Source: Thermoproteota archaeon (lineage in GTDB: Archaea > Asgardarchaeota > Jordiarchaeia > Jordiarchaeales > Freyrarchaeaceae). From it: a stretch of 63,312 nt of DNA. This document shows, piece after piece, positions 1 to 63,312 of this stretch. The notes under the pieces are model-generated. The model was not told the origin of the DNA, ran no database searches, and saw only the letters and a list, made by a program, of their open reading frames with translations. The stretch is from contig JAPDJY010000048.1 of the NCBI GenBank assembly GCA_029258835.1, forward strand, positions 1-63,312, written 5' to 3'. How positions within the stretch are numbered: the stretch's first letter is position 1; each line of letters opens with the position of its first letter. The position numbers were made by a program, and so were the translations under genes.

Positions 1-5
1 GAGGG

Positions 6-2020
6 GTGGCTGAAAAAGGTGGGGGGCTAGCGGCCTCAACCCGGAACCCTCTCGCTAGGCGTGGAGGGGAGAGAGGTGGGGTGGAGGGCTGGCTTACGGC
101 TTCATCGATAGTTGACGTTCAAAGGATCTTGGCTGAGGAGGCGGGGAGGAGCGCGGCCGAGGTCCTGGACGAGGTGGTGGGTAAAGGCGGGGAGAAAGCT
201 AGGGCTGCGATGGTGGTACGGGAGGCTGTAGGGGGCACGGCCGTAACCGCAGGAGAGCTGGCGGAAAAGCTTAATGAAGCCCTGTGGGGCCCTGCGAAGA
301 AGGGGTCAGGGCTTCCCAGCCTCATGGAGTGGGGGATGCCTCTCCCCCTCAACGTCTGCGAAGCCTTAAGGCGGGTTAGGAGGAAAACCGGTGGAAAACT
401 CGACTTCCGCGTGTGGCTCGCCTCCCACGCCAGGAAGCTGGGAGCCGAGCTTGGAAGAGCGGACGTCGACCTGGCCGTCGGAGGCATGCTCACCGGAAGC
501 CAGCTGGAAAAGCTGCTCGAAGCACTCAGCATCGAAAGAGGGGAGGTGGACGTCCGGAGGCACGTCTCCCCAGCCACCGAGAGGGACACACGCCTCCTAA
601 CGCGGAGGATGGGGGGGCTAGGCACCTCGCTCAGAAAACTCGCAGGCGAGCTCAAAGTGCCGTTCAACACCCTCAGAAGGTTTCTGAGGGGGGAAGCAAG
701 CCTCCCGGAGGAGGACGCACACCGCATCCTCTCAGCCCTCAAGCTCGGCAACGTCAGGCTAAAAGTGGACCACTACAGGCTTGGCGACGAAAAGTCGGGA
801 AACCTCATCATAGAGCGGATGAAAGAGAAAAAATTAACCCTAAAGGGGCTCTCAGAGAAAGTGGGGGTAGCCGAGGAGACGCTCAGAAGGTTCCTCCGCA
901 TCCTCCCCCTCAGGAAGCAACTCCAGCTGGCACAGGTCCTCGCCAGCTCAGGCGAGAAAGTCAAGGAAGAAGTAAAAGTTAACTCCAACGCACTCGCCGA
1001 CAGGTTAAGGTTTGAACTCATAAAAAGCTCCGGCTACCCGTACGGGGCGAAAGTAGAAGTGGAAGTGGAAGGGGAAGCGAAAGTGGAGGAGGAGGGGGAG
1101 AGGGGGGAAGGAGGGGGAGGGGTGGTCAAAGGGATTGGGCGTGGAGGGGAGTGGGTGGAGGCAAACGTGAATTTAAAGGGGAGCTACACCTCGGAGCAGG
1201 TTAGAAAGGTTCTGGAGGAAATGGCTGGGAGGCTCAGCCCACCCCTAGAACAGCAGATGACCTTCCAGGTCGCAAATCAGCTCGGGCTGAGAACCTGCTA
1301 CGACTACGCCACCGGCAGCCAGAAAAGCCTCGGCGGAAGGCAGGTGGTTAAGCTGGCTGCAGCCACCCTCACCCTCCTAGGCCGGGAAGCCACGGAAAAC
1401 CTCCTGGAAAACCTGAACCCCACCCGGCACCCGGACGCCAAGCCACCCAAAGAAAGCCGAGCCCACCGCCCACCCGGGCTGCGATACACACCCGTAGAAG
1501 ACGTCTTCATCCCAATAATCGCCCACTGGCTCAACGGCAGCATAAACGTCAGGGAGCACGAAGTGGAAGGCAGAAGAAGAATAGACCTCACAGTAGAAAT
1601 AGACTTCACAGTGGAGGGCGGAAAACCCCACTCGCCGAAAAAGCCCTCTCAGCACTGCACGGATCACCCCCCGAAAACGCAACCCTGCTCGTCGAGCTAA
1701 AAACACCCAACGTCAAAGTCGACGGCAAAAGCCTCGAAGCCATAATCGACAGACACGCGTCCATACTCAAAAAGCTTAAAAGCGAAGAAAGCAGGAGGAA
1801 AGTCGCCTCCATACTCGTCGACATGAACGAAAAAACCCCAATCGAGAAAGCCGTCAGAAACCCCGGAAAACCCATCAAACTCGGAAACGTAACAGTCACC
1901 TGTACAAACACCAAAGAACCAGGATTCCACCTGCTAAACCTCGAAAAAGACGGAAAAAACACCAAAATCCTCCACATACACACCCCCAAAGTAAAACCAA
2001 CACCCGAAAACACCCCCTAA
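6..2020 (+). pseudogene. Large protein with tandem XRE-type HTH motifs and a probable C-terminal PD-(D/E)xK nuclease-like domain; -1 frameshift near 1623-1629; probably 5'-truncated by the window edge
   Basis: The 6..1700 ORF has two HTH-like segments (SLRKLAGELKVPFNTLRRFLRG, TLKGLSEKVGVAEETLRRFLR). A second open frame from ~1622 (KTPLAEKALSALHGSPPENATLLVELKTPNV...) runs into the 1823..2020 ORF. Joined, they give RRIDL...LLVELKT. Confidence 0.5.
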
Positions 2021-2022
2021 TC

Positions 2023-2778
2023 ATGATGAGAAAAGCAAAAAACCCAAAAGACCACCAAATAATATGGGAGGGGTATAAAAAACTACTTGAAGAAGGAAAA
2101 GCGGAGGAAGCCGGAAAATGGCTAAAATACGCCTCAGAAAAGGGGTGGCTTGAGATGATGCCCTACAGGTACTACCGGGACAGCTGCCTCGAGGACGTGG
2201 ACGACCTCGTCCCCTCCATCCGAAGCCTGAAAAGCCACGGCAGAACCGAAGAAGCCGTGAAACTAACAATGGAAATACTCGAAAAAAAGCCAGAACACAT
2301 ACCACCACAAATAACACGAATAATGGACGAACTACCAGAAAAAAGCAAGCTGGAGTTCGCCCTCAAAGCAGCCGAAAAACTCACCCCAGAACAGCTAGCA
2401 GACGTAGCACACCAACTCATCAAACAACTCCCAGACAAGGACAGGCTAGACTTCGCCCTCAAAGCCCTAGACAAGATGCCTGAAGGGGAGAGGGTTGGGT
2501 TTAGTTTGGAGGTGGTGAAGGGTTTGTCTGGTGGGGGTGCTGTCAGGTTCATCCGGGTGGCGGTGGAGGTGATCCCTGAGAGGTGGCTTGCGCTCTTGGG
2601 GCAGCGCTTCGCCGTGGAGGCTGCAGGCCTGTTCGACCCCCGGGATGCAGCTGAGGTTCTCAAAGAGGTGTACAGGAGGCTGCCCGAGGAGGACAGGGAC
2701 TGGTGGATGAAGGCTGTGGTCAGGGTGGCTCCTCCGCAGGTGGGGGAGCTGCTCCGGGGGATAGTTGAGGTGGGGTAG
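2023..2778 (+). CDS. Hypothetical alpha-helical repeat protein (~16-aa repeats)
   Basis: 251-aa ORF with repeats LPEKSKLEFALKAAEK / LPDKDRLDFALKALDK / MPEGERVGFSLEVVKG. Confidence 0.7.
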   Translation: MMRKAKNPKDHQIIWEGYKKLLEEGKAEEAGKWLKYASEKGWLEMMPYRYYRDSCLEDVDDLVPSIRSLKSHGRTEEAVKLTMEILEKKPEHIPPQITRIMDELPEKSKLEFALKAAEKLTPEQLADVAHQLIKQLPDKDRLDFALKALDKMPEGERVGFSLEVVKGLSGGGAVRFIRVAVEVIPERWLALLGQRFAVEAAGLFDPRDAAEVLKEVYRRLPEEDRDWWMKAVVRVAPPQVGELLRGIVEVG

Positions 2779-2779
2779 C

Positions 2780-3192
2780 TTTCCTCTTAGTGTGGTTGGG
2801 GTTGCTGGCTTCCGCTGGCTTTTTTGTTCTTTTCTGTGTGGGCTAGTTTTTAATAGTTTATTTTTTGTTGTGTTTGGTTTTCTGGGTGAGGTTTTTGTGT
2901 GGCTGTGTTTGGTTTGATGGTTTTCTGGTGTTTGACTGTTTGGATTGATGTTCTTTTTTTCTTTGTATTTGATGGTTTGTTGGTGGGTGTTGTTTTCGTG
3001 TTTGGGTGTTTTTTGCCTTGTTTTTGCTGTGTTGCTAGTGTGTTTTGGTGTTGTTAGTGTTTTGGGTTGGTGGTGGGTGTTTTAAGTGTGGTGTTTGGTG
3101 GGTTTGTGGGCTGCTGGTTTGGTTGTTTGTAGGTGGGTGTGCTGTCTGGTGGCTGTTGGCTGGTTTTTGCTTTCGGGTGGCTGGGCTTGGTT
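2780..3192. repeat. Low-complexity G/T-rich non-coding tract
   Basis: The + strand is almost only G and T (e.g. gtttggtttgatggttttctggtg). The 88-aa ORF here looks like a compositional artefact. Confidence 0.75.
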
Positions 3193-3642
3193 GTAACTCT
3201 CCGGTTTGCATCCGGGTAACGGATGGTTTATCGGCGTTTAAACGCCTGGTTCACGTTTCAGGCAGCAAGCAAGGCTCAACTGGTCTTCCAGCGACTCTCC
3301 GGGTTCGCTGAATTACGGGTGGTGTTAACTGAGGCGGGTGACTAGTTGGGTGGTAGCCTCTCGGTCGTGGCTAGAGCTTCGGAGTGTTTGATGTCCGCTA
3401 CAGCAGCTAAGCCGTCGACTGATGGGTGAGCTGTTAATGGTGATGATGGAAGGTAGAAGGAGTCTGCCAGCTGCCGAGTCATGATCCGTGTTTAAGTGGC
3501 AAGTGGAAACGGTGACTCGGCTTCGCTTCCAAGCTGGGCAAGGTTAACACTTCGGGAACGCTGAGGAAGCCGGGTGCAGCAGCTAAGTGATGGGTTCGCG
3601 GGTCTCCGCCTTCCGAAAAGTTTGAATGTTCCCGGCGGTTAC
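3193..3642 (+). ncRNA. Candidate ~450-nt structured non-coding RNA of unknown family (alternative: MITE remnant)
   Basis: Many stems: terminal GTAAC/GTTAC, GGTGTTAACT/GGTTAACACT, GCCGAGTCA/TGACTCGGC, TGCCAGCT/AGCTGGGCA, CATCCG/CGGATG, CAGCGA/TCGCTG. G-U pairs favour the + strand. No convincing ORF. Confidence 0.45.
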
Positions 3643-3660
3643 CATGTAAGTGTGGACAGC

Positions 3661-3676
3661 AAAAAGTTAAAAAATA
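3661..3676 (+). promoter_or_regulatory. BRE/TATA-like promoter of the cdh operon
   Basis: AAAAAG-TTAAAAATA about 60 nt upstream of the cdhC start. Confidence 0.45.
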
Positions 3677-3733
3677 GATTATCTCGATGTTTCATTGAAA
3701 TGTCTCATGGGATTCAAGAAGGGGTGTTGTCTG

Positions 3734-5146
3734 ATGGCGTCGTCATTTAAGGACGTGTGTCCCGTTGACGTTGGCCCAGTGTATGAGGGTGAAAGGATTC
3801 GTGGTAAGGAGATGTACGTCGAGTTCGGCGGTCCTAAGGTTGAACATAAGTTCGAGCTGGTGCAGGTGCGAGACCCTGGTGAAATAGAGGACGAGAAGGT
3901 TGAGGTGATCGGGCCGGACATTAAGGACATGGAAGAGGGCAAATCCTATCCTCTGGGAATACTGGTTGAAGTGGCGGGGCCACAGGTGGAGAAGGACTTG
4001 GAGGGCGTCTTGGAACGGCGAATCCACGAGTTCACTAACTACATTGAAGGCATGATGCACTTGAATCAGAGGTATGACATCTGGCTGCGGCTTTCTAAGT
4101 CTTCTTTTAAGAAAGGGTTGAACAGCTTCAAGCAGGTTGGGGCTGTTTTGGTTAGGCTTTATAAGGCTGAGTTTCCGATCATCGAGAAGATCCAGGTGAC
4201 TTATATTACTGACCCTGAGAAGGTCAGGGAGATGTATGAGAAGGCGATTGAGATCTATGAGGCTAGGGATGCTAGGGCTAGAGGGTTAATGGATGAGGAT
4301 GTTGAGGAGTTTTACGGCTGCGTGCTCTGCCAGAGCTTTGCTCCTACGCATGTGTGCATTATTACACCTAATAGGATTTCGCTTTGCGGGTCTATTAGCT
4401 GGTTTGACGCTAGGGCTGCTGCTAGGGTTGACCCTAAGGGACCTAACTTCAGGGTCGAGAAGGGGGAGCTGTTGGACCCTGTGAGGGGCGAGTATAGTGG
4501 TGCTAACGAGGCGGTTAAGGAGCGTTCTTTAGGGGAGGTCGAGCGGGTTTACCTTTACAGCATGTTTGGCTACCCGCATACCAGCTGTGGATGCTTTGAG
4601 GCTATTGCGTTCTATATTCCCGAGGTTGACGGTGTGGGGATCGTTGACAGGAACTATCAGGGCCCCGCTGTTAATGGGTTACCATTTTCGACGATGGCTA
4701 ACCAGACTGGTGGCGGTAAGCAAGTCGAAGGCTTCCTTGGGATTGCTATCGAGTACATGAGGAGCCCGAAGTTTCTGCAGGCTGATGGCGGATGGAACAG
4801 GGTTGTATGGCTTCCCTCGTACATTAAGGAGAGGGTTCTCGACGCTATTCCTGAGGAGTTGAGGGATAAGATAGCGACAGAGAAGGACGTTTCAAACACA
4901 GCCGAGCTCATGGAGTTTCTGAGGGAGCGAGGGCACCCGGTGGTTGAGCGGTGGAAGGCTATGGAGGTGCCTGCGGCCGAGGCCGAGGCGGAGGCCGAGG
5001 CCGATGTTGCTGTGCCTGAGCTTGCAGTTCCGGTTGAGGGTGTCCCAGCCGTGGGCGGCGGGATCCAGCTGGTGTTCAAGAACGTTAAGATCCGCGCTGA
5101 CCGGTTGATCATTAGAAGGGTTGAAAAAGGTAAGAAGGGAACGTAG
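3734..5146 (+). CDS. cdhC: Acetyl-CoA synthase, CODH/ACS beta subunit
   Basis: CVLCQSFAPTHVC and HTSCGCFE A-cluster motifs; RBS GGGGTG before ATG 3734. Confidence 0.95.
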   Translation: MASSFKDVCPVDVGPVYEGERIRGKEMYVEFGGPKVEHKFELVQVRDPGEIEDEKVEVIGPDIKDMEEGKSYPLGILVEVAGPQVEKDLEGVLERRIHEFTNYIEGMMHLNQRYDIWLRLSKSSFKKGLNSFKQVGAVLVRLYKAEFPIIEKIQVTYITDPEKVREMYEKAIEIYEARDARARGLMDEDVEEFYGCVLCQSFAPTHVCIITPNRISLCGSISWFDARAAARVDPKGPNFRVEKGELLDPVRGEYSGANEAVKERSLGEVERVYLYSMFGYPHTSCGCFEAIAFYIPEVDGVGIVDRNYQGPAVNGLPFSTMANQTGGGKQVEGFLGIAIEYMRSPKFLQADGGWNRVVWLPSYIKERVLDAIPEELRDKIATEKDVSNTAELMEFLRERGHPVVERWKAMEVPAAEAEAEAEADVAVPELAVPVEGVPAVGGGIQLVFKNVKIRADRLIIRRVEKGKKGT

Positions 5147-6343
5147 ATGGTTAGTGACGAGATTTCATTGGGTAAGCGGATCCTCGAGATCTTAGAAAAG
5201 CATGGGGAGTTGGAGCTGGAGAACGTTACGTTTGAAGCGGAGGAGCTTGTGCTTAAGACTATTCCGGCCATGTTTGCTGCGGCCTTGCCTCCGGCTGCTA
5301 GGGCTAGGCTACCGTCCGCCCTTGTCGAGGAGCGCTTCGAGCCGCCTGTGGAGACGTACCCGGGAGAGATCGTTGAGGTTCAGTTTGGCGCCACTAGGGC
5401 TGAGGGTGGAAGCCGCAAGAAGGTTGTTAAGGTTGGCGGCGAGAAGGCGCCTGCCTTCTACAGGTTCGAGTTTAATAATCCTAATAGGCCGGTGGTGACG
5501 TTTGACGTCTTTGACATTCCCATCAAGCTTCCGAAGCCTATCACTGAGCACTTCCAGGACGTCATGGAGGACCCTGCCGCCTGGGCTAAGAAGGCTATTA
5601 ACGAGTTCGGTGCGGACATGGTTACTGTCCACCTTATAAGCACCGACCCTTACATTAAGGATACCCCTGCCAAAGAGGCTGCTAAGGTCGTCGAGGACGT
5701 GCTACAGGCTGTTGACACGCCTATCTTGATCGGTGGATCCGGGAACCCGGATAAAGACCCTGAGGTCTTGGAGGCCGCAGCCGAGGTTTCAGAGGGAGAA
5801 CGGCTGATGCTTAACTCCGCATCTCTTAACCTTGACTGGAAAAGGGTTGCCGACGCGGCTAAAAAGTATGGTCATAACGTTCTTTCGTGGACCCAGCTCG
5901 ACGTAAACAACCAGAAGAAGCTTAACAAGCTTATTCTGGATGAGGGGATGCCGAGGAACAGAATTGTGCAGGATGCTACCACGGCTTCTTTAGGATACGG
6001 GCTAGAGTACTCTTTCAGCATTTATGAGAGGATTAGGCTGTCTGCCCTGAGAGGAGACCCCGACCTGCAGATGCCCCTCTCCTCCGGCACAACCAATGCG
6101 TGGGGTGCTAGGGAAGCGTTCATGAGCGATAAGAAGAGGGGTGCCGAGTGGGGTCCACAGAGGCTTAGAGGCCCCATCTGGGAGGCCATAACGGCGGTTT
6201 CCCTAGCGCTGGTTGGATGCGACGTGTTCATGATGCTCCACCCGGCGAGCGTACAGATCTTTAAGACGTTCGTAGAGTACCTGTCTTCTCCTAAGAGGGC
6301 GGAGGTTCCACCCCTCCTCAACTGGGTAACCGCCAGAGTTTAG
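5147..6343 (+). CDS. cdhD: Corrinoid Fe-S protein small subunit (ACDS delta)
   Basis: IGGSGNPDKDPEVLE, LGYGLEYSFSIYERIRL, NAWGAREA motifs. Confidence 0.95.
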   Translation: MVSDEISLGKRILEILEKHGELELENVTFEAEELVLKTIPAMFAAALPPAARARLPSALVEERFEPPVETYPGEIVEVQFGATRAEGGSRKKVVKVGGEKAPAFYRFEFNNPNRPVVTFDVFDIPIKLPKPITEHFQDVMEDPAAWAKKAINEFGADMVTVHLISTDPYIKDTPAKEAAKVVEDVLQAVDTPILIGGSGNPDKDPEVLEAAAEVSEGERLMLNSASLNLDWKRVADAAKKYGHNVLSWTQLDVNNQKKLNKLILDEGMPRNRIVQDATTASLGYGLEYSFSIYERIRLSALRGDPDLQMPLSSGTTNAWGAREAFMSDKKRGAEWGPQRLRGPIWEAITAVSLALVGCDVFMMLHPASVQIFKTFVEYLSSPKRAEVPPLLNWVTARV

Positions 6344-6357
6344 TTGGGGTGTATGCG

Positions 6358-8127
6358 ATGCCACGTTTAAAGCCGCTGGACATTTACAATTACCTTCCCA
6401 AGACGAACTGCGGTGAATGTGGGCTAGATAGTTGTATGGCGTTCGCTTACAAGTTGATTGAACATGAGATTGACGTTGAAGCCTGTAAGCCGCTGGCGAC
6501 TGATCCCAAGTTTAAGAAGGCATTTGAGGAACTTAAGGAACTCGTAACCCCTCCTGTTAGGCCTGTGAAGTTTGGCGGAGACGGGAAAGAGGCTGTAATT
6601 GGCGGAGAAGAGGTGATGTACAGGCATGAGCTAACGTACTTTAACCCGACGGTGATCGCCGTATGTGTCCATGACGAGATGCCCGAGGACGAACTGGTGA
6701 AAACAGTTCAGTTCATAAGTAACTGGTATGTGTTCCGTGTGGGAGTTAACCTCTACCTTGACGCCGTAGCGGTAAAATCTGTTTCGAGGGATCCGGAAAG
6801 GTTCTCTAAAGCCGTTAAGCTGGTAGCCGAGAACACGAATTACCCGATTGTGCTTTGCTCTTTGGACCCCGCATGTCTTAAAGCCGGTGTGGATGTTATA
6901 AAGGACAGGCGTCCTCTGCTGTACGCGGCCACTAGGGATAACTGGCGTGAAGTCGCCGAGATAGCGTTAAACGCGGGGTGCCCTGTCGTTGTGTCTTCTC
7001 CAGGCGACTTAGACACTCTTAAATCTCTTGCCGTCACTCTTTCAAGCGCGGGGATAGATGTGGCGCTCGATCCAGGTACGGCTTGGGGGGAAGGCGTCCT
7101 CGCAGACACAATAGACAGCTTCACCATGCTAAGGAGAGCCGCTATAGAACGTGGCGATAAGGGTGTAGGATGGCCTCTGGTTGGTGTGCCTGCAACTCTA
7201 TGGATCGGAAAGGAAGAGGCTTCCGAGGGTGAGCGCCTTGAAACAGCCTTCGTCGAAACCCTCCTGGCGGCAGCTTTGATATGCAGGTACGCTGACCTCT
7301 TAATAATCAATTCTAAGGAACTATGGACGTTCCTTGCACTAGTCACACTAAGGCAAAACCTCTATACTGACCCTCGGATCCACCCTTCAGTTGAGCCAGG
7401 TCTCATAGCCATAGGTAATCCTAACGAAGACAGCCCCGTACTGATAACGACCAACTACGCGTCAACCGCGTTCGTTGTCAGGTCAGACTTGGAACAATCC
7501 AAAATAGACGCGTGGCTGGTGATTATCGACACGGAGGGAATAGGAGTCGAGTCCGCCGCCGCCGGAGGACAGCTTAACGCCTCCAAGATGGCTGAAGCCC
7601 TAAGTGAGTATAAGGTTGCTGAGAAAGTTAGGCATAGGTCGGTTATAATTCCCGGGCTGGCTGCAAGGTTTGCAGGGGAGCTAGAAGACGCAAGTGGATG
7701 GGATGTTTACGTTGGACCAAAGGACTCAAGTGGAATACCTAGCTTCTTGAAGACCAAGTACAGGCCTCGCGATGGCCTAAGGTATGTCGGCGATCCCGGC
7801 GCCGACTCGCCCGTCATAGTGACAGTAAACAATATAAGGGATTTCTACAGGGTTAAAACGCCTCTTCTTGAAGGAAAGATCGACGCTTGGCTTCTCGTAG
7901 TAAACACGGATGGTCTACCGGTTAGTGAAGCAATAAAAGAAAGGAAGCTTACGGGAGACGCCGTCAAGTCCATGATGGAAAGGGAGGATGTCGGTAAGCA
8001 AGTAAGCCATAAGAAGCTTATCATACCTGAAGAAGCCGAACCGATCAAAGAAGAAATCGAGAAAGCTACTGGATGGGACGTAACCGTAGTTCCATGCGAG
8101 AAACTGGTTGAAGAACTGAAAAAGTAA
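6358..8127 (+). CDS. cdhE: Corrinoid Fe-S protein large subunit (ACDS gamma) with a duplicated C-terminal domain
   Basis: LPKTNCGECGLDSCMAFA Fe-S motif, YRHELTYFNPT, YTDPR, GPKDSSGIP. Confidence 0.93.
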   Translation: MPRLKPLDIYNYLPKTNCGECGLDSCMAFAYKLIEHEIDVEACKPLATDPKFKKAFEELKELVTPPVRPVKFGGDGKEAVIGGEEVMYRHELTYFNPTVIAVCVHDEMPEDELVKTVQFISNWYVFRVGVNLYLDAVAVKSVSRDPERFSKAVKLVAENTNYPIVLCSLDPACLKAGVDVIKDRRPLLYAATRDNWREVAEIALNAGCPVVVSSPGDLDTLKSLAVTLSSAGIDVALDPGTAWGEGVLADTIDSFTMLRRAAIERGDKGVGWPLVGVPATLWIGKEEASEGERLETAFVETLLAAALICRYADLLIINSKELWTFLALVTLRQNLYTDPRIHPSVEPGLIAIGNPNEDSPVLITTNYASTAFVVRSDLEQSKIDAWLVIIDTEGIGVESAAAGGQLNASKMAEALSEYKVAEKVRHRSVIIPGLAARFAGELEDASGWDVYVGPKDSSGIPSFLKTKYRPRDGLRYVGDPGADSPVIVTVNNIRDFYRVKTPLLEGKIDAWLLVVNTDGLPVSEAIKERKLTGDAVKSMMEREDVGKQVSHKKLIIPEEAEPIKEEIEKATGWDVTVVPCEKLVEELKK

Positions 8128-8224
8128 CTAAGCGGCAAGGAACTCTTAAAATCCACCTTTCCGTCTACTTTTTTACTGCCTTTGCCTTAAACCTTCTCCT
8201 TAGCTCTTTCTGCCTCTTTCTAGT

Positions 8225-8674
8225 TTATCTTACTATTAGGACAGGACAGTGGGCATGGCGGCTCACTTTATCCGACACGCTTCCAAGGAGGAACCGTTTA
8301 ACGTCTCCTAAACCTCTACTTCCTACAATTACCAGGTCACATTCTTCCTCTTTTGCCGTTTCTATAATCGCAGTTGGCGGGTTCCCCCTTTTCAAGACCA
8401 GATGCGCCTTTACTCCCACCTCTTTAAACTTTACTTCATACTCCTCGAGAAGTTTTTTACCGGCATTCTCTAGTTCTTCAGCGAGAAGCTTGGCTGTCCC
8501 GTACTCTGCTATCGCGACTCCAGCGTTCCCGATTCCAACGAAGAAGAAAGGCGTGGTTACGACGTGGAGGACCACTACTTCAGAACCAAACTTTTCAGCT
8601 ATTGCAAGAGCGTAGCTGGCGGCCTTCTCTGAATATTCTGAGCCGTCAACAGCAACTAGAATCTTGCGAAACAC
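8225..8674 (-). CDS. Universal stress protein (UspA family)
   Basis: KILVAVDGS and DLVIVGSRGLG...LGSVSDKV motifs; GTG start after a GGGGG RBS. Confidence 0.92.
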   Translation of the reverse strand: MFRKILVAVDGSEYSEKAASYALAIAEKFGSEVVVLHVVTTPFFFVGIGNAGVAIAEYGTAKLLAEELENAGKKLLEEYEVKFKEVGVKAHLVLKRGNPPTAIIETAKEEECDLVIVGSRGLGDVKRFLLGSVSDKVSRHAHCPVLIVR

Positions 8675-9021
8675 TTTCCATACCCCCTTCAACCATCCAA
8701 CATAAAAATGAACGCTATTATACTTTGCCGTCAACCCGGCTTCTCCCCAAGAAATAGACATGAACTCCCAACGAAGCCTCATCTCATCGAAAAACCCAAA
8801 GCACGCCCTCAAGGGGGAAACTAAATCATCAGGTTTCCCTCCATCTAAGGAGGTTAATCAGTAAGCCAAATGTTCCTATCCGTTTTCCTGGCACGTTTTT
8901 CCATCCCTTGATGAAAAGTTTAAAGTAGTTTGCCTCTCTCATTTAAGGGAAGAGCGGTTTTGCCGGAGAAGGGGGGTCAACGCTGGGGACCGAGCTAAGT
9001 AGGTTTAAGGTTCGCTTTGTA

Positions 9022-9360
9022 ATGGAAGGCATAGGTAAAGCCGAGGGCGAGCTTAACCGGCTTAAGGCTCCCTTAACCGTTGAGGCGTTGCTGAGCGCTC
9101 TCCCGGTTTCAGGAGTGGCAAGCGTGTGGCAAGGGAAAGAAGTATACTTCACGGTTGGAATCAAGAAAGGATTAGAAAACCCGGTGAAAGAAATCGAGGT
9201 AGGGGACATAGCCTACTGGCCTCTAGGCGACGCATTATGCATTTTTTTCGGAAAGATTAAACCCTACTCCGAAGTTAACCCCGTTGGGAAAATAACAAAA
9301 GGCCTCGAACTCTTCAGCCAAGTAAGGCAAGGTACCAAGATACACGTCGGACGTATCTAA
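9022..9360 (+). CDS. Cyclophilin-like fold protein (TM1367/DUF369-like)
   Basis: WQGKEVYF and GDIAYWPLGDALCIFFG; may start at CTG 8983. Confidence 0.8.
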   Translation: MEGIGKAEGELNRLKAPLTVEALLSALPVSGVASVWQGKEVYFTVGIKKGLENPVKEIEVGDIAYWPLGDALCIFFGKIKPYSEVNPVGKITKGLELFSQVRQGTKIHVGRI

Positions 9361-9477
9361 CTGAATTCGACGCATCCAAACAAAATTATTTTCTTTTAGT
9401 TTTTTAATGAAACTAAGAGGGAATTTAAGGTTAAGGTTGATGGGTGTATTCGGCGGCTCTTCCGAGGGAATCATACA

Positions 9478-10068
9478 TTATGGTGTTACTTGTATGCTTT
9501 CGCCTCGGGTGCTGAATGCCCCCTTAAGAATTGCCTCTATAAATAGATCTGGGATAGCCGGGAACCCCTCTTTAACCATCTTATTCCAGACAGCGACTAT
9601 TTTCCGGTAACTTTCCAGTTCCCTCACCGCTTTCTCCCCTATTAATGCTAGTTCATGCTTTTTAACTTCCCTTCCTTTTCCTAGTCCCTTACAGTCTTTC
9701 TTCGCCTTAATGGTTAAGCCATACCTTAACAATCCGTTTTCTATCGAAAACGTGAAGGGGAACGTTCTACATATCATCGGTCTCGCAGGGTAAATTGAGC
9801 AGAGGTTTCCTTCAAGGAAAACACATGTTCCATCATTTCTTTTCCGTAGTCCTAGGATCGCTTTCCCCCTGTAAGTTTCTAGGGCGGGGAAAACTAGTTT
9901 CTCTATTAATTGGTGGTTGGCCTGATAGAAGCTTAGGTAGTTCCTCAGGAGCTCCCTGCCATCACAATTTAGAAAGTCCGCAAGCCGAATAATGTCTAGG
10001 TGCGTTAACGTGACGATCACATTTTTATCCTTGCAGCAGCTCGCACACTTCACGCATTTAAACCGCAA
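9478..10068 (-). CDS. YkgJ-family Cys-cluster (Fe-S/Zn-binding) protein
   Basis: CVKCASCC and CVFL...CSIYPARPMICRTFPF. Confidence 0.88.
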   Translation of the reverse strand: MRFKCVKCASCCKDKNVIVTLTHLDIIRLADFLNCDGRELLRNYLSFYQANHQLIEKLVFPALETYRGKAILGLRKRNDGTCVFLEGNLCSIYPARPMICRTFPFTFSIENGLLRYGLTIKAKKDCKGLGKGREVKKHELALIGEKAVRELESYRKIVAVWNKMVKEGFPAIPDLFIEAILKGAFSTRGESIQVTP

Positions 10069-10071
10069 GTT

Positions 10072-10275
10072 TTACCATGACCTCACAAGCCTATCAACAA
10101 GTTCTTCCCTAACTTCCTCTCCTTGATCTCTCCTAAACTTTTTCTTAGCAGAGCATTTCTCGCATTCATAAGACCAAGCATACTTTCCATTCTCCCAGAA
10201 AAGAGTGAAGGTTAGCGGCTCACCACATATACCACACTTAACATCCTCTCTTTTAACTTTTTCAATGACTATCAA
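10072..10275 (-). CDS. Small Zn-ribbon protein
   Basis: CGIC...CEKC; RBS GGAGAG; lies in the operon after alba. Confidence 0.65.
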   Translation of the reverse strand: MIVIEKVKREDVKCGICGEPLTFTLFWENGKYAWSYECEKCSAKKKFRRDQGEEVREELVDRLVRSW

Positions 10276-10306
10276 ATCCGCACTCTCCTAGTATCTTCTT
10301 TCCGCC

Positions 10307-10643
10307 TTAAACCCTGACGAGCTGTATCTCTATCGTGGAGACGTTACGCTGATCCTCCCCGCTTCCAATGGTTTCAGTGCCTATCTTTATCTCTCCAAGT
10401 TTAACGGAGTCCGGCATGAATCTCTGCCTCACAATCTCCACCACGTCAACAGCCTTAGAAATCGCTCTTCCTCGGGCTACAACCCTAACTTCATCTGCTC
10501 CTTGACTTAATTGCATGACACACGCAAGGACATAGCTCACTCGACGTAAGGTAGAGCTTATCATGAAGCCTACCCTACTTTGTCGGTTTTTTCCCTACGA
10601 AAACCATATTCTCAGTTGTGGAGCCCTTTTTCGAACCGGACAT
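10307..10643 (-). CDS. albA: DNA/RNA-binding protein Alba, two exons (10643-10580 and 10539-10307), 98 aa after splicing
   Basis: Exon 1 [21 protein letters not shown] plus exon 2 (M)[10 protein letters not shown]...[14 protein letters not shown]...NVSTIEIQL matches the Alba consensus GKKPxMxYVLA. Confidence 0.9.
10540..10579 (-). other. Bulge-helix-bulge intron (40 nt) in alba mRNA
   Basis: CGAC-AA^A-GTAGGGTAG-GCTT-catgat-AAGC-T-CTACCTTAC-GTCG-AG^T; excision gives CCG ACA ATG AGC TAT. Confidence 0.85.
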
Positions 10644-10919
10644 TTAACCGCCCTCCCTTCCACTGTTTAAAAACCGTAGCCTTTATTTTTGAATAAAACT
10701 GTCTCATAAAAACTTTTAAACTTTCCTACAAGCCACACCATACTCCTTAGAATGGGAGCTAGAGCACTGCATACCATTTAGTACGTTGGCATGTAATACA
10801 TGAGAAGAAATTTAAACATTGAAAATCAGTTTCCGCTTCCAAAGTGAAAACTCTTAAAATTCCTTTTTCACCATTCAATTATCACATATAAAAATGGTAA
10901 TTTTAATATATTAGCTTGG

Positions 10920-11459
10920 GTGAGGAAAAGAGTTGAACACTGCCGGTTGAGGTTAGGCGAAATGGGTAAGCGCATACCTCCTAGTTTACCTGCCGTTTTA
11001 ATTATTCTTCTAGTTGAAGCAGCTTATGCAGTTTTAATCGCTATGTCTTCCCTTATCTTATACGCGTCGACTGAAGGGTTGAAGACTGCCATAATAGCGG
11101 TGCTCCCATTATCTAAATCTATAAGCGATCTCGGTCTGGCAACGTTCATGTACACCTCAGCATGCAGTTTTTCACTGATGTTAACCCTAAGAATCGCTTT
11201 TCTCACTTCCCTTGCAGTTTTCAACGTTCTATTTATTCGGTGGATCCTCATGTTCTGGGAGCACGCCTATCAAGGAGTTTTAACTCGCTCTCTTACGGTA
11301 ATTCTTTTCGCCCTCCTCATCATGCCCAACACCGTCGCTGCATTTCTCATTCTTACAAGCTTACTTCTCACTATAATTTTCTTTCAGAGTGCAGAGTTAA
11401 GGAAACTCTTTGTGGAAGCGAAAGGAGAAGAGGAGAGAAGGAGAGGTGGTGAAGAATGA
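10920..11459 (+). CDS. Hypothetical membrane protein (~4 TM)
   Basis: Hydrophobic stretches; overlaps the next start codon. Confidence 0.65.
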   Translation: MRKRVEHCRLRLGEMGKRIPPSLPAVLIILLVEAAYAVLIAMSSLILYASTEGLKTAIIAVLPLSKSISDLGLATFMYTSACSFSLMLTLRIAFLTSLAVFNVLFIRWILMFWEHAYQGVLTRSLTVILFALLIMPNTVAAFLILTSLLLTIIFFQSAELRKLFVEAKGEEERRRGGEE

Positions 11460-12016
11460 ATTACAAGTATGGAGGATTAGAAATTATAACTCTAACAGGA
11501 GACATAACCAAGCTTGAAGTGGATGCCATAGTTAACGCGGCCAATAGTCACCTCTGGATGGGAGGCGGCGTGGCAGGGGCGCTTAAAAGGGTAGGCGGAG
11601 CCGAGATCGAAGAGGACGCTAGAAAGAAGGCTCCGAAAAACGAGAAGGGTGAACCGTTCGTCCCCGTTGGTGAAGCAATCGCCTCAACTGCAGGGCGGCT
11701 TAAGGCGAAGTATGTAATTCATGCGCCGACCATGGAGAAGCCCGCCATGAGGACTACCCCCGAAAAGGTCGAGAAAGCGATGAGAGCCGCCCTTAAATGC
11801 GCAGAAAGCCTAAACGTTGGAAGCCTAGCAGTACCCGCATTAGGGACAGGAGTTGGCGGCGTCCCCAAGGATGAGGCAGCTAAGAGAATGGTTAAAGCAC
11901 TGATTGAGCATGTACACTCCGGAACAAAACTGAAAAAAGTGTTCCTGTGCGACATAAGCGAGTCTCAGGTAAAGGCGTTTGACGAAGCCTTAACGTCTCT
12001 TAACGTTCAGCGTTAA
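11456..12016 (+). CDS. Macro domain (ADP-ribose-binding / deacylase) protein
   Basis: GDITK..DAIVNAAN..MGGGVAGAL, VIHAPT, PALGTGVGG. Confidence 0.93.
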   Translation: MNYKYGGLEIITLTGDITKLEVDAIVNAANSHLWMGGGVAGALKRVGGAEIEEDARKKAPKNEKGEPFVPVGEAIASTAGRLKAKYVIHAPTMEKPAMRTTPEKVEKAMRAALKCAESLNVGSLAVPALGTGVGGVPKDEAAKRMVKALIEHVHSGTKLKKVFLCDISESQVKAFDEALTSLNVQR

Positions 12017-12294
12017 CCTGCAGCCTTGGCTTCCTTAGCCTGCATTCCCATCCAAATTTTTATTCTTTTGTTCCCTGCCACCAGCTTTATTAATCCCTTT
12101 CTCTCAAGGTCTCGCAGGATGCTCTTAACTACACTGACCCTTAATCCGTACTTGTCTGACACCTCGCTAGGTGTTATAACCTTCATCCTTGGGATCTCCT
12201 TTTCCATGGTCTCAAGGATTGTCTCGTCGATTAGTATGTTGCGCACCTCTTTCTCCACAACCTTCTCCTGAGCTTTCTTCATCTTCTTTCCCAT
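12013..12294 (-). CDS. rps25e: Ribosomal protein eS25
   Basis: KVITPSEVSDKYGLRVSVVKSILRDLERKGLIKLV; RBS GGAGG before ATG 12294. Confidence 0.88.
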   Translation of the reverse strand: MGKKMKKAQEKVVEKEVRNILIDETILETMEKEIPRMKVITPSEVSDKYGLRVSVVKSILRDLERKGLIKLVAGNKRIKIWMGMQAKEAKAAG

Positions 12295-12462
12295 AATTAA
12301 CCTCCAAAATCGTTTGAACGCGAGCAAATAAGAGTTCAACCTAGCCTTTACAGCCACTCCTCAACCGGAATAGTTAAATTTTTCTCTCCAATTTAAAGCG
12401 TTACCTTCACAATCCCTGATTGAAAGGAGGGCAACCCGCTAATGGCCCCACCAACCATTCGT

Positions 12463-13272
12463 TTAAGCGTTGAGCAGCAGTTTATCCAAGTTTGCTCTCT
12501 CCGACATGCGTACCGCCCTTATACGACGAGGGTACTCCAAGTTTATGCGCTTAACCAGCACATCCTCCTGCCCTCTCTTTCCGATAGTGACCTTTAATCT
12601 TGCAGGGCTCTCAAACCCTTCCTGAAAGCCTACAAGTATGCTCTCTCCAGGCCATTCCAATCCTCTTTCAAAACTAACCGAGTTTACTCCAACTATGGGG
12701 ATCCTGTTCTCGAGGGCTCTCGCCTTAACGTATATGTGCCAGTTCTCTATCCCTGCTGATGGTATGAATGCAGGATTGAATATTATGTCTGCCCCCTTAA
12801 GTGTTAGTATCCTGGCGACCTCAGGGAATGCTAGGTCAAAGCAAACAGTCATCCCAACCATTCCAAACTCCGTCCTGCAGGGTTCTAAGCGTGAACCAGG
12901 CTTGAAGAAGTACTTCTCAATACTGTAAAGATGAATTTTCCTGTGGACTCCTATGCATTCCCCCGACCTGTCAAAGAGACGCGACACATTGTAGATTTCT
13001 CCCCCCTCCCTCTCCCACAAGGAGCCGCCAAGCACGTAGACCCCGTACTCCTCAGCGATCCTCTCCAAAGCCTTCACGCTCGGCCCATCAGGCTTCTCGG
13101 CATCATCAGGCGGGTTTCCCTCCTTGAGGTTCCACTTTTCAGGGAGGCATATCACGTCCACCTCCGTCCTTTTAAGTAAGCCGTCAACTATTTCTGAAAC
13201 CCGCCTGATGTTCTCCTCCTTAGTTTCAGCTTTTGCAAGCTGAATGGCTGCAACAAGAACCTCTTTCCTCAA
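12463..13272 (-). CDS. Carbon-nitrogen hydrolase (nitrilase family)
   Basis: E-K-C triad motifs LPE, HRKIHL, VCFDLAFPE; ARALEN. Confidence 0.92.
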   Translation of the reverse strand: MRKEVLVAAIQLAKAETKEENIRRVSEIVDGLLKRTEVDVICLPEKWNLKEGNPPDDAEKPDGPSVKALERIAEEYGVYVLGGSLWEREGGEIYNVSRLFDRSGECIGVHRKIHLYSIEKYFFKPGSRLEPCRTEFGMVGMTVCFDLAFPEVARILTLKGADIIFNPAFIPSAGIENWHIYVKARALENRIPIVGVNSVSFERGLEWPGESILVGFQEGFESPARLKVTIGKRGQEDVLVKRINLEYPRRIRAVRMSERANLDKLLLNA

Positions 13273-13364
13273 CGTTTATCTCCTCCATCAGAAAGGCAAA
13301 ATACATTTTACTTTTTTAATCATTGATTATATCCGTTACTCTAAGGCAGTGGAGGCGGCGGATC

Positions 13365-14792
13365 GTGGAAGACACCCTCACCAAACTGGTCGATTATGGA
13401 CTTAAGCTTGGAGCGGAGTACGTGGAAGTTCGATGCGAAGAACTATTTGAAACAACGATGCACATTGAAGACGAACGGGTTGAATCGGTAAGGCAGGGAG
13501 TTGACCGAGGTTTTTCTATTCGCGTGCTAGCACGTGGGGCGTGGGGGTTCGCCTCAACTAACAGCTCAGACCGCCTACAGGATGCATGTAAGAGTGCGGT
13601 TAAGATGGCTTCAGCTGTAAGCAGTAGCGTCAGAGAGAAGGTAGAATTAGCTGAGGTAAGGACGTACCATGACAGAGTCATGGTTAAACCCGACGTGAAT
13701 CCTGCGGACATAGGAGTGGACGAGAAAATACGCCTGTTTCTGGAAGCTAGTGAATCTGCCTTTAAAACAGACAGCAGGGTTAAGAGCTTCACATTCGACT
13801 ACGCCGATATCTACGGAAAAAAATGGTACTTTAACAGTGACGGGGCAGAACTTACCCAAGACGTCCTCTACGTTTGGGGTAGAGCCTTAGCCACAGCTAG
13901 AGAAGGAGACATTTACGTCTCCTACAGGGAGGAGTTAGGTTCCACAGCTGGATTCAAGCTATGGCAGGAGACACCTCCACAAGAGTTAGGAGAAAAAATG
14001 GCTGGCTACCTGTTGGAGCAGTTGGGCGCCGCCCCTCCGAAAGGAGGAGCTTTTCCTGTGGTTCTTGGGCCTAACGTCACGGGTGTACTGGCCCATGAAG
14101 CCTTTGGACATTTAGCCGAGGCAGACTTGACGCTTGCTGGAGGACTGTTATTATCCAAGCTCGGGGACAAAGTGGCTTCACCTTTAGTCACCATATGCGA
14201 TGATGGAACCATTAAGAACGGGTTCGGAAGCTTCAAGTATGATGATGAAGGGGTGAGGACGCAGAAAACCATAATAGTGAAGGAAGGTCGCGTCGTCGGG
14301 TTAATGTATGACCGTGAAAGAGCAGCGAAAATACGGAAAATGTCGAGGAGACTCGGGTTGGAGCGAGAGGAGGAGTTTGGCATGGAGCCAACCGGTAACG
14401 CAAGAGCTGAAAGCTTTAGGGTTCCACCCCTCATAAGGATGAGAAATACCTACTTTGAGCCTGGCGACTGGCGGCTTGAAGAAATGGTAGAGGACTTGTC
14501 CTTCGGCTACCTCATGGAAAGCTTTAGAGGTGGCCAAGCTAACCTAGATGGTACGTTCCAAGTTGGTATTCAAAGAGCGTATGAGATAGTTAATGGTGAG
14601 GTGGGCCGTCCAGTTAGGAATGCTTCGATTAGTGGAAACACCCTTGAAACACTCCTACACGTGGACGCCGTCGGGCGAGACTTCGCGCTTAACGCAGGTA
14701 GGTGCGGCAAAGGACAAACGGTATTCGTTGGTGATGGCGGTCCTCATATCAGATGTAGGCAGATGATTGTGGGAGGAGCTAAAATTGAGTGA
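13365..14792 (+). CDS. tldD: TldD metalloprotease
   Basis: HEAFGHLAEAD, YDDEGV, IRMRNTYF, GRCGKGQ. Confidence 0.92.
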   Translation: MEDTLTKLVDYGLKLGAEYVEVRCEELFETTMHIEDERVESVRQGVDRGFSIRVLARGAWGFASTNSSDRLQDACKSAVKMASAVSSSVREKVELAEVRTYHDRVMVKPDVNPADIGVDEKIRLFLEASESAFKTDSRVKSFTFDYADIYGKKWYFNSDGAELTQDVLYVWGRALATAREGDIYVSYREELGSTAGFKLWQETPPQELGEKMAGYLLEQLGAAPPKGGAFPVVLGPNVTGVLAHEAFGHLAEADLTLAGGLLLSKLGDKVASPLVTICDDGTIKNGFGSFKYDDEGVRTQKTIIVKEGRVVGLMYDRERAAKIRKMSRRLGLEREEEFGMEPTGNARAESFRVPPLIRMRNTYFEPGDWRLEEMVEDLSFGYLMESFRGGQANLDGTFQVGIQRAYEIVNGEVGRPVRNASISGNTLETLLHVDAVGRDFALNAGRCGKGQTVFVGDGGPHIRCRQMIVGGAKIE

Positions 14793-16140
14793 CCTTGCAG
14801 CTTTGGTAGAGTGGATGGTAGATTACGCTGAAAGACATGGTGCTCATGAAGCAGAAGTCTATTTTAGCTATAGTAGAGAGTTAGAAGTTGAGATCTCATT
14901 AGGGCAGTTGTCATCCTGTCATCTCTCTGACGAGTACGGTGTAGGGTTAAGGGTTATCGTCGACGGGGCAGTGGGCTTCAGTTTTTCTAATAGTTTAGAA
15001 AGACGTATGCTTGAAGTTAGTGTAGACCGCGCCGTGAAGGCTGCTAAGGCAAGCAAGCCTGATAAGCGATGGACCGGGCTGCCGGACCCAAGAAAGCCTA
15101 CATTTGTCTCCGGTGTTTTTGATAGGAGGATACGCAACATTTCCGAAGAGGAGCTTGTAACCATAGCTAGAACAATGCTTGATGCAGCAGAGGACTACAG
15201 CCATAAGGTGACTGCTTACTGGGGTGTTGCCGCAGCAGGATACGGCGAGGTATTCATAGCTAATAGTCAAGGGTTAAATGTTCACGGTGAAGGGACGTCC
15301 ATTGGTTGCGCCCTCGGAACAGTGGCTAAGGAAGGCAGCCTTATCTCGCCTGAGTGCAGCGACTTCGACTTCAAGAGAACATACGAAGTTAACCCTGAAA
15401 AAGTGGGGGAAACCGCCTCCCAGCTAGCTGTGAACTCGCTGAAGCGCATAGAGGTGAGCTCCGGGGTTTACCCCGTGGTGCTGGCTTACCCTGCCCTACA
15501 CGCTTTAATAGAGTATACCTTCTTGCAGACTATAACGGGGGACAACGTTCTTAGAGGAAAATCTCCTTACGCTGGGAAGATCGGGGAGCAAGTATCATCC
15601 AGCATGATCAGCATAGTGGACGATGGAAGGCTTGAGGGCGGATTAAATTCTTCCCCATTCGACGGGGAAGGCGTGCCAAGCCAGAAGACAACTATTATTA
15701 AAAAGGGCACATTAAAATCTTTCCTATATGACACATATTGGGGTAGAGTGGCTGGTGCCGCATCAACAGGAAATGCTATACGTTCAAGCTACGCATCCAC
15801 TCCCAAGGTGGGGCCATCAAACCTGATCATTGAAAAAGGAAGCAGCAGCTTTGAAGATCTCATTGGGGAGATATCAAACGGGCTACTTGTTTGGGATGTT
15901 CAAGGAGCTCATTCAAGTAACCCCGAGTCAGGTGAGGTGAGCGTTGTGGCAACCCCGTGCTGGCTGATCAGGAACGGTAACATTGCGAGCCCGGTGAAGG
16001 GCCTTATGCTGGCAGATAACTTCTACGGTATGCTGAAAAGAGTGAATGGAGTTGGGGATGACGTTAAAAGCTACTCCTTCTTGGTGTCACCCTCAATACG
16101 TTTTTCCAGCGTTAAAGCCGTGAGTAAGTCTTCAGGATAG
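14785..16140 (+). CDS. pmbA: PmbA/TldE partner protein
   Basis: FDGEGVP, TGNA; lacks HExxH; adjacent to tldD. Confidence 0.9.
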   Translation: MSDLAALVEWMVDYAERHGAHEAEVYFSYSRELEVEISLGQLSSCHLSDEYGVGLRVIVDGAVGFSFSNSLERRMLEVSVDRAVKAAKASKPDKRWTGLPDPRKPTFVSGVFDRRIRNISEEELVTIARTMLDAAEDYSHKVTAYWGVAAAGYGEVFIANSQGLNVHGEGTSIGCALGTVAKEGSLISPECSDFDFKRTYEVNPEKVGETASQLAVNSLKRIEVSSGVYPVVLAYPALHALIEYTFLQTITGDNVLRGKSPYAGKIGEQVSSSMISIVDDGRLEGGLNSSPFDGEGVPSQKTTIIKKGTLKSFLYDTYWGRVAGAASTGNAIRSSYASTPKVGPSNLIIEKGSSSFEDLIGEISNGLLVWDVQGAHSSNPESGEVSVVATPCWLIRNGNIASPVKGLMLADNFYGMLKRVNGVGDDVKSYSFLVSPSIRFSSVKAVSKSSG

Positions 16141-16710
16141 CCTAGAAGCCCACTCTGAAAGCTTATTGAGCATCTCCTTCTTGGACTCGTCATCCAGCCT
16201 TCCCTCTCCCGGCATAGCTTGTAACTTTGAAATTGTGAGTGTGATCTCGGAGAAGACAGGATGATATGGAATCCTCTTCTGCAGTTCCTCCTTCAGCCTC
16301 CTCAATTCATTGATCACGTTAGAAACCTGAGGGTTCACGTTGATGCTTTCAGCAGCTTTCTTAACCATCAACGCAGCCTCTCCTTCGCCGGCCACCTCCA
16401 CAGCAGCTTCCTCAGCCTCCATCTTCCCTTCTTGCAGTTCTAACCTCGTTTCAACCTCTTTCTTGACACCACCCTCCTCAGGTACCGCCTGTTGCCCCTC
16501 TGGCGGCAAAACGGCGGGAAGCGCGGCTTTCTCAACGGCGACGGTAACACCCTCTCTCGGTGCGGGCGCCTCCCCAATAATCCTGTTAATGCTTGAGTAC
16601 GCCTTCAGCAGACTCCTCCTAAGCTTTATTAAGTTGGCGACAAGCTCCCTTATCAGTTTAGCCGAATTATCCAGTTCTTGAATGATTTCCTTAAGATCGC
16701 CTAATTCCAT
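16132..16710 (-). CDS. Hypothetical coiled-coil protein with a C-terminal helical bundle (weak Vps28-CTD resemblance)
   Basis: RBS GGGTGA; N-terminal heptads, a low-complexity linker and a helical C-terminus. Confidence 0.7.
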   Translation of the reverse strand: MELGDLKEIIQELDNSAKLIRELVANLIKLRRSLLKAYSSINRIIGEAPAPREGVTVAVEKAALPAVLPPEGQQAVPEEGGVKKEVETRLELQEGKMEAEEAAVEVAGEGEAALMVKKAAESINVNPQVSNVINELRRLKEELQKRIPYHPVFSEITLTISKLQAMPGEGRLDDESKKEMLNKLSEWASRLS

Positions 16711-16764
16711 CTCACCCTCTCCAAGAAACCATACTCCTATCCAAGTTAAACTAACATCTACAAC

Positions 16765-16792
16765 ATATATTGGTCTTAATATATTGGTCTTA
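16765..16792. repeat. Perfect 14-bp tandem duplication
   Basis: ATATATTGGTCTTA x2 in a divergent intergenic region. Confidence 0.85.
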
Positions 16793-16948
16793 TCTTTTTC
16801 TTCTCCCTGTCGGACTCAGAGCATCACTCTGATCTCTTGCAAATCACCGTGGAGCATCTGTCCCGGAATACCGCCTCTCTAACACAGTCGAAACACTAAA
16901 ATTCACCTTTCAGCAACAGGTTCTTTACTACGGAAAGGGGGTTAAACA

Positions 16949-17803
16949 TTGAACAAGATAGCTAAATGGAGCATCATACTGATCGGCTCGTTCTTCTTAA
17001 TATCGCTAGCGGCAAACTTTGGAGGCTTTGGGGGCTGGTTTGACCTTCTTATCCAGGGGCCATACATCACTTTAATGTTCTATGGTTTTTACAGAGTGCT
17101 CTCGGAGGGCACGTCTAAAACTGGGAAGCGAGGAATTCTTTTAGACCTTCTGCTCATACTTTCCTTGATGATCTTCTTCGTAGGTTACGGAATGCACTTC
17201 ACAGCCAACCACATAGAAGTTCTGATGGCTGAAAACGAGTTTATGCTCTTCATAACCCCCAAGGTTGCCACGAACCCGGAAGCCATCATTTACCTCTATT
17301 CCCTTTACACGCCGACATACTACTTCGACGAGATGCTAGGCCACCAGCTTATTTACACAGGGTTCTTCGGACTGATGATCGGCGGCATCCTGCTTGAATC
17401 TTGGTTCAGAGGAGAAGAAGAGCTTTCAAGAACCGACTACATGGCAGTTACAACCTCATCCATATTATTCACGGTGATAATAGTACTGGCTACGGTTGAA
17501 GGACAGTACGCTATACACGCGTTAGTTCTCACGGTGCTCATGGCAGCGGTTTTACTCGCATACTTTAAAGGAGGAATAGTGAAAAGACCATTCTGCCTCT
17601 TCATGCTGCTAACCTCCATCATGTCTGCAGTGTACATCTCCCTCCTGGCTGCCATGTACTTTGACGTTATAAGCGCAACCCTGCATGGCCTCTTAGGCAG
17701 GATACCGCAATTCTCGGAGCCAGAAAGAATACTTCGCCAGTTCATATTCTTGTCAGGAGTATTCGGTGACGAAGTAAAACTTCTCCTCTCCTTCATCCTT
17801 TAA
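16949..17803 (+). CDS. Hypothetical polytopic membrane protein
   Basis: ~7 hydrophobic helices; His motifs GMHFTANH and DEMLGH suggest metal binding. Confidence 0.75.
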   Translation: MNKIAKWSIILIGSFFLISLAANFGGFGGWFDLLIQGPYITLMFYGFYRVLSEGTSKTGKRGILLDLLLILSLMIFFVGYGMHFTANHIEVLMAENEFMLFITPKVATNPEAIIYLYSLYTPTYYFDEMLGHQLIYTGFFGLMIGGILLESWFRGEEELSRTDYMAVTTSSILFTVIIVLATVEGQYAIHALVLTVLMAAVLLAYFKGGIVKRPFCLFMLLTSIMSAVYISLLAAMYFDVISATLHGLLGRIPQFSEPERILRQFIFLSGVFGDEVKLLLSFIL

Positions 17804-17892
17804 CTCTCTTTTTTTATTTGGAAACGTTAAAACGGTAAATCATTTAATTAGCAAGGTGCCAAAATGGTTTTTTAGGGCTGAGGCGTGGAAGA

Positions 17893-18645
17893 ATGCTAAA
17901 ATACGCTATTAGACTTGCAAGACTTCTTCCTCGAGAGGCTAGGATGGTATATGCTATCCTAGGTTGCCGTCCAGGTAAGGTTGAAAAGAGGGTTCTTCTG
18001 ACAGCAACCAAAATTGCAACACAAAGAGCAGTGCAAATGTTGGAGAGAGTAGAGGAGAGAGGAGAAACGTTTCGTGGCTACTATGAAGGCGTACCCGTTT
18101 CTGTTGTGCCGACAGGAATTGGCTGCCCCGCAACGGCAGTTGTTGTCGAAGCACTTCAAATGGCACGTGTCCGAGCTATTGTAAGAAGCGATTTTGCAGG
18201 CGCCCTCAGGCGGAACATAAGGCTGGGCGATTTACTAGTAGCCGATAAAGCCTACACAGGGGACGGCACAACCAAGCATTACGTTAAGGAGGGCTTTGTG
18301 GAAGGTGACAGAAGCATAACACAACTACTTTCTAAGTGTGCTTCTGAGAGAAACATTAGATTTCACGTTGGACATGTATGGACGACCGATGCGCTTTTCA
18401 GGGAGACCAAGGAGTTATTAGAGGAAGCCATAGGCTTGGAGTGTATAGGCATCGACATGGAAACATCAGCCCTATTCACGGTCGGCGGAATACACGGGAT
18501 CAAATGTGGCTCTATCATGTCGGTTAGCGACAATCCCATAGCTGGGAAACACCTCTTCAACTCTATTACTAAGAAAGAGGTCTTTGAAGGATTGGATCTT
18601 GCAGTGAGCGTAGGGCTTGAAGCCTTGTCAAGAATAAGTATTTGA
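17893..18645 (+). CDS. Nucleoside phosphorylase (PNP/UDP family)
   Basis: TGIGCPAT, VWTTDALFRET, IDMETSALF, VSD. Confidence 0.88.
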   Translation: MLKYAIRLARLLPREARMVYAILGCRPGKVEKRVLLTATKIATQRAVQMLERVEERGETFRGYYEGVPVSVVPTGIGCPATAVVVEALQMARVRAIVRSDFAGALRRNIRLGDLLVADKAYTGDGTTKHYVKEGFVEGDRSITQLLSKCASERNIRFHVGHVWTTDALFRETKELLEEAIGLECIGIDMETSALFTVGGIHGIKCGSIMSVSDNPIAGKHLFNSITKKEVFEGLDLAVSVGLEALSRISI

Positions 18646-19835
18646 GGGATATACCCTTGAAATGTGACGTTTTAGTTGTCGGCGGCGGTCCTGCCGGATT
18701 AATATGTGCTGAGCGTCTCGCTAAGGCAGGGTTGAGTGTAGTGGTAGCCGACAAGAACGAGACTCCTAACAAGGATAAGCCGTGTGGAGGCATGCTGACC
18801 GAGAGGGCCTTAAGAGAATTTAGGATAAGCCCCAAGGTGGTTGAAAGGGAAATCTATGGCGTTCTCGTGGCGCTAAGAGAGGGATGCTTTCACGTCGACT
18901 ATAATGAGAGGGTAGGAGGAAACGTGGATCGAAGTGGTTTAGGGCGTTATCTCGCTGAAAGGGTTGAGGAGGCTGGAGGCACTATTGTAACCAAGGAGAG
19001 AATATTAAATGTTTACGTAGATGACGACTACGTTAAAGGCACCGGGAAAAGAGATTACATATCCGAGTTCGTCGTTTTTGCTGATGGAGTACATTCCCTT
19101 GCAAGAAGAGTAATGGGTTGGCGGTGGCGGAAAGATCAGCTTGGACTTTGCGTCCAGTACTTAGTGAGGATGAACGAGGAGAGGGTGAATGAAGTTTTCG
19201 GATATAGAAATCATTTCTATTATGGTAGCGATATTTCACCATTCGGTTATGGATGGATGTTCCCAAGGAGAAACGTGGTAGTCATTGGTGTAGGAGCCCT
19301 ACTGTCAAAGGTCACCTCCCCCCTAAAGAAATACTTAGACTATCTTCTTAGTAAGCATCCTTTATCCTCCCCTAAACTGAGAGGAGGAGAAATTCTACGT
19401 TTTGAAGCAGCCTTAGTTCCCCTCTCCGGAATAATGGGTAAGATCTCTGGGTGGAGGACTATCGTTGTTGGCGACGCTGCTGGGGCGGTGTCCTCAATTA
19501 CGGGGGAGGGAATGTATTATGGAATGAAAAGCGGCTTAATTGGAGCCGAGGTGGTGGTTAAAGCGTATGAGGAGGAAAACCCCTCAGAGAAGCGCATGGA
19601 ACAGTACGACAGGCGGCTTAAAGCAGAGATTGGAAGCGACATGAAGTGGAGCTTATGGCTTAGAAACTTTTTCATGGAAAGAAGAAGCGGCGTAGTGAAT
19701 ACTTCATCCTCCAGCCTACAAAGAGTAATTTCTGACTTAATTATTGGACGCAAAAGTTGCAAGAAGGCGATTATGGACGCGTTGCCTCTCGTCGCACTAA
19801 ACCTGATAAAAAGGAAAATTATTGGAAACCGCTAA
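18642..19835 (+). CDS. Geranylgeranyl reductase family flavoprotein
   Basis: GGGPAG, KPCGG, GYGWMFP, VGDAAG...GEGM. Confidence 0.9.
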   Translation: MRDIPLKCDVLVVGGGPAGLICAERLAKAGLSVVVADKNETPNKDKPCGGMLTERALREFRISPKVVEREIYGVLVALREGCFHVDYNERVGGNVDRSGLGRYLAERVEEAGGTIVTKERILNVYVDDDYVKGTGKRDYISEFVVFADGVHSLARRVMGWRWRKDQLGLCVQYLVRMNEERVNEVFGYRNHFYYGSDISPFGYGWMFPRRNVVVIGVGALLSKVTSPLKKYLDYLLSKHPLSSPKLRGGEILRFEAALVPLSGIMGKISGWRTIVVGDAAGAVSSITGEGMYYGMKSGLIGAEVVVKAYEEENPSEKRMEQYDRRLKAEIGSDMKWSLWLRNFFMERRSGVVNTSSSSLQRVISDLIIGRKSCKKAIMDALPLVALNLIKRKIIGNR

Positions 19836-19866
19836 CTTTTATTAGCCCTCCATCTATAAGGGTTCA

Positions 19867-19933
19867 TGCGGATGAGGGAAACTGACCTGGACGGAGCCTT
19901 CAGGCCATGATGAAATGCATCTCCCCCGACGCA
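19867..19933 (+). ncRNA. Candidate box C/D sRNA
   Basis: CGGATGA - 12 nt - TGGA ... ATGATGA - 12 nt - CCGA, with TGCG/CGCA ends and a TATA-like TTTTATTA ~25 nt upstream. Confidence 0.5.
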
Positions 19934-19981
19934 CTGTCACCCACCACTTTCAAGGGGGTTAACATCTACGAGGGTTTCACG

Positions 19982-20257
19982 GTGAAGGTCAAGTTAAGGC
20001 TTTTCCCGTCACTAGCAAGGGCCCTCAACACTTCTATCTTGGAGGTAAAGGTTAACGATGGGGGCACGGTCAGGGATGTGCTCCTAGCTGCTTTTAAAGA
20101 GCAACGTTTACGTGACATGATAATTGAAGGCGAGAAAATCGCACCCGGGGTACTCGTCCTGCTTAACGACAAAGATGTAAGGCTACTTCGAGGATTGGAA
20201 ACCATTGTACGTGATGGAGACGTGATAACCCTCTTAGCAGTTACTCATGGTGGATAG
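19982..20257 (+). CDS. MoaD/SAMP ubiquitin-like sulfur carrier
   Basis: Beta-grasp pattern, C-terminal GG; GTG start after RBS. Confidence 0.88.
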   Translation: MKVKLRLFPSLARALNTSILEVKVNDGGTVRDVLLAAFKEQRLRDMIIEGEKIAPGVLVLLNDKDVRLLRGLETIVRDGDVITLLAVTHGG

Positions 20258-20355
20258 CCGCGCTCGCCGATCCTACAAAATTTAAATAGGAAAACCCTTC
20301 TTCTGGGAATTAAATCTTTAAATTGCCTTTATCCTGTTTCTCTGGAGGGTCTAAG

Positions 20356-20790
20356 ATGTATAAGAAAATGCTTGTAGCGTTAGATGGCTCGGAGACCGCG
20401 GAGCGTGCGTTAGAAAAGGCAATAGAGTTTGCAAAGTTATGTGGCTCCCAACTTATCCTCCTGAATGTTATTAAAACCGAAGATTTTGAGATAGTAAAGA
20501 ACTACTCGGAATCATCATACGACCTAGTGAAAAGCTACTTAAGCCAGTCAGCCGAGAAGATGCTGGGTGAAGCTGAAGAGAAAGCTAAAAGAAAAGGCGT
20601 GGAAGACGTTGTGAAGCTAGTTCTCTTCGGTGACCCAGCAGATACTATTGTTAACGTGTCCGAGACAGAAAACGTAGACCTAATAGTTATGGGAACAAGA
20701 GGGCTAACTGGGGTGAAAAGGATCGTTCTGGGAAGCACGGCTCAGAAGGTGATCAGGTGGAGTAAAAGGGACGTGCTTGTAGTTCACTAA
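20356..20790 (+). CDS. Universal stress protein (UspA family)
   Basis: LVALDGS, DLIVMGTRGLTG..LGS. Confidence 0.92.
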   Translation: MYKKMLVALDGSETAERALEKAIEFAKLCGSQLILLNVIKTEDFEIVKNYSESSYDLVKSYLSQSAEKMLGEAEEKAKRKGVEDVVKLVLFGDPADTIVNVSETENVDLIVMGTRGLTGVKRIVLGSTAQKVIRWSKRDVLVVH

Positions 20791-20817
20791 CTCCCTTCTT
20801 CTTTCCCTTTGGAAGGA

Positions 20818-21387
20818 TTAAAGCCCTATTTGCTCTGCTACCTTCTTCATCCCTCTTAAGGCAACTTCTAGAAACTTGTCAAGCGGCATTCCTGCATCCT
20901 CACAGAAAAGGATTCTCTCTCGGTCAACACCACGTGCAAAATCCTTCGCCTTAAACTTTTTCTTTAAACTTTTAACTTTCACCTCTCCAAGCTTCTTACC
21001 CGGCATAACCAACGCTGTAGCCACTATCAACCCCGATACTGCATCAGATGCCACCAAGAATTTCTCGAGGAGCGTCTCCGGCTTCTCCCCGGTATGTTCG
21101 AAGTTATGGGACCTGATCGCTCTGATGATGTCATCTGAAACCTTGCCTTTTAGGATCTCACTTGCTATCTGAGTGTGCTTTTCAGGGTTACCCTCAGTCA
21201 AGTCGAAGTCAAGGTCATGTAATAGCCCCACTAACCCCCACTTCTCCTCGTCCCCTCCAACCTCCCTAGCAATTTCCCTCATGATAGCCTCAACGGCTAA
21301 CACATGCTTGAAATGCCTCGGATTCTTAACATGCTCTTTAACGAGCGATAAGGCTTCCCCTCTGTCCATTTCCACCACCTCCACCAA
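20818..21387 (-). CDS. HD-domain phosphohydrolase (HDIG)
   Basis: GLLHDLD, KDFARGVDRE. Confidence 0.88.
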   Translation of the reverse strand: MVEVVEMDRGEALSLVKEHVKNPRHFKHVLAVEAIMREIAREVGGDEEKWGLVGLLHDLDFDLTEGNPEKHTQIASEILKGKVSDDIIRAIRSHNFEHTGEKPETLLEKFLVASDAVSGLIVATALVMPGKKLGEVKVKSLKKKFKAKDFARGVDRERILFCEDAGMPLDKFLEVALRGMKKVAEQIGL

Positions 21388-21433
21388 CGTAAGCTTATTA
21401 AGGTAGTCTTTTAAAAGTTCAGGAGGATAGCGG

Positions 21434-22603
21434 GTGTTGCCTTTGACTGGAAAGGTTGCTCTAGTCTATTCCGACGAATACTTAAAGTATTTCCTAGGGA
21501 AAAGCCATCCTCTACGTCCTCAGAGACTCAAGCTTACAGTAGAACTCATGAGAGAAATAGGCCTCCTAGATCATCCTGACCTAGTGCTCGTTGAGCCCAG
21601 AATGGCGAGCCTAGACGAGCTCAAACTGGTTCATAGTGACGCATACCTCCAGCGCGTTAAGGAAATGGACAAGTTGGGTAGAGGATACCTTGACTACGGT
21701 GACACCCCTGCTTTCAGGGGGATGTTTGAAGCATCGTCCCTCATCGTAGGCGGATCCATTAAAGCCGCTGAGCTGATTGTCAGTGGCCGCGTCCTCCACT
21801 CGTTCAACATAGGGGGAGGGCTTCACCATGCTGCTAGGGACCGAGCTGCAGGCTTCTGCATTTTCAATGATGTGGCAATAACAGCAAGGTACCTCCAAAA
21901 GAAGCATGGATTTAAAAGAATAATGATCATAGATATAGATTGTCATCATGCAGATGGAACGCAGGAAGTATTCTACTCGGATCCTAGTGTTCTTACGGTG
22001 TCTTTTCACGAAGATGGGCGATTCCTTTACCCTGGAAGTGGCTTCATCGAAGAGGTTGGGGCTGGAGAGGGAAGGGGGTACTCTGTTAATGTTCCTCTGC
22101 CTCCATACACCTTTACGGAAGCATACCTTTATGCGTACAAGGAAATAGTTCCCCCGCTAGTAGAATCCTATAAGCCAGAAATAATAATCCAGCAATGCGG
22201 CGTCGACACACACTTTAGAGATCCGCTAACGACGGAAGCTGTAAGTTTGGATTGCTACGAGAAGATAATCGAAATCCTCCACGATCTTGCCCATAAGACA
22301 ACCGGAGGAAAACTCATTCTTCTCGGTGGAGGAGGATACGAAATAGGGTGCGTAGCTAAGGCATGGACGTTAATTACGTGTAAGATCCTAGGTGTAACCC
22401 CTCCAAAGGAGACCCCGTACTTCTGGAGGGACCTTTACATAAGAAACGCTCTTGAAATAGGAGAAACCCCCCACGAACCCGAGAGCATGTATGACAATGA
22501 AAGGCCTCCTCTCTCATACGAGAGAGAAAAAATACTAACAGTAGTTAAAGGCATAGTTAACTCCGTTAAAAAAACAATATCCTCCCATGCTCCCCTATTT
22601 TAG
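21434..22603 (+). CDS. Histone deacetylase / AcuC family deacetylase
   Basis: GGGLHHA, GFCIFND, IDIDCHHADG, GGGGY. Confidence 0.93.
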   Translation: MLPLTGKVALVYSDEYLKYFLGKSHPLRPQRLKLTVELMREIGLLDHPDLVLVEPRMASLDELKLVHSDAYLQRVKEMDKLGRGYLDYGDTPAFRGMFEASSLIVGGSIKAAELIVSGRVLHSFNIGGGLHHAARDRAAGFCIFNDVAITARYLQKKHGFKRIMIIDIDCHHADGTQEVFYSDPSVLTVSFHEDGRFLYPGSGFIEEVGAGEGRGYSVNVPLPPYTFTEAYLYAYKEIVPPLVESYKPEIIIQQCGVDTHFRDPLTTEAVSLDCYEKIIEILHDLAHKTTGGKLILLGGGGYEIGCVAKAWTLITCKILGVTPPKETPYFWRDLYIRNALEIGETPHEPESMYDNERPPLSYEREKILTVVKGIVNSVKKTISSHAPLF

Positions 22604-22659
22604 GGGGAAGCTTTTTTTATCATTTTTATCTCTTAAATCCTTCTCCTTATCTCTTAGTG

Positions 22660-23253
22660 TTATGTTGTTATCCCCTCTGACTTTAAGATCCTCTCTGGGA
22701 GCTTATCTTTCCATTCCATTAGAAACTCCTTGTCCTCCTTCTTGTTACGAAGGTCATCTGGTAACATGTGCGGTATTGTTTCAATGATTGGATACCACCT
22801 TCCACACTTCTCACAAATCAAAACGCCGCTTTTCACGTTAACTTTAAACGCAAGCCAGTTCGCCAAGTACACCATGTTCTCAAGCTTCTCGTCCAACTTT
22901 GCGGGAGCCCTAAAGTTTACGATGTCTGTTATAAGCTCAGATGATGCTCCTGTTAGATCCGTTATATGCTTAAATATACTCTCTATCTTTTCCTTGAAGG
23001 CGTCAACGTATTTTTTGACGTCAAGAGGCTTCCTAACTAATTCGTCCTCAATGACGCCCTTTTCTTCATCAATTTTCACATTGTCCTTCAATTCCTTCTT
23101 AATCGCTTTCACGTCACCAGAAACGTAGCCTTTAGCCACACTGGATATGCGTTTCTCGTCATCGCGCTCCCACTCGAAAATTGAAAGCTTAAGGGGATAA
23201 TATTTGCATCCATCAGCCGGACATGCCAAAATGTCGAGCAACCACAACCGCAT
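22660..23253 (-). CDS. Trm112-like methyltransferase activator with a long helical insert
   Basis: LLDILACP...PLKL N-terminus and GVLICEKCGRWYPIIETIPHML C-terminus. Confidence 0.8.
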   Translation of the reverse strand: MRLWLLDILACPADGCKYYPLKLSIFEWERDDEKRISSVAKGYVSGDVKAIKKELKDNVKIDEEKGVIEDELVRKPLDVKKYVDAFKEKIESIFKHITDLTGASSELITDIVNFRAPAKLDEKLENMVYLANWLAFKVNVKSGVLICEKCGRWYPIIETIPHMLPDDLRNKKEDKEFLMEWKDKLPERILKSEGITT

Positions 23254-23710
23254 TCTTGCTCCCCCTACTAAGCAACTCGAACATTGCAGAATTACGAAGT
23301 CCTTAACCGCGGACTTTCCTAAAAAGGTTTCGTATCGTTGCCTTGCCGCCTGTTACCCTTCTGCATCTGAACTTTCACCTACGATTGCTAATTCATCGTT
23401 GGAAAGACCAATCAACAATATTACCCCACTCACATTTTCTTCTGTCTCTATGTTTTGCATTTAATAAGCTCCCTCAGCAAAATGAAAAACGTAAAACGTT
23501 AAGAATTAGGAAGGAAGTCAGATGTAGGAAGCAAACTCATGTAGCAAGGCATTAATGGTAAAATTTTTTAGTAAACGTCGGAAGGTTCTTAATTGACGGC
23601 TGCCATGCTGAAAAGTAATCTCCTGTTTTAACTTCGGTTTAACAAATGGTTGACAGGACGTTGCTCTCCTAATTAGGATTAGGAGAAGTAATGTAATAGG
23701 GAGTAGAATT

Positions 23711-26446
23711 GTGATGGCTGTCATGTGGCATTCCCTCAGGATAGATGAGGCATTTAAGAAATTGAGAGTAACTGAAAAGGGGCTAACTTCCGATGAGGCT
23801 AGCTCCCGTCTTAAAGAGTACGGTTTTAACGAGATCGAGGAAGCAGGTAAGCGCTCGCTGGCTACCATGTTCCTAGACCAATTTAAAAGTTTCTTAATTC
23901 TTATCTTAATAATTGCAGCTTTGATCTCTCTTGTTTTAGGCGACCTAGCTGACGCAGGGGTAATATCCTTCGTCCTCCTCATGAATGCCCTTTTAGGTTT
24001 TTACCAAGAATATAAGGCGGAGCAGGCTGTTGAAGCACTAAAGAGGCTCGTTGCTCCTCACGCTAAAGTTATACGTAACGGCGAGAAGGTTGAAATTCCT
24101 GCTAGAGAAATTGTTCCTGGGGATCTGGTTCTGCTAGAAATGGGTGACCGTGTACCCGCAGACTTAAGACTCATTGAAACACTAAACCTGCAAATTGACG
24201 AGGCCACGTTAACAGGCGAATCTACTCCCGTCTTAAAAAATGCGGACGCTGTTTTAGACGTGAAAACACCACTTAACGACAGAGTAAACATGGCTTATAT
24301 GGGAACTGTCGTCGTCAAAGGTCGCGGAATGGGAATTACTGTTGCTACCGGCATGAAAACCGAGCTAGGAAAAGTCGCCACCCTCGTCCAAACAGTCGAA
24401 GAAGAAGAGACTCCACTTCAGAAAAGGTTAGGGGAACTCGGTAGGAAACTCGGCTTAATCGTTATAATGGCTTGTGGGATAATCTTTTTGGCAGGATTTC
24501 TGAGAGGAACGGAGGTGCTTGAGCTTTTCTTGGCATCTGTAAGCCTCGCGGTAGCTGTGGTTCCTGAAAGCTTACCGGCGATAGTTACGATCACCCTTGC
24601 GCTGGGAGTTCAGCGGATGGCGAAGAAGAACGCTATAGTTCGAAAGCTTCCTGCGGTGGAAACCCTCGGATGCGCGACGATTATATGCAGCGATAAGACT
24701 GGAACAATAACTAAGAATGAAATGGTTGTACGTGAAGTTTTCATTCCAGATAAGAGAATACCCCTTAAAAAAGGAGAAGTCGAAAAAACATCCGACACCG
24801 AGCTGCAGCATTTATCTTTTTTATTTAAAATTGCAACATTATGCAACGATGCTGAGGTAAAAAGCGAAGATGGAAACATGCTGATCATAGGAGATCCAAC
24901 TGAAGGTGCATTACTCCTAGCAGCGTTAGATCTAGGAATAGACGTAAGGCGGTTAAGGGAGGAAAACCCCCGAATATACGAGTTTCCTTTTGAGCCCGAA
25001 CGTAAGCGGATGGAAACCATCAACAAGTGGATGGATGAACGTGCCATTGTCTGCGTTAAAGGCGCACCTGAAGTGATCTTGGAATCTTCCTCATACTTCA
25101 TGGAAAATGGTGAAATCAAACGGATGAGTGATGAGCGTAGGAACAAGATACTAGAAGAAAACCATGTGATGGCCGAAAAGGCATTGCGTGTCTTGGCAGT
25201 GGCATACAAAGAAGTTGAAATGCGGAGCAAGTACAGCATGGAGGAAGTTGAAGATGACTTAATATTTCTTGGATTGATTGGAATAATGGATCCTCCAAGG
25301 GAAGAGGCTAAACATTCAGTTGAGAAATGCAGGGATGCAGGAATAAAGGTCGTCATGATTACGGGAGACAATGTGTGGACGGCTGAGGCTATCGCCAGAG
25401 AGGTTGGAATATTTGAGGAAGGAAAGCAAGTGCTGACAGGAGTTGAACTAGAGGAGATGGATGTCAGCGAGCTTGAAGAGGTTGTTGATGACGTAGCAGT
25501 CTACGCCCGCGTTTCCCCCGAGCATAAGCTGAAAATAGTCTCTGCCCTTAAAAACAAGGGGCACGTGGTCGCGATGACAGGCGACGGGGCAAACGATGCT
25601 CCAGCACTGAAGAAGGCGGATATAGGCGTAGCAATGGGCATTACAGGAACAGACGTGTCCAAGGAAGCCGCGGACATGGTACTTAGCGATGATAACTTCG
25701 CTACGATAGTTACAGCAGTTGAGGAAGGACGAACAATATACGAAAACATCAGGAAATCAGTTTTTTACCTGCTTGCTACAAATGCAGGTGAGCTCTTAAC
25801 AATATTCGTTGCGATGGTCCTCGGCTTCCCATTGCCTTTAACAGCAGCTCAAATCTTATGGATAAACTTGGTTACAGATAGTTTTCCAGCCCTTGCCTTA
25901 TCCGTGGAGCCACCCGAGGCAGACATAATGAAACGGCCTCCCCGAAACCCGAAGACCCCCATGATAACTAAGGGGTCAGCTATGGAGCTCGCCGGCTGCG
26001 GCATTTTAATGGCCTGTGTAACATTGCTTGTTTACTCCACGAGGCTCTGGAATGAATTCGGCTTTAATTACGAAGAAGCCCGGGCCTTAGCATTTGTAAC
26101 TTTAATAATGTTTCAACTGTTCAACGCTATAAACTACAGGTCAGAGAAAATCTCCATTTTTAAGTTGAATCCTTTCTCGAATAAGTATTTAGTACTAGCA
26201 TTAATGGTTTCGTTCGTATTGCAGCTTCTTGTAATATACGTACCCAGCCTCCAGCCATTGTTTAAGACGTTCCCCCTATCGGTACGGGACTGGGTTACAG
26301 TGCTTTTAGCGGCATCGACTATAATCCTGCTCTATGAACTTAAGAAAGCGTATCAGAGGAAGATTTCGAAAGAAACGGCGGCTAAAGAAAGGTTAGTGAA
26401 ACATTTTTCCCTTAAATCAAACCACTCAACTCCTCTAAATTTTTAA
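23711..26446 (+). CDS. P-type cation (Ca2+-like, P2A) ATPase
   Basis: TGES, DKTGT, KGAPE, DPPR, TGDGANDAPALK. Confidence 0.95.
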   Translation: MMAVMWHSLRIDEAFKKLRVTEKGLTSDEASSRLKEYGFNEIEEAGKRSLATMFLDQFKSFLILILIIAALISLVLGDLADAGVISFVLLMNALLGFYQEYKAEQAVEALKRLVAPHAKVIRNGEKVEIPAREIVPGDLVLLEMGDRVPADLRLIETLNLQIDEATLTGESTPVLKNADAVLDVKTPLNDRVNMAYMGTVVVKGRGMGITVATGMKTELGKVATLVQTVEEEETPLQKRLGELGRKLGLIVIMACGIIFLAGFLRGTEVLELFLASVSLAVAVVPESLPAIVTITLALGVQRMAKKNAIVRKLPAVETLGCATIICSDKTGTITKNEMVVREVFIPDKRIPLKKGEVEKTSDTELQHLSFLFKIATLCNDAEVKSEDGNMLIIGDPTEGALLLAALDLGIDVRRLREENPRIYEFPFEPERKRMETINKWMDERAIVCVKGAPEVILESSSYFMENGEIKRMSDERRNKILEENHVMAEKALRVLAVAYKEVEMRSKYSMEEVEDDLIFLGLIGIMDPPREEAKHSVEKCRDAGIKVVMITGDNVWTAEAIAREVGIFEEGKQVLTGVELEEMDVSELEEVVDDVAVYARVSPEHKLKIVSALKNKGHVVAMTGDGANDAPALKKADIGVAMGITGTDVSKEAADMVLSDDNFATIVTAVEEGRTIYENIRKSVFYLLATNAGELLTIFVAMVLGFPLPLTAAQILWINLVTDSFPALALSVEPPEADIMKRPPRNPKTPMITKGSAMELAGCGILMACVTLLVYSTRLWNEFGFNYEEARALAFVTLIMFQLFNAINYRSEKISIFKLNPFSNKYLVLALMVSFVLQLLVIYVPSLQPLFKTFPLSVRDWVTVLLAASTIILLYELKKAYQRKISKETAAKERLVKHFSLKSNHSTPLNF

Positions 26447-26485
26447 AAGGGTGTTAAAAACTAACTATGCTGGGGGACATGTACA

Positions 26486-28588
26486 TTGACATCCCTTGAT
26501 TTTTTCTTTAACCCTTCAGGTGTTGCCGTGATAGGTGCTTCTAGGACGAGAGGGAAAGTAGGTTACGAGGTCATAAGAAATGTTATAGAGTGCGGTTATC
26601 CTGGAAAAGTTTTCCCTGTGAATCCAAATGCTAAGCGGATATTTGGACTGACATGTTACCCCTCCGTAGAGGACATTGGGGAGACGGTTGATTTAGCAGT
26701 TATAACGGTGCCTGCTAGAATTGTTCCGGATGTGGTTGAGAAATGTGGGAAAGCCGGAGTTAAAGGAGTGGTCGTTATAAGTGCTGGATTTAAGGAGATC
26801 GGTTATGAGGGTGCTAAACTGGAAGAAAAACTGGTATCTATCGTAAAGGAGTATGGCATGAGGCTGCTTGGACCTAACGTTGTAGGCATTATAGACACGT
26901 TCACTCCCCTTAATGCTAGTTTCACCGCTAAAACTCCCTTAAAAGGTAACATTGCTTTCGCATCTCAAAGTGGAGCAATGCTTACCTCGATTTTAGACTG
27001 GGCTCTCTCTGAGGGAATCGGATTCAGTAAAATTATCAGTTTAGGCAATAAAGCTGATTTGGATGAATCAGACGTGATAGAGGCGTTAGCCGAAGACAAT
27101 AAGAGTAAAGTTATCCTCTTATACCTAGAAGACGTCCGGAGAGGGCAACGATTCTTTGACGTCGCTAAAAAGGTGGTTAAAAAGAAACCTGTAATCGTTC
27201 TTAAGTCGGGTAGAAGTGAGGCTGGCGCTCGGGCAGTATCGTCCCATACAGGCTCTCTAGCCGGCAGCGATAGAGCCTACAATACAGCCTTCGAGCAAAT
27301 AGGTGTGCTTAGGATAGATGAAGTAGAAGATCTTTTCAACCTGGCTGTAGCTTTCTCTAAGCAACCAGTACCTGATGGCGAAGGTATAGCCATAGTTACG
27401 AATGCTGGTGGGCCAGGGATCATCGCTACCGATGCCTGCGAAAGAAGCGGTGTGAAGCTGGCTCGTTTCAAAAGCGATACCATTGAAGCCCTCCGTTCCA
27501 TTCTTCCCCCCGCTGCCGCCATATATAACCCAGTAGATGTCTTAGGGGACGCCGACGATGCACGCTACAAGGCTGCCCTGGAAGCTGTCCTTAACGATTC
27601 AAACGTTGCAGGTTGCCTTGTGATATTAACTCCTCAAGCGATGACAAAGGCGATGGAGACAGCAGTTGCTCTTGTTGAACTTGGAAAAATATATAGGAAG
27701 CCCATTTTAGCTTCCTTCATGGGTGGCGAAGAAGTTCTTGAAGCAAGCAAGCTTCTCGTAGAGAGCGGGATTCCCTGCTACCTGTTTCCTGAAAAAGCTG
27801 TTAAGGCCTTGTCAAGCATGTTTAGATATGCTAAGATCATCAAGAAGCATGAAGATGAGTACGTCACCTTCGAAGTAGATAAGGACCTAGTTAAGTCTGT
27901 TTTCAAGGCAGTGTACGGTGATAGGCGCGTCGCTCTATTAGCCCATGAAGCCTTCTCTGTGGTTAGAGCCTACGGCATCCCAGCTCCGCGAATAGCATTA
28001 GCTAGAAGCGCAGACGAAGCAGTGAGGATTGCAGAAAAAACCGGTTATCCTGTTGCTTTGAAGGTTGCCTCCCCACAAATACTTCATAAAACGGATATAG
28101 GCGGAGTAGTGTTAAACATAAGTAACGCCAAAGACGTCAGGAAGGAGTACTATAACATTCTTTCGAACACCCACAAGTACGCCCCTCAAGCTAGCGTCTA
28201 CGGCGTTTACGTCCAGAGGATGGTCGATCAGGGAAAGGAATTCATCGTAGGTATGAGCCGCGATTTAACATGGGGGCCTATGTTAATGTTCGGCCTAGGT
28301 GGAATTTATGTTAACCTCTTAGAAGACGTTTCCTTTAGGATTGCCCCCGTGTCGAGGCAGGAAGCTATACAGATGATCTCGGAAACTAGAGCTTATAGGC
28401 TCATTCAAGGTATTCGAGGAGAACCACCTTTAGACTTGGATGCAATAATAGATGTTGTCCTCAGGGTCTCGCAACTGGTAACAGACTTCCCTAACATAAA
28501 TGAAATCGATATAAATCCTCTTTTCGCATACCAGAAGGGGTGCCTTGCTTTAGACGTAAAAATAACTCTTAAAAAAATGGAGGTTTAA
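26486..28588 (+). CDS. ADP-forming acetate/acyl-CoA ligase (fused alpha-beta)
   Basis: SQSGA, SHTGSLAG, TNAGGPG, NPVD, HKTDIGGV ATP-grasp. Confidence 0.92.
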   Translation: MTSLDFFFNPSGVAVIGASRTRGKVGYEVIRNVIECGYPGKVFPVNPNAKRIFGLTCYPSVEDIGETVDLAVITVPARIVPDVVEKCGKAGVKGVVVISAGFKEIGYEGAKLEEKLVSIVKEYGMRLLGPNVVGIIDTFTPLNASFTAKTPLKGNIAFASQSGAMLTSILDWALSEGIGFSKIISLGNKADLDESDVIEALAEDNKSKVILLYLEDVRRGQRFFDVAKKVVKKKPVIVLKSGRSEAGARAVSSHTGSLAGSDRAYNTAFEQIGVLRIDEVEDLFNLAVAFSKQPVPDGEGIAIVTNAGGPGIIATDACERSGVKLARFKSDTIEALRSILPPAAAIYNPVDVLGDADDARYKAALEAVLNDSNVAGCLVILTPQAMTKAMETAVALVELGKIYRKPILASFMGGEEVLEASKLLVESGIPCYLFPEKAVKALSSMFRYAKIIKKHEDEYVTFEVDKDLVKSVFKAVYGDRRVALLAHEAFSVVRAYGIPAPRIALARSADEAVRIAEKTGYPVALKVASPQILHKTDIGGVVLNISNAKDVRKEYYNILSNTHKYAPQASVYGVYVQRMVDQGKEFIVGMSRDLTWGPMLMFGLGGIYVNLLEDVSFRIAPVSRQEAIQMISETRAYRLIQGIRGEPPLDLDAIIDVVLRVSQLVTDFPNINEIDINPLFAYQKGCLALDVKITLKKMEV

Positions 28589-28592
28589 GATT

Positions 28593-29660
28593 TTGAATGA
28601 AGCGAAACCCATTCTCGTTTCCGGGTTAATGTACAGTGGCAAAACCGCCTTATGCATGGCCTTATCCGTCATTTTTAGGGAGGAAGGGCTTAAGACAGGT
28701 TATTTCAAGCCTGTTGGATGGGCCGTCGGCTCAGATAGACAGGATGAAGACGCTGTTCTAATGAAGTCTGTCCTTGACATTAATTACCCTATTGAAATAA
28801 TAGTTCCCATAATGCTTAACCCATACTACTTAACTGATTTCTCTAAAGGTAAAATGGGTGACGCCGCGGAAAGAATAGAAAAAGCCTATCATATTTTAAG
28901 TAGGGACTTGGATGTAATATTTATTGAAAGCGGGCATACTCCAGTAGCATTCTATACTGGAAACCTCTCCGCCTTCCACCTAGCTGAAAAGTTCAATGCT
29001 CAAGTTTTAATAACTGCTCCCTTTGGAAACGACCTGGTTCTAGATGATACCCTAGCACAGGCAGAAATGTTCAAATTAACAGGGTCAGAGGTCATGGGTG
29101 TAATCTTCAACAACGTCCCACTTATCCTCTTAGAAAAGGTTAAAGGAATAGTTAAACCCATAGCGGAAAACGCCAGTCTGAGAGTATGGGGAATTATAGA
29201 AGAAGACAAGCGTTTAACCTCCCCTACAGTAGCTGAAATAAATAGCGTCCTCGAAGGCACCATACTGGAAGAAGGAGACATGACCAGAATCGTTGAGGAC
29301 GTACTTGTAGGAGCTATGACCACAGAAAGCGCCTTAAAATACTTCAGAAGAAGCGTAAACAAGGCTGTCATAACAGGCGGCGATCGGAGTGATATCACCC
29401 TTCCAGCGCTTGAAACCGACACCGCAGTGCTAATCTTAACTGGAAACCTATACCCTGATGTCAGGGTTCTATCAAAAGCCAGAGAAAAAGGGGTAACAGT
29501 TATACTGGTTCCATACGACACTTACACGACCATCCGTAAGTTAGAAAGCATAGGGGGGAGAATAAAGCCAGGAGACGATAAGAAAATCGAGCTGGCAATA
29601 AGTAAGGTTAAACGTGAAGTCGACTGGAAGGGAATCCTTAACGCCATAATGGAGGACTAA
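28593..29660 (+). CDS. BioD-like / DRTGG domain protein (phosphotransacetylase N-terminal-like)
   Basis: SGKT, GYFKPVG, VGAM, ITGGDRSD. Confidence 0.88.
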   Translation: MNEAKPILVSGLMYSGKTALCMALSVIFREEGLKTGYFKPVGWAVGSDRQDEDAVLMKSVLDINYPIEIIVPIMLNPYYLTDFSKGKMGDAAERIEKAYHILSRDLDVIFIESGHTPVAFYTGNLSAFHLAEKFNAQVLITAPFGNDLVLDDTLAQAEMFKLTGSEVMGVIFNNVPLILLEKVKGIVKPIAENASLRVWGIIEEDKRLTSPTVAEINSVLEGTILEEGDMTRIVEDVLVGAMTTESALKYFRRSVNKAVITGGDRSDITLPALETDTAVLILTGNLYPDVRVLSKAREKGVTVILVPYDTYTTIRKLESIGGRIKPGDDKKIELAISKVKREVDWKGILNAIMED

Positions 29661-29662
29661 GA

Positions 29663-30382
29663 ATGAAGGTTCTTTTAGAAACAATGACTTGGACGGAAAT
29701 TGAAGAAGCAATCAAGAAAGCAGAGGGCATCATAGTTCCCTTTGGTTCAGTAGAAGAACATGGCCCACACCTCCCAGTTTCCACTGACACCATAATCACG
29801 TTAGAACTCGTAAGTAAAGCAGCAGAAGAGACGGGCTTCCTAGTTGCCCCAACCCTAAACTATGGAGTATGCAGGTCTACTCGCAGCTTTCCAGGAACCA
29901 TTTCATTAAAGTTTGAAACGCTCAAGCAAGTTACAATAGATATCTTGTCTGAACTCGTAGAGTGCGGCTTCAAAAGAATAGTCCTGTTCAGCTTTCATGC
30001 CAGCAATGCCCACCTTACAGCAATAAAAGAAGCCGCTTATAGTTTCACGATTAGAAATAGGAGTGTGAAGGTATTCTTTGTTTCAAGCCTTGATTTTGCA
30101 TCGGAAAACATCCCCAAAATACTGGAAACACTTCCTCAACATGCCTGCGAAGCTGAAACCTCCCTAATGCTCTTCCTAAAACCCGAGCTGGTGCACATGG
30201 ATAAGGCAACAGATGAAGTACCTCAAAGCCCCCCGTTTCTCGTGACGCCTACCGGCCGGCCTTGGATGAAGACTGGCGTTATGGGATACCCAACAAAGGC
30301 AACAAAGGAAAAGGGAGAGCAGTTATTCACACTAATGGTGAACCGGTTAATAGAAATACTAAACATCATAAAAAACCAGTAG
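29663..30382 (+). CDS. Creatininase family amidohydrolase
   Basis: GSVEEHGPHLPVSTD, HACEAETS, GVMGYP. Confidence 0.9.
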   Translation: MKVLLETMTWTEIEEAIKKAEGIIVPFGSVEEHGPHLPVSTDTIITLELVSKAAEETGFLVAPTLNYGVCRSTRSFPGTISLKFETLKQVTIDILSELVECGFKRIVLFSFHASNAHLTAIKEAAYSFTIRNRSVKVFFVSSLDFASENIPKILETLPQHACEAETSLMLFLKPELVHMDKATDEVPQSPPFLVTPTGRPWMKTGVMGYPTKATKEKGEQLFTLMVNRLIEILNIIKNQ

Positions 30383-30401
30383 AACTTCTTTGCTTAGACT
30401 A

Positions 30402-30428
30402 TTTTTCATTTTTTGTTTTTTTTAAAAA
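30402..30428. terminator. T/A-rich tract between convergent genes
   Basis: Poly-T followed by poly-A, consistent with a bidirectional archaeal terminator. Confidence 0.4.
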
Positions 30429-30466
30429 AGGTAAATTGTTTAGTGTAGCTGTTTCCCGCTACTAAA

Positions 30467-30739
30467 TTAAGACTTTGTTAAAAATCTTATTGGTATGTCT
30501 TGGTAGGTGCCGTCTGGGAGGCTTCGCCTTATTGTAATTGGCAGGATCCCTTTCTCTAGTTCAAGTTTAGCTATTGTTATGGGATCTTTGACGTCCTTTG
30601 GTATGTCTATTAAAATTGGCGCACCCAACGTTATTTGCAGTGCACGTGCGCTTAAGATTCTCGATTTCTCGTAACGTGTTAGCCAAGGCGGCCCTACTTT
30701 TATAACGAATGTTTCTGTAACAATAGTAGTAGCCTCCAC
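30467..30739 (-). CDS. rpoK: RNA polymerase subunit K (Rpo6)
   Basis: [31 protein letters not shown]; start codon uncertain. Confidence 0.93.
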
Positions 30740-30816
30740 TAAGTTTATGATGATTTAAAAGAAAAATTAGAGTTCCTTTTTAAGTTTTTGCAAACCTTAA
30801 AAAGAAGTTGTTATTT

Positions 30817-32472
30817 TTAGTCGAACTCACTTGAAGAACTGCTTTCCTCCTCTTCTGAGGAGGATTTCTCTCCACCTGGCGTTTCACTCTTCATCGCAGA
30901 GGCTGCAATGACATCATCGATTCTCAGAATGAGCGCTGCGGCCTCAGTTGCAGACTTTATTGCTTGCTTCTTTACCAGCGCTGGCTCCCACACATCCAAC
31001 TCCGCCATGTCAGCGACCTTCCCGCTGAAGACGTCAATGCCATAAGTCACCCCGTCTTTCTCGTGTTTCGCTCGTAACTCCACTAGGATGTCTATCGGGT
31101 CAAGTCCTGCGTTTTCAGCTAGTGTTCTAGGTACGACTTCCATAGCCTCTGCAAACTGGTTTACAGCTAACTGCTCCCTTCCGCTTAGTGTTTCAGCGTA
31201 CTCCCTCAGTTTCTTAGCTATTTCGATTTCTGGAGCTCCTCCTCCGGCAACTACCTTCCCGTCTTCCACCACTGTCTTCGATACGCACAATGCGTCATGG
31301 ATGGAACGCTCTGCCTCGTCGACTACAAGCTCTGTTCCTCCCCTGACGAGGATGCTTACCGCCTTCGGATTCTTACATCCCTCTATGAACACCATTTCAT
31401 CATCGCCAATCTTCTTCTCATAAACGACTGCTGCTTCACCCAGATCTTTTTCCGTTAAGTCTTCAAGGTTAGTAACTATGTTTCCACCGGTAGCCTTTGC
31501 AAGCTTCTCCATATCTGACTTCTTTATTCTACGGACAGCTAGTACACCTGCCTTCGCCAAGAAGTGCTGTGCCAGGTCATCTATGCCCTTCTGTGCCAGA
31601 ACCACATTAGCCCCCGTCTTAACTATCTTGTCTACCATTTCCTCTATCATCCGTTGCTCCTCGTCTAAGAAGCTCTTCATCTGCTCTGGACTGGTTATCC
31701 GTATCTTCGCGTCAAACTCTGTTTTCTCTATTTCAAGCGGGCAAGAAAGGAGCGCTATCTTAGCATTTTCAACTCTCTTTGGCATTCCTGGATGAACTAC
31801 CTCCTTATCAAGCACTATGCCCTCTATGAACATGGTGTCCTCAAGGCTTTCACCCTCTTTTTTCTCCACTTTTACGTTGTCAAGGTCTACTTTCCATTCC
31901 CCGTCGACCTGTTCAGCAACCTTTCTAACCGCTTTAACGGCTATGTCCGCCAAGTACTCTCTTGAGCCAGCAACCATTTTACTGCTCATAGCAGTCATAG
32001 CTACTTTCTTTAGCATCTCCTCATCGTCAGGGTTAACCTTCCTTGACATCTCGTCTATTACTTCAAGGGCTTTCTCCATTGCCTTCCTATAGCCGTCGAC
32101 GATCACCGTTGGATGTATGTCTTGGTCTAAGAGAAACTCCGCATTCTTGAGTAGTTCACCAGTAAGGACGACTGCTGTTGTTGTCCCATCGCCCACTTCG
32201 TTGTCCTGAGTTTTGGCAACGTTCACCATCATTTTCGCTGCAGGGTGCTGCACGTCGATCTCCTTAAGTATTGTTGCGCCGTCGTTGGTGATCACCACAT
32301 CACCGAAACTGTCAACAAGCATCTTGTCCATTCCTAGAGGCCCTAGAGACGTCCTGACCGCTTCAGCTATCACGCGTGCAGCCATTATATTTGTCCTTTG
32401 AGCGTCTCTACCAGCAGATCTCTTCGTCCCTTCTTTAAGTATGAGAACGGGAGTACCCCCTAACATGGCCAT
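30817..32472 (-). CDS. ths: Thermosome subunit (group II chaperonin)
   Basis: [24 protein letters not shown]. Confidence 0.96.
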
Positions 32473-32802
32473 TGCTGCTATCCCTCCTCAAAAACTTGTC
32501 AGTTTTACTTCGTGTAAGGAGATGAAAATGCACTTCTATATAAATTTAACGCTTCTCTCAGCTGGAAAACATAGCATCTTTTCAACCAGAAAGAAAAATA
32601 AAAATTTATTAGCATCATTAGAATTACACCAACTAATCAAATACATTTGTTTGCTTAGCAAATTTAATGAAATCATTTATCTTAAAGCAACCTTTATTAA
32701 CTTGTTCAGGTTGTTGAATAGAGAAAGCTTTTAAGCTGTTCTTAATCTCCTTTATCATAACAGAGCTAGCCGGGTGATCTAACTGGGTAAGCGCTTTAAT
32801 GA

Positions 32803-35021
<2,219 letters not shown>

Positions 35022-35264
35022 CATATTTTGTTTCGTGACGCGTTTTTCGCTTGAAATTTATATTATTCTTTAATAAAAAGTTGCATTTCATTGTAATTTT
35101 CAATCAACAGTGAGTTCACGGAAATAATCAAAAATACTGCCAAATAATTTATATTTAGCACTTTATTATTATTGATGATTGAGATATTAAACATCGAGAT
35201 CGAGACTTCTTCCCTACCAAATACTCTTTAGAGGGTTTACCTAAAGTAGCATGGGGGTTTCTCT

Positions 35265-36128
35265 TTGATAGTTGAAAATATTGCAAATAGAAATGTGGTC
35301 TATGTAGCGGTGCCTGGCACACGTGATGAAGTTTTAGATGTTATGCGCCGCTACAATATCAGCGTCGTCCCGGTAGTTAAAAAGGGAACGAAAACCCTTG
35401 TAGGTATAATCACTCATCGTGATTTAATGGAGAAGCCAGATGAAACTCAACTGGCTCTCTTAATGAAGAGAGATCCAATGACTATCTCAAAAAACGCTAC
35501 TTTAAAGGAACTTGTTGAGTTAATGCTGAAGAATAATATTTTCCATTTACCTGTAACTGAAAACGAAAAAACCTTGGTTGGTTTAGTTTCCCTCTCCGAC
35601 ATTGTCCGGAAAGCAATTACGGTTGAAAAGGAGACTGTTACAATAAGGCCATTTGTCCGTCATGTAATAATAGCGGTTTGGGAGGAAACCCCCTTGCCAG
35701 TTGCCTACATGATGATGAAGCTTGCCAAAGCCACCGTTTTACACGTTTTAGATGATAAAGGCAAGCTGGTCGGAGTGATAGACGAGTCAGACTTCCTGAA
35801 AGCCAGCGAAGTAATTTCAGAGGAAAAAATTTCTAGCATACCCTCAACTGGAGAAGGAACCGACTGGAGCTGGGATGTCAGCAGTATATTCTATATTATG
35901 ACTAAGAGGCTCAACCTTCCCGAAAAGCCCGTTAAAGAAGTTATGACTAAAGATGTAATCACCGTAAGTGAGCATGCCACTCTTAGCGAATGCGCCCTTA
36001 AAATGATGAAATTCGACCTGGATCAGCTACCCGTTAAGAATGCTAAAGGAGAGCTGGTAGGAGTAATCAACGAACTAGACTTGGTTAGAGGATATTACGA
36101 AACAGTATTGTCAAAGAGAAACGGTTAG
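35265..36128 (+). CDS. CBS domain protein (4 CBS)
   Basis: Repeated PVV...LVGIIT..D motifs and WSWD. Confidence 0.9.
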   Translation: MIVENIANRNVVYVAVPGTRDEVLDVMRRYNISVVPVVKKGTKTLVGIITHRDLMEKPDETQLALLMKRDPMTISKNATLKELVELMLKNNIFHLPVTENEKTLVGLVSLSDIVRKAITVEKETVTIRPFVRHVIIAVWEETPLPVAYMMMKLAKATVLHVLDDKGKLVGVIDESDFLKASEVISEEKISSIPSTGEGTDWSWDVSSIFYIMTKRLNLPEKPVKEVMTKDVITVSEHATLSECALKMMKFDLDQLPVKNAKGELVGVINELDLVRGYYETVLSKRNG

Positions 36129-36136
36129 AAAAGGAG

Positions 36137-36289
36137 TTACTTCCTCTTTTTAAGTCTAAGCCTTTTAGATCTACATCGCCTACACCTTGTAGCGGATAAG
36201 GGGTTTCTTGCATAACATTTCCTGCAAATTTTCATTTGTAAAAGGTGGTATGCAGCAATACGCCTCTTATCTGGGTCTCCTATAGGCAT
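36137..36289 (-). CDS. rpl40e: Ribosomal protein eL40 (50 aa; missing from the ORF track)
   Basis: Manual translation MPIGDPDKRRIAAYHLLQMKICRKCYARNPLSATRCRRCRSKRLRLKKRK; RBS GGTGA. Confidence 0.93.
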   Translation of the reverse strand: MPIGDPDKRRIAAYHLLQMKICRKCYARNPLSATRCRRCRSKRLRLKKRK

Positions 36290-36524
36290 CACGTCACCAC
36301 CATAAGCTGCTGCTATAACAATCTATTACTCCAAAAAAAGAAAAGGCATTTAAGTTTTCCGCAAACCTATCAGCCACTAAGTTAACTATTTAACTATGCC
36401 GCCTTGCTCTCCCCTTTTCCGAAGACTTAACTTAGGAAAAAATAAAGAATGGAGAATGAACATGTCTATTTGAATTTTGAAATTAGAATCTTTTTGGTTG
36501 AAATGTTCGACGGAGGCTGAGGTT

Positions 36525-37025
36525 TTGGATGTACGCTTTCCACATTATATACTCATTCCAGAGAAAGGTGAATATGTTAGAGGGAAAAGACCAGATGTAG
36601 ATTGCATCTTTTGTGCAATAGCGCGCGAAGACCCCAAGGTTCCCTCAAAACTCGTCTATAAAAACAAAGATTTCATGGTTCTTCTCAACATCTACCCCTA
36701 CAATCCTGGACATTTAATGGTCGCTCCTGTCAAACACGTAGAAAACCTTGAAGAATTAGATGAAGAGGAAATTAAAGGTCTCTTTGTTTTGGTTCAAAGA
36801 AGCATCAAGCTTCTTAGGGAAGTATATAACCCACATGGGTTTAACATTGGGATTAATCAGGGTAAAGCTGCAGGTGCAAGCATCAACCATCTTCATGTAC
36901 ACGTAGTGCCAAGATACCTTGGCGAGTTAGGTTTCATAGACCTCTCCGGCTCAAGAATAATCGTTGAAAACCTAGAGGTAACCCTCAGAAAACTCAAATC
37001 AAAAGTTGCCCTCTTAGAGGGGTAA
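36525..37025 (+). CDS. HIT family hydrolase
   Basis: CIFC, YPYNPGH, HLHVHVVPR. Confidence 0.92.
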   Translation: MDVRFPHYILIPEKGEYVRGKRPDVDCIFCAIAREDPKVPSKLVYKNKDFMVLLNIYPYNPGHLMVAPVKHVENLEELDEEEIKGLFVLVQRSIKLLREVYNPHGFNIGINQGKAAGASINHLHVHVVPRYLGELGFIDLSGSRIIVENLEVTLRKLKSKVALLEG

Positions 37026-37136
37026 AGTAACTCCACTCTCCCTGTTACAATAAAATCAGCTTTTTTATGGTTCAAAAGCAATTTACGGAAAAAGAGGGTA
37101 ATCCTCTATTAGAAGCATTACTGCGAGGTGATGTAG

Positions 37137-37718
37137 GTGATCCACGATTTTGAAAAGATAAAGGTTAACGCTGTGCTAAATATCGTTTATCAGATGGCTA
37201 TTGCAGCTAAAACTGCTCCTAAAGCAAAGGGTGAAGACTCTGTTGAAATAGCGGTAGTGGATAATAAAGATAAAGATAAGGTAGCGAAGGTCATGCATGA
37301 GATCGGTGCAATAACAAAAGATGAAAGATGGCATAGGGATGCAGTAAACGTTGAACAAGCTGACTTTATCCTACTTCTAGGAATAAAGCGAAGTGATGTT
37401 TTAGGAGCAAACTGTGGAGCATGCGGTTTTCCTACATGCGAGAAAATGCTCTCAGCAAGAAGCAAGGATACCACCTTTCCCGGGCCATTCTGCGCTTTTA
37501 AGCTTATCGACCTCGGAATCGCAGCTGGTAGTGCGGCGAAAACGGCATCCATACTTAACCTTGATAATCGCATAATGTTCCGAGTGGGGGTAGCGGCTAA
37601 ACAACTTAACTTAATTAATGCTGATTATATTCTCGGAATACCCGTCTCAGCAACAGAGAAGAACCCGTTCTTCGACAGGACAAAAGAACTTTACGAACAA
37701 CACCTCGATCAATCATAG
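37137..37718 (+). CDS. DUF2148 ferredoxin-like domain protein
   Basis: AKTAPKAKG, NCGACGFPTC, DLGIA.GSA, DNRIM, KNPFFDR. Confidence 0.85.
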   Translation: MIHDFEKIKVNAVLNIVYQMAIAAKTAPKAKGEDSVEIAVVDNKDKDKVAKVMHEIGAITKDERWHRDAVNVEQADFILLLGIKRSDVLGANCGACGFPTCEKMLSARSKDTTFPGPFCAFKLIDLGIAAGSAAKTASILNLDNRIMFRVGVAAKQLNLINADYILGIPVSATEKNPFFDRTKELYEQHLDQS

Positions 37719-37734
37719 TAAGAGTGTTTATTTC

Positions 37735-38304
37735 TCATCTTTTTATTATTTCTAGCAATTTGCTTAATATCCTGGCCGATGCCCCCCATATCTTATGTTT
37801 ATCGTAAAGGTAATATTTCCCAAACATATCTTGGTGTGCCTCTTCCATTAGATGAGAAAGTGGAGGGAGAATGACCTCCTCTACCTCCTTCGGGTTAACG
37901 TTGAACGTGAATCCCTCCGGCATCGATAAAAGTCCTACAACCGGTACGATGCTAAAATTTGTGATGTACGTTCGAATTGAAGGAAGAAAACCTAAAACCT
38001 CCACAAAATCCTTTTTTATCCCTAATTCCTCTTCAGCTTCCCTAAATGCCGTCTGAAGGGGGGTTTCATCGTTCTCCTTTACTCCTCCTGGAAAGCCATA
38101 CTCCCCACCATGATACTTTAATTTTTTAGAACGCCTTATGAGTATGACATAGAGTTGACCATTAATCATCACGAGAGGTATCAGAACTGCGGCAGGCTTC
38201 CCGTCTTCTATGAACTTAGCGTCTTTGGATAGCGTTCTCCTTAAAAGTGTAATGATCTCTTCGCTACTTTTCTTAGTTATATTTCCATCCGACTCAGTCA
38301 ACAA
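37735..38304 (-). CDS. Nudix hydrolase (CoA pyrophosphatase-like)
   Basis: AAVLIPL, FPGG...TAFREAEEELG, IWGASA. Confidence 0.9.
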   Translation of the reverse strand: MLTESDGNITKKSSEEIITLLRRTLSKDAKFIEDGKPAAVLIPLVMINGQLYVILIRRSKKLKYHGGEYGFPGGVKENDETPLQTAFREAEEELGIKKDFVEVLGFLPSIRTYITNFSIVPVVGLLSMPEGFTFNVNPKEVEEVILPPLSHLMEEAHQDMFGKYYLYDKHKIWGASARILSKLLEIIKR

Positions 38305-38693
38305 ATCCCCTCTTAAGAAACCATTAGTCTATTCCTCCACAGCTTCATTTTTTTACATTGTTCCCTTTAAAATTAATTGATTTTTAGCTCCCCAAATTAT
38401 AGTTTTGATCCATAATTCATATTGAAAATTTTGCATAAGCCATTAGGAAACTTTGTGCTTTGAAAAAAGCATTTTCCCGCCCTGAATGTTTTCCGCTCAT
38501 GTTGCAACCTTCATATTCATGTTGCTCTCCTTAGTTTTCCACCCGTCTTTCCAATCCTCTTTAGTGTTTAACATTTTAAGGTGCGAAGGAAAAACGGTTA
38601 TTTAAGTTTACCGAAATCTTTAAATATGTAAACGTTCGGGTTTCAAGCCGTACCTAATCTATATCTTTTATAAACTTTTCGGATGATGAAAAG

Positions 38694-39638
38694 ATGGTGT
38701 CAGATTCTCTCCCTGAAAATGAAATATCCGATATACCTCGAACTTGCCCTGAATGTGGCTCTGCTTCTTTAATACAAGACGCGTCCCGTGGAGAAATAGT
38801 ATGCGGTGAGTGCGGCCTTGTCATCGTCCATCACATCATAGATACTGGACCCGAGTGGAGGGCTTTTTGCAATGAGGAACGGCTGAAGAGAAGCCGAGTC
38901 GGATCCCCTACCTCCCTTACAGTTCATGATAAAGGTTTAAGTACAGTGATTGATTGGCGGGATAGGGATGTTCACGGGAAAAAACTGGCTCCGAGGCGCC
39001 GCGCTCAGGTTTATAGGTTACGTAAGTGGCAGATCAGGACTAGGGTTCATTCAGCAACCGACCGAAACTTAGCTTACGCTATGAGCGAGCTCGAGCGGAT
39101 TTCCAGCCAGATTGGGATTCCAAATCCTGTTAAGCAAACAGCAGCTAATTTGTACCGGAAAGTTATTAAGAAGAGTTTAATTAGAGGTCGCTCAATCGAG
39201 GCCATGGTCGCTGCTACAATCTATGGGGCGTGCAGAATCAGGCGGATTCCCAGAACACTAGAAGAAATTGCCAAGCACTCTCACGTAAGTAAAAAAGAGC
39301 TCGGTCGATGTTATCGCTTAGTGCTAAGGGAGCTGGAAATGAGCATTCCCATATCTGATCCTCGTGATTTTATTCCTCGCTTCAGCGCTGAACTACAGCT
39401 TTCAGGGCGGGTTCAGAGTCAAGCTATGGAGATTCTGGAAAAAGCCAAAAAAGCAGGTATTACCGCTGGTAAGGACCCAACTGGTTTAGCAGCTGCTGCC
39501 CTTTATATCGCCGCTATTCTAGAGGATGAGCGAAGGACGCAAAGGGAAATCTCTGAGGTTGCACATGTAACCGAAGTCACGGTGAGGAATCGTTACAAAG
39601 AACTTGTAAAAAAATTAGGATTGGACGTAGAAATCTAA
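38694..39638 (+). CDS. tfb: Transcription initiation factor IIB
   Basis: CPECGS Zn ribbon, GPEWRAF, two cyclin repeats, TEVTVRNRYKEL. Confidence 0.96.
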   Translation: MVSDSLPENEISDIPRTCPECGSASLIQDASRGEIVCGECGLVIVHHIIDTGPEWRAFCNEERLKRSRVGSPTSLTVHDKGLSTVIDWRDRDVHGKKLAPRRRAQVYRLRKWQIRTRVHSATDRNLAYAMSELERISSQIGIPNPVKQTAANLYRKVIKKSLIRGRSIEAMVAATIYGACRIRRIPRTLEEIAKHSHVSKKELGRCYRLVLRELEMSIPISDPRDFIPRFSAELQLSGRVQSQAMEILEKAKKAGITAGKDPTGLAAAALYIAAILEDERRTQREISEVAHVTEVTVRNRYKELVKKLGLDVEI

Positions 39639-39666
39639 TTGCACCTCTTTTTCTTTTGAATCCCTG

Positions 39667-39978
39667 TTAGGTTATGTCTATTTTCTCTGGAGAAAAACCG
39701 ACTGAAACCAAGAAATCCCGCGCCTTATACCTGTGATCTCCTTGCAGCTCTATTCTCCCTTCCTTATAAGTTCCTCCACAAGCACAGTATGACTTCAATT
39801 TCGCTGCAAGCTCTTCCAGGTTGACGTCCTTACTGTCTATCCCTTCTATTATTGTTACTTCCCTGCCCCACTTTCTTTTCTCAACCCTAAGCTTAACTCT
39901 CTGCTCCTCTTTTCCGATTTCTTGGCAAACACACAAGTCTTTAGGTAACCCACATACAGGACATATTTGGTGCGCCAT
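39667..39978 (-). CDS. sui1: Translation initiation factor aIF1/SUI1
   Basis: CPVCGLPKDLCVC, ACGGT, IELQGDH. Confidence 0.93.
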   Translation of the reverse strand: MAHQICPVCGLPKDLCVCQEIGKEEQRVKLRVEKRKWGREVTIIEGIDSKDVNLEELAAKLKSYCACGGTYKEGRIELQGDHRYKARDFLVSVGFSPEKIDIT

Positions 39979-40255
39979 CAGTACACCATTCCATATTTTT
40001 ATGAGAATCATCTAATCCTTAACGGGTAGCGTGTATTATTTTAATGTTATGGTTGCCTAATTCTCTCTTGATAAAGACTAGCAAATATTTCTTTCATTCA
40101 ATTAATTCAACTTTTTCTAAATTTAAGGTTAGCATTAATTTACGGTGCATTCAGCAACATTTCCCTCTCTTTTCTATTTACTTTCATTAGTAAAATATAT
40201 GACTATTTGACTATAACTTGAATATGTGGACTTGATTATCACATTTTTATCGCAT

Positions 40256-40972
40256 TTATACGGTACTGGCCTCTCTCCATATTTTTTCTACTTCTCCCGG
40301 TGTCAGCTTTCTCAGTCTCTCTTTCTTTTCCTCTATTACTGCTATTTCTACTTGGTCAGGACTGAGCTTATCAGTTATTTTTATTAGCGTTTGCATTGCC
40401 AGCCTTATTGCCTCGTTAGTTGACATATCTCTCCTATATTTTTCTTTAAGGTATTCCGTCGCTTTATCTTCGTTTTCACCTATAGCTGTCGCCATATAAC
40501 TTATAGCGGCACCACTTGTATCGATAAGCATAAGCTTGGCTCCCTCAGCATCTACACCGCCAAATATTAAGGCGCAGCCAAATGGCCTAGTTCCTCCAAA
40601 CTGAGTGTACTGCTGCATTATGGATGAAAGCCTTCTTGCCAGAAATTCTAGTTTAATTTTCTCTCCATATGTTAACCTATACCTTTGGGCTATGTTCCTC
40701 GCTGCATCCATTAAAACTCTTGAGTCGGACATATATCCAGCTCCCACTGCTCCTATGTGCTCATCGATCATTACAATCTTGTCGTAATCCTCAAGGAGTC
40801 TATCATGCCTCCTTTTAACCCCTGCTAGGACAGCACCATCCTTAGCTCTTATACCTAATGCTGGTGCCCCTCTTCTGACAGCATTTTTAGAATATTCAAC
40901 TTGGAATATTCTCCCTTCAGGAGAGAACATAGCTATTGTTTTATCATACTCTGCCGTTCTTGGAGGCTCCAT
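40256..40972 (-). CDS. psmA: Proteasome alpha subunit
   Basis: YD...FSPEGRIFQVEY, TQFGGTRPFG. Confidence 0.92.
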   Translation of the reverse strand: MEPPRTAEYDKTIAMFSPEGRIFQVEYSKNAVRRGAPALGIRAKDGAVLAGVKRRHDRLLEDYDKIVMIDEHIGAVGAGYMSDSRVLMDAARNIAQRYRLTYGEKIKLEFLARRLSSIMQQYTQFGGTRPFGCALIFGGVDAEGAKLMLIDTSGAAISYMATAIGENEDKATEYLKEKYRRDMSTNEAIRLAMQTLIKITDKLSPDQVEIAVIEEKKERLRKLTPGEVEKIWREASTV

Positions 40973-41144
40973 TCTCTTCCCTCTTTCATGGTTGTTTTTC
41001 CTAGACGATCCTCATTTTCTCTTAACATAAAGTTTTCCTAACCTTTAGCTAGGTTTGGTGGAATATAACATCAGAGTAACACCAAATTATTTTTGGTCGT
41101 TGTCTCATGTTACCTTACCCTTTTTCTGAGAAGGTGAAGCTGCA

Positions 41145-42620
41145 TTGAGACTTCTTAACGATCACGTGTGCCCTATATGCGGGAATGAAGAGGTGAGTTA
41201 TTACTGCGAGTCATGTAGCTCTCTTTTTTGTACTTCATGCGTTAAGGTTCTAAAGACAAACTACGCAGTGTGTGATACTTGTGGAACCATTTACCATTTA
41301 GACCCTCCCTTGAATAAACCGTTTTTCTGCAAGTCGTGTAAGGGTACTGTCTTTAGGGTTGGTGTTAAGAGATCTCTTCTTTGTCCTCAATGCGGCTCAA
41401 ATAATGTAGTGAGTGTGCTTAGAAAGAAAGAATTACAACTGAGTAGGGTTAAAGGCCTCGGAAGCGACTTCCTCGATGTTTCCCCGTTTATGATGAATGT
41501 CTTAAATGCTCTCTCAAAGATTAAAGCTCGTCTTCTGAAGCTTAGAAGAAACGGTTTTCTTCATCACCCTGACCTTGAAGAAGCAATTATAAACTCTTAT
41601 GTCTCTTTTTCATCACTTAAACTTAAGGCTCTTTCTAGAGTAGAGCGAATAGTAAGTGGGTTAGCCTCCAGCATCATTAACCTCTTTAGGGAATGGTCTC
41701 CTCTGAAAATTAAGGAGATAGACGCTTACCTTGACCAAGTTAGTGGTGCTGTAGAGGAGTATAAAGGATTCGTGAAAGATGAATGCCAAAGCATCATAAG
41801 CAAAATACGTGAAGTAAGCGCAGTCATAGAATACCTGGAATTTCATCATAACTTCTTTGAACGTTTTAAGAGCATACTCGACTTAAAGGATCATGAAAGG
41901 CCCGTTTGCGTTATTCCTGAAGTCAAGTATACTGGCAGCGATTTTCTCTCTTCAGACAAAGGTGAAGGCTTATTATTCTTTACAAGTGAACGAGCCATAT
42001 TCATAAGGCGGGAAGGGCTTCTTAAGAAGATGTTTAAAAGGCAGTTTAGTTTCCCATTAAACGATGTTGAACTTTTAGTTAAACGTGGTCTGCGGCGTGC
42101 TTTTATCCTTAAAACGGGCAAGGGGAAGGTCTGCTTTACGTCTTCAAGGCATGTTATAGAAAAAATTGAATCTTACTTTGAACTGGCAAAAAACTTTAAG
42201 TCTCTCTCTTTGGCAGATGATACATTAACAAAAAGGCTTGAATCCATGAGTGTAGGCTTAAATGATTTCAAAAGAAAAATAACGTCTCTAATGCATTCGC
42301 TTTTAAACCCAAAGAAAGCTGAATCTGAACACTCTCAACAAGTTCCTTCCCATCTTAACATTCCCTTTCCCCCTTCGCTCCCTCCCCCCCGCCCTTCTTG
42401 CTCAGTAATTCCACCTTACAGAAACGAGAATGACCGTAGAAAAGAGCTTCTCCTTCTAGAGAAGGAGAGGTTCGCGGTGGAGCAGAACCTCAAAAAACTC
42501 GAAGAGTTATGGGATAAAGGAGAAATTTCACTTGAAGACTACTTTAAACTTTCAAGGAAATTCAAGGGTGAACTTTACGAGCTTAACGCCAAAATTCAGG
42601 AATTGACGTGCCGCCTCTAG
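41145..42620 (+). CDS. Multi-Zn-finger / coiled-coil / PH(GRAM/GLUE)-like / Pro-rich / steadiness-box-like protein
   Basis: Six CxxC pairs; GEGLLFFTSERAIF; PFPPSLPPPRP; C-terminal LEELWDKGEISLEDYFKLSR. Confidence 0.7.
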   Translation: MRLLNDHVCPICGNEEVSYYCESCSSLFCTSCVKVLKTNYAVCDTCGTIYHLDPPLNKPFFCKSCKGTVFRVGVKRSLLCPQCGSNNVVSVLRKKELQLSRVKGLGSDFLDVSPFMMNVLNALSKIKARLLKLRRNGFLHHPDLEEAIINSYVSFSSLKLKALSRVERIVSGLASSIINLFREWSPLKIKEIDAYLDQVSGAVEEYKGFVKDECQSIISKIREVSAVIEYLEFHHNFFERFKSILDLKDHERPVCVIPEVKYTGSDFLSSDKGEGLLFFTSERAIFIRREGLLKKMFKRQFSFPLNDVELLVKRGLRRAFILKTGKGKVCFTSSRHVIEKIESYFELAKNFKSLSLADDTLTKRLESMSVGLNDFKRKITSLMHSLLNPKKAESEHSQQVPSHLNIPFPPSLPPPRPSCSVIPPYRNENDRRKELLLLEKERFAVEQNLKKLEELWDKGEISLEDYFKLSRKFKGELYELNAKIQELTCRL

Positions 42621-42634
42621 CATCCTCTTCCTAA

Positions 42635-43282
42635 TCATCCTTTCTCCTCGGCTTTCTCCTTTTTCTCTCCTTCTTCAAGCTCCTTCCTTAAGCTTTCTAG
42701 GTCTTCTAGAAGTACTTCCTTGTCGGGTATTGGCGGCTCCGTTGGGACTTCCGGCTCTTTAACCCCCTCGAGAGCTATTTCCGCTTCAAGTTTGTCCAAC
42801 TCGGCGCTTACGTCTATGCCCTCCCCCATGCTTACCGGCGATGACAGTAACTCTCCGCTCCTATCTATTTCCTCCATCATCTGTTCGTGCCTTATAGTCA
42901 TCTCCATTATTTCATCCGAGCTGGCAAGCTTCATTGCGTCTTCCATGATCTTCCCAGCAGCAGCAACGCTTTCCTTAACCTGCACTATGTCATGGGCTTG
43001 CTCTATAGCGAAAAGCCGTGTTTCAAGGTTCTCTATAAACCCGGCATACCTGTTAAGGGCATTTAGATAGAAGTGGTATCGCCTCAAAGCGAGTTCAGCA
43101 CCTTTTCTATTACCCGCTCTAAGATACATTTTCGCGGTTTCTCTAGCCCTTCTCGCCTGTTGCTCATACCTCTTTGACTTAGCGATTAAATTGTTTATGG
43201 TAGCCCTTATCTCACTAATTATTTGATCTCTGCTCTTAGGTCTCTTACCAAACAGCTTGTCTTTTAAGCTCATTCGAACCAT
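42635..43282 (-). CDS. ESCRT-III Snf7-family protein (Vps20/32/60-like)
   Basis: LKDKLFG N-terminal helix, GNRKGAELALRR, IENLETRLFAIEQA, acidic tail with PEVP. Confidence 0.85.
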   Translation of the reverse strand: MVRMSLKDKLFGKRPKSRDQIISEIRATINNLIAKSKRYEQQARRARETAKMYLRAGNRKGAELALRRYHFYLNALNRYAGFIENLETRLFAIEQAHDIVQVKESVAAAGKIMEDAMKLASSDEIMEMTIRHEQMMEEIDRSGELLSSPVSMGEGIDVSAELDKLEAEIALEGVKEPEVPTEPPIPDKEVLLEDLESLRKELEEGEKKEKAEEKG

Positions 43283-43355
43283 TTTCCCCCTTCATGTTCC
43301 AGTATAAATAGCACATAACTACTAATTAAATCTCTCTCTTAAGGCACGTAGCGGC

Positions 43356-46319
43356 TTATCCGCTTCCTAACATCCTCCTAAGCTCTTCTATCTTCTTGAA
43401 CGCCTTCTTCCTAAGGAAGCTATACTCTTCCTCGGTCATCCTACCAAGCAAGTAATACTCGTGTAAACTTCGAAGATACTTCTGGATTCTTCCAATTTTC
43501 GAAATAATTTCCTCATCGCTCATCCCTTCTCTTGCAAGCTCCCTTCCTAATCGTGTTTCTCCTTCGGCACTCGCCTTAACCTCCACTTTCCCTCTTTCAG
43601 CACTTTCATCAACACTAGGCTTCTCCCTTACCATCATGCTTACCGCTTTCATTTCTTTCTCCTCTTTTCCTTTCCTCCTTTCCACCTTGACTTTTGGTGG
43701 CGGAATCCACCCTCCTTCTCTACTAATCTCTTGGAGAATGTTTTCTATCAATTCTTTGGCCGTCATTGCTTCCCCTTTGCTTGGCGCTGTGACCTCAAAC
43801 GCTATTACTGATGCGGTGTTGGTCCAAGCCAAGCTAAATCCTATTCTAACGTTTCCTTTCTGTCCCAGAAAAACTAGGGCATCCCCCTCTAAGCAAGTGA
43901 GCTCCCAGCCTTGAAGCGTGAGCTTCTCTCTTAACGTAGAAAGCATCTTCTCAGGGTCTACTCTGAGAGCCTTCTGAAAGTTTACCCCTTGAATCTTGGA
44001 AGATGGGTAAAGGTACTCGTTAAACCTATACTTTATAAGCCTTGAAAGATAGTCTCCTGCCAAGTCATCCGAAACGTCTAATATCGGAATTCTCTTTTTA
44101 GCAACACCAACCCTCTCCTCACCACCAACCATCCCAACTCCACTTTCATCCATCTTAACTTCCACTTTCTCCCCTATTTTTTCTGGAATCAAAGATGTAA
44201 CTTCTTCGCTTCTCCCCTCCTCCAAGAGAGAGGCCGATCCTGGCCTGGCTAGTCCTGGTATAGCCTCCCTGCCAGCATGTTGGCTTTGCCTAGGCCTAAT
44301 CTTAACCGCTAAAACCCGTCCTGTATCTATCGAAGCATCCGAGATCAAAGCCATACCTATAGGGATCCTACGTATAAAGTCTCTTGACATCTCTTGGGGG
44401 ACCTTATTTGGCGATCTTCGCATGAACGCCTCTATATCCGCCTCAAATGTTAAATAATGTGTAATTATCATGTCAACTTGAGACAGGATTTGGTCGCTGG
44501 TTGCTGAGGGTTGCTGGGTGGCTAGAACTAAAGCGCACCCCGGCTTTCTTCCAAGCTTAGCATACTCTATTAACGGTCCAGAAGCAGCCGTCTCCCCCCT
44601 AGCAGGGGCAAGTATATGTGCCTCATCGACCATTAGCCAAGTGACAGGGATCTCTTCCTTAATAGCGCCCACGGAACCAAACTGTAATCCCTCCTCCCTC
44701 CTCGCCAGCTGCATCCTCTTCTCAAGTATCTTCCTTGCCAGTAACCCAACAACTAGCCCGCGCAGCCCCTCTGTTAAATAGCTTACATCAACTACAGTAA
44801 CCATATTTGGAACGGCAATTTGGTCTAATGGAGTTCCTTCCCGGGAAAATATCCCCCATTCCTTTGCAGATAAAAGTCTAGAAATGACGGCCCTCCTAGT
44901 GTCGGTTCTGAAGCCTCTGTCTTTAGAAAGAAGTTCTAGAGACGTTTCAACACATTTGATCATGTCGTCTATGGTGTACTCGTCTCTCTTCCCCTCCACC
45001 CTAATTTTCTCGTCTCCTTCAACTGCTTCATACCCTTCTCTTACCTGTATTAGGGCACGTTCAAGCAGTAATCCCATAGCGCCGAATCTCTCCACTCCGA
45101 ACGCATAGCACCAGTCATCTACTGTTAGGTCGGAAGGCTTTATAGAGAACGCCATATCCCTCGTAGCATCAGGCAGCTTATCGTAGACGCCTAAAGGCAC
45201 GAGCACTCTGATGTTGGTAAACCCTCGAGGCTTAAGCCCCCATCTTCTAAGCTCTTCAACTTCCTTCTCCTCCCTGTTTGGATACTTCATACTCCAGAAA
45301 ATCCCCACCGGATCTACTATTACAACTGCTAACCCTAAGCCTGACCTTGCAAGCTCCTCAGCTAAAACACCCATCGTGTAAGACTTACCTGACCCACGCT
45401 GGCCACATATGAATATAACGTGTGGTTTAAGGGCATCCACTAGAACAGGTTTGCCAAGGAAATTATTTTCTTCCGCCCGCTCACATATACATCCAATGTA
45501 CATAAGCCCCTTAGCACCGAAGGTTTGCAACTTATCCCTACTTCTACCAAGCACAACCCCTTCCCCTACCGGATCCTCAAGAACCCTAAGCTTCGAGGAA
45601 ACCTCCAATGGTTCCTTTACGATTCTTCCTCTCTCCTCCTCTCTAACTTTTAATTCTCCTAGAAATGCAGAGAAGCGGCGCCACATCCCCTCGTCATAGA
45701 AGTTTAATGACTCAAATATCATATCCCTAGCTTTTTCATCCTTTGGATACACGTCTACTTCAAAGCCACATAACTCCCAGCATGATACGGCTACATCGCT
45801 CTCACTTAATCCCTTTCTACCCAGCTCCTCAACGGCTCTCTCAAAGTACTCGCTTTTTCTGGTAGCTCCGTAAAGTATCAGCAATCCCTTCGCTTTTTCT
45901 TCTTGAGGAAGTTGCTCAACCATTTCTCTCATCTTAGAAAGGATCTCCTCTTTTCCACTCCTTCGAAATTCTTCAAGGAGAACTCGGAGGATTTGTAAGT
46001 CCACAGGTTTCGTGCGAAACGCGTACTCAACCATTTTACTTAAGGCATTTTTAACATCGTCTAAGCCCTGCCCATCAACTTGGAGAATGAGTCTGAACGC
46101 GTGGGCAAGGGATGAAAGGTCATTTTCAAGTTCTCTTCCCTCTAAAATATTCTTTGCAAGCTTCACCGCTCCCTTCCTTGCCCTTTCAAGGTACTCATCC
46201 ATTCCAGTAAGCCGGTAGGCGATCAACAACGCGTTAATGATGTCGCTACTAAGCTTCACGTCTTTAAGTGCTTCTAGGGAAACATATAGAAATTCGTAAA
46301 TCGGTCTACCTCTTTCCAA
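43356..46319 (-). CDS. HerA/FtsK (DUF87-type) P-loop ATPase with N-terminal helical and C-terminal accessory domains
   Basis: Walker A GQRGSGKS, VDPVG, Walker B LMVDEAH, GRKPG..LVLATQQPS. Confidence 0.88.
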   Translation of the reverse strand: MERGRPIYEFLYVSLEALKDVKLSSDIINALLIAYRLTGMDEYLERARKGAVKLAKNILEGRELENDLSSLAHAFRLILQVDGQGLDDVKNALSKMVEYAFRTKPVDLQILRVLLEEFRRSGKEEILSKMREMVEQLPQEEKAKGLLILYGATRKSEYFERAVEELGRKGLSESDVAVSCWELCGFEVDVYPKDEKARDMIFESLNFYDEGMWRRFSAFLGELKVREEERGRIVKEPLEVSSKLRVLEDPVGEGVVLGRSRDKLQTFGAKGLMYIGCICERAEENNFLGKPVLVDALKPHVIFICGQRGSGKSYTMGVLAEELARSGLGLAVVIVDPVGIFWSMKYPNREEKEVEELRRWGLKPRGFTNIRVLVPLGVYDKLPDATRDMAFSIKPSDLTVDDWCYAFGVERFGAMGLLLERALIQVREGYEAVEGDEKIRVEGKRDEYTIDDMIKCVETSLELLSKDRGFRTDTRRAVISRLLSAKEWGIFSREGTPLDQIAVPNMVTVVDVSYLTEGLRGLVVGLLARKILEKRMQLARREEGLQFGSVGAIKEEIPVTWLMVDEAHILAPARGETAASGPLIEYAKLGRKPGCALVLATQQPSATSDQILSQVDMIITHYLTFEADIEAFMRRSPNKVPQEMSRDFIRRIPIGMALISDASIDTGRVLAVKIRPRQSQHAGREAIPGLARPGSASLLEEGRSEEVTSLIPEKIGEKVEVKMDESGVGMVGGEERVGVAKKRIPILDVSDDLAGDYLSRLIKYRFNEYLYPSSKIQGVNFQKALRVDPEKMLSTLREKLTLQGWELTCLEGDALVFLGQKGNVRIGFSLAWTNTASVIAFEVTAPSKGEAMTAKELIENILQEISREGGWIPPPKVKVERRKGKEEKEMKAVSMMVREKPSVDESAERGKVEVKASAEGETRLGRELAREGMSDEEIISKIGRIQKYLRSLHEYYLLGRMTEEEYSFLRKKAFKKIEELRRMLGSG

Positions 46320-46372
46320 CTAATACGCCTCCCTTTCAGAGGAAAATTCTGAAAGAAGAAATGATGTTGCCG

Positions 46373-46984
46373 TTAAAGCTCTTCCTTAAGCTTCTTTATA
46401 TCCTTCTCAAGCTCTGCGATTTTACCTGCAGGAACAGAAGGAAGCTTCACACCCGTTTCAACACCTATCTCTTGATCTATCTCTGAAAGGGTTTCAGCTA
46501 CCTCCTTTGAGGTCACATCGGTTGAAACAGTCATCCTCTCAAATCCAGCTTCCGTCACATCTTGAGCTATATCAAACTCCTGCATTGAAGCATCGATCTC
46601 ATCTACAAGCTGCGAAATGTCCGGGAGATTAACCGTGCTTTTTAACCCTTCCAATGCTGCCCTAATACCAGAGAGAGTGCTTGCGACCTCGTAAACGGAC
46701 TGGCTCTGCCGTAGTTTAACAACCATCCCGTGAATTCTAAGCCTATAAGAATCAGTAGCTAAAGCCCATTTTTGATATCTCAGGTAATGCTCAGCATACA
46801 TCTTCGCCGCCTCATTATTACCCATCATGCGGTAACGCTTCGCTTCCTCCCTGTTCTTCCTAGCCTCCCTTTCCAACTGTTTCTTATGGTATTCAAGTTT
46901 CCTCGTGAACACTTCAAGCTTGAAAATCACGTCTTTAAGTTTTGGGCCACCCTTAAGCCAGTTTATGAACTTCCTTAGCGACAT
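46373..46984 (-). CDS. ESCRT-III Snf7-family protein (Vps2/24/46-like)
   Basis: GNNEAAKMYAE, LPDISQLVDE, tail LPSVP..ELEKDIKKLK; RBS GGTGG. Confidence 0.85.
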   Translation of the reverse strand: MSLRKFINWLKGGPKLKDVIFKLEVFTRKLEYHKKQLEREARKNREEAKRYRMMGNNEAAKMYAEHYLRYQKWALATDSYRLRIHGMVVKLRQSQSVYEVASTLSGIRAALEGLKSTVNLPDISQLVDEIDASMQEFDIAQDVTEAGFERMTVSTDVTSKEVAETLSEIDQEIGVETGVKLPSVPAGKIAELEKDIKKLKEEL

Positions 46985-47085
46985 AGAAACCACCAGCATG
47001 TCCTTCCATACAAAGATTGGAAAGCCTAGGTTATAACACTTTCCTAAAAGGCATCGAACAAGTTAGCATTTTTACATTTGGTTGC

Positions 47086-47682
47086 TCATTTCACCTCTAC
47101 TACTTCTCCCCCTTTTCTATCCAATTCGTCATGAACCATAACAATACAGTGGCTTCCTAAATACCTCTTCGGCCCTAAACTTACCTTGAAGGCACCTAGC
47201 TTCTCCAGCAACCTCTCGCTACGAGGAGGAAGCCCCAAGTGATCCCCAAGCACAAATAACACGTCCTTTCTATGAGGAAAATTAACCATCCTTATCGGTT
47301 TCCCACTCTCATGAAGATAGTATACCTCCGCTTTTCGCCTAACCTCAGACACCGCTTCAATGAAGCTTTTCCTTTCAACATTGAATCCCTTTATTTTTTC
47401 CCCTTTAAGTAGTTTTTTTAAAGTAAGTGCCAGCTGGAGCTCTGACCCTGAAATGTTATCGATTTCTGCGCCATCCACCTTTAACGTTAAGGGAGGGGCA
47501 GGAGGCCCCTCTAGAACAGCGTAAAATACGGTGTTCAACCGAACCCCCCCGCCAAACTTCAAAGCAGCTATTACGCATCTGCAAACAATATCAAGTCGCC
47601 CAGAGGTCCCTGGAAGGTCTTTAATGTTAAAGCTGTTCGAGGTACATGCTTTACGTGCTTCCATAATGAAAATGCGTCTCAT
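47086..47682 (-). CDS. trmY: tRNA (pseudouridine54-N1)-methyltransferase
   Basis: DLPGTSGRLDIVCRC, FVLGDHLG, SLGP..SHCI (SPOUT fold). Confidence 0.88.
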   Translation of the reverse strand: MRRIFIMEARKACTSNSFNIKDLPGTSGRLDIVCRCVIAALKFGGGVRLNTVFYAVLEGPPAPPLTLKVDGAEIDNISGSELQLALTLKKLLKGEKIKGFNVERKSFIEAVSEVRRKAEVYYLHESGKPIRMVNFPHRKDVLFVLGDHLGLPPRSERLLEKLGAFKVSLGPKRYLGSHCIVMVHDELDRKGGEVVEVK

Positions 47683-47685
47683 ACA

Positions 47686-48510
47686 TTACCCCCAAACAGC
47701 CAAGTAGAACATATAGATTCCAATACAAACCATAAAAAACCCGAAAAGCCGTCGAAGACCCCGTGCAGTAAATTTCCCAGAAATCCTCGAGCCTACTTGG
47801 CCGCCTAACACTGCTCCTGCTCCCATGGCTAATGCGTAAACAGTGTTTACATGTCCAAGCATAGCATGCTCGGTAATTCCAACCAATGCGGTTAATAAGA
47901 TCATGAAACAGGATGTCGCGACTGCAATATGAATTGGAACTCCTAAAAGGGTGAGAAGTGGAACCTTAAGTATTCCTCCTCCTATTCCGAGGAAACCTGA
48001 CGCCATGCCAGCAATGAAGCATCCTCCGAAAGCGATTGGAAGATTAATACTATATTTGAGAACTCTACCCTCGCCATCCTCTAGTTGCCTTCTCAGGTGG
48101 ACGCTGTGTAGCCAGCTTATTCTAGCGGAAACTTCCCTCTTTACGCCTAAAATCATTCCTGTACCAACGATGATTAAGCCAGCAGCAAAGACCCCCTCTA
48201 ACATAAAGGATTTTATTATGCCTGTTAGGTAGGCTCCTATAAATGCTCCTGGCATGGTGGCTCCTTCAAGTATCAACCCTAGCACCAAGTCAACTTTTCC
48301 CTGGCGGCAGTAGCTTAAAGTAGCCGAAGAGGCTGTGAATGCTATTACACATAGGCTTGTCCCAACAGCATTCTTCATGTTTACCCCCCCAATAAGATGG
48401 AGAACCGGAACGTTTAAGAATCCGCCTCCTACACCAAGAAGCGACGCTACAACACCTACCAGTAAGCCAATAATACTTAATACAATAACTAAAATCATGG
48501 TCGCTTCCAC
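47686..48510 (-). CDS. TauE/SafE (TSUP) family membrane transporter
   Basis: Duplicated LGVGGG / LGIGGG...VP...AVGTS/AVATS motifs. Confidence 0.9.
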   Translation of the reverse strand: MEATMILVIVLSIIGLLVGVVASLLGVGGGFLNVPVLHLIGGVNMKNAVGTSLCVIAFTASSATLSYCRQGKVDLVLGLILEGATMPGAFIGAYLTGIIKSFMLEGVFAAGLIIVGTGMILGVKREVSARISWLHSVHLRRQLEDGEGRVLKYSINLPIAFGGCFIAGMASGFLGIGGGILKVPLLTLLGVPIHIAVATSCFMILLTALVGITEHAMLGHVNTVYALAMGAGAVLGGQVGSRISGKFTARGLRRLFGFFMVCIGIYMFYLAVWG

Positions 48511-48623
48511 CCGTCCTTCTTTTTAGCAACTGAAAAGAGGTTATCATCCAGTAAGCAAAAACATAAATAACCCTTTCCTTCTTTAAGGAGGTATTGACCT
48601 TAATTGTGAAGAAGGTGTGTACA

Positions 48624-48902
48624 TTGCCGAAAAAACGTAAAAGCAGGGGGAGAGCAAAAGGTTCTGCTGGAAGAAAAGAACTTATACCCTGTGCTTTCTG
48701 CGGTAAATTAATCCCCCGAGACAAAGCGAAAAAAGTGACAAGGTATACCACGTTGGTGGATCCAGTAATTGCCCGTGAACTGCGAAAACAGGGAGCGTAC
48801 ATTCCACGGGAAAAAGTCGTCCTTCACTACTGTATCTCTTGCGGCATTCATAGAGGCCTAATTAAAGTTCGCGCCGAAGCCGAGAGGAAAAGTAGACGCT
48901 AA
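48624..48902 (+). CDS. rps26e: Ribosomal protein eS26
   Basis: PKKRKSRGR, C..CG..IPRDKA, YCISCGIH. Confidence 0.94.
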   Translation: MPKKRKSRGRAKGSAGRKELIPCAFCGKLIPRDKAKKVTRYTTLVDPVIARELRKQGAYIPREKVVLHYCISCGIHRGLIKVRAEAERKSRR

Positions 48903-48912
48903 GGGAGATCGG

Positions 48913-49869
48913 TTGGCGAGAAAATACGAGGTAACGATTATAGGACACGTATGTAACGACTCGATTATCACTCCAAGTGGCCTACGGCGTGCTAAAGGGG
49001 GACCCCCGCTTTATGGTGGACTAACTGCCTGTCGGTTGGGGGTTAGAGTTGCCGTAGTTTCAAAAGTAGGCTCAGCAAAAGATTTACGTGATTTCTCCTC
49101 TCTATTTAGAAGGTATGGCATCTCCCCCTATATCTTGCTAGGCAAGGGAAAAACCACTACCTTTGAAATAGCTTATAGTGATGAAGGACGTACGATAAAA
49201 TTATCTTCCAACGCTGGTGAAATACTCTTCGAAGAAATACCCAAGGAAGCCCTTAACACGTCATCTGTCTTAATAAGCCCGGTTGCAAAAGAAATTAGCT
49301 ATAACACTGTAAAAAGTTTTTTCCGATATTTGAAACGAAGGAGAGCCTTGCTCTCAGCTGACTTGCAAGGCTTCACTAGGTGCTTCCTTAGGGATGGTCG
49401 TCTCACTTTCAAACCCCCAAAAGGAGACCTTCTAAAGTTTTTTGATATTGTTAAGGGATCAGAAAGAGAGGTTAAAGCTGCTACAGGATGTGAAAACTTA
49501 GAGGAAGCATTAAGAAGACTCGTTGAGCAAGGCCCTAAAATCGCCATCGTCACGCTGGGTGAGCAAGGATGCATAGCTCGCTGTAGTAACTCAATTTTCT
49601 ATGTTTCCCCATTAAAACCTAGATCAGTCATCGACCCGACAGGGGCCGGAGACGCGTTCATAGCGACTTTTTTAGCATACTACATTCAGTCTAAAAGCTT
49701 AGAAGAATGCTTGCGTCTTGCTTCTGCAGCAGCCACCTACATAGTTGAACGGCGCTTACCATTTGGCAACGTAACAAAAAATGAAATTGAAGAGCTTGCA
49801 AAGAACGTTAAAGTGAAAAGGAGAAACGTTGCCCCCCTTAAAAACAGTTCCCCAAACACTTCCTCGTAA
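48913..49869 (+). CDS. PfkB-family carbohydrate kinase
   Basis: KGGPP, VTLGEQG, DPTGAGDAF. Confidence 0.9.
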   Translation: MARKYEVTIIGHVCNDSIITPSGLRRAKGGPPLYGGLTACRLGVRVAVVSKVGSAKDLRDFSSLFRRYGISPYILLGKGKTTTFEIAYSDEGRTIKLSSNAGEILFEEIPKEALNTSSVLISPVAKEISYNTVKSFFRYLKRRRALLSADLQGFTRCFLRDGRLTFKPPKGDLLKFFDIVKGSEREVKAATGCENLEEALRRLVEQGPKIAIVTLGEQGCIARCSNSIFYVSPLKPRSVIDPTGAGDAFIATFLAYYIQSKSLEECLRLASAAATYIVERRLPFGNVTKNEIEELAKNVKVKRRNVAPLKNSSPNTSS

Positions 49870-49962
49870 ATCTTCCCTTACTGAACTTCCTCACGTTTTA
49901 TTATAACTTTTTAAATGAATAGCCTCATTATTTCCTCTTAAAGAACGGCAGGTGTCAAAGCT

Positions 49963-50253
49963 TTGATTTGTGTTGAAGAGTTTTACGTCGAAGGCAAACC
50001 CGTAATAGGGCTAAAAGTGAACCTGACCCCTGCACCCTTCCTTATGATTGTCTGTCAGAAGGGGGTTCTCTCATGCGGGCTCTTTAACGTGGAAGTTGCA
50101 AATAAACTTGGTACATCAGCAGCTATGGTTACAGGAGTCTCGTCTTTTAAAGACATGCTTAACGCAAAGGTGGTAAAGGCTACTGCTAAGGCAAGGGAAC
50201 TTGGCGTTACTGAAGGAATCAGTGGAAGAGAGGCGGTTTTACGGCTAACATAG
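49963..50253 (+). CDS. YunC/DUF1805 family protein
   Basis: KG.LSCG, AAMVTGVSSF.DML, LGV..G.SGREA. Confidence 0.82.
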   Translation: MICVEEFYVEGKPVIGLKVNLTPAPFLMIVCQKGVLSCGLFNVEVANKLGTSAAMVTGVSSFKDMLNAKVVKATAKARELGVTEGISGREAVLRLT

Positions 50254-50453
50254 CAATTTTCCCAAAAGGTTGTTCGAAAGGTAAACCCGCAGGCGGCCAC
50301 TCCACATGTTACACCATTCTTTTATCATGCCTTAATGTGAGGTGATGGGATCCGAGAAACGCTTAAAAACAGCATTTTCCTACACGGTAGTGTCAAGCGT
50401 TCCTTATGTTCCACCCTTCTCACACTTTAGCAGGGAAAGACGAGGTGCCCTTA

Positions 50454-51908
50454 ATGTCAAAGAAGGAGGAAGCCCCTCTCCCAGACAAGTATGATAACTT
50501 TAATGAATGGTACAATGAGATCCTACAGAAAGCCGAGCTTATAGACCTAAGATACGGCGTTAAGGGATTCATAGTTTACAGGCCGAACTCCATGACCATA
50601 ATAAGGCAGATCTACCGCCTTTTTGAGAATGAATTAGACAAGTGCGGGCATTCCCCTTGCCTTTTCCCCGTAGTGATTCCCCTTGAATTTTTCGAGAAGG
50701 AGGCACAGCACATTAAGGGCTTCCTCGAAGAAGTTTTCTGGGTAACCAAGGCAGGCGAGCACGAACTCAATAAGCCCCTAGTGTTGCGTCCCACGTCGGA
50801 GACAGCTATGTATCCTTTATACTCCCTCTGGATTCGCTCCTATAGAGACCTCCCCCTCAAATTATACCAGTCCAATGCCGTTTACAGGTATGAAACCAAG
50901 GCCACTAAACCCTTGCTTAGGGGGAGAGAGTTCCTATGGATTGAAGCTCATTGTGCCCACCGAACGAAGGAAGACGCCGAACGCCAAGTTTTAGAGGACA
51001 TGGAAATCATGAGCAGAGTCCTCCACGACATCTTAGGAATCCCTTTTCTGTTATTAGAGAGGCCTCCATGGGACAGGTTTGCAGGGGCCAATAGAACATA
51101 CGCTTTCGACGTCTTATTCCCAGATAACTCCATACTTCAAATAGCAACCACACATATTCTAGGTGAAAACTTCTCTAAGGCCTTCGAGATAATGTTTAAA
51201 GATGAGGATGGAAAGCTCAAATATGTTCAGCAAACATGTTTTGGGATAGGTATTTCAAGGATCCTAGCTACCCTGATTAGCGTCCATGGCGACGAGTACG
51301 GAATGGTCCTCCCATTTGATATCGCCCCATTTCAGGTGGTAATAGTCCCCATTCTGTTTAAGGAAAGCGGTGGGCCTGTCATGGACAAATGTAAGGAAAT
51401 ACGTAAGCGTCTTTGTGAGAGAGGTTATAGAGTCATACTTGACGATTCCGATGATCGTCCAGGTGCAAAATTTTACAAGTGGGAGCTCTTAGGGGTGCCT
51501 GTCAGGGTAGAGGTGGGGCCAAGAGACCTTGAAAAAGGGGTTGTCACCCTTTTTAGGCGTGATACACGTGAAAGGCTTATCGTTGAGGATGGAATGCTTG
51601 AAGGAAAGATCGAAGAGCTACGATCCGACATTTTAAGGGTTTTGAGGAGGCGAGGTGAAGCACGGTTAAAGAAGTGTCTGAAGGAGGTTAAGAATAGAAG
51701 CGAGCTTCTAGAGGTTGCGAGGAAACGAGAGGGGATAATAAGAATGGCATTTTGTGGAAGAGAGGAATGCGCTGACGAAATAAAAGCTGAAACTGGGGGT
51801 TTCGAGGTAAGAGGCATAAAGGTTGGCGAGGAAGCAGGGGAACTGGGTGTTTGTGCCGCTTGTGGGAGGTCTGCAACCCAGATTGTCTATGTAGCTAAAC
51901 CTTACTAA
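50454..51908 (+). CDS. proS: Proline--tRNA ligase (archaeal/eukaryotic type)
   Basis: LRPTSET, YRYETK..PLLRGREFLW, C-terminal AKPY. Confidence 0.95.
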   Translation: MSKKEEAPLPDKYDNFNEWYNEILQKAELIDLRYGVKGFIVYRPNSMTIIRQIYRLFENELDKCGHSPCLFPVVIPLEFFEKEAQHIKGFLEEVFWVTKAGEHELNKPLVLRPTSETAMYPLYSLWIRSYRDLPLKLYQSNAVYRYETKATKPLLRGREFLWIEAHCAHRTKEDAERQVLEDMEIMSRVLHDILGIPFLLLERPPWDRFAGANRTYAFDVLFPDNSILQIATTHILGENFSKAFEIMFKDEDGKLKYVQQTCFGIGISRILATLISVHGDEYGMVLPFDIAPFQVVIVPILFKESGGPVMDKCKEIRKRLCERGYRVILDDSDDRPGAKFYKWELLGVPVRVEVGPRDLEKGVVTLFRRDTRERLIVEDGMLEGKIEELRSDILRVLRRRGEARLKKCLKEVKNRSELLEVARKREGIIRMAFCGREECADEIKAETGGFEVRGIKVGEEAGELGVCAACGRSATQIVYVAKPY

Positions 51909-52010
51909 TTGGCATGCAAAATCTTTTTCTTGGTCTTCCTCACTCTTTTAAGAGAAAATGCTTATTTCCTATTTGTAGGAGGCTTAATCGTCCTTGTTGG
52001 AGGGTGAACG

Positions 52011-53340
52011 TTGCTTTTCTTCGCAGATTTACACATCCACAGCAAGTATAGTAGAGCTACTAGTTCAAGCATGGACTTGCCGATCTTGTACTCATTCGCC
52101 AAGGTAAAGGGGCTTAACCTACTCGGTACAGGAGACTTTTCTCATCCTAAATGGCTTAAAGAAGTTAAAGAGCAGCTGGAGCAGATAAACGATTCTGGCT
52201 TTTACGTATTAAAAGGAAAAGGAGACGTTTACTTCCTCTTAACGAACGAGGTCAGCACTAACTTCCAGTTCGAAAAGGAAACTAAAAAGATCCACCATTT
52301 ACTCATAGTTGAAAGCTTCGACGTGGTAGATCAGGTGAACGAGGCTATTAGCAAGTACGGGGATTTAAAGTCCGATGGAAGACCTGTGTTAAACTGTACC
52401 CCCGCCGAACTCGTGGAAACCATTATGGAATTAGACCGTAACATACTGATCGTCCCAGCCCACATCTGGACGAGTTGGTTTGGCGCCCTTGGAGACAAAG
52501 GTTTTAACAGCTTAGAGGAATGCTACGGGGATCAAGTGAAGCATATTCATGCCATTGAGACGGGGCTAAGCTCCGACCCGCCGATGAACTGGAGGCTGAG
52601 CAGACTTGACAAGTACGTCCTTATAAGCAACAGTGACGCCCATAGCCCTTGGTCTTGGAGGCTAGGCAGAGAAGCAAACGTTTTCCATCTTGATACCCTT
52701 TCATTCAGGGAACTCGTAAACGCAGTGAAGAGAAAAGATAGGCAGAAAATTCTTATGACTATTGAAGTCAGCCCGGAGTACGGAAACAATCCCCTTTAGA
52801 GGGGTAGCCGTAAAATACCACTATGACGGGCATAGAGGTGACCGACAAGGACATAACGGCATAGACGTGTGCATGCATCCTAGAGAAGCCATGAAGCACC
52901 ATAACATTTGCCCTGTATGTGGGAAAAAGTTAACTATAGGAGTGCAGCATAGGGTAGAGGAACTGGCCGATAGGGAGGAGGGGTTTACCCCCAAAGATTT
53001 CATACCATTTAAGAGGCTGATCCCATTAGCTGAACTAATAGCCGTGGCAACCGGAACAGACAACCTCCACGCACGAGCGGTCAGGTTAGAGTATGAACGC
53101 CTCATAAAGACGTTCGGGAACGAGTACAAGGTTCTTCTGGAAGCACCACAGCAAGAACTCGAAAAGGTAACACATCAGAGAATAGTGCAACTTATACTTC
53201 TTAATAGAGATGGAAAAATAAAGATAAAACCCGGATTCGATGGTGTTTACGGAAAAATAATATTAGAAGACACCGTCAAGGACGAACCAGAAAAACTTTC
53301 TTGGAAAACAGGTCAACAAAGTTTAGACAGTTATTTCTAA
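52011..53340 (+). CDS. endoQ: Endonuclease Q family protein (PHP + Zn ribbon), two exons (52011-52785 and 52814-53340), 433 aa after splicing
   Basis: DLHIHSKYS, GTGD, PAHIW, ETGLSSD, SNSDAHS, LGREAN; splicing restores PEYGKYHYDGHR; CPVCG..TIGV..RVEELADR; PGFDGVYG. Confidence 0.88.
52786..52813 (+). other. Bulge-helix-bulge intron (28 nt) in endoQ mRNA
   Basis: ACGG-AA^A-caatCCCCT-ttag-AGGGGtag-CCGT-AA^A; excision gives TAC GGA AAA TAC CAC. Confidence 0.8.
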
Positions 53341-53390
53341 GTTTTGCTAGGCTGGAGAGCTTCGTCATTAAACTACATTATCAAAACGCT

Positions 53391-54413
53391 CTAACATACT
53401 CGTGGTATCGGCTCGCCATAGGGCTCTTCCACTATTCTCCGTCCACCTACTAGAGTTTCCATTATGACGTATCCTGGTCTCTCCTGCTTTACCTCCCCTA
53501 TTATGCTTGCATCCCTCCCATACTTCGTTTCTTTCACCCTCTTAAGAACTTCCTCAGCCTTATCTGGTCTTACAGCTATGATAGCTTTTCCTTCACAAGT
53601 GACCTCTAGGGGATCCAATCCAAGCATCTCTGATGCTGCGGCAACCTCCTCCCTAATAGGAATGTCCTCTTCTCTGATCCATATGCTAACGTTACACTTC
53701 TTAGCCCATTCATTCAATGCTGAAGCCAGCCCGCCTCTTGTAGGGTCCTTCATTGCCGTTATCCCCCCAACGCTTAACGCTGCCTTAATCGTTTCATTTA
53801 AAGGCGCGACGTCCGACTTAAGCTTTGTTTCAAAGTTTAGCCCTTCTCGAGTGGCGAGGAGAGCTATTCCATGGTCTCCCACCGTCCCTGTCACTATTAT
53901 TTTGTCTCCAACTTGTAGTCCTCCGTCCTGCACCACTCCCCCCCTAACTACACCTATACCCGTCGTAGCAATAACCATTTTGTCGATGTGACCCTTAGGC
54001 ATAACTTTTGTGTCTCCAGCTATCAACGCCACTTCAGCTTCTAAGCATGTTTCATTCATTGAGCGGATTATCCTTCTTAAGTCCTCTACTGGAAGTCCTT
54101 CCTCCAGTATCATCGCACAAGTGATGGCAAAAGGGTCAGCGCCCATCATTAAAAGATCGTTAACAGTACCTGCGACAGCTAACCTTCCTAGGTCACCTCC
54201 CGGGAAGAACAAGGGGTCAACCGTATGTCCATCAGTAGTCACCACAACCTGTACATCGCCTATAGGTATTGATGCGCCATCATCAAGCTCGTCTAAGCCG
54301 ATCCCTCCAGCAAACCTGCGTTTTTCGATGAGTGGCAGGATTACTTCCCTGAGAAGCCTTCCCATGGCTGTCCCACCGCCTCCATGGGATAACTCTATTA
54401 CCTCCACTTTCAC
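53391..54413 (-). CDS. hypE: Hydrogenase maturation protein HypE
   Basis: HGGGG, FPGGDLG.LA..GTVNDL, DPTRGG, C-terminal PRVC. Confidence 0.95.
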   Translation of the reverse strand: MKVEVIELSHGGGGTAMGRLLREVILPLIEKRRFAGGIGLDELDDGASIPIGDVQVVVTTDGHTVDPLFFPGGDLGRLAVAGTVNDLLMMGADPFAITCAMILEEGLPVEDLRRIIRSMNETCLEAEVALIAGDTKVMPKGHIDKMVIATTGIGVVRGGVVQDGGLQVGDKIIVTGTVGDHGIALLATREGLNFETKLKSDVAPLNETIKAALSVGGITAMKDPTRGGLASALNEWAKKCNVSIWIREEDIPIREEVAAASEMLGLDPLEVTCEGKAIIAVRPDKAEEVLKRVKETKYGRDASIIGEVKQERPGYVIMETLVGGRRIVEEPYGEPIPRVC

Positions 54414-54556
54414 CCACCATTCTTCACCTTTCTACTCCACGGATCGTACGTTTCCTTAAAAACTTTAAAGCTAGAAAAAGCGTGTTTTATCGATGGATTT
54501 ATATTTCTTCCCAACCTTCTCTGAGTTCAAGGCTTACATTCCATGGAGGGTAAGCT

Positions 54557-54943
54557 GTGGGCGTATGGCATGGTAGGTCTAAACGTAAGCCTAGCGGTGG
54601 AAAACTTAGGGTTGCTAGGGGAAAACGGAAGTATGAAATGGGCCGTGAACCCGTTAAAACTACTATTGGAGAGGAAAGAAGAAAGGTAGTCCGGGTTAGA
54701 GGCGGAAACCTAAAGGTTAAACTAAGAGCCGCGATGTACGCTAATGTTACAGATCCGTCCTCAGGGAAAACAATGAAGGCAAAAATACTTGACGTGGAAC
54801 GTAACCCTGCAAACGTTGACTATTCCCGCCGGAAAATAATAACTAAGGGCGCCATTATAGAAACCGAGCTAGGCCTCGCTAGGGTAACCAGTAGACCCGG
54901 GCAGGACGGTGTCGTCAACGCCGTTCTGATAAGAAAGTCATGA
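54557..54943 (+). CDS. rps8e: Ribosomal protein eS8
   Basis: [22 protein letters not shown]. Confidence 0.95.
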
Positions 54944-54947
54944 AGAA

Positions 54948-55334
54948 TTATGCCTTTATTTGTATGTTTTTTATGTTACATTCCCGTCCACCTATCACCT
55001 CGGTCATGTTGCTTCCGCATCTAGGACATTTTAGCGATAACGATAAAAGGGCGGACACGTGGGGGATATCTTCAATTCCTTCTTTTTTGGTTTCCCCTTC
55101 GTAACCGCACTCTAAGCATCGGATAACCCCTGCCTTAACCGTTATGTTAACCTTAGCACCTTCAATTATTGTTCCTTCAGATGCTACTTCTATGCCGTAC
55201 TTTAAGTACTCTGGGTTTAGAAGCGTAAGTTCCCCTATTTCTAGGTTTATCTCTGTGACTTGGACTGCGTTGTTCTCCATAGCGACTTTGAGTACGGTCT
55301 GTACAACTGATTGTGCGATGGAGAACTCGTGCAT
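54948..55334 (-). CDS. hypA: Hydrogenase nickel metallochaperone HypA
   Basis: MHEFSIA, CLECG, CPRCGS. Confidence 0.94.
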   Translation of the reverse strand: MHEFSIAQSVVQTVLKVAMENNAVQVTEINLEIGELTLLNPEYLKYGIEVASEGTIIEGAKVNITVKAGVIRCLECGYEGETKKEGIEDIPHVSALLSLSLKCPRCGSNMTEVIGGRECNIKNIQIKA

Positions 55335-55405
55335 GATTGCTCCCTGTGAGGCTTTACGGCTAAAGGTTTAAAAGTTTTTTCTGAAACTAAAGGTAGGGGA
55401 TAACG

Positions 55406-55711
55406 TTGAGAAGTAGGAACGTATTCATCATATATCCTGAATATTTTGATGCAAAATTGAGTAGACGTGAAGGGCGAAGGGTTCCATTAAGCTTGGCCGT
55501 TTCAAACCCTCGCGTTGAGGAGCTTGCCCTTGTAGCTCACAGGCTGGGTTGGAAGATAAACGTTGAACCTGATGCGGCTTACCCTAGATGTTGGTGGAAT
55601 AGGAGAGGCAGAATTTTGGTTGAGAAAGATAATATGAAGAAAACTAAAGCTATTGTTACCTTAGCGAGGATCCTAAAGAAAGCACGTGAGGCGAAAGCCG
55701 CTAAAAGTTAA
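55406..55711 (+). CDS. srp19: Signal recognition particle 19 kDa protein
   Basis: IYPEYFD..LSRREGRRVP, YPR.W...GR. Confidence 0.92.
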   Translation: MRSRNVFIIYPEYFDAKLSRREGRRVPLSLAVSNPRVEELALVAHRLGWKINVEPDAAYPRCWWNRRGRILVEKDNMKKTKAIVTLARILKKAREAKAAKS

Positions 55712-55734
55712 ATCAAGTTAAAGAGGTTTTCTAA

Positions 55735-56019
55735 GTGAAGCGATTGGGGAAAGTTCTCCACGTCTCCTCAACGGGAAACATTGTTTTACGTGCTGTGAGG
55801 GTGCCTGAAATAGGTACTAAAGTAGTAGATGAAAGAATGAAGGAGATAGGCGCCGTCTATGATATTATCGGTCCTGTCGGCAGTCCCTATGTCCTTGTGA
55901 AACCTGGCAAGGATATTAACCCGGAATTGCTCCATGGAAAGCCATTGTACGTTCTTAAACTGGATGAAAGAAAGCGTACTCGGAGGAGGAAAAAAGCCAA
56001 AAAACAATCTAAAACCTAA
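55735..56019 (+). CDS. gar1: H/ACA RNP subunit Gar1
   Basis: MKRLGKVLH, IG.V.DIIGPV.SPY..VKP. Confidence 0.9.
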   Translation: MKRLGKVLHVSSTGNIVLRAVRVPEIGTKVVDERMKEIGAVYDIIGPVGSPYVLVKPGKDINPELLHGKPLYVLKLDERKRTRRRKKAKKQSKT

Positions 56020-56070
56020 AAATCGTCAAAGTATGTAACTCGTAATCCTTAACCTACATTTTTCAACTTA

Positions 56071-57270
56071 TCAGTCTTTCTCTAGGGCAAGCTCCCTCAA
56101 CGTGTCCAGTATTATTCCGGATGAAGCGTTTGTTTTAATGGAGAACCTACTAAAATGTGTTCTGTAAACGGCGAATCCCTTCTCCATTAACCTGCGAATT
56201 ACATTCTCTATTGGAGGACATGAAACGCCTGCAATAGAGCTTAACTTGTGCATGTTATAGTAGGTAGGAGGAGCATCAGCTTCCTCTAAAATCTGTCTCA
56301 AAACCTTAGAAGCCTCCCTGTTCCCTTCTTTTTCAGCTATTTTCGCTACGCGCCTTACAAACTCCTTGTTCTGTATTGGGCCGCACCATAATGGTCCTGC
56401 CACTTCAAGCCGTCTTCCACAGTTAGGACACTCTTCATGGGTGAATACTGTAGGGTAGCCTTGAACTAGCTTTCTAAATGAGCAGCTGAAGCAGTGAAGT
56501 AAGTATCCAATCATCCTCATTTTCTCATCGGCAGCCCTAGCCCCCAGCCTGCATTTAAAGTATATTCTAACGTAATGTTCTGCGTAATGTGAAAGAACAG
56601 GCTCTAATGCAAGATCGTACTTTGCAGCTATGGATAAAGAGTGGAACGTAAGGATCCTAACGGCGACCTCATGGCAGTACTCCACCCTCAATGGTTTACT
56701 TCCATACTTCCTTAAGCATGCCCGAGGGTGGGTGCCGCAGAGGGGTGCAAGATCCGTTGCCGTGATACACAAGAGTGCTCCTTTAGGATTTAAGGCGCGT
56801 ATAGCCGAATCCGTAAACGGTGCTGGAGATCCAAATGGATCCAAGTCTATTAAGTCAAATCTTTCCCTTTTCGACGCGTACTTGGATAGGAGTGCATTCG
56901 CGTCTTCGCAGGAAACAGTGATGTTCCCTTTAACCTTGTTAAACTCAAGGTTTTTTCTAATTAATTCCACTGCTCTCGGATTTATGTCGTTTATAACGAT
57001 GCTTTTAACTCCCACGGTTTCCATTACGAATCTTATGGCTCTAACTCCGCAGCCAGCCATGGGGGTGCAAACCATTAAGCCTCTCTTTTTCTCATCGGCA
57101 TAGGCCTGAAGAGAATACACTGCAATGTCTCTGTTAAGCATCATTTTGGGATTATAGAAGACAGGAGTCCTACCTGGTATGTAGCTTCCTCTTTCAAAGT
57201 AAAGTTTAGTGTCAGGAGCGTAGAACTTTACCTTTCCCTCCTCGTAAAGGCGTATTGGAAACTCGGCCAT
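56071..57270 (-). CDS. trm1: tRNA (guanine26-N2)-dimethyltransferase
   Basis: VFYNP.M..NRD, NDIN, DLDPFGSP, TATD, GPLW.G. Confidence 0.94.
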   Translation of the reverse strand: MAEFPIRLYEEGKVKFYAPDTKLYFERGSYIPGRTPVFYNPKMMLNRDIAVYSLQAYADEKKRGLMVCTPMAGCGVRAIRFVMETVGVKSIVINDINPRAVELIRKNLEFNKVKGNITVSCEDANALLSKYASKRERFDLIDLDPFGSPAPFTDSAIRALNPKGALLCITATDLAPLCGTHPRACLRKYGSKPLRVEYCHEVAVRILTFHSLSIAAKYDLALEPVLSHYAEHYVRIYFKCRLGARAADEKMRMIGYLLHCFSCSFRKLVQGYPTVFTHEECPNCGRRLEVAGPLWCGPIQNKEFVRRVAKIAEKEGNREASKVLRQILEEADAPPTYYNMHKLSSIAGVSCPPIENVIRRLMEKGFAVYRTHFSRFSIKTNASSGIILDTLRELALEKD

Positions 57271-57364
57271 CGAACCCCTCCACTTGAACAGTTCTCTTCT
57301 AGGGGGAGTCGCTTAGAGACATTTTTATTTTTTCCATTCTCAATAAGGTTTAAAGGGAGAGATT

Positions 57365-58009
57365 TTGCTCGTGGCAGGAGTTGACGAAGCTGGAAGAGGA
57401 CCAGTAATAGGGCCAATGATTGTAGCAGGGATACTCGTTCGGAACCGGGATGTTAAGGAATTGAAGCAGATAGGCGTAGTGGACTCTAAAAAGCTATCTC
57501 CACTACGCAGGAAAGAGTTGCTTCCTAAAATTCTCAGTATAGCTAAGGGCGTCTCCATAGTTGAGGTTTCCCCTAAAGAGATAGATGAAGCCGTCCAGTT
57601 TGGTGGCGGACTCAACGAGCTTGAAGCTAAAAACATAGCTAAAGTCCTAGACAATCTACGTCCTAACGTGGCATACATAGACGCCGCTGACACTTGTCCA
57701 GCGCGGTTCGAAGAACGGATCAGGAAGTACCTTACATGTGACGCTAAACTAGTGGTTGAGCACAAAGCTGACTCAAACTATACGGTGGTTGGAGCCGCAT
57801 CAATAATAGCTAAAGTTACTCGTGACATTAAGGTCTGGGAGCTAAGGAGTTACGGGGATGTCGGCTCTGGATACCCTCAAGACCAGAAGACCCTTAATTT
57901 CTTAAGAAAGTGGGTGCAAGAGAACGGGTGTCTCCCTCCTTTCACGAGATGCAGCTGGAAAACAGCAAAGAAAATTCTCGAAGAAGCACGTCAGAGGAAG
58001 CTCACTTAA
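57365..58009 (+). CDS. rnhB: Ribonuclease HII
   Basis: GVDEAGRGPVIGP, DSKKL, AASIIAKV.RD, GSGYP. Confidence 0.95.
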   Translation: MLVAGVDEAGRGPVIGPMIVAGILVRNRDVKELKQIGVVDSKKLSPLRRKELLPKILSIAKGVSIVEVSPKEIDEAVQFGGGLNELEAKNIAKVLDNLRPNVAYIDAADTCPARFEERIRKYLTCDAKLVVEHKADSNYTVVGAASIIAKVTRDIKVWELRSYGDVGSGYPQDQKTLNFLRKWVQENGCLPPFTRCSWKTAKKILEEARQRKLT

Positions 58010-58966
58010 TTAGTTTACCGCCTGAATTTTCTTCAATAAGTCTTCTGGTTCCTCCATAGATTCTATTTCCTCCTTGCTTAAGACGGGGACGCGTGCTTCC
58101 CTAACGTCCCTCTCCTTGTCTAAGACGAACATCGCCCATTTCCTTACCACCCTCGACACTCGCTCGAGCGTTTTTATCCTTCTTTCAACGGTTTTCTCAT
58201 GTGCTCTTCCAACTCCCGTTACAACAATATACTCCTCTTTCTGATCCGCTGTCAACGCGTTAAACGGTGCTTTCTTAGCAATTATAACCTTAAAACCCAG
58301 CTCGGATAACGCCTTGCAGATTTCCCCCTCTAATTCGTCCTCACATTCCTGTAGTGTAGGCAATTTTTCCTCCTCGAATCCGTATATGCTCTCCCAGGAT
58401 GTGAAGTCTATTGGCATGATTACATCTGCATCAAGCTCTTCCTCTATTCTCACGGCCGTCTCCAAGGTTACATCCATCATGTTTCTTTCATATTCATAGA
58501 TGGCTTTCCTGGAAACTCCCACCCTCTCGGCTAGGTTTCCAAGCGAAAACCCTCTCTCTTCCCTTGCCCGCCTGAGGGCCTCTCCATTAATTTTTAAATA
58601 TAGCCCTCCACGTTTGGCTAAGACCACAGGGTAAACGTCCTCAAAGATAAACCTCTTAAGCGTTGAAACGTTGATCGTTGGTATTCCACAACGCCCATAG
58701 ACAACACCGTCAAGTATTTCGCTTTTCCTCGTCCTTTCCCCTACTATTAGTGGAGTTGCGGACAATAGCTTAGCTAGTAACCTTAACTCCCTGCCTTGCT
58801 CGTCCTTCACACCGTCAACATTGGCTAAAACTTTAAGTAGTAAGAGGCTTTCCTCCTTCCTAGCTGCAATATCGAAGCAGCTTCTCGGAGCTAGATGATT
58901 AGCTACCTCGTACCCTGCTTTCTGCAGCATCCTCCCGATTTTCTCGATGAAAAGGTTGGAAGGCAC
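58010..58966 (-). CDS. Conserved archaeal HTH transcriptional regulator
   Basis: CFDIAAR..LLLKVL.NVD, RGGLY, SLGNLAERVGVSRKAIYEYE. Confidence 0.87.
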   Translation of the reverse strand: MPSNLFIEKIGRMLQKAGYEVANHLAPRSCFDIAARKEESLLLLKVLANVDGVKDEQGRELRLLAKLLSATPLIVGERTRKSEILDGVVYGRCGIPTINVSTLKRFIFEDVYPVVLAKRGGLYLKINGEALRRAREERGFSLGNLAERVGVSRKAIYEYERNMMDVTLETAVRIEEELDADVIMPIDFTSWESIYGFEEEKLPTLQECEDELEGEICKALSELGFKVIIAKKAPFNALTADQKEEYIVVTGVGRAHEKTVERRIKTLERVSRVVRKWAMFVLDKERDVREARVPVLSKEEIESMEEPEDLLKKIQAVN

Positions 58967-59102
58967 GGTGCCACCGCCACGACAACCTTTCTCTTCCGTC
59001 GATAAAGCCCCTTTCCAAGAATTAAAAGAAACAAGTGCACATATAAAACTTTTAACTTTTTTGAAGGGTTTCGATTATTAATAGCCGTTCTTTCAACATC
59101 AG

Positions 59103-59333
59103 CTAATCGGTTGAGATGAGCGTCATGCTTTTAGTCACCCCTTGTGTCCTTCTTATCTTAGTAACGAGCTTATCAAGCTCCTCGTCCACCTTACCTATTT
59201 CCACTCTGACCACCACATCCCACTCCCCGTAAGTAACCTTGGCTTCAGTTACGTGTTCTAGCATTGAAATCTTCTCTGCCACATCGTGTTCTGAACCAGC
59301 TTCGGTTACGAGCATGACATAGACCACCACCAT
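59103..59333 (-). CDS. Lrp/AsnC ligand-binding domain protein
   Basis: TYGEWDVVV, IR...GV..SMTLI. Confidence 0.85.
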   Translation of the reverse strand: MVVVYVMLVTEAGSEHDVAEKISMLEHVTEAKVTYGEWDVVVRVEIGKVDEELDKLVTKIRRTQGVTKSMTLISTD

Positions 59334-59412
59334 ACCCAACCACCAGTTTAAATTACTCATCCTCCCCTATAATCTGAACATAATGCAATGTGAATGTTTC
59401 GGCGGTGATTCC

Positions 59413-61776
59413 ATGGATTCAACTCCCTTCGCGTTCCACATCAAAAAACCGCTTCTTAGCGGTGAAGTCCACTATTTCCGCTTACATCCTTCGGAGTGGC
59501 GTGTCCGTCTCGCTAAGGCGAAGGAAGCCGGGCTTGACGCGGTTTCAACATACATTCCGTGGAGCTGGCATGAAGCCGAGCCCGGAGTATTCGACTTCTC
59601 AGGAGACTCTCACCCACAGAGGAACATAGAACTCTTTTTAGAGCTGGCTGAAGAGGAAAACGTGTACGTCATAGCAAAACCCGGACCGTACATTTGCGCT
59701 GAGTGGATATATGGAGGTATTCCTCGATGGCTCTTACAAGCCCACCCTGAGATCCTTGCACGTAATTCTTCAGGGAGGCCGACGCGCTGGTTTTCTAAAA
59801 AGGCTCCTGCCATAACATACCTTCACCCTTTATATCTTGCATACGCTAAGCGATGGATGAAAGTTGCTTCTCAAATAATTAAGAAGCATCAAATGCCCAA
59901 TGGAGGATGCATAATTGCAGTTCAAATAGATAATGAGTCATCATACGGATTCCATTTCCTCCCATTCGAAACAGACTATAACCCGGTGGTCATAGGAAGT
60001 GGTGAAAATGAGGGCTTATATCATGAATGGCTCAGATCAAATTTCGATTCAATCAACCAGTTGAATGAAGCTTATGGAACATGCTACACCGATTTTTCAG
60101 AGGTGACCCCGCCTAGAAGATTTAAAGGTCGAAGGGATCTACCCGCTATGATCGGGTGGCTCTCCTTTAAGGAGGACATGATATCAGAGTTTCTTCGTCA
60201 GATAGCAGGTGTGGTGCGAGGGGAAGGTGTATCCACCCTACTATTAACCAACGAGTTCTTTAACCCTTTCCTTTATCCTCCGGTTCAAACCAAAAGTAAG
60301 CTTCTAGTTGACGCCGTAAACTTGTACCCTCACTACTTAGACGAAGCAAGCTTCCTAGCGGTGGTGAATTACTTGGACTTCTTTAGGTTAAGTCAACCCG
60401 CCGCCCCCCTACTCGTGTCGGAGCTGCAGTCAGGCTGGTTTAGTTCTAAGGTTTCAGACAACACTCTCCACATCCTTGAAAGGATAGCGTATGTTAAAGG
60501 GGCTGAAGGAATAAATTTCTACATGTTTTCAGGAGGAATTAACCCTTCAAATTTCGGGACGACCGGGAGAAAATACTTCCAAGACGCTCCTTTAAATGTT
60601 AACGGAGAAGAAACCGGAAAGTATCATGTAATTAAAGGCTTCGCCTCAATGGTTAAACTTCTAGGCGTTTTATCTCCGCTTCTAGATTTACACGTAGGGT
60701 ACTACCATCCCTATAGTTTAGCCGAGCTGTCAGGAGGCTACGATGTATTCGGCCGGAAATACAGAGGGATCACCACCACATTCAGAAACCTCCTCCTCCA
60801 CCTTTTAAAAAGTGGTCTAGGTTGTGCCCCTCTCCCGCTGAAACTAGCAGTCAGAAATAGCTCCATACCCTTAATCTTTTGCGCCTTTGACTTTCTTGGG
60901 AAAAGTGAGGCGGCATCTCTGCTCGACTACGTCAAGAGGGGAGGATCACTTATTCTCATGCCTCAAACTCCAATGCTAGACGAGTTTCTTCATGAAAACA
61001 GCATTTTAGTGGATGCGATAAAAATTAAAGCTCAATCGGTCAAAAGCGGGGTGCTTTCATTTGGACAGCATATAATCAAAGGTAGGCGTGTTACTGTTTT
61101 TGAGGTAGACGAGGCAGAGCCATTAGCCGTTCTCAAAACAGGTGAGATATGTGGTTTCAAGCTGCACATCGGTAAAGGAGTCCTTATTCAGTTAGGCTTC
61201 ATCCCTCATGGGAAAGCAGCTATTAACCTTGTCAAGCTTATCCCGAAAAAGCCCGTTTGTGAAGCGGAAAACATGCTTGCCCTTCCGTCTAAAGGAGAAA
61301 ACGGTTTTTACCTTCTCGCATGTAACCTGAGAAGAAGCTGGGCCAAGGGAAACGTACAGTTGAACCTGCCAGAATGCGTAGTGTCCCTCAGAGATATCCC
61401 TCTACCTGCAAGAAGTGCATGCATATGGCCAATTAAGCGTAAAGTGGATGATGCTGAACTACTATATGCTACGGCCGAACTGATCCGGGAGGATCATAAC
61501 GTGTTAACCTTCCGGTCTTATGAAGGGCTAACGGGGCAAATCGCAATTAAACTTCCCGAGGAACCTGAACTTCTCCCTGAAAGGTCTCGCTGGGATCCTA
61601 AAACAAGAATTTTAATCCTAAACTATGGTCCAGTATCTGAAGGTGAAAACATTGTTTTAGAAGAACCATTAAGGATAAGCGTGATTGGTGTTAGAAGGCC
61701 TAGTCTGGAAACAATAAAAGAGAGGTTTCCCTATCAGGTAAGAAGATGGTTTTTCAGGAAAATACTAGGTTACTAA
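59413..61776 (+). CDS. GH35-type beta-galactosidase / exo-beta-glucosaminidase-like glycosidase
   Basis: SGEVHYFR, TYIPW..HE..PG.FDF, KPGPYICAEW..GG.P.WL, QIDNE, ELQSGW, NFYMF.GG.N. Confidence 0.88.
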   Translation: MDSTPFAFHIKKPLLSGEVHYFRLHPSEWRVRLAKAKEAGLDAVSTYIPWSWHEAEPGVFDFSGDSHPQRNIELFLELAEEENVYVIAKPGPYICAEWIYGGIPRWLLQAHPEILARNSSGRPTRWFSKKAPAITYLHPLYLAYAKRWMKVASQIIKKHQMPNGGCIIAVQIDNESSYGFHFLPFETDYNPVVIGSGENEGLYHEWLRSNFDSINQLNEAYGTCYTDFSEVTPPRRFKGRRDLPAMIGWLSFKEDMISEFLRQIAGVVRGEGVSTLLLTNEFFNPFLYPPVQTKSKLLVDAVNLYPHYLDEASFLAVVNYLDFFRLSQPAAPLLVSELQSGWFSSKVSDNTLHILERIAYVKGAEGINFYMFSGGINPSNFGTTGRKYFQDAPLNVNGEETGKYHVIKGFASMVKLLGVLSPLLDLHVGYYHPYSLAELSGGYDVFGRKYRGITTTFRNLLLHLLKSGLGCAPLPLKLAVRNSSIPLIFCAFDFLGKSEAASLLDYVKRGGSLILMPQTPMLDEFLHENSILVDAIKIKAQSVKSGVLSFGQHIIKGRRVTVFEVDEAEPLAVLKTGEICGFKLHIGKGVLIQLGFIPHGKAAINLVKLIPKKPVCEAENMLALPSKGENGFYLLACNLRRSWAKGNVQLNLPECVVSLRDIPLPARSACIWPIKRKVDDAELLYATAELIREDHNVLTFRSYEGLTGQIAIKLPEEPELLPERSRWDPKTRILILNYGPVSEGENIVLEEPLRISVIGVRRPSLETIKERFPYQVRRWFFRKILGY

Positions 61777-62330
61777 TTTTCCACCCTCCTTTTCTTGGTA
61801 GCCTTCCTTCTGCCTCCACTCTTCTTAACGATATCCTTTGCTTCATCAATCCAGGAAGCAACCCTCTCCTTTTTGATTCCTAAGGCCTCCGAGAGAAGTT
61901 CGGCGTCCTCCTCCGCCAGTTCTTCAACGCTTTCTATTCCCACCTCTGCAAACTTCTGTGCTGTCTTCGCCCCAAGCCCCTTCAAAATGGTGAGCGGCGT
62001 CTTTCCCGGCTTTACCTCTCCCTCAACCATAACCTTTTTCTCGGTTCCCTCGACCTCCTCTACCTTCTCTATTGCCTTTTTAACCTCTTTTTCTTTTACC
62101 GCCTTTCTCCTGGCAGCTTTCCCCTTCACCGGTTTTTTCATAAAATCCTTAAGTGCTTTCACGTTCTCCATGTGAACTGTTTTCCGCCTTACGTCAACTC
62201 TTATCCCTACCCGCTTTGCATCGTGCAGCGTTAACCCTGCCTCCTTAAGTTCAGCAATGCTAAACCCTCGTCCCTCCCTTAACCTCTGAGGTTGTCTGGG
62301 GGGGCGAACCATAGCCTTTAACTCACTCAT
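61773..62330 (-). CDS. rpl13e: Ribosomal protein eL13 fused to a C-terminal HhH domain
   Basis: R.GRGFS..ELKEAG...VDVRRK...NV..L followed by LKGLGAKTAQKF..GI.SVEEL. Confidence 0.85.
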   Translation of the reverse strand: MSELKAMVRPPRQPQRLREGRGFSIAELKEAGLTLHDAKRVGIRVDVRRKTVHMENVKALKDFMKKPVKGKAARRKAVKEKEVKKAIEKVEEVEGTEKKVMVEGEVKPGKTPLTILKGLGAKTAQKFAEVGIESVEELAEEDAELLSEALGIKKERVASWIDEAKDIVKKSGGRRKATKKRRVEN

Positions 62331-62624
62331 GATTATCTCCTCCTTCGAGAGTCACTAAACTGAAAAAAATGTTTTTATTTTTTCTTGTTGAATCCCCATA
62401 GGGAATCTGGCAGCCTCGTCACCGTCCCCCTTTTATTTCAACATTATTTCTTGTAGTGTTGCCCTTCGGGCATCGGCCCTCCAAAATGATTAGTTTACTG
62501 CTATCCTGTTTTTACGGCGACGTGTTCCAAATTCCATTTCAGAGTGCCCCTTCAACCCTTCTTCAAATGTTTTTTAAATAACATTGTCATCGTGATGATG
62601 AAGGGAGCCTGTAGGTGTTCAAAT

Positions 62625-63312
62625 ATGGCAAACATCCCAATACCCTTCATAGAGAAGGAAGACGAGGTTTACCTTGCAAGTCTACGATGTTTTCGGTGTG
62701 GTCTATGCCGCACTGGATGTCCCGTTTTCGAAGTTCAACGGTCAGAAGACTGGAACACGCGTGGGCGCATTGCTCTTATCCGAGGATTAGCTCTAGGCGA
62801 GGTGCCTCCCTCTCCCTCCCTCGTTGACAGGATTTTTTCATGTACCCTCTGCAGAAGATGCGAAGTCCTATGTCCTTCTAAGGTAAACGTCAGCGGTTTA
62901 ATCCATGAAGCACGGGTTAGACTGGTAAAAGCTGGCGTCGCCCCCCCTACCCAGCAAGCCATCCAGAGGGATAACATAGTTAAGTGGGGTGTGATTCTAG
63001 ATAGGCAGCCTGCCCAAACTGCGTCCTTAATAGGCGACGTGGTTAAGAGGCTGGATCAGGAGAGCTCTATGGTGTTTCATGTAGGGTGCGTGGCAGCGTA
63101 CTCCTACCCCTTGATAGCGAGGGCGTGCATTGAAACGCTCAGACACTATGTCTCGTTTAGGGTTAGAAACGTTGAGAAGTGCTGTGGCGGCGTGCTTTCA
63201 ATGCTGGGCTACGACGATGACTTCAGGAAAATTGCCGAGGAAAACGTGCGACTGTTTGGAGAGGAGAAAGTGGATGAAGTGTTTGCCTTATGTCCAATGT
63301 GTTACACTGCTT
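62625..63312 (+). CDS. (Fe-S)-binding oxidoreductase subunit, HdrD/GlcF-like; partial, runs off the window
   Basis: Manual translation: CFRCGLCRTGCP, CTLCRRCEVLCP, HVGC, KCCGG, CPMC; no stop before the end; RBS AGGTG. Confidence 0.88.
   Translation, partial: MANIPIPFIEKEDEVYLASLRCFRCGLCRTGCPVFEVQRSEDWNTRGRIALIRGLALGEVPPSPSLVDRIFSCTLCRRCEVLCPSKVNVSGLIHEARVRLVKAGVAPPTQQAIQRDNIVKWGVILDRQPAQTASLIGDVVKRLDQESSMVFHVGCVAAYSYPLIARACIETLRHYVSFRVRNVEKCCGGVLSMLGYDDDFRKIAEENVRLFGEEKVDEVFALCPMCYTA

Follow-up and report, generated by a model that had tools for sequence, protein, structure and literature searches.

A probable bulge-helix-bulge intron in the protein-coding alba gene of a Jordarchaeia archaeon

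Among the searchable papers on archaea, introns in coding sequences have been described only for cbf5 of some Crenarchaeota, and one more mRNA processed by EndA is known from Haloferax (PMC10485636, PMC2738675). The cbf5 pre-mRNA carries a bulge-helix-bulge (BHB) intron in Aeropyrum, Sulfolobales and Desulfurococcales (Watanabe 2002; Yokobori 2009, PMC2738675). The original prediction for the locus described here had named crenarchaeal cbf5 as the mRNA precedent, and the literature bore this out, cbf5 being the sole intron-split coding sequence that was found. In Haloferax volcanii, the HVO_1309 mRNA contains a BHB motif and is processed by EndA, the tRNA splicing endonuclease (PMC7714728; reviewed in PMC10485636). 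The heterotetrameric form of EndA reportedly cleaves relaxed motifs beyond tRNA, that of cbf5 among them (PMC2738675, PMC5829648), and both cbf5 and non-canonical tRNA introns have been described as having a relaxed motif, HBh' (PMC2738675). In Freyarchaeia and Atabeyarchaeia, 92-95% of the tRNA genes contain introns (PMC11291895). That study and a second report (bioRxiv 10.64898/2026.10.13.758758) deal with tRNA genes only, with no mention found of coding-sequence introns or of alba, and neither an alba intron nor BHB introns in Asgard coding sequences turned up in the literature search.

The window, that is, the whole stretch of DNA that was analysed (63,312 nt), belongs to a genome assembly of 2.72 Mb in 91 contigs with 95% completeness. 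The closest public relatives of its alba gene were found in metagenome-assembled genomes named Candidatus Jordarchaeum, Jordarchaeia and Freyarchaeota, and the stretch occurs in hydrothermal-vent and marine-sediment metagenomes. The gene lies in the window in three pieces.

10580..10643, minus strand: alba exon 1, with the start codon ATG at 10643-10641, 21 codons, and A 10580 as the first base of a split Met codon
10540..10579, minus strand: probable BHB intron of 40 nt, with boundaries fixed unambiguously by comparison with the intronless orthologs L006 and L007
10307..10539, minus strand: alba exon 2, which completes the split Met codon with TG and continues with 76 codons (SYVLAC...QLVRV) to the stop codon at 10309-10307

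Read without splicing, the exon 1 frame runs from ATG 10643 through GKKPT-K to TAG and forms an ORF of 22 aa (10575-10643, minus strand). The insert both contributes this in-frame TAG and, as 40 is not divisible by 3, shifts the frame. An SD-like GGAGGG is located immediately 5' of the ATG and is conserved among orthologs. The in-frame part of exon 2 (10537-10307) matched positions 13-65 of the 66 positions in the Pfam Alba profile (PF01918; 64 bits, E 9.5e-18), the first twelve positions being absent from the match. The missing beta-1 segment is supplied by exon 1, whose peptide matches the N-terminus of the intronless orthologs P0003 and P0004, and the two exons together give a full-length Alba that is colinear with the annotated intronless Alba P0003. 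Removal of the 40 nt creates CCG ACA ATG AGC TAT (GKKPTMSYVLAC), with CCGACAAUGAGCUAUG as the predicted joined exon 1-exon 2 junction, and the spliced product would be a protein of 98 aa, ...VGKKPT-M-SYVLAC..., colinear with both P0003 and P0004. The original prediction had described this three-piece gene, with the insert at 10579-10540, and a Met codon that exists only after ligation; against the sequence and the ORF list the first was correct to the base, and the second was confirmed by the A and TG of the codon, which are split by the 40 nt.

A mobile repeat was rejected as the nature of the intron, since the 40-nt sequence is single in the genome, where no second copy was found. Searches of the window with Rfam and ARAGORN found nothing. 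The genes neighbouring alba encode a Zn-ribbon protein, a CxxCxxCC protein, a membrane protein and a macro-domain protein, and no homing endonuclease is among them. The macro-domain protein gene (11456-12016, plus strand) adjoins the gene for the membrane protein, which is 179 aa long, and is divergent from alba.

The break in the frame would by itself, and with nothing more in its favour, be compatible with an assembly or sequencing artefact, or with translational bypassing or frameshifting over the insert. On the DNA side, contigs from three runs of independent studies cross the insert unchanged, and a contig of a JGI metagenome (L086) is 100% identical, insert included. The insert is therefore not an assembly artefact, a possibility that had been put forward beforehand as one that would undo the prediction. 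Translational bypassing, for its part, cannot build a Met codon from an A and a UG that are split by 40 nt, and explanations of this kind are left with practically no probability.

The predicted fold of the transcript around the insert has the following elements.

10582..10585, minus strand: 5' strand of the central 4-bp helix, CGAC, exonic and within the Pro-Thr codons, invariant in 7 of 7 intron-bearing variants
10579..10581, minus strand: bulge 1, AAA, with the predicted 5' splice site between 10580 and 10579
10546..10578, minus strand: intron hairpin h', made of GUAGGGUAG/CUACCUUAC (9 bp, one of them G-U), a single bulged U, GCUU/AAGC (4 bp) and the loop CAUGAU
10542..10545, minus strand: 3' strand of the central 4-bp helix, GUCG, intronic, invariant
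10539..10541, minus strand: bulge 2, AGU, with the predicted 3' splice site between 10540 and 10539
10523..10599, minus strand: outer exon-exon helix, CGUAGGGA (10599-10592) with UCCUUGCG (10530-10523), in the minimum free energy (MFE) fold

The MFE fold of positions 10520-10605 (86 nt) had an energy of -31.4 kcal/mol (z = -4.3), and one of 200 shuffled sequences was as stable. This fold holds the CGAC/GUCG, GUAGGGUAG/CUACCUUAC and GCUU/AAGC helices and the outer CGUAGGGA/UCCUUGCG helix, so that every helix named in the original prediction (central, hairpin and outer) was recovered. Its 3-nt bulges AAA and AGU fared less uniformly. They are present in the strict BHB form, in which two opposite 3-nt bulges are separated by the 4-bp helix and which is 3 kcal/mol less stable than the MFE fold in the window genome and 0-4.7 kcal/mol less stable across all 7 intron variants, but the unconstrained MFE fold contains two further pairs (AC with GU) that shrink bulge 2 to 1 nt.

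The intron-side helix h' is well developed, with 9+4 bp in the window genome and hairpins of 5-9 bp in the orthologs. At the exon side of the bulges, where a strict hBHBh' motif has helix h, there is one C-G pair only, next to bulge 2. Because the exon-side helix is essentially missing, the alba intron motif is a relaxed HBh' motif and not a canonical one. The outer 8-bp exon helix, predicted as a possibility, does form in the MFE fold of the window, where an internal loop lies between it and the BHB; it is specific to the window genome and forms in none of the six orthologous variants. Since it is absent from all orthologs, it is probably not a required part of the intron motif. On each strand, the alba insert shows the order helix, 4 nt, 3-nt bulge and helix, which is the geometry of the archaeal BHB motif in pre-tRNA as reportedly described by Marck and Grosjean.

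In order to compare the alba site among relatives, 40 relatives were searched with exon 2 and the DNA upstream of each match was read, with the following outcome.

Window genome (G000): insert of 40 nt at the alba site
G001, of the sister genus: insert of 27 nt at the same alba site
G004, of the sister genus: insert of 28 nt at the same alba site
Six Freyarchaeia-type genomes of a second family: insert of 30 nt, in three sequence variants, at the same alba site
Metagenome contig L090: insert of 31 nt at the same alba site
G002 and G003, of the genus of G001 and G004: no insert, the DNA reading CCGACAATGAG and CCAACAATGAG, respectively
More distant Asgard relatives: no insert at the alba site

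All of the alba inserts have CGAC-AAN on the 5' side and GUCG-ANU on the 3' side, and the hairpins between these conserved ends differ by group (GUAGGGUAG..., GUGAGGCGG... and GUAGA...CAC/GUG). The predicted junction CCGACAA/TGAG is the sequence found in the intronless G002 and G003, and G003 has CAAC where the intron-bearing variants have CGAC of the central helix. In the window, the boundaries of the insert cannot slide, because the insert neither ends with the base that precedes it nor starts with the base that follows it. With the boundaries fixed in this way and matched by the intronless orthologs, the EndA rule is obeyed to the nucleotide: the cut after the second base of each bulge, which had been predicted to remove 40 nt and restore Alba, falls exactly on the junction of the intronless genes.

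Covariation was counted on the nine proximal pairs that can be aligned, the distal hairpins not being homologous between variants. Of the cells in these nine pairs 96.8% were paired, versus 13-54% when the partners were slid, and two pairs at the base of the hairpin are compensatory, with A-U changed to G-C on both sides. The alignment of alba from relatives that the original prediction had called for, to look for presence or absence of the insert and for covariation, thus gave same-site inserts, intronless orthologs and these two compensatory pairs. In a tree of exon 2, the intron-bearing genes and the two intronless ones formed one clade apart from the intronless outgroups (99/99 support). 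The simplest history is a single gain of the intron before the split of the two families followed by one or two precise losses, between which the tree does not distinguish, as it leaves the order within the Jordarchaeia family undecided. The alba intron is old, occupying one site in two families of the order and being precisely lost in some species.

Further inserts were seen near this site. The Freyarchaeia-like alba on L090 (Ga0164311_10013973, about 1400-1500) has two BHB-like inserts 12 nt apart, the second lying 12 nt upstream of the common one, with a length of about 29 nt and a central helix CAGG/CCUG. An alba gene of an Aenigmatarchaeota MAG (L055, JBAZQV010000030.1, just upstream of 3001) has a BHB insert of 28 nt with UAGG/CCUA; this insert is located four codons upstream of the Asgard site, which makes it a separate insertion. 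Of the 70 alba matches in a sample of 81 Aenigmatarchaeota genomes, 4 start at position 9-10 of the profile. Introns seem to have entered the 5' end of alba repeatedly. A protein of 118 aa from an ENA contig (P0007) comes from an alba gene with the Freyarchaeia-type 30-nt intron in which the stop has been lost (TAG to CAG), and gene callers read the intron through as a 10-residue insertion (MQIHFCVLRRL).

If the insert were not spliced, the products of the locus would be a peptide of 22 aa and possibly an Alba that lacks its N-terminus and starts at ATG 10564 inside the insert. An ORF of 85 aa does begin at this ATG, and gene callers have annotated the orthologs as exon-2-only proteins of 78 aa. 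The ATG is, however, missing from every orthologous insert. When the window gene was compared with its nearest orthologs in the spliced frame, dN/dS was 0.02-0.05, and the synonymous sites of alba are near saturation (dS 0.65-2.1). Exon 1 keeps its start codon and the sequence of the beta-1 strand, NMVF(V/I)G(K/R)KPT, which together with the SD-like motif have been retained under strong purifying selection, and the insert retains its BHB core despite the saturated synonymous sites. An unspliced gene is, on these grounds, very unlikely.

The same measurements bear on the view that the split alba is a pseudogene, made dispensable by an intact paralog. A second, uninterrupted alba of 97 aa is indeed encoded on contig C2 of the genome, and the original prediction had envisaged that both exons might have decayed while an intact alba persisted elsewhere. 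The two paralogs are just 58-60% identical, and each of the four sister-genus genomes has retained both of them; the contig C2 gene is not a replacement copy of the split one. Neither exon has another lesion, a dN/dS this low argues against a pseudogene, and the interruption has been kept in two families with its structure conserved. Both exons are thus intact and constrained, contrary to the case that had been envisaged, and the pseudogene explanation is highly improbable.

Public sequencing runs provided two observations that bear on a joined or cleaved transcript. In the metatranscriptome run X15, the sole alba contig (162 nt, depth 3, 100% identical) covers 10378-10539 and stops, with no loose end, precisely where exon 2 begins (10539). 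Exon 1 and the intron are without coverage in this run, a gap in contigs that carries no weight by itself, and no read or contig of the organism that joins the two exons was seen. The end at 10539 could reflect an assembly graph that branches where spliced and unspliced molecules diverge, a cleaved intermediate, or chance, and the chance of a contig ending at a base named beforehand is roughly 1 in 100 or less. This single low-depth contig end is a hint of splicing. The second observation concerns P0006, an Alba of 108 aa in the protein database that derives from the Logan contig L164 (1057 nt) of the public run SRR28530378. Compared with an intron-bearing Freyarchaeota genome contig, L164 is 99.6% identical and has in addition one clean gap of 30 nt, which is the predicted intron of that ortholog. 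The joined form in L164 could result from RNA splicing or could be DNA from an intronless strain.

The genome was also examined for the enzymes that such splicing would use. Two genes with an EndA domain (tRNA_int_endo) are present, in the regions C1:12233-12481 and C6:39796-40056. The first encodes a protein of 190 aa that keeps the catalytic His, and among solved structures it is closest to the catalytic alpha subunits of heterotetrameric EndA from Aeropyrum pernix and Pyrobaculum aerophilum (E 4e-46). The second paralog has Ala in place of the catalytic His, as would be expected of a structural beta subunit. The host EndA is probably an (alpha-beta)2 enzyme of the crenarchaeal type. RtcB is likewise encoded in the genome (607 bits). 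By gene content, the host encodes an EndA suited to relaxed motifs, whose subunits presumably assemble in this manner, and the RtcB ligase, and we infer that the two cut and join the alba pre-mRNA in the host.

The best explanation of the locus is that 10579-10540 is an archaeal BHB intron in the alba pre-mRNA, removed by EndA and ligation, which we regard as very probable. The alba transcript would fold so that exonic CGAC pairs with intronic GUCG, and this fold would expose the bulges AAA and AGU on opposite strands beside the stable hairpin of the intron. EndA would then cleave after the second base in each bulge, and RtcB would ligate the exons and so form the codon A/UG, giving the Alba protein of 98 aa. 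Without splicing, translation would end after 22 residues.

In order to find other introns of this kind, the genome was scanned for a 4-bp helix with two 3-nt bulges and an inner stem of 4 bp or more; in addition, excision had to join two frames that are closed in the unspliced sequence. The scan was noisy, with 16,208 raw candidates, and signal and noise are not told apart by the first letters of the bulges. It recovered alba and at least four further split protein genes.

EF-1alpha, contig C27, 28874-28832 (L156), minus strand: intron of 43 nt that splits the P-loop GHVDHG/KST, with helix CGGC/GCCG and bulges AAU and AAG
cbf5, contig C27, 11929-11955 (L157), plus strand: intron of 27 nt at GHAGTL/DPKVTG, beside the catalytic Asp motif, the TruB_N match resuming at position 17
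gatE (GatB_N, GAD), contig C8, 63575-63604 (L159), plus strand: in-frame intron of 30 nt with a TGA stop, helix GACG/CGUC and bulges AAA and AAA
PflX-like radical-SAM gene, contig C1, 136664-136638 (L158), minus strand: intron of 27 nt just before the Fe-S motif CTFSCVFCQN
Further clean-looking candidates of the scan: C19, minus strand, 4679 (L55); C6, minus strand, 26554 (L36); C6, plus strand, 47339 (L29); C1, plus strand, 127674 (L31)

For EF-1alpha, cbf5 and gatE, the Pfam coordinates are contiguous across the break, with positions 1-15 of GTP_EFTU in exon 1 of EF-1alpha and positions 17-183 in exon 2. In the PflX-like gene, exon 2 matched the Radical_SAM profile from position 4 and exon 1 had no Pfam match. 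In the five introns that were checked, all ten bulges begin with A. The further candidates, which come from the scan only, comprise a Tes-like radical-SAM gene, dnaG (VIGAIFGQ/LEGLLG) and two others. The genome contains at least five BHB introns in protein genes, alba included, and probably many more.

Several other candidates were set aside. C27+17813 was rejected as two adjacent genes, for S3Ae and a Zn finger, and C81+811, C61-3399 and C39-23069 look, by eye, like adjacent or unrelated genes. For a PIN gene on contig C2, no exon 1 could be confirmed. Over the whole genome, ARAGORN called 25 tRNA genes, 20 of them with an intron and several of implausible size, which suggests that many tRNA genes with multiple introns were missed by the program.

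Splicing of alba could also be regulated, either through a competing helix between exonic CGUAGGG and intronic CCUUACG or through binding of Alba to its own pre-mRNA, with intron retention setting the dose of Alba. Alba proteins bind RNA, the 7-bp complementarity between exon and intron is present in the window genome, and the X15 contig, with its end at the 3' splice site, would be consistent with the coexistence of spliced and unspliced molecules. When the competing helix was enforced, however, the energy was -17.6 kcal/mol versus -33.8 kcal/mol for the MFE, a cost of about 16 kcal/mol, and the six orthologous variants have neither the competitor complementarity nor the outer exon helix. Close relatives live without the alba intron, and with the same kind of intron in at least four unrelated genes of the genome, a logic specific to this gene is not needed. 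Competition and autoregulation, both of them proposed in the original prediction, therefore found no support, and regulated splicing is considered unlikely.

For the BHB intron in alba, the wider setting may be a genome-wide layer of mRNA splicing by EndA and RtcB in Jordarchaeia/Freyarchaeia, of which alba is one visible piece; we lean toward this view. If it is true, genes for chromatin and core translation (alba, EF-1alpha, cbf5, gatE, dnaG and others) depend for their expression on the tRNA-splicing machinery, the introns are old, common to families and lost precisely, as if via spliced RNA copies, and a close prokaryotic relative of eukaryotes routinely splices its protein genes. Since gene callers truncate split genes, as with the orthologs filed as proteins of 78 aa, Asgard proteomes and pseudogene counts are biased. 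The alba intron adds a new host gene for BHB introns in the lineage closest to eukaryotes, and it is conserved across families, cleanly lost in some species and found alongside similar introns in essential genes such as that for EF-1alpha. It offers a concrete system for how introns spliced by protein enzymes enter mRNAs and disappear from them.

In conclusion, among the known systems HVO_1309 of Haloferax differs from alba in gene and phylum and in its alpha2-type enzyme, and no presence/absence series of orthologs has been described for it. The case of crenarchaeal cbf5 resembles alba in its short intron within a coding sequence and its relaxed BHB motif, in the link to a hetero-oligomeric EndA of relaxed specificity, and in gain and precise loss among relatives. 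The two differ in that the host gene here is alba and the phylum is Asgard (Jordarchaeia), and that, unlike the single crenarchaeal case, alba is one of many, with cbf5, EF-1alpha, gatE and others also split. For cbf5, RT-PCR and in vitro cleavage have demonstrated splicing, whereas for alba it is predicted here from sequence. The tRNA introns of Freyarchaeia and Atabeyarchaeia (PMC11291895; bioRxiv 10.64898/2026.10.13.758758), many of which lie at non-canonical positions, share with the alba intron the lineage, the size range and the BHB logic.

Follow-up and report, generated by a model that had tools for sequence, protein, structure and literature searches.

Two interrupted genes in an Asgard archaeal genome

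The window, a 63,312-nucleotide stretch of archaeal DNA, holds two protein genes that are each split by a short insert, Alba on the minus strand and EndoQ on the plus strand (Table 1). Both inserts were found at the positions given in the original prediction, one at either end of the span from 10,307 to 53,340, and they share the same geometry. The stretch belongs to a MAG of 91 contigs that is 94.7% complete, with 6% estimated contamination. Its nearest named relatives are Candidatus Jordarchaeales, Jordarchaeaceae and Freyarchaeota, and the nearest named EndoQ is that of Sifarchaeum, in keeping with the proposed Asgard host.

Table 1. Exons and BHB introns of the Alba and EndoQ genes in the window.
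Feature	Position	Strand	Description	Basis
Alba exon 1	10580..10643	-	ATG at 10643; 21 residues and the first base of a Met codon	sequence
Alba BHB intron	10540..10579	-	40 nt, frame-breaking, in-frame TAG	
Alba exon 2	10307..10539	-	MSYVLACV... through the stop codon	PF01918 Alba
EndoQ exon 1	52011..52785	+	PHP-type nuclease domain; ends with ...EVSPEYG and two bases of a Lys codon	
EndoQ BHB intron	52786..52813	+	28 nt, frame-breaking, in-frame TAG	
EndoQ exon 2	52814..53340	+	KYHYDGHR..., zinc finger and C-terminal domain, through the stop codon	

In the Alba insert, CGAC (10585-10582) pairs with GUCG (10545-10542) to form a central helix of 4 bp, each strand of which is followed by a bulge of 3 nt (AAA, 10581-10579; AGU, 10541-10539). 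The inner stem comprises 10 bp, and the z-score of the fold is -4.2. Without splicing, the Alba frame runs to ...GKKPTK and then meets a stop codon. Cutting each bulge after its second base joins the exons as GKKPT/MSYVLAC (the slash denotes the splice junction here and below), as in intact homologues, and the resulting protein of 98 aa aligns without gaps to an intronless orthologue at 90% identity. The PF01918 Alba match on exon 2 (E 9.5e-18) covers profile positions 13-65; as the profile starts only at position 13, the N-terminal strand has to be located in exon 1, and the intron splits the protein within this strand.

The EndoQ insert displays a central helix of 4 bp as well, formed by ACGG (52780-52783) and CCGU (52808-52811), and both of its bulges read AAA (52784-52786 and 52812-52814). 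Its inner stem is imperfect, with 1 bp beside the bulges followed by an offset hairpin of CCCCU with AGGGG. Exon 1 matches the EndoQ structures with PDB codes 5ZB8 and 7K30 over residues 3-239 (E 1e-42), and exon 2 aligns with the C-terminal halves of intact homologues of 440-480 aa. The unspliced frame terminates after ...EYGNNPL; cutting after the second bulge base yields EYG/KYHYDGHR, again as in intact homologues, and a stop-free protein of 433 aa in which the interrupted motif YGKYHYDGH is continuous.

The sequence thus agrees with the predicted AAA in the 5′ bulge of either intron, with the loss of frame and the in-frame stop caused by both, and with their position in conserved motifs. 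The further observation that both hosts are DNA-maintenance genes is correct for the window but proved to be a coincidence, since elsewhere in the genome translation, metabolic and maturation genes are affected.

Conservation of intron sites and folds

In this genome and in all nine assessable relatives, which belong to two families of the order, the EndoQ interruption falls in the same codon, and the Alba site is interrupted in this genome and in eight relatives. The inserts measure 24-32 nt in the EndoQ genes of the relatives and 27-40 nt in Alba; inner sequences differ in EndoQ, and in Alba the fold is kept despite differing sequence. The central helix of EndoQ covaries among relatives (ACGG:CCGU versus AUGG:CCAU), a compensatory change, with one G-A mismatch in genus g2. 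EndoQ exon 2 remains open over 173-178 aa in ten genomes, despite sequence identities of 53-73%.

Intron-less alleles occur as well. In two sister species (G002 and G003) the Alba gene is uninterrupted, and its sequence corresponds exactly to the predicted junction. Within genus g2, two of the four species have lost the Alba intron, and some relatives have an EF-1alpha gene devoid of its intron. Contigs from two other studies cross the Alba intron, confirming that the insert is present in DNA.

A genome-wide set of introns

By homology to a reference genome, 20 introns of this type, including those of Alba and EndoQ, were verified genome-wide. As the reference was a single fetched Asgard genome of 1.4 Mb that covers about 30% of the genome, the total extrapolates to roughly 60 or more, and the expectation of many further cases is borne out. 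Other hosts include EF-1alpha, aIF2gamma, cbf5, rpl44e, gatE, dnaG, ppsA, ahcY, hypD and tes. The introns are 17-55 nt long, mostly not in multiples of three, and occur in all three phases. Their central helix is fully paired (4/4) in all 20 cases, and of 19 tabulated introns, 18 have an inner helix of 3-10 bp, the exception being EndoQ with its single base pair adjacent to the bulge. The exon-exon helices mostly comprise 0-3 bp; owing to this weakness, most motifs are relaxed and do not represent the canonical hBHBh′ form. Pfam profiles continue across the splice junctions, as illustrated by PPDK_N in ppsA (2-113 before the junction, 114-315 after it), and splicing restores invariant motifs such as GHVDHG/K, GTL/DP and CNLRCP/ICF. 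The GHVDHG/K codon is an intron site common to EF-1alpha and aIF2gamma, and in cbf5 the intron follows the first base of the catalytic Asp codon.

We evaluated the motif at 11 frame breaks that were defined by homology and whose implied inserts measured 12-60 nt. Of these, 9 carried the strict motif and none its mirror image (0/11); because the imperfect inner stem of EndoQ fails the strict filter, the looser count is 10/11. At conserved junctions throughout the genome, 14 strict matches in the true geometry contrast with 0 in the mirror-image geometry, an excess well above chance expectation. Run in reverse, the same pipeline yielded a single convincing intron for the reference genome, compared with 10 in this genome.

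Less stringent searches were uninformative. A homology-free scan that combined a loose BHB descriptor with ORF restoration returned about 1300 matches each for the true, mirror and shifted or wrong-frame descriptors; as its signal was swamped by adjacent genes, homology-anchored tests were used instead. Loose filters that merely required an alignment to span the junction did not separate true matches from controls (37 versus 40; 100 versus 74), and only ungapped, two-sided conservation at the junction told signal from control. ARAGORN-based analysis of tRNA intron geometry yielded 10 true against 7 mirror cases, a noisy comparison with only 23 tRNAs recognised in the genome; in the same noisy check, mini-introns of this style appeared in tRNA-Val genes.

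Frame breaks of +/-1 or +8 that lack a BHB occur in a few other genes, one of them C39 (about 21.9-23.0 kb). A candidate at 14748..14778, located between two long ORFs, resembles an ordinary gene junction and was left out of the count.

Splicing enzymes and proposed mechanism

The genome encodes two proteins of the EndA family (PF01974). The alpha subunit matches the catalytic subunit of A. pernix (3P1Z_B; E 4e-46), loop region included, and carries the Tyr-His-Lys triad together with an L1/CSL-type specificity loop; the second, beta-like subunit lacks the catalytic His. RtcB is encoded as well (607 bits). Judged from these sequences, EndA is probably heteromeric, combining an Aeropyrum-like catalytic subunit with a His-less one. 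This architecture fits the (alpha-beta)2 enzymes described from Asgard archaea (PMC5829648), and an enzyme of relaxed specificity had been anticipated.

Taken together, the Alba and EndoQ inserts are very probably genuine BHB introns in protein genes and members of a set that extends through the genome of this Jordarchaeales-type Asgard archaeon. Since such inserts interrupt coding genes, the mRNAs must be cut and rejoined before translation. According to our model, the last four bases of exon 1 would pair with the four intron bases preceding the 3′ splice site, leaving a bulge of 3 nt that starts with A after each strand of the 4-bp helix. The intron-internal hairpin would stack on one side of this helix and the weak exon-exon helix on the other. 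The heteromeric (alpha-beta)2 EndA would cut each bulge after the second base, and RtcB would ligate the exons and probably circularise the intron, which would re-establish the frame along with the conserved motif. The roles of EndA and RtcB in the reaction, and splicing at the level of RNA, are inferences. Formation of a functional protein requires splicing; the unspliced message stops within or just after the intron.

Evidence from RNA data

In one metatranscriptome run, Alba is represented by a single contig of 162 nt (10378..10539) that ends exactly at the predicted start of exon 2. No contig bridges the Alba junction in two RNA runs, one run being without any match on the Alba region, nor did any spliced read or circularised intron emerge; the contig end at 10539 is a very weak hint of splicing at best. 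Run SRR28530378 holds an intron-less Alba contig of the Freyarchaeum type (Logan contig L188). Compared with the intron-bearing contig of the sibling run SRR28530379, which is 99.9% identical to genome G010, it shows 3 mismatches and a clean deletion of 30 nt at the predicted borders. This intron-less contig, for which an Rfam search returned no match, may be an intron-less DNA allele and not mRNA. A search for spliced EF-1alpha among proteins derived from RNA assemblies retrieved two kinds of entry only: truncated ones labelled 'partial', and full-length proteins from long contigs, the latter probably encoded by intron-less DNA alleles.

Relation to known RNA processing systems

In the literature searched, only cbf5 and HVO_1309 were found as archaeal mRNAs spliced by the tRNA endonuclease, and a 2023 review also lists two (PMC10485636). 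The intron in crenarchaeal cbf5 pre-mRNA is known from Aeropyrum, Sulfolobales and Desulfurococcales (Watanabe 2002; Yoshinari 2006; Yokobori 2009, PMC2738675). Like this intron, those described here are short, relaxed BHB introns within an ORF that disrupt an essential motif and go along with a putative heteromeric (alpha-beta)2 EndA, and they are gained and lost between relatives, sometimes in frame. The cbf5 intron of this genome, moreover, occupies the crenarchaeal position between bases 1 and 2 of the catalytic Asp codon. Whereas crenarchaeal splicing concerns this one gene, at least 20 genes and an estimated 60 or more are affected here, in an Asgard lineage and including core translation factors. 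Furthermore, cleavage and ligation have been reported for crenarchaeal cbf5, whereas the present introns are known from sequence comparison.

The HVO_1309 mRNA of Haloferax volcanii is an EndA substrate (PMC7714728, discussed in PMC10485636). The likeness lies at the level of the process, namely an archaeal mRNA on which the tRNA splicing endonuclease acts; HVO_1309 differs in that it stands alone and that its species has an alpha2-type enzyme.

Freyarchaeia, Jordiarchaeia and Atabeyarchaeia are very rich in tRNA gene introns, and 92-95% of tRNA genes are reported to be interrupted in this lineage (PMC11291895; bioRxiv 10.64898/2026.10.13.758758). With archaeal tRNA and rRNA BHB introns (Marck and Grosjean 2003), the introns in protein genes share the 4-bp helix, the two 3-nt bulges, the cut rule and the size range; in contrast, their host RNA is a translated message that offers no tRNA body for recognition and only a weak exon-exon helix.

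The original prediction also drew a parallel to IRE1-type splicing of HAC1/XBP1, in which protein enzymes remove a frame-shifting intron without a spliceosome. Both the 2′,3′-cyclic phosphate and 5′-OH ends and, in metazoa, the RtcB-type ligation are shared. IRE1, however, is a kinase-RNase nuclease that acts on twin stem-loops with 7-nt loops, is regulated by stress and has one substrate; the splice sites described here reside in 3-nt bulges, unlike the hairpin loops of IRE1 substrates. The IRE1 RNase domain PF06479 had no match in the genome (94.7% complete; search without positive control), and the parallel holds as an analogy of chemistry only.

Alternative explanations

The introns might be real but removed conditionally, so that EndA/RtcB splicing would serve as a regulatory switch in the manner of HAC1/XBP1 and not as constitutive housekeeping. 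Since unspliced messages would give truncated products, splicing efficiency would set protein output, and an RNA contig ending at a splice site, as seen for Alba, would fit a mixture of spliced and unspliced forms. Most hosts, however, are constitutive housekeeping genes, and no pathway unites them; introns have been gained or lost between close relatives (Alba, EF-1alpha) without visible consequence; and no IRE1-like sensor was found in the search without positive control. We therefore regard such a switch as unlikely, and the notion of a general regulatory layer put forward by the original prediction found no supporting evidence.

Alternatively, the inserts could persist in the mRNA and be skipped in translation by ribosomal bypassing (hopping) or programmed frameshifting. 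Each insert indeed features a stable hairpin and an early stop, as does the bypass site of phage T4 gene 60. Yet matching take-off and landing codons are missing; in EndoQ the ribosome would leave GGA, and there is no GGA for landing. Moreover, the inserts vary in phase and length and conform throughout to the exact geometry of an EndA substrate, cut after bulge base 2, and never to its mirror image. [quoted passage not shown] Bypassing is thus highly improbable.

It is barely conceivable that the genes are pseudogenes or sequencing or assembly errors whose halves are not expressed as one protein, a view to which the 91 contigs and 6% estimated contamination of the MAG and the few frame breaks without BHB (for example in C39) would lend themselves: interruptions recur at identical sites in 9-11 genomes assembled independently, one of them closed, with the fold kept while length and sequence vary; downstream exons remain open under divergence; single-copy core genes including EF-1alpha, aIF2gamma and cbf5 are hit; and the insert recurs in independent DNA runs.

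Other types of intervening sequence were rejected. Group I and group II introns have a ribozyme core that needs hundreds of nucleotides, as opposed to the 17-55 nt observed here, and no Rfam family was detected in the window. Inteins are in-frame protein-splicing domains, in conflict with both the size of the inserts and the fact that most are not multiples of three.

Implications

Genuine BHB introns on this scale mean that dozens of ordinary genes need tRNA-type splicing, in the archaeal group closest to eukaryotes. As a tentative generalization, which we consider possible but not the likelier case, the Jordarchaeales/Freyarchaeum order may subject roughly 2-3% of its genes to obligatory mRNA splicing by protein enzymes. 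In public records for the order, Alba is given as a fragment of 73-85 aa and EF-1alpha as 'partial', and one gene caller adopted a different genetic code so as to pass an intron stop. Because introns break gene calls in this way, these lineages are systematically mis-scored for both gene content and completeness.

The cbf5 intron is located at an identical codon position in Crenarchaeota and two Asgard lineages; on this tentative reading, it would either predate the TACK/Asgard split or reflect a site-specific insertion mechanism. Gains, exact losses and reused sites (the cbf5 Asp codon; GHVDHG/K) can be traced in closely related genomes, which provides a tractable model for the spread of introns in protein genes without a spliceosome. 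Obligatory splicing of translation-factor mRNAs, in cells for which coupled transcription and translation is assumed, raises the question of how translation of unspliced messages is avoided. If the order does rely on such splicing, it would have to outpace ribosome loading in these cells, or translation would have to be kept off nascent transcripts, and the cells would represent a living prokaryotic test case for intron load forcing the separation of transcription and translation.

Introns in the Alba and EndoQ genes

The Alba gene on the minus strand starts at 10643 and its frame is halted by a stop; the remainder lies in another frame to 10307, and this downstream part matches Pfam PF01918 (Alba) at profile positions 13-65 (E 9.5e-18). 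Homologues free of the break read GKKP.M.YVLA across the split point. The last four exon-1 bases and four bases near the end of the insert form a central helix (CGAC:GUCG), each strand of which is followed by an unpaired bulge (AAA and AGU), and a 10-bp hairpin within the insert adjoins this helix. The plus-strand gene for endonuclease Q (EndoQ; matches to PDB 5ZB8 and 7K30, E 1e-42) extends from 52011 to a stop after EVSPEYGNNPL and has its C-terminal half in another frame to 53340, while intact homologues carry EYGKYHY.GHR across the split point. Its central helix, ACGG:CCGU, is drawn from the same two places, both bulges are AAA, and the hairpin of the insert consists of a single pair and then an offset CCCCU/AGGGG stem. 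With each bulge cut behind its second base, stop-free proteins of 98 aa (GKKPT/MSYVLACV, slash at the junction) and 433 aa (EYG/KYHYDGHR) result. The original prediction of two introns with one geometry, each breaking the frame with a stop inside a conserved motif, is thus confirmed at both genes: the inserts have the form of bulge-helix-bulge (BHB) substrates of the archaeal splicing endonuclease EndA. Also in the window, a lone stop (10072..10074, minus strand) separates a 71-aa zinc-ribbon-like ORF (10287..10075) from a 196-aa CxxCxxCC ORF (10068..9478) in the same frame, probably two adjacent genes.

A comparative search covered 30 relatives. Eight of them carry the Alba intron at the identical site (27-30 nt), two sister-genus species lack it and read ccgacaATGAGTTAT, exactly the junction given by the cut rule, and elsewhere in the phylum Alba is intron-less. 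In DNA, contigs of two other studies run through the Alba intron uninterrupted. Within the order, each of the nine genomes that could be assessed has EndoQ split at the same codon (four of the same family, five of a second; one further locus, cut by a contig end, was left out), by inserts of 24-32 nt with differing inner sequences that each form a hairpin, and the central helix shows covariation (ACGG:CCGU versus AUGG:CCAU). In ten genomes, with identities down to 53%, the frame of the exon-2 part remains open over 173-178 aa. More distant phylum members have an uninterrupted EndoQ of 440-480 aa. These patterns locate the splice sites with single-nucleotide precision and exclude that the breaks are pseudogenes or assembly errors. 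In the closed, intron-rich 2.8-Mb Asgard genome G021, a 54-nt BHB intron splits EndoQ at GTGD/F (L018, C1 320569..320516, minus strand); as it lies at another place, the same gene was invaded independently.

Introns across the genome

The genome under study comprises 2.72 Mb in 91 contigs (94.7% complete, 6% contamination). Scanning it for BHB motifs alone was uninformative, as adjacent genes mimic restored ORFs: true, mirror-image and wrong-frame descriptors each gave about 1300 matches. We therefore used a homology reference, the complete 1.42-Mb genome G011 of an Asgard archaeon of another class with intact EndoQ and Alba, and searched the whole genome under study with its 2133 ORFs by tblastn. 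A strict BHB (four helix pairs, A first in both bulges, inner stem of at least 3 bp) of the implied length lay within one codon of nine of 11 frameshift-type breaks with implied inserts of 12-60 nt (10 of 11 with EndoQ added), compared with none of 11 for the mirror geometry. Five further introns are in-frame inserts bearing stops. A genome-wide scan that demanded gap-free conservation to the left and right of the junction returned 14 BHB introns and no mirror counterpart, and the same pipeline run in reverse gave one convincing intron in G011 versus ten here. The expectation of many more introns in the genome is thereby substantiated, with 20 verified.

Verified BHB introns and their host genes in the genome under study (C10, the window)
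Host gene	Contig	Position	Length (nt)	Strand
ppsA	C1	87579..87597	19	+
Ras-family GTPase	C1	101342..101311	32	-
dnaG	C1	127680..127710	31	+
radical SAM	C1	136664..136638	27	-
ahcY	C4	24376..24354	23	-
aconitase family	C6	47345..47373	29	+
	C6	26548..26513	36	-
pcm	C8	8772..8796	25	+
	C8	29502..29525	24	+
gatE	C8	63575..63604	30	+
Alba	C10	10579..10540	40	-
EndoQ	C10	52786..52813	28	+
	C12	61739..61713	27	-
tes-type radical SAM	C19	4673..4619	55	-
cbf5	C27	11929..11955	27	+
rpl44e	C27	13051..13079	29	+
aIF2gamma	C27	26109..26080	30	-
EF-1alpha	C27	28874..28832	43	-
hypD	C36	2555..2539	17	-
small Cys-rich protein	C51	12716..12697	20	-

Since matches to G011 cover only 30% of the genome, a uniform rate would imply about 60 or more introns, in agreement with two in the 63-kb window. 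In all 20, including those found without that rule, both 3-nt bulges begin with A, and the base directly before the cut varies. Pfam profiles are contiguous over the junctions (for example, ppsA PPDK_N 2-113 and 114-315) and splicing rebuilds invariant motifs (GHVDHG/K, GTL/DP, radical-SAM CxxxCxxC, HypD CGxHxH). Bypassing of the inserts in translation lacks take-off and landing codons and fails to account for strict EndA geometry at 20 sites in all three phases.

The one convincing protein-gene intron of G011, 29 nt near 827312 (plus strand, within L109-L110; CCCC AU/A ... GGGG AG/A), extends low-level occurrence beyond the Jordarchaeales-type order. Several conserved genes have frame breaks of +/-1, +8 or +11 without a BHB (C39 ~21.8-23.0 kb, C40 ~2.5 kb, C23 ~22.5 kb, C27 ~21.05 kb), which may reflect genuine pseudogenes, errors of assembly or another cause. 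Frame-shifted 'genes' conserved with G011 on both strands at C14 ~14.8-16.3 kb, judged by eye only and left out of the counts, are probably spurious ORFs inside an rRNA operon.

The cbf5 intron (L155/L158) falls between bases one and two of the catalytic Asp codon, the position of the crenarchaeal cbf5 intron (Yokobori et al. 2009, PMC2738675). All 11 genomes of the order share it, as does G021, of another family (L159-L169, L180), and it was not seen in other relatives with a readable locus, pointing either to an intron of ancient origin or to repeated insertion at a single site. The paralogous GTPases EF-1alpha and aIF2gamma are interrupted at the homologous codon GHVDHG/K in phase 2, with the same helix (CGGC:GCCG), the same 5' bulge (AAT) and unrelated inner sequences, a likeness that suggests a preference for certain target sites. 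In some relatives EF-1alpha is intron-less (proteins P0014, P0024). Such introns have evidently gone unrecognised in databases: in public records of the order EF-1alpha is labelled 'partial' and Alba is annotated from exon 2 only, at 73-85 aa (P0013, P0015, P0031, P0133-P0139), and on one Logan contig (L190) the gene caller read the intron TAG as Gln, yielding a 118-aa Alba.

RNA evidence and splicing enzymes

Evidence at the RNA level is thin. A 162-nt metatranscriptome contig matches Alba exon 2 without mismatch and terminates precisely at 10539, where exon 2 is predicted to begin; no RNA contig in the metatranscriptome data bridges the intron. A sister-family Logan contig (SRR28530378, L188) differs from L190 of the sibling run SRR28530379 by three mismatches over 1068 nt and a clean deletion of 30 nt at the borders predicted for the Alba intron. 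The two runs have consecutive accession numbers and represent the same Freyarchaeum-type population, and the SRR28530379 contig, which keeps the intron, is 99.9% identical to genome G010. The intron-less contig represents a spliced message or else an allele that has lost the intron exactly, and in both cases it confirms the Alba borders.

An EndA architecture of the anticipated relaxed-specificity type was found. Two PF01974 genes are present: a 190-aa protein whose greatest similarity (E 4e-46) is to the alpha, catalytic subunit of the (alpha-beta)2 enzyme from Aeropyrum pernix, including the Tyr-His-Lys triad and the loop region conferring broad specificity, and a second protein with the endonuclease fold that is beta-like, as Ala replaces the catalytic His. 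The RNA ligase RtcB is also encoded. The endonuclease pair corresponds to the (alpha-beta)2 type carrying the L1 loop that has been reported from Asgard archaea (PMC5829648). Relatives that bear a name in the databases are annotated as Candidatus Jordarchaeales, Jordarchaeaceae and Freyarchaeota, and the nearest named EndoQ is from Sifarchaeum (contigs database). In this lineage 92-95% of tRNA genes are reported to be interrupted (PMC11291895; bioRxiv 10.64898/2026.10.13.758758); consistently, ARAGORN recognises only 23 tRNAs.

Discussion

A regulatory role of splicing, raised originally in terms of a general mRNA-processing or regulatory layer, is conceivable but finds no support: the interrupted genes are housekeeping genes unrelated to one another, and close relatives differ by intron loss. 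In the literature searched, the archaeal mRNAs with documented EndA splicing are cbf5 in Crenarchaeota and HVO_1309 in Haloferax, and a 2023 review expects further cases (PMC10485636). That literature, a subset of the journals, yielded no report of BHB introns in Asgard protein genes, and such introns go unmentioned in two papers devoted to Asgard tRNA introns. The observation is confirmed and its interpretation supported: the element, a BHB intron in mRNA, is of a known kind, and it occurs here on a scale and in a lineage undescribed in the literature searched.

Follow-up and report, generated by a model that had tools for sequence, protein, structure and literature searches.

Asgard ESCRT systems are the closest prokaryotic model for the membrane-remodelling machinery of eukaryotes. 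Their ubiquitin-ESCRT gene clusters have been described (Hatano et al. 2022, PMC9192718; Makarova et al. 2024, PMC10936438), and in Asgard families that lack the ATPase reported here the two Snf7 genes stand immediately side by side. The locus examined lies in a window of 63,312 nt, the whole stretch of DNA that was analysed (contig JAPDJY010000048.1 of assembly GCA_029258835.1), from a member of the Freyrarchaeaceae. Compared with the published clusters, it carries standard ESCRT-IIIA and ESCRT-IIIB genes, but these are parted by a gene for a 987-aa HerA/DUF87 ATPase, and the machinery as a whole is spread over three contigs, with a 388-aa MIT+AAA+Vps4_C protein (Vps4) followed by a Vps25-like gene on contig C1, and a Vps23-Vps28-Vps22 operon on the third. 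In the searchable text of the two papers cited, a HerA/FtsK/DUF87 gene in Asgard ESCRT clusters is not mentioned, nor, as far as the literature could be searched, is this ATPase gene discussed in it. Because its order between the ESCRT-III genes is kept in nine families, the ATPase is probably an undescribed ESCRT-III partner.

Three consecutive genes on the minus strand make up the triad. ESCRT-IIIB (46373-46984), a Vps20/32/60-like Snf7 protein of about 203 aa, matched Pfam Snf7 at 1.2e-19 (71.0 bits), and ESCRT-IIIA (42635-43282), a Vps2/24/46-like Snf7 protein of 215 aa, at 1.1e-18 (67.9 bits), both exceeding the gathering cut-off of 27.3 bits. The ESCRT-IIIB reading frame stays open to 46999, and the probable true start is the ATG at 46984, which agrees with the N-termini of orthologues. 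Between them, the ATPase gene (43356-46319) begins with TTG and is separated from ESCRT-IIIA by 73 nt and from ESCRT-IIIB by 53 nt, confirming the consecutive, co-directional arrangement with gaps of roughly 50-75 nt noted in the original prediction. A search of the whole assembly (2.72 Mb, 94.7% complete) recovered only two Snf7 genes, those that flank the ATPase. In their tails both products retain MIM-like motifs that would suit a MIT domain, and the N-terminal W-L-x-G motif of ESCRT-IIIB, together with its LP-x-x-P and terminal helix, is conserved among orthologues.

The ESCRT-IIIB-ATPase spacer contains an 8-bp RNA hairpin (46333-46355, minus strand) and a GGGAGG Shine-Dalgarno-like site (46328-46333), the first base of which the hairpin overlaps, 8 nt before the TTG of the ATPase; a 64-nt fold of the hairpin region gave -13.8 kcal/mol with z = -2.07, a weak signal. 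These features, read from the sequence, fit operonic translation of the ATPase, which is probably translated from one transcript shared with ESCRT-IIIB. A TATA-like box, TATTTATA (43303-43310, minus strand), is situated 21-28 nt upstream of the ESCRT-IIIA ATG as a putative internal promoter, and ESCRT-IIIA may accordingly be expressed from a promoter of its own.

Among described proteins, the ATPase most resembles HerA, the motor of HerA-NurA(-Mre11-Rad50) end resection (PDB 4d2i, 9x1l-9x1p, 7wrw), with which it shares fold and motifs. It matched the Pfam DUF87 / HerA central domain at 2.4e-13 (51.2 bits, cut-off 23.2) and the NCBIfam HerA model NF040819 at 2.5e-13. Walker A (GQRGSGKSYT) occupies residues 306-315 and Walker B (WLMVDEAH) residues 561-568; K312, S313, D565 and E566 were invariant or nearly so across 68 homologues, and R591 and Q602 are further invariant residues. 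The GSGKS and DEAH motifs and a GRKPG...TQQPS block (arginine-finger/sensor) align to Thermococcus HerA (9x1l). When the AlphaFold2 model (pLDDT 88.7) was compared by Foldseek, the top PDB matches were to HerA, with E from 1e-16 to 1e-11; all 50 of the PDB matches listed were HerA proteins (best E 1.2e-16, 450-520 aligned columns), Sir2-HerA and DUF4297-HerA among them. On this sequence evidence the 987-aa protein is a HerA-clade ATPase with intact catalytic motifs, predicted to be an active ring motor, and since HerA supplied both the best sequence and the best structure matches, the protein presumably works as a hexameric translocase.

Identity with the repair HerA was rejected. The NF040819 score of 49.4 bits is far under the equivalog cut-off of 970, no NurA gene adjoins the ATPase, and the protein differs from repair HerA in carrying an extra toroid, an alpha/beta domain and a hairpin, and in being encoded inside an ESCRT-III operon. 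NurA, Mre11 and Rad50 are absent from the neighbourhood of the triad, so that the earlier judgement that this is not a repair context was borne out; NurA genes lie on contigs C17, C2 and C71, the first two adjoining ordinary HerA paralogues, and canonical HerA-NurA pairs thus occur elsewhere in the same genome.

The additional domains set the protein apart. Residues 1-232 (45624-46319) were modelled (pLDDT 90.7) as a compact 12-helix (alpha/alpha)6 toroid, aligning over 205-219 residues to GH88, GH76, AGE, LanC and cyclase barrels (VIA Z 12.2), with a TM by query of up to 0.70 to GH88 in the ESM Atlas. This result disposed of a MIT-like N-terminal domain. The one candidate in the model for an N-terminal HAS beta-barrel is a short stretch of beta structure (about residues 240-300), which precedes the RecA-like core (beta region and core together residues 240-690, 44250-45602). 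Over beta region and core, identity is 44-51% with homologues from Thermoplasmatota, Methanofastidiosia, Hadarchaeales and DPANN. Among the homologues compared, those outside Asgard lack the toroid and have no ESCRT neighbour, and the toroid is confined to the ESCRT-linked Asgard clade. Beyond the core, between two disordered linkers, the model shows an alpha/beta domain (residues 745-870, 43710-44087) of order alpha-beta-alpha-beta4-alpha, which had no match in Pfam or the Atlas and is kept in all toroid-bearing orthologues. No obvious membrane anchor was noticed on inspection of the protein.

Of the 400 Asgard genomes surveyed, 384 have ESCRT-III and 32, from nine families, have the toroid-bearing ATPase, nearly always adjoining ESCRT-III; ESCRT-III therefore does not need the ATPase. 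The triad order recurs in genomes of the same family and the same order, and also in Helarchaeota-type, Hod-labelled and other Asgard loci. Of the 30 toroid-bearing loci examined, 18 have ESCRT-IIIB directly upstream of the ATPase, and ESCRT-IIIA orthologues lie downstream in Jord/Frey, Hel-type, f4, f18 and Heimdall/Gerd-type loci. Linkage confined to this genome had been named beforehand as a ground for refutation; the adjacency proved to extend over nine families, surviving despite the rearrangement of everything else. A functional link between the ATPase and ESCRT-III is for this reason well supported by gene order, and we consider it reasonably likely that the ATPase functions as a partner of ESCRT-III in Asgard archaea, an accessory motor beside Vps4.

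The same survey bears on the idea that the ATPase is a chromosome-handling or housekeeping HerA paralogue merely co-regulated with ESCRT-III, for instance through the cell cycle, with no physical coupling. Members of the wider subfamily are common in archaea where no ESCRT gene adjoins them, the possible separate promoter of ESCRT-IIIA would suit such an arrangement, and linkage is partial in the Gerd/Heimdall-type family, where ESCRT-IIIA follows the ATPase in five of eight assessable loci, the other three have no ESCRT-III gene within the available sequence, and the tightest partner of the ATPase is a 345-aa helical protein rather than ESCRT-III. Set against this are the retention of adjacency through nine families, the restriction of the toroid to the ESCRT-linked clade, and the Znr_CC_PH_SB adaptor that accompanies the cluster in four families, which together make simple co-regulation quite improbable. 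A most improbable account is that a module of antiviral defence built on HerA, or a piece of a mobile element, lies in the ESCRT locus by chance. Many defence systems do use HerA scaffolds, and PADLOC returned generic HerA and mad8 matches (1e-17 to 1e-5), but no Sir2, DUF4297 or nuclease effector adjoins the gene and its neighbours have no PADLOC match. The ATPase is, moreover, all-or-none by family, its tree groups orthologues by lineage, composition is unremarkable, and the surrounding genes are of housekeeping type (TrmY, proteasome alpha, TFB, aIF1, ProRS).

Like Vps4/CdvC, the protein is a ring ATPase encoded beside ESCRT-III genes, but it is a RecA-like HerA and not an AAA+ protein; identity with Vps4/CdvC was rejected, there being no MIT, AAA or Vps4_C match above threshold and the N-terminal domain being an (alpha/alpha)6 barrel. 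The cluster had been described at the outset as lacking Vps4, which holds for the window but not for the genome, where the Vps4 on contig C1 is normal. In Helarchaeota-type loci Vps4-Vps25 stand directly beside the ESCRT-IIIB-ATPase-ESCRT-IIIA string, and in loci L029-L033 Vps25 and Vps4 are divergent from and adjoin ESCRT-IIIB-ATPase. The system is thus not Vps4-less, and the ATPase probably acts beside Vps4 and not as its replacement.

These comparisons also weigh on whether the ATPase might act on protein, either as a second motor for remodelling or disassembling ESCRT-III by threading or stripping its subunits, a Vps4-like task, or as a pump that pushes cargo proteins into ESCRT buds, as with the FtsK-like EssC/EccC in type VII secretion. 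Its gene sits exactly between the two ESCRT-III genes, a position of the sort that Vps4 takes beside ESCRT-III in Asgard clusters, Vps4 has moved to a separate locus in Jord/Frey genomes, NCBIfam gave faint VirB4 and EssC matches, and a DNA-binding domain could not be detected. We nevertheless regard action on protein as unlikely: the nearest sequence and structure matches are all DNA-handling HerA proteins, every examined genome with the ATPase locus retains a normal Vps4, and the MIM-like motifs of the ESCRT-III tails would suit a MIT domain, which the ATPase does not have.

FtsK/SpoIIIE offers the other comparison, as it belongs to the same superfamily of pumping ATPases and is likewise tied to a membrane-scission apparatus, although the machinery associated with it is the FtsZ divisome and that associated with the ATPase is ESCRT-III. 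In the wider archaeal subfamily the motor is followed by a winged helix, in FtsK by a gamma domain. Identity with FtsK/SpoIIIE was rejected for the Asgard protein, which has no PF01580 (FtsK_SpoIIIE) match, a soluble helical toroid as its N-terminus and, over residues 690-987, no detectable winged helix. Many non-Asgard members of the subfamily do bear a C-terminal winged helix (TrmB, MarR, TFIIE type), and its resemblance to the FtsK motor and gamma domain is a hint, by analogy, of DNA. Double-stranded DNA is tentatively named as the likeliest substrate, at rather less than even confidence.

The accessory motor would bind ESCRT proteins physically; this, and what is said here of its oligomeric state, how it is recruited, what it acts on and which process it serves, is inference. 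The ATPase would form a hexamer, as HerA proteins do, and clade-specific appendages would tether it to ESCRT assemblies at membrane necks: the toroid, which would occupy the face that HerA partners normally use for docking; the alpha/beta domain towards the C-terminus; and a terminal hairpin that this lineage adds, similar to the one in the steadiness box of the neighbouring Znr_CC_PH_SB adaptor. At the neck it might draw a polymer through its pore at the expense of ATP and, were that polymer DNA, act as an FtsK/SpoIIIE-like device that frees the neck of DNA, or loads DNA through it, before ESCRT-III cuts. The coupling of scission to DNA translocation in the original prediction agrees with the HerA fold and with the FtsK-like layout of the wider family; synteny upholds its functional tie to ESCRT-III, and its DNA part continues to be conjecture. 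It is a doubtful though conceivable proposition that in some Asgard archaea ESCRT-III scission is coupled to a DNA pump powered by ATP: a HerA-type hexamer, docked on ESCRT assemblies, which would clear the chromosome from a constricting neck or else send DNA by way of such necks into vesicles or protrusions.

The candidate third appendage is a helical hairpin (residues 935-983, 43371-43517, from the model and a tail alignment) with a SHOCT / steadiness-box-like motif, restricted to families f1 and f2. Its comparison by hhalign with the steadiness-box tails of Znr_CC_PH_SB and Vps23 was statistically weak (E 0.028, probability 1.8%). Across members, Pfam gave no consistent Vps23_core, VPS28 or Mod_r match, the matches being weak ones to GvpG, a single SHOCT-like one and a single one to Mod_r, and within its own genome the hairpin had no match at E<=1. 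The adaptor (491 aa, 41145-42620, plus strand), ESCRT-I-like and with zinc-ribbon / B-box matches at its N-terminus, is convergent with ESCRT-IIIA, their stop codons 14 nt apart, and its C-terminal hairpin resembles the Vps23-core tail of the genome's own UEV-Vps23 (E 2e-6). It adjoins the triad in f1, f2, f4 and f18, and its family is already described (PMC10936438).

Within the ESCRT-III operon, several deep Asgard lineages (Jord/Frey, Hel-type, Hod- and Gerd/Heimdall-labelled genomes) have kept a second ring motor of unrelated type. Its conservation would mean that ancestral ESCRT did more than cut membranes, or had help that eukaryotes later lost; if it pumps DNA, ESCRT would have in it an equivalent of bacterial FtsK/SpoIIIE, and the lineage ancestral to eukaryotes a possible means of exchanging DNA. 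The finding also bears on the role of ESCRT in FtsZ-bearing Asgard cells: the present genome has two FtsZ genes, and cell division itself may therefore not be ESCRT-driven.

The original prediction placed a HerA/FtsK-type ATPase between two ESCRT-III genes, in a cluster without Vps4, and the gene cluster itself was correctly identified. Three co-directional ORFs follow one another on the reverse strand: ESCRT-IIIB (46373-46999, with a likely start at 46984; Pfam Snf7, 71.0 bits), an ATPase of 987 aa (43356-46319; Pfam DUF87/HerA central domain, 51.2 bits), and ESCRT-IIIA (42635-43282; Snf7, 67.9 bits), with spacers of 53 and 73 nt, respectively. All three matches exceed the Pfam cut-offs (27.3 bits for Snf7, 23.2 bits for DUF87/HerA central domain), and the two ESCRT-III genes are the only Snf7 genes in the whole source assembly (2.72 Mb, 91 contigs, 94.7% complete), of which the window is contig C10. 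The absence of Vps4 held for the window but not for the genome, since a Vps4 of 388 aa with MIT, AAA and Vps4_C domains is encoded on contig C1 (121.6-122.8 kb), where a gene for an ESCRT-II/Vps25-like protein (232 aa) comes after it. That the ATPase coexists with Vps4 is well supported. An operon of UEV-Vps23, Vps28 and EAP30/Vps22 lies on contig C28 (13.2-15.5 kb, locus L126), so that the ESCRT set is spread over three unlinked loci, while in Odin-type genomes the machinery forms a single cluster (PMC9192718). At the window locus, the ESCRT-IIIA-ATPase-ESCRT-IIIB genes are grouped with Znr_CC_PH_SB (41145-42620, forward strand), a convergent gene of the adaptor family described by Makarova et al. 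2024 (PMC10936438), the C-terminal hairpin of which matches the tail of the genome's own Vps23 core. The genome also carries two FtsZ genes.

The order ESCRT-IIIB, ATPase, ESCRT-IIIA is repeated within the taxonomic family and order of the source genome, and recurs in families f4 and f18 and on contigs labelled Helarchaeota, Promethearchaeota, Hodarchaeota, and Heimdall/Gerdarchaeota. A profile of the N-terminal (toroid) domain of the ATPase detected this form in 32 of 400 Asgard species genomes, representing nine families, and ESCRT-IIIB was immediately upstream of the ATPase at 18 of 30 loci. At loci L029-L031 and L033, divergent Vps25 and Vps4 genes adjoin ESCRT-IIIB-ATPase, meaning that the ATPase is embedded there in a classical Asgard ESCRT locus. 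There is good support for a conserved genomic partnership of ESCRT-III, in several distant Asgard lineages, with an intact HerA-clade ATPase bearing clade-specific appendages. Snf7 was found in 384 of the 400 genomes, and in genomes lacking the ATPase the two Snf7 genes often neighbour each other directly, which indicates that the ATPase is an accessory that only a minority of lineages possess. The toroid form is essentially all-or-none within families, the gaps in f1 being contig ends. Membership of the ATPase in a defence system is unlikely because no effector accompanies it, its occurrence is all-or-none by family, and its neighbours are housekeeping genes. An apparent 1169-aa ESCRT-IIIB-ATPase fusion at L143 (G142:C123:2686-6393) was rejected as an artefact, since its translation shows a stretch of N/X separating the two genes, and does not represent a Rosetta-stone fusion. 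Two Asgard-type ATPase loci were found under non-Asgard bin labels, L059 (contig titled Bathyarchaeia) and L030 (titled Deferrimicrobium); these contigs are probably mis-binned or mislabelled, as the tree nests them inside the Heimdall-type and Hel-type clades.

The Asgard ESCRT locus is already known, and what is new is the previously undescribed HerA-type motor within it. The full-text literature on Asgard ESCRT loci, as far as it was accessible, does not discuss a HerA, FtsK or DUF87 gene in them, though Table S2 of Makarova et al. 2024 might list the gene uncommented. Hatano et al. 2022 (PMC9192718) include a synteny plot of Hel_GB_B, which carries L033; according to its legend, only Ub/ESCRT-domain genes are coloured. 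Public annotations of the homologues read just 'ATP-binding protein', 'DUF87 domain-containing protein' or 'hypothetical protein'.

The view that this is not the repair context of HerA was upheld. NurA genes are located on contigs C17, C2, and C71, and the copies on C17 and C2 adjoin ordinary HerA paralogues of ~500 aa; this sets the ESCRT-linked ATPase apart as a paralogue distinct from the repair enzyme. It scored far under the cut-offs of the NCBIfam HerA equivalogs, which likewise marks it as a HerA-clade member and not an orthologue of repair HerA. Key residues of the Walker A (GQRGSGKSYT) and Walker B (WLMVDEAH) motifs are invariant or nearly so across 68 homologues, and both motifs align to the solved Thermococcus HerA, as does a GRKPG...TQQPS block. 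A profile of ten orthologues matched only HerA-type chains in the PDB, and Foldseek placed the AlphaFold2 model (pLDDT 88.7) nearest to HerA-NurA, Deinococcus HerA, Sulfolobus HerA, and Sir2-HerA (E values of 1e-16 to 1e-11).

The model divides the protein into five parts: twelve helices (residues 1-232), a short beta region with the RecA-like core (240-690), an alpha/beta domain (745-870) preceded by a disordered linker, a second disordered linker, and a helical hairpin (935-983). Modelled alone, the N-terminal part formed a compact (alpha/alpha)6 toroid (pLDDT 90.7), matching GH88, GH76, epimerase, LanC, and cyclase barrels across all twelve helices, with a VIA Z of 12.2 and TM scores, by query, of up to 0.70, values which on helical folds are evidence of topology and not of function. 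With this predicted fold, an MIT-like N-terminal receptor was ruled out. The tail hairpin has a pattern like that of the steadiness-box hairpin in the neighbouring adaptor, but the similarity is statistically weak (hhalign E 0.028); searched against its own genome it had no match, and against Pfam nothing consistent, while a feature search of the ESM Atlas with the alpha/beta domain returned no usable match. A complex prediction of the C-terminal region of the ATPase (residues 741-987) with ESCRT-IIIA, ESCRT-IIIB and the Znr_CC_PH_SB tail reached 0.26 against a mark of 0.32, and speaks neither for nor against binding.

In sister family f2, at L029, and in a Gerd/Heimdall-type family, the most constant neighbour of the ATPase is an all-helical protein of 290-360 aa without a Pfam family, encoded 3' of it, in many cases with the stop codon of one gene overlapping the start codon of the next (L028:8802-9839, forward strand; L027:3885-4922; L029:8612-9664; L043:8725-9753). 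In the twelve genomes of the Gerd/Heimdall-type family, a 345-aa version always lies 3' of the ATPase, and ESCRT-IIIA follows at five of the eight assessable loci. The helical partner is missing from Hel-type loci, and neither single-sequence nor profile searches for the 345-aa protein found it in the source genome.

For the wider family, a search of 1.8 billion representatives returned ~247 clusters at E≤1e-30, only about ten of them with the toroid. The core shares 44-51% identity with homologues in Thermoplasmatota, Methanofastidiosia/Theionarchaea, Hadarchaeales, and DPANN, and 36-39% with those in Thorarchaeota; no ESCRT-III gene lies within 6 kb of any of these relatives. A quick tree grouped the forms with the toroid, which may share a single origin, though its basal branches were not resolved. 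Neighbours of the non-Asgard relatives (TGT, an uncharacterised 507-aa protein, an EMC6_arch-like protein, and a transglutaminase-like protein) gave no common functional clue. In Thermoplasmatales, a toroid-less homologue of ~1200 aa, which carries DUF835, invariably precedes an EMC6_arch-like membrane protein and a transglutaminase-like protein, a distinct conserved module (L064:9544-12359, with equivalents at L055, L057, L065, L066, and L068). HVO_1301 of Haloferax volcanii is a HerA-domain protein reported at midcell with the FtsZ divisome (bioRxiv 10.64898/2026.07.16.738847); a comparison gave no link to the ATPase, in that no Haloferax protein was among the listed matches of the closest homologue labelled 'Halobacteria'.

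The original prediction also proposed a system coupling membrane scission to DNA translocation. The conserved partnership of ESCRT-III with an intact HerA-clade ATPase bears out one part of this; translocation, and DNA as the substrate, we infer. The ATPase would form a hexamer, be recruited to ESCRT assemblies, and there translocate a polymer. Many of the relatives carry C-terminal winged-helix domains (TrmB, MarR, or TFIIE type) or DUF835, and their motor-plus-winged-helix layout recalls that of FtsK. By analogy, this FtsK-like architecture and the HerA ancestry favour DNA as the substrate; the alternative of a protein substrate, such as ESCRT-III or cargo, must be taken seriously.

The ATPase may also be merely co-regulated with ESCRT-III. 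The 53-nt spacer before it holds an 8-bp hairpin and GGGAGG, 8 nt before the TTG start, an arrangement that would suit its translation from a shared transcript. A TATTTATA box in the 73-nt spacer, 21-28 nt upstream of the ESCRT-IIIA ATG, may allow that gene a transcript of its own as well. Directly upstream of ESCRT-IIIB, on the same strand, are TrmY (tRNA pseudouridine-54 N1-methyltransferase) and a TauE/SafE-type membrane exporter (47086-48510), and the gap of ~100 nt to the likely ESCRT-IIIB start at 46984 contains a TATA-like TGTTATAA.
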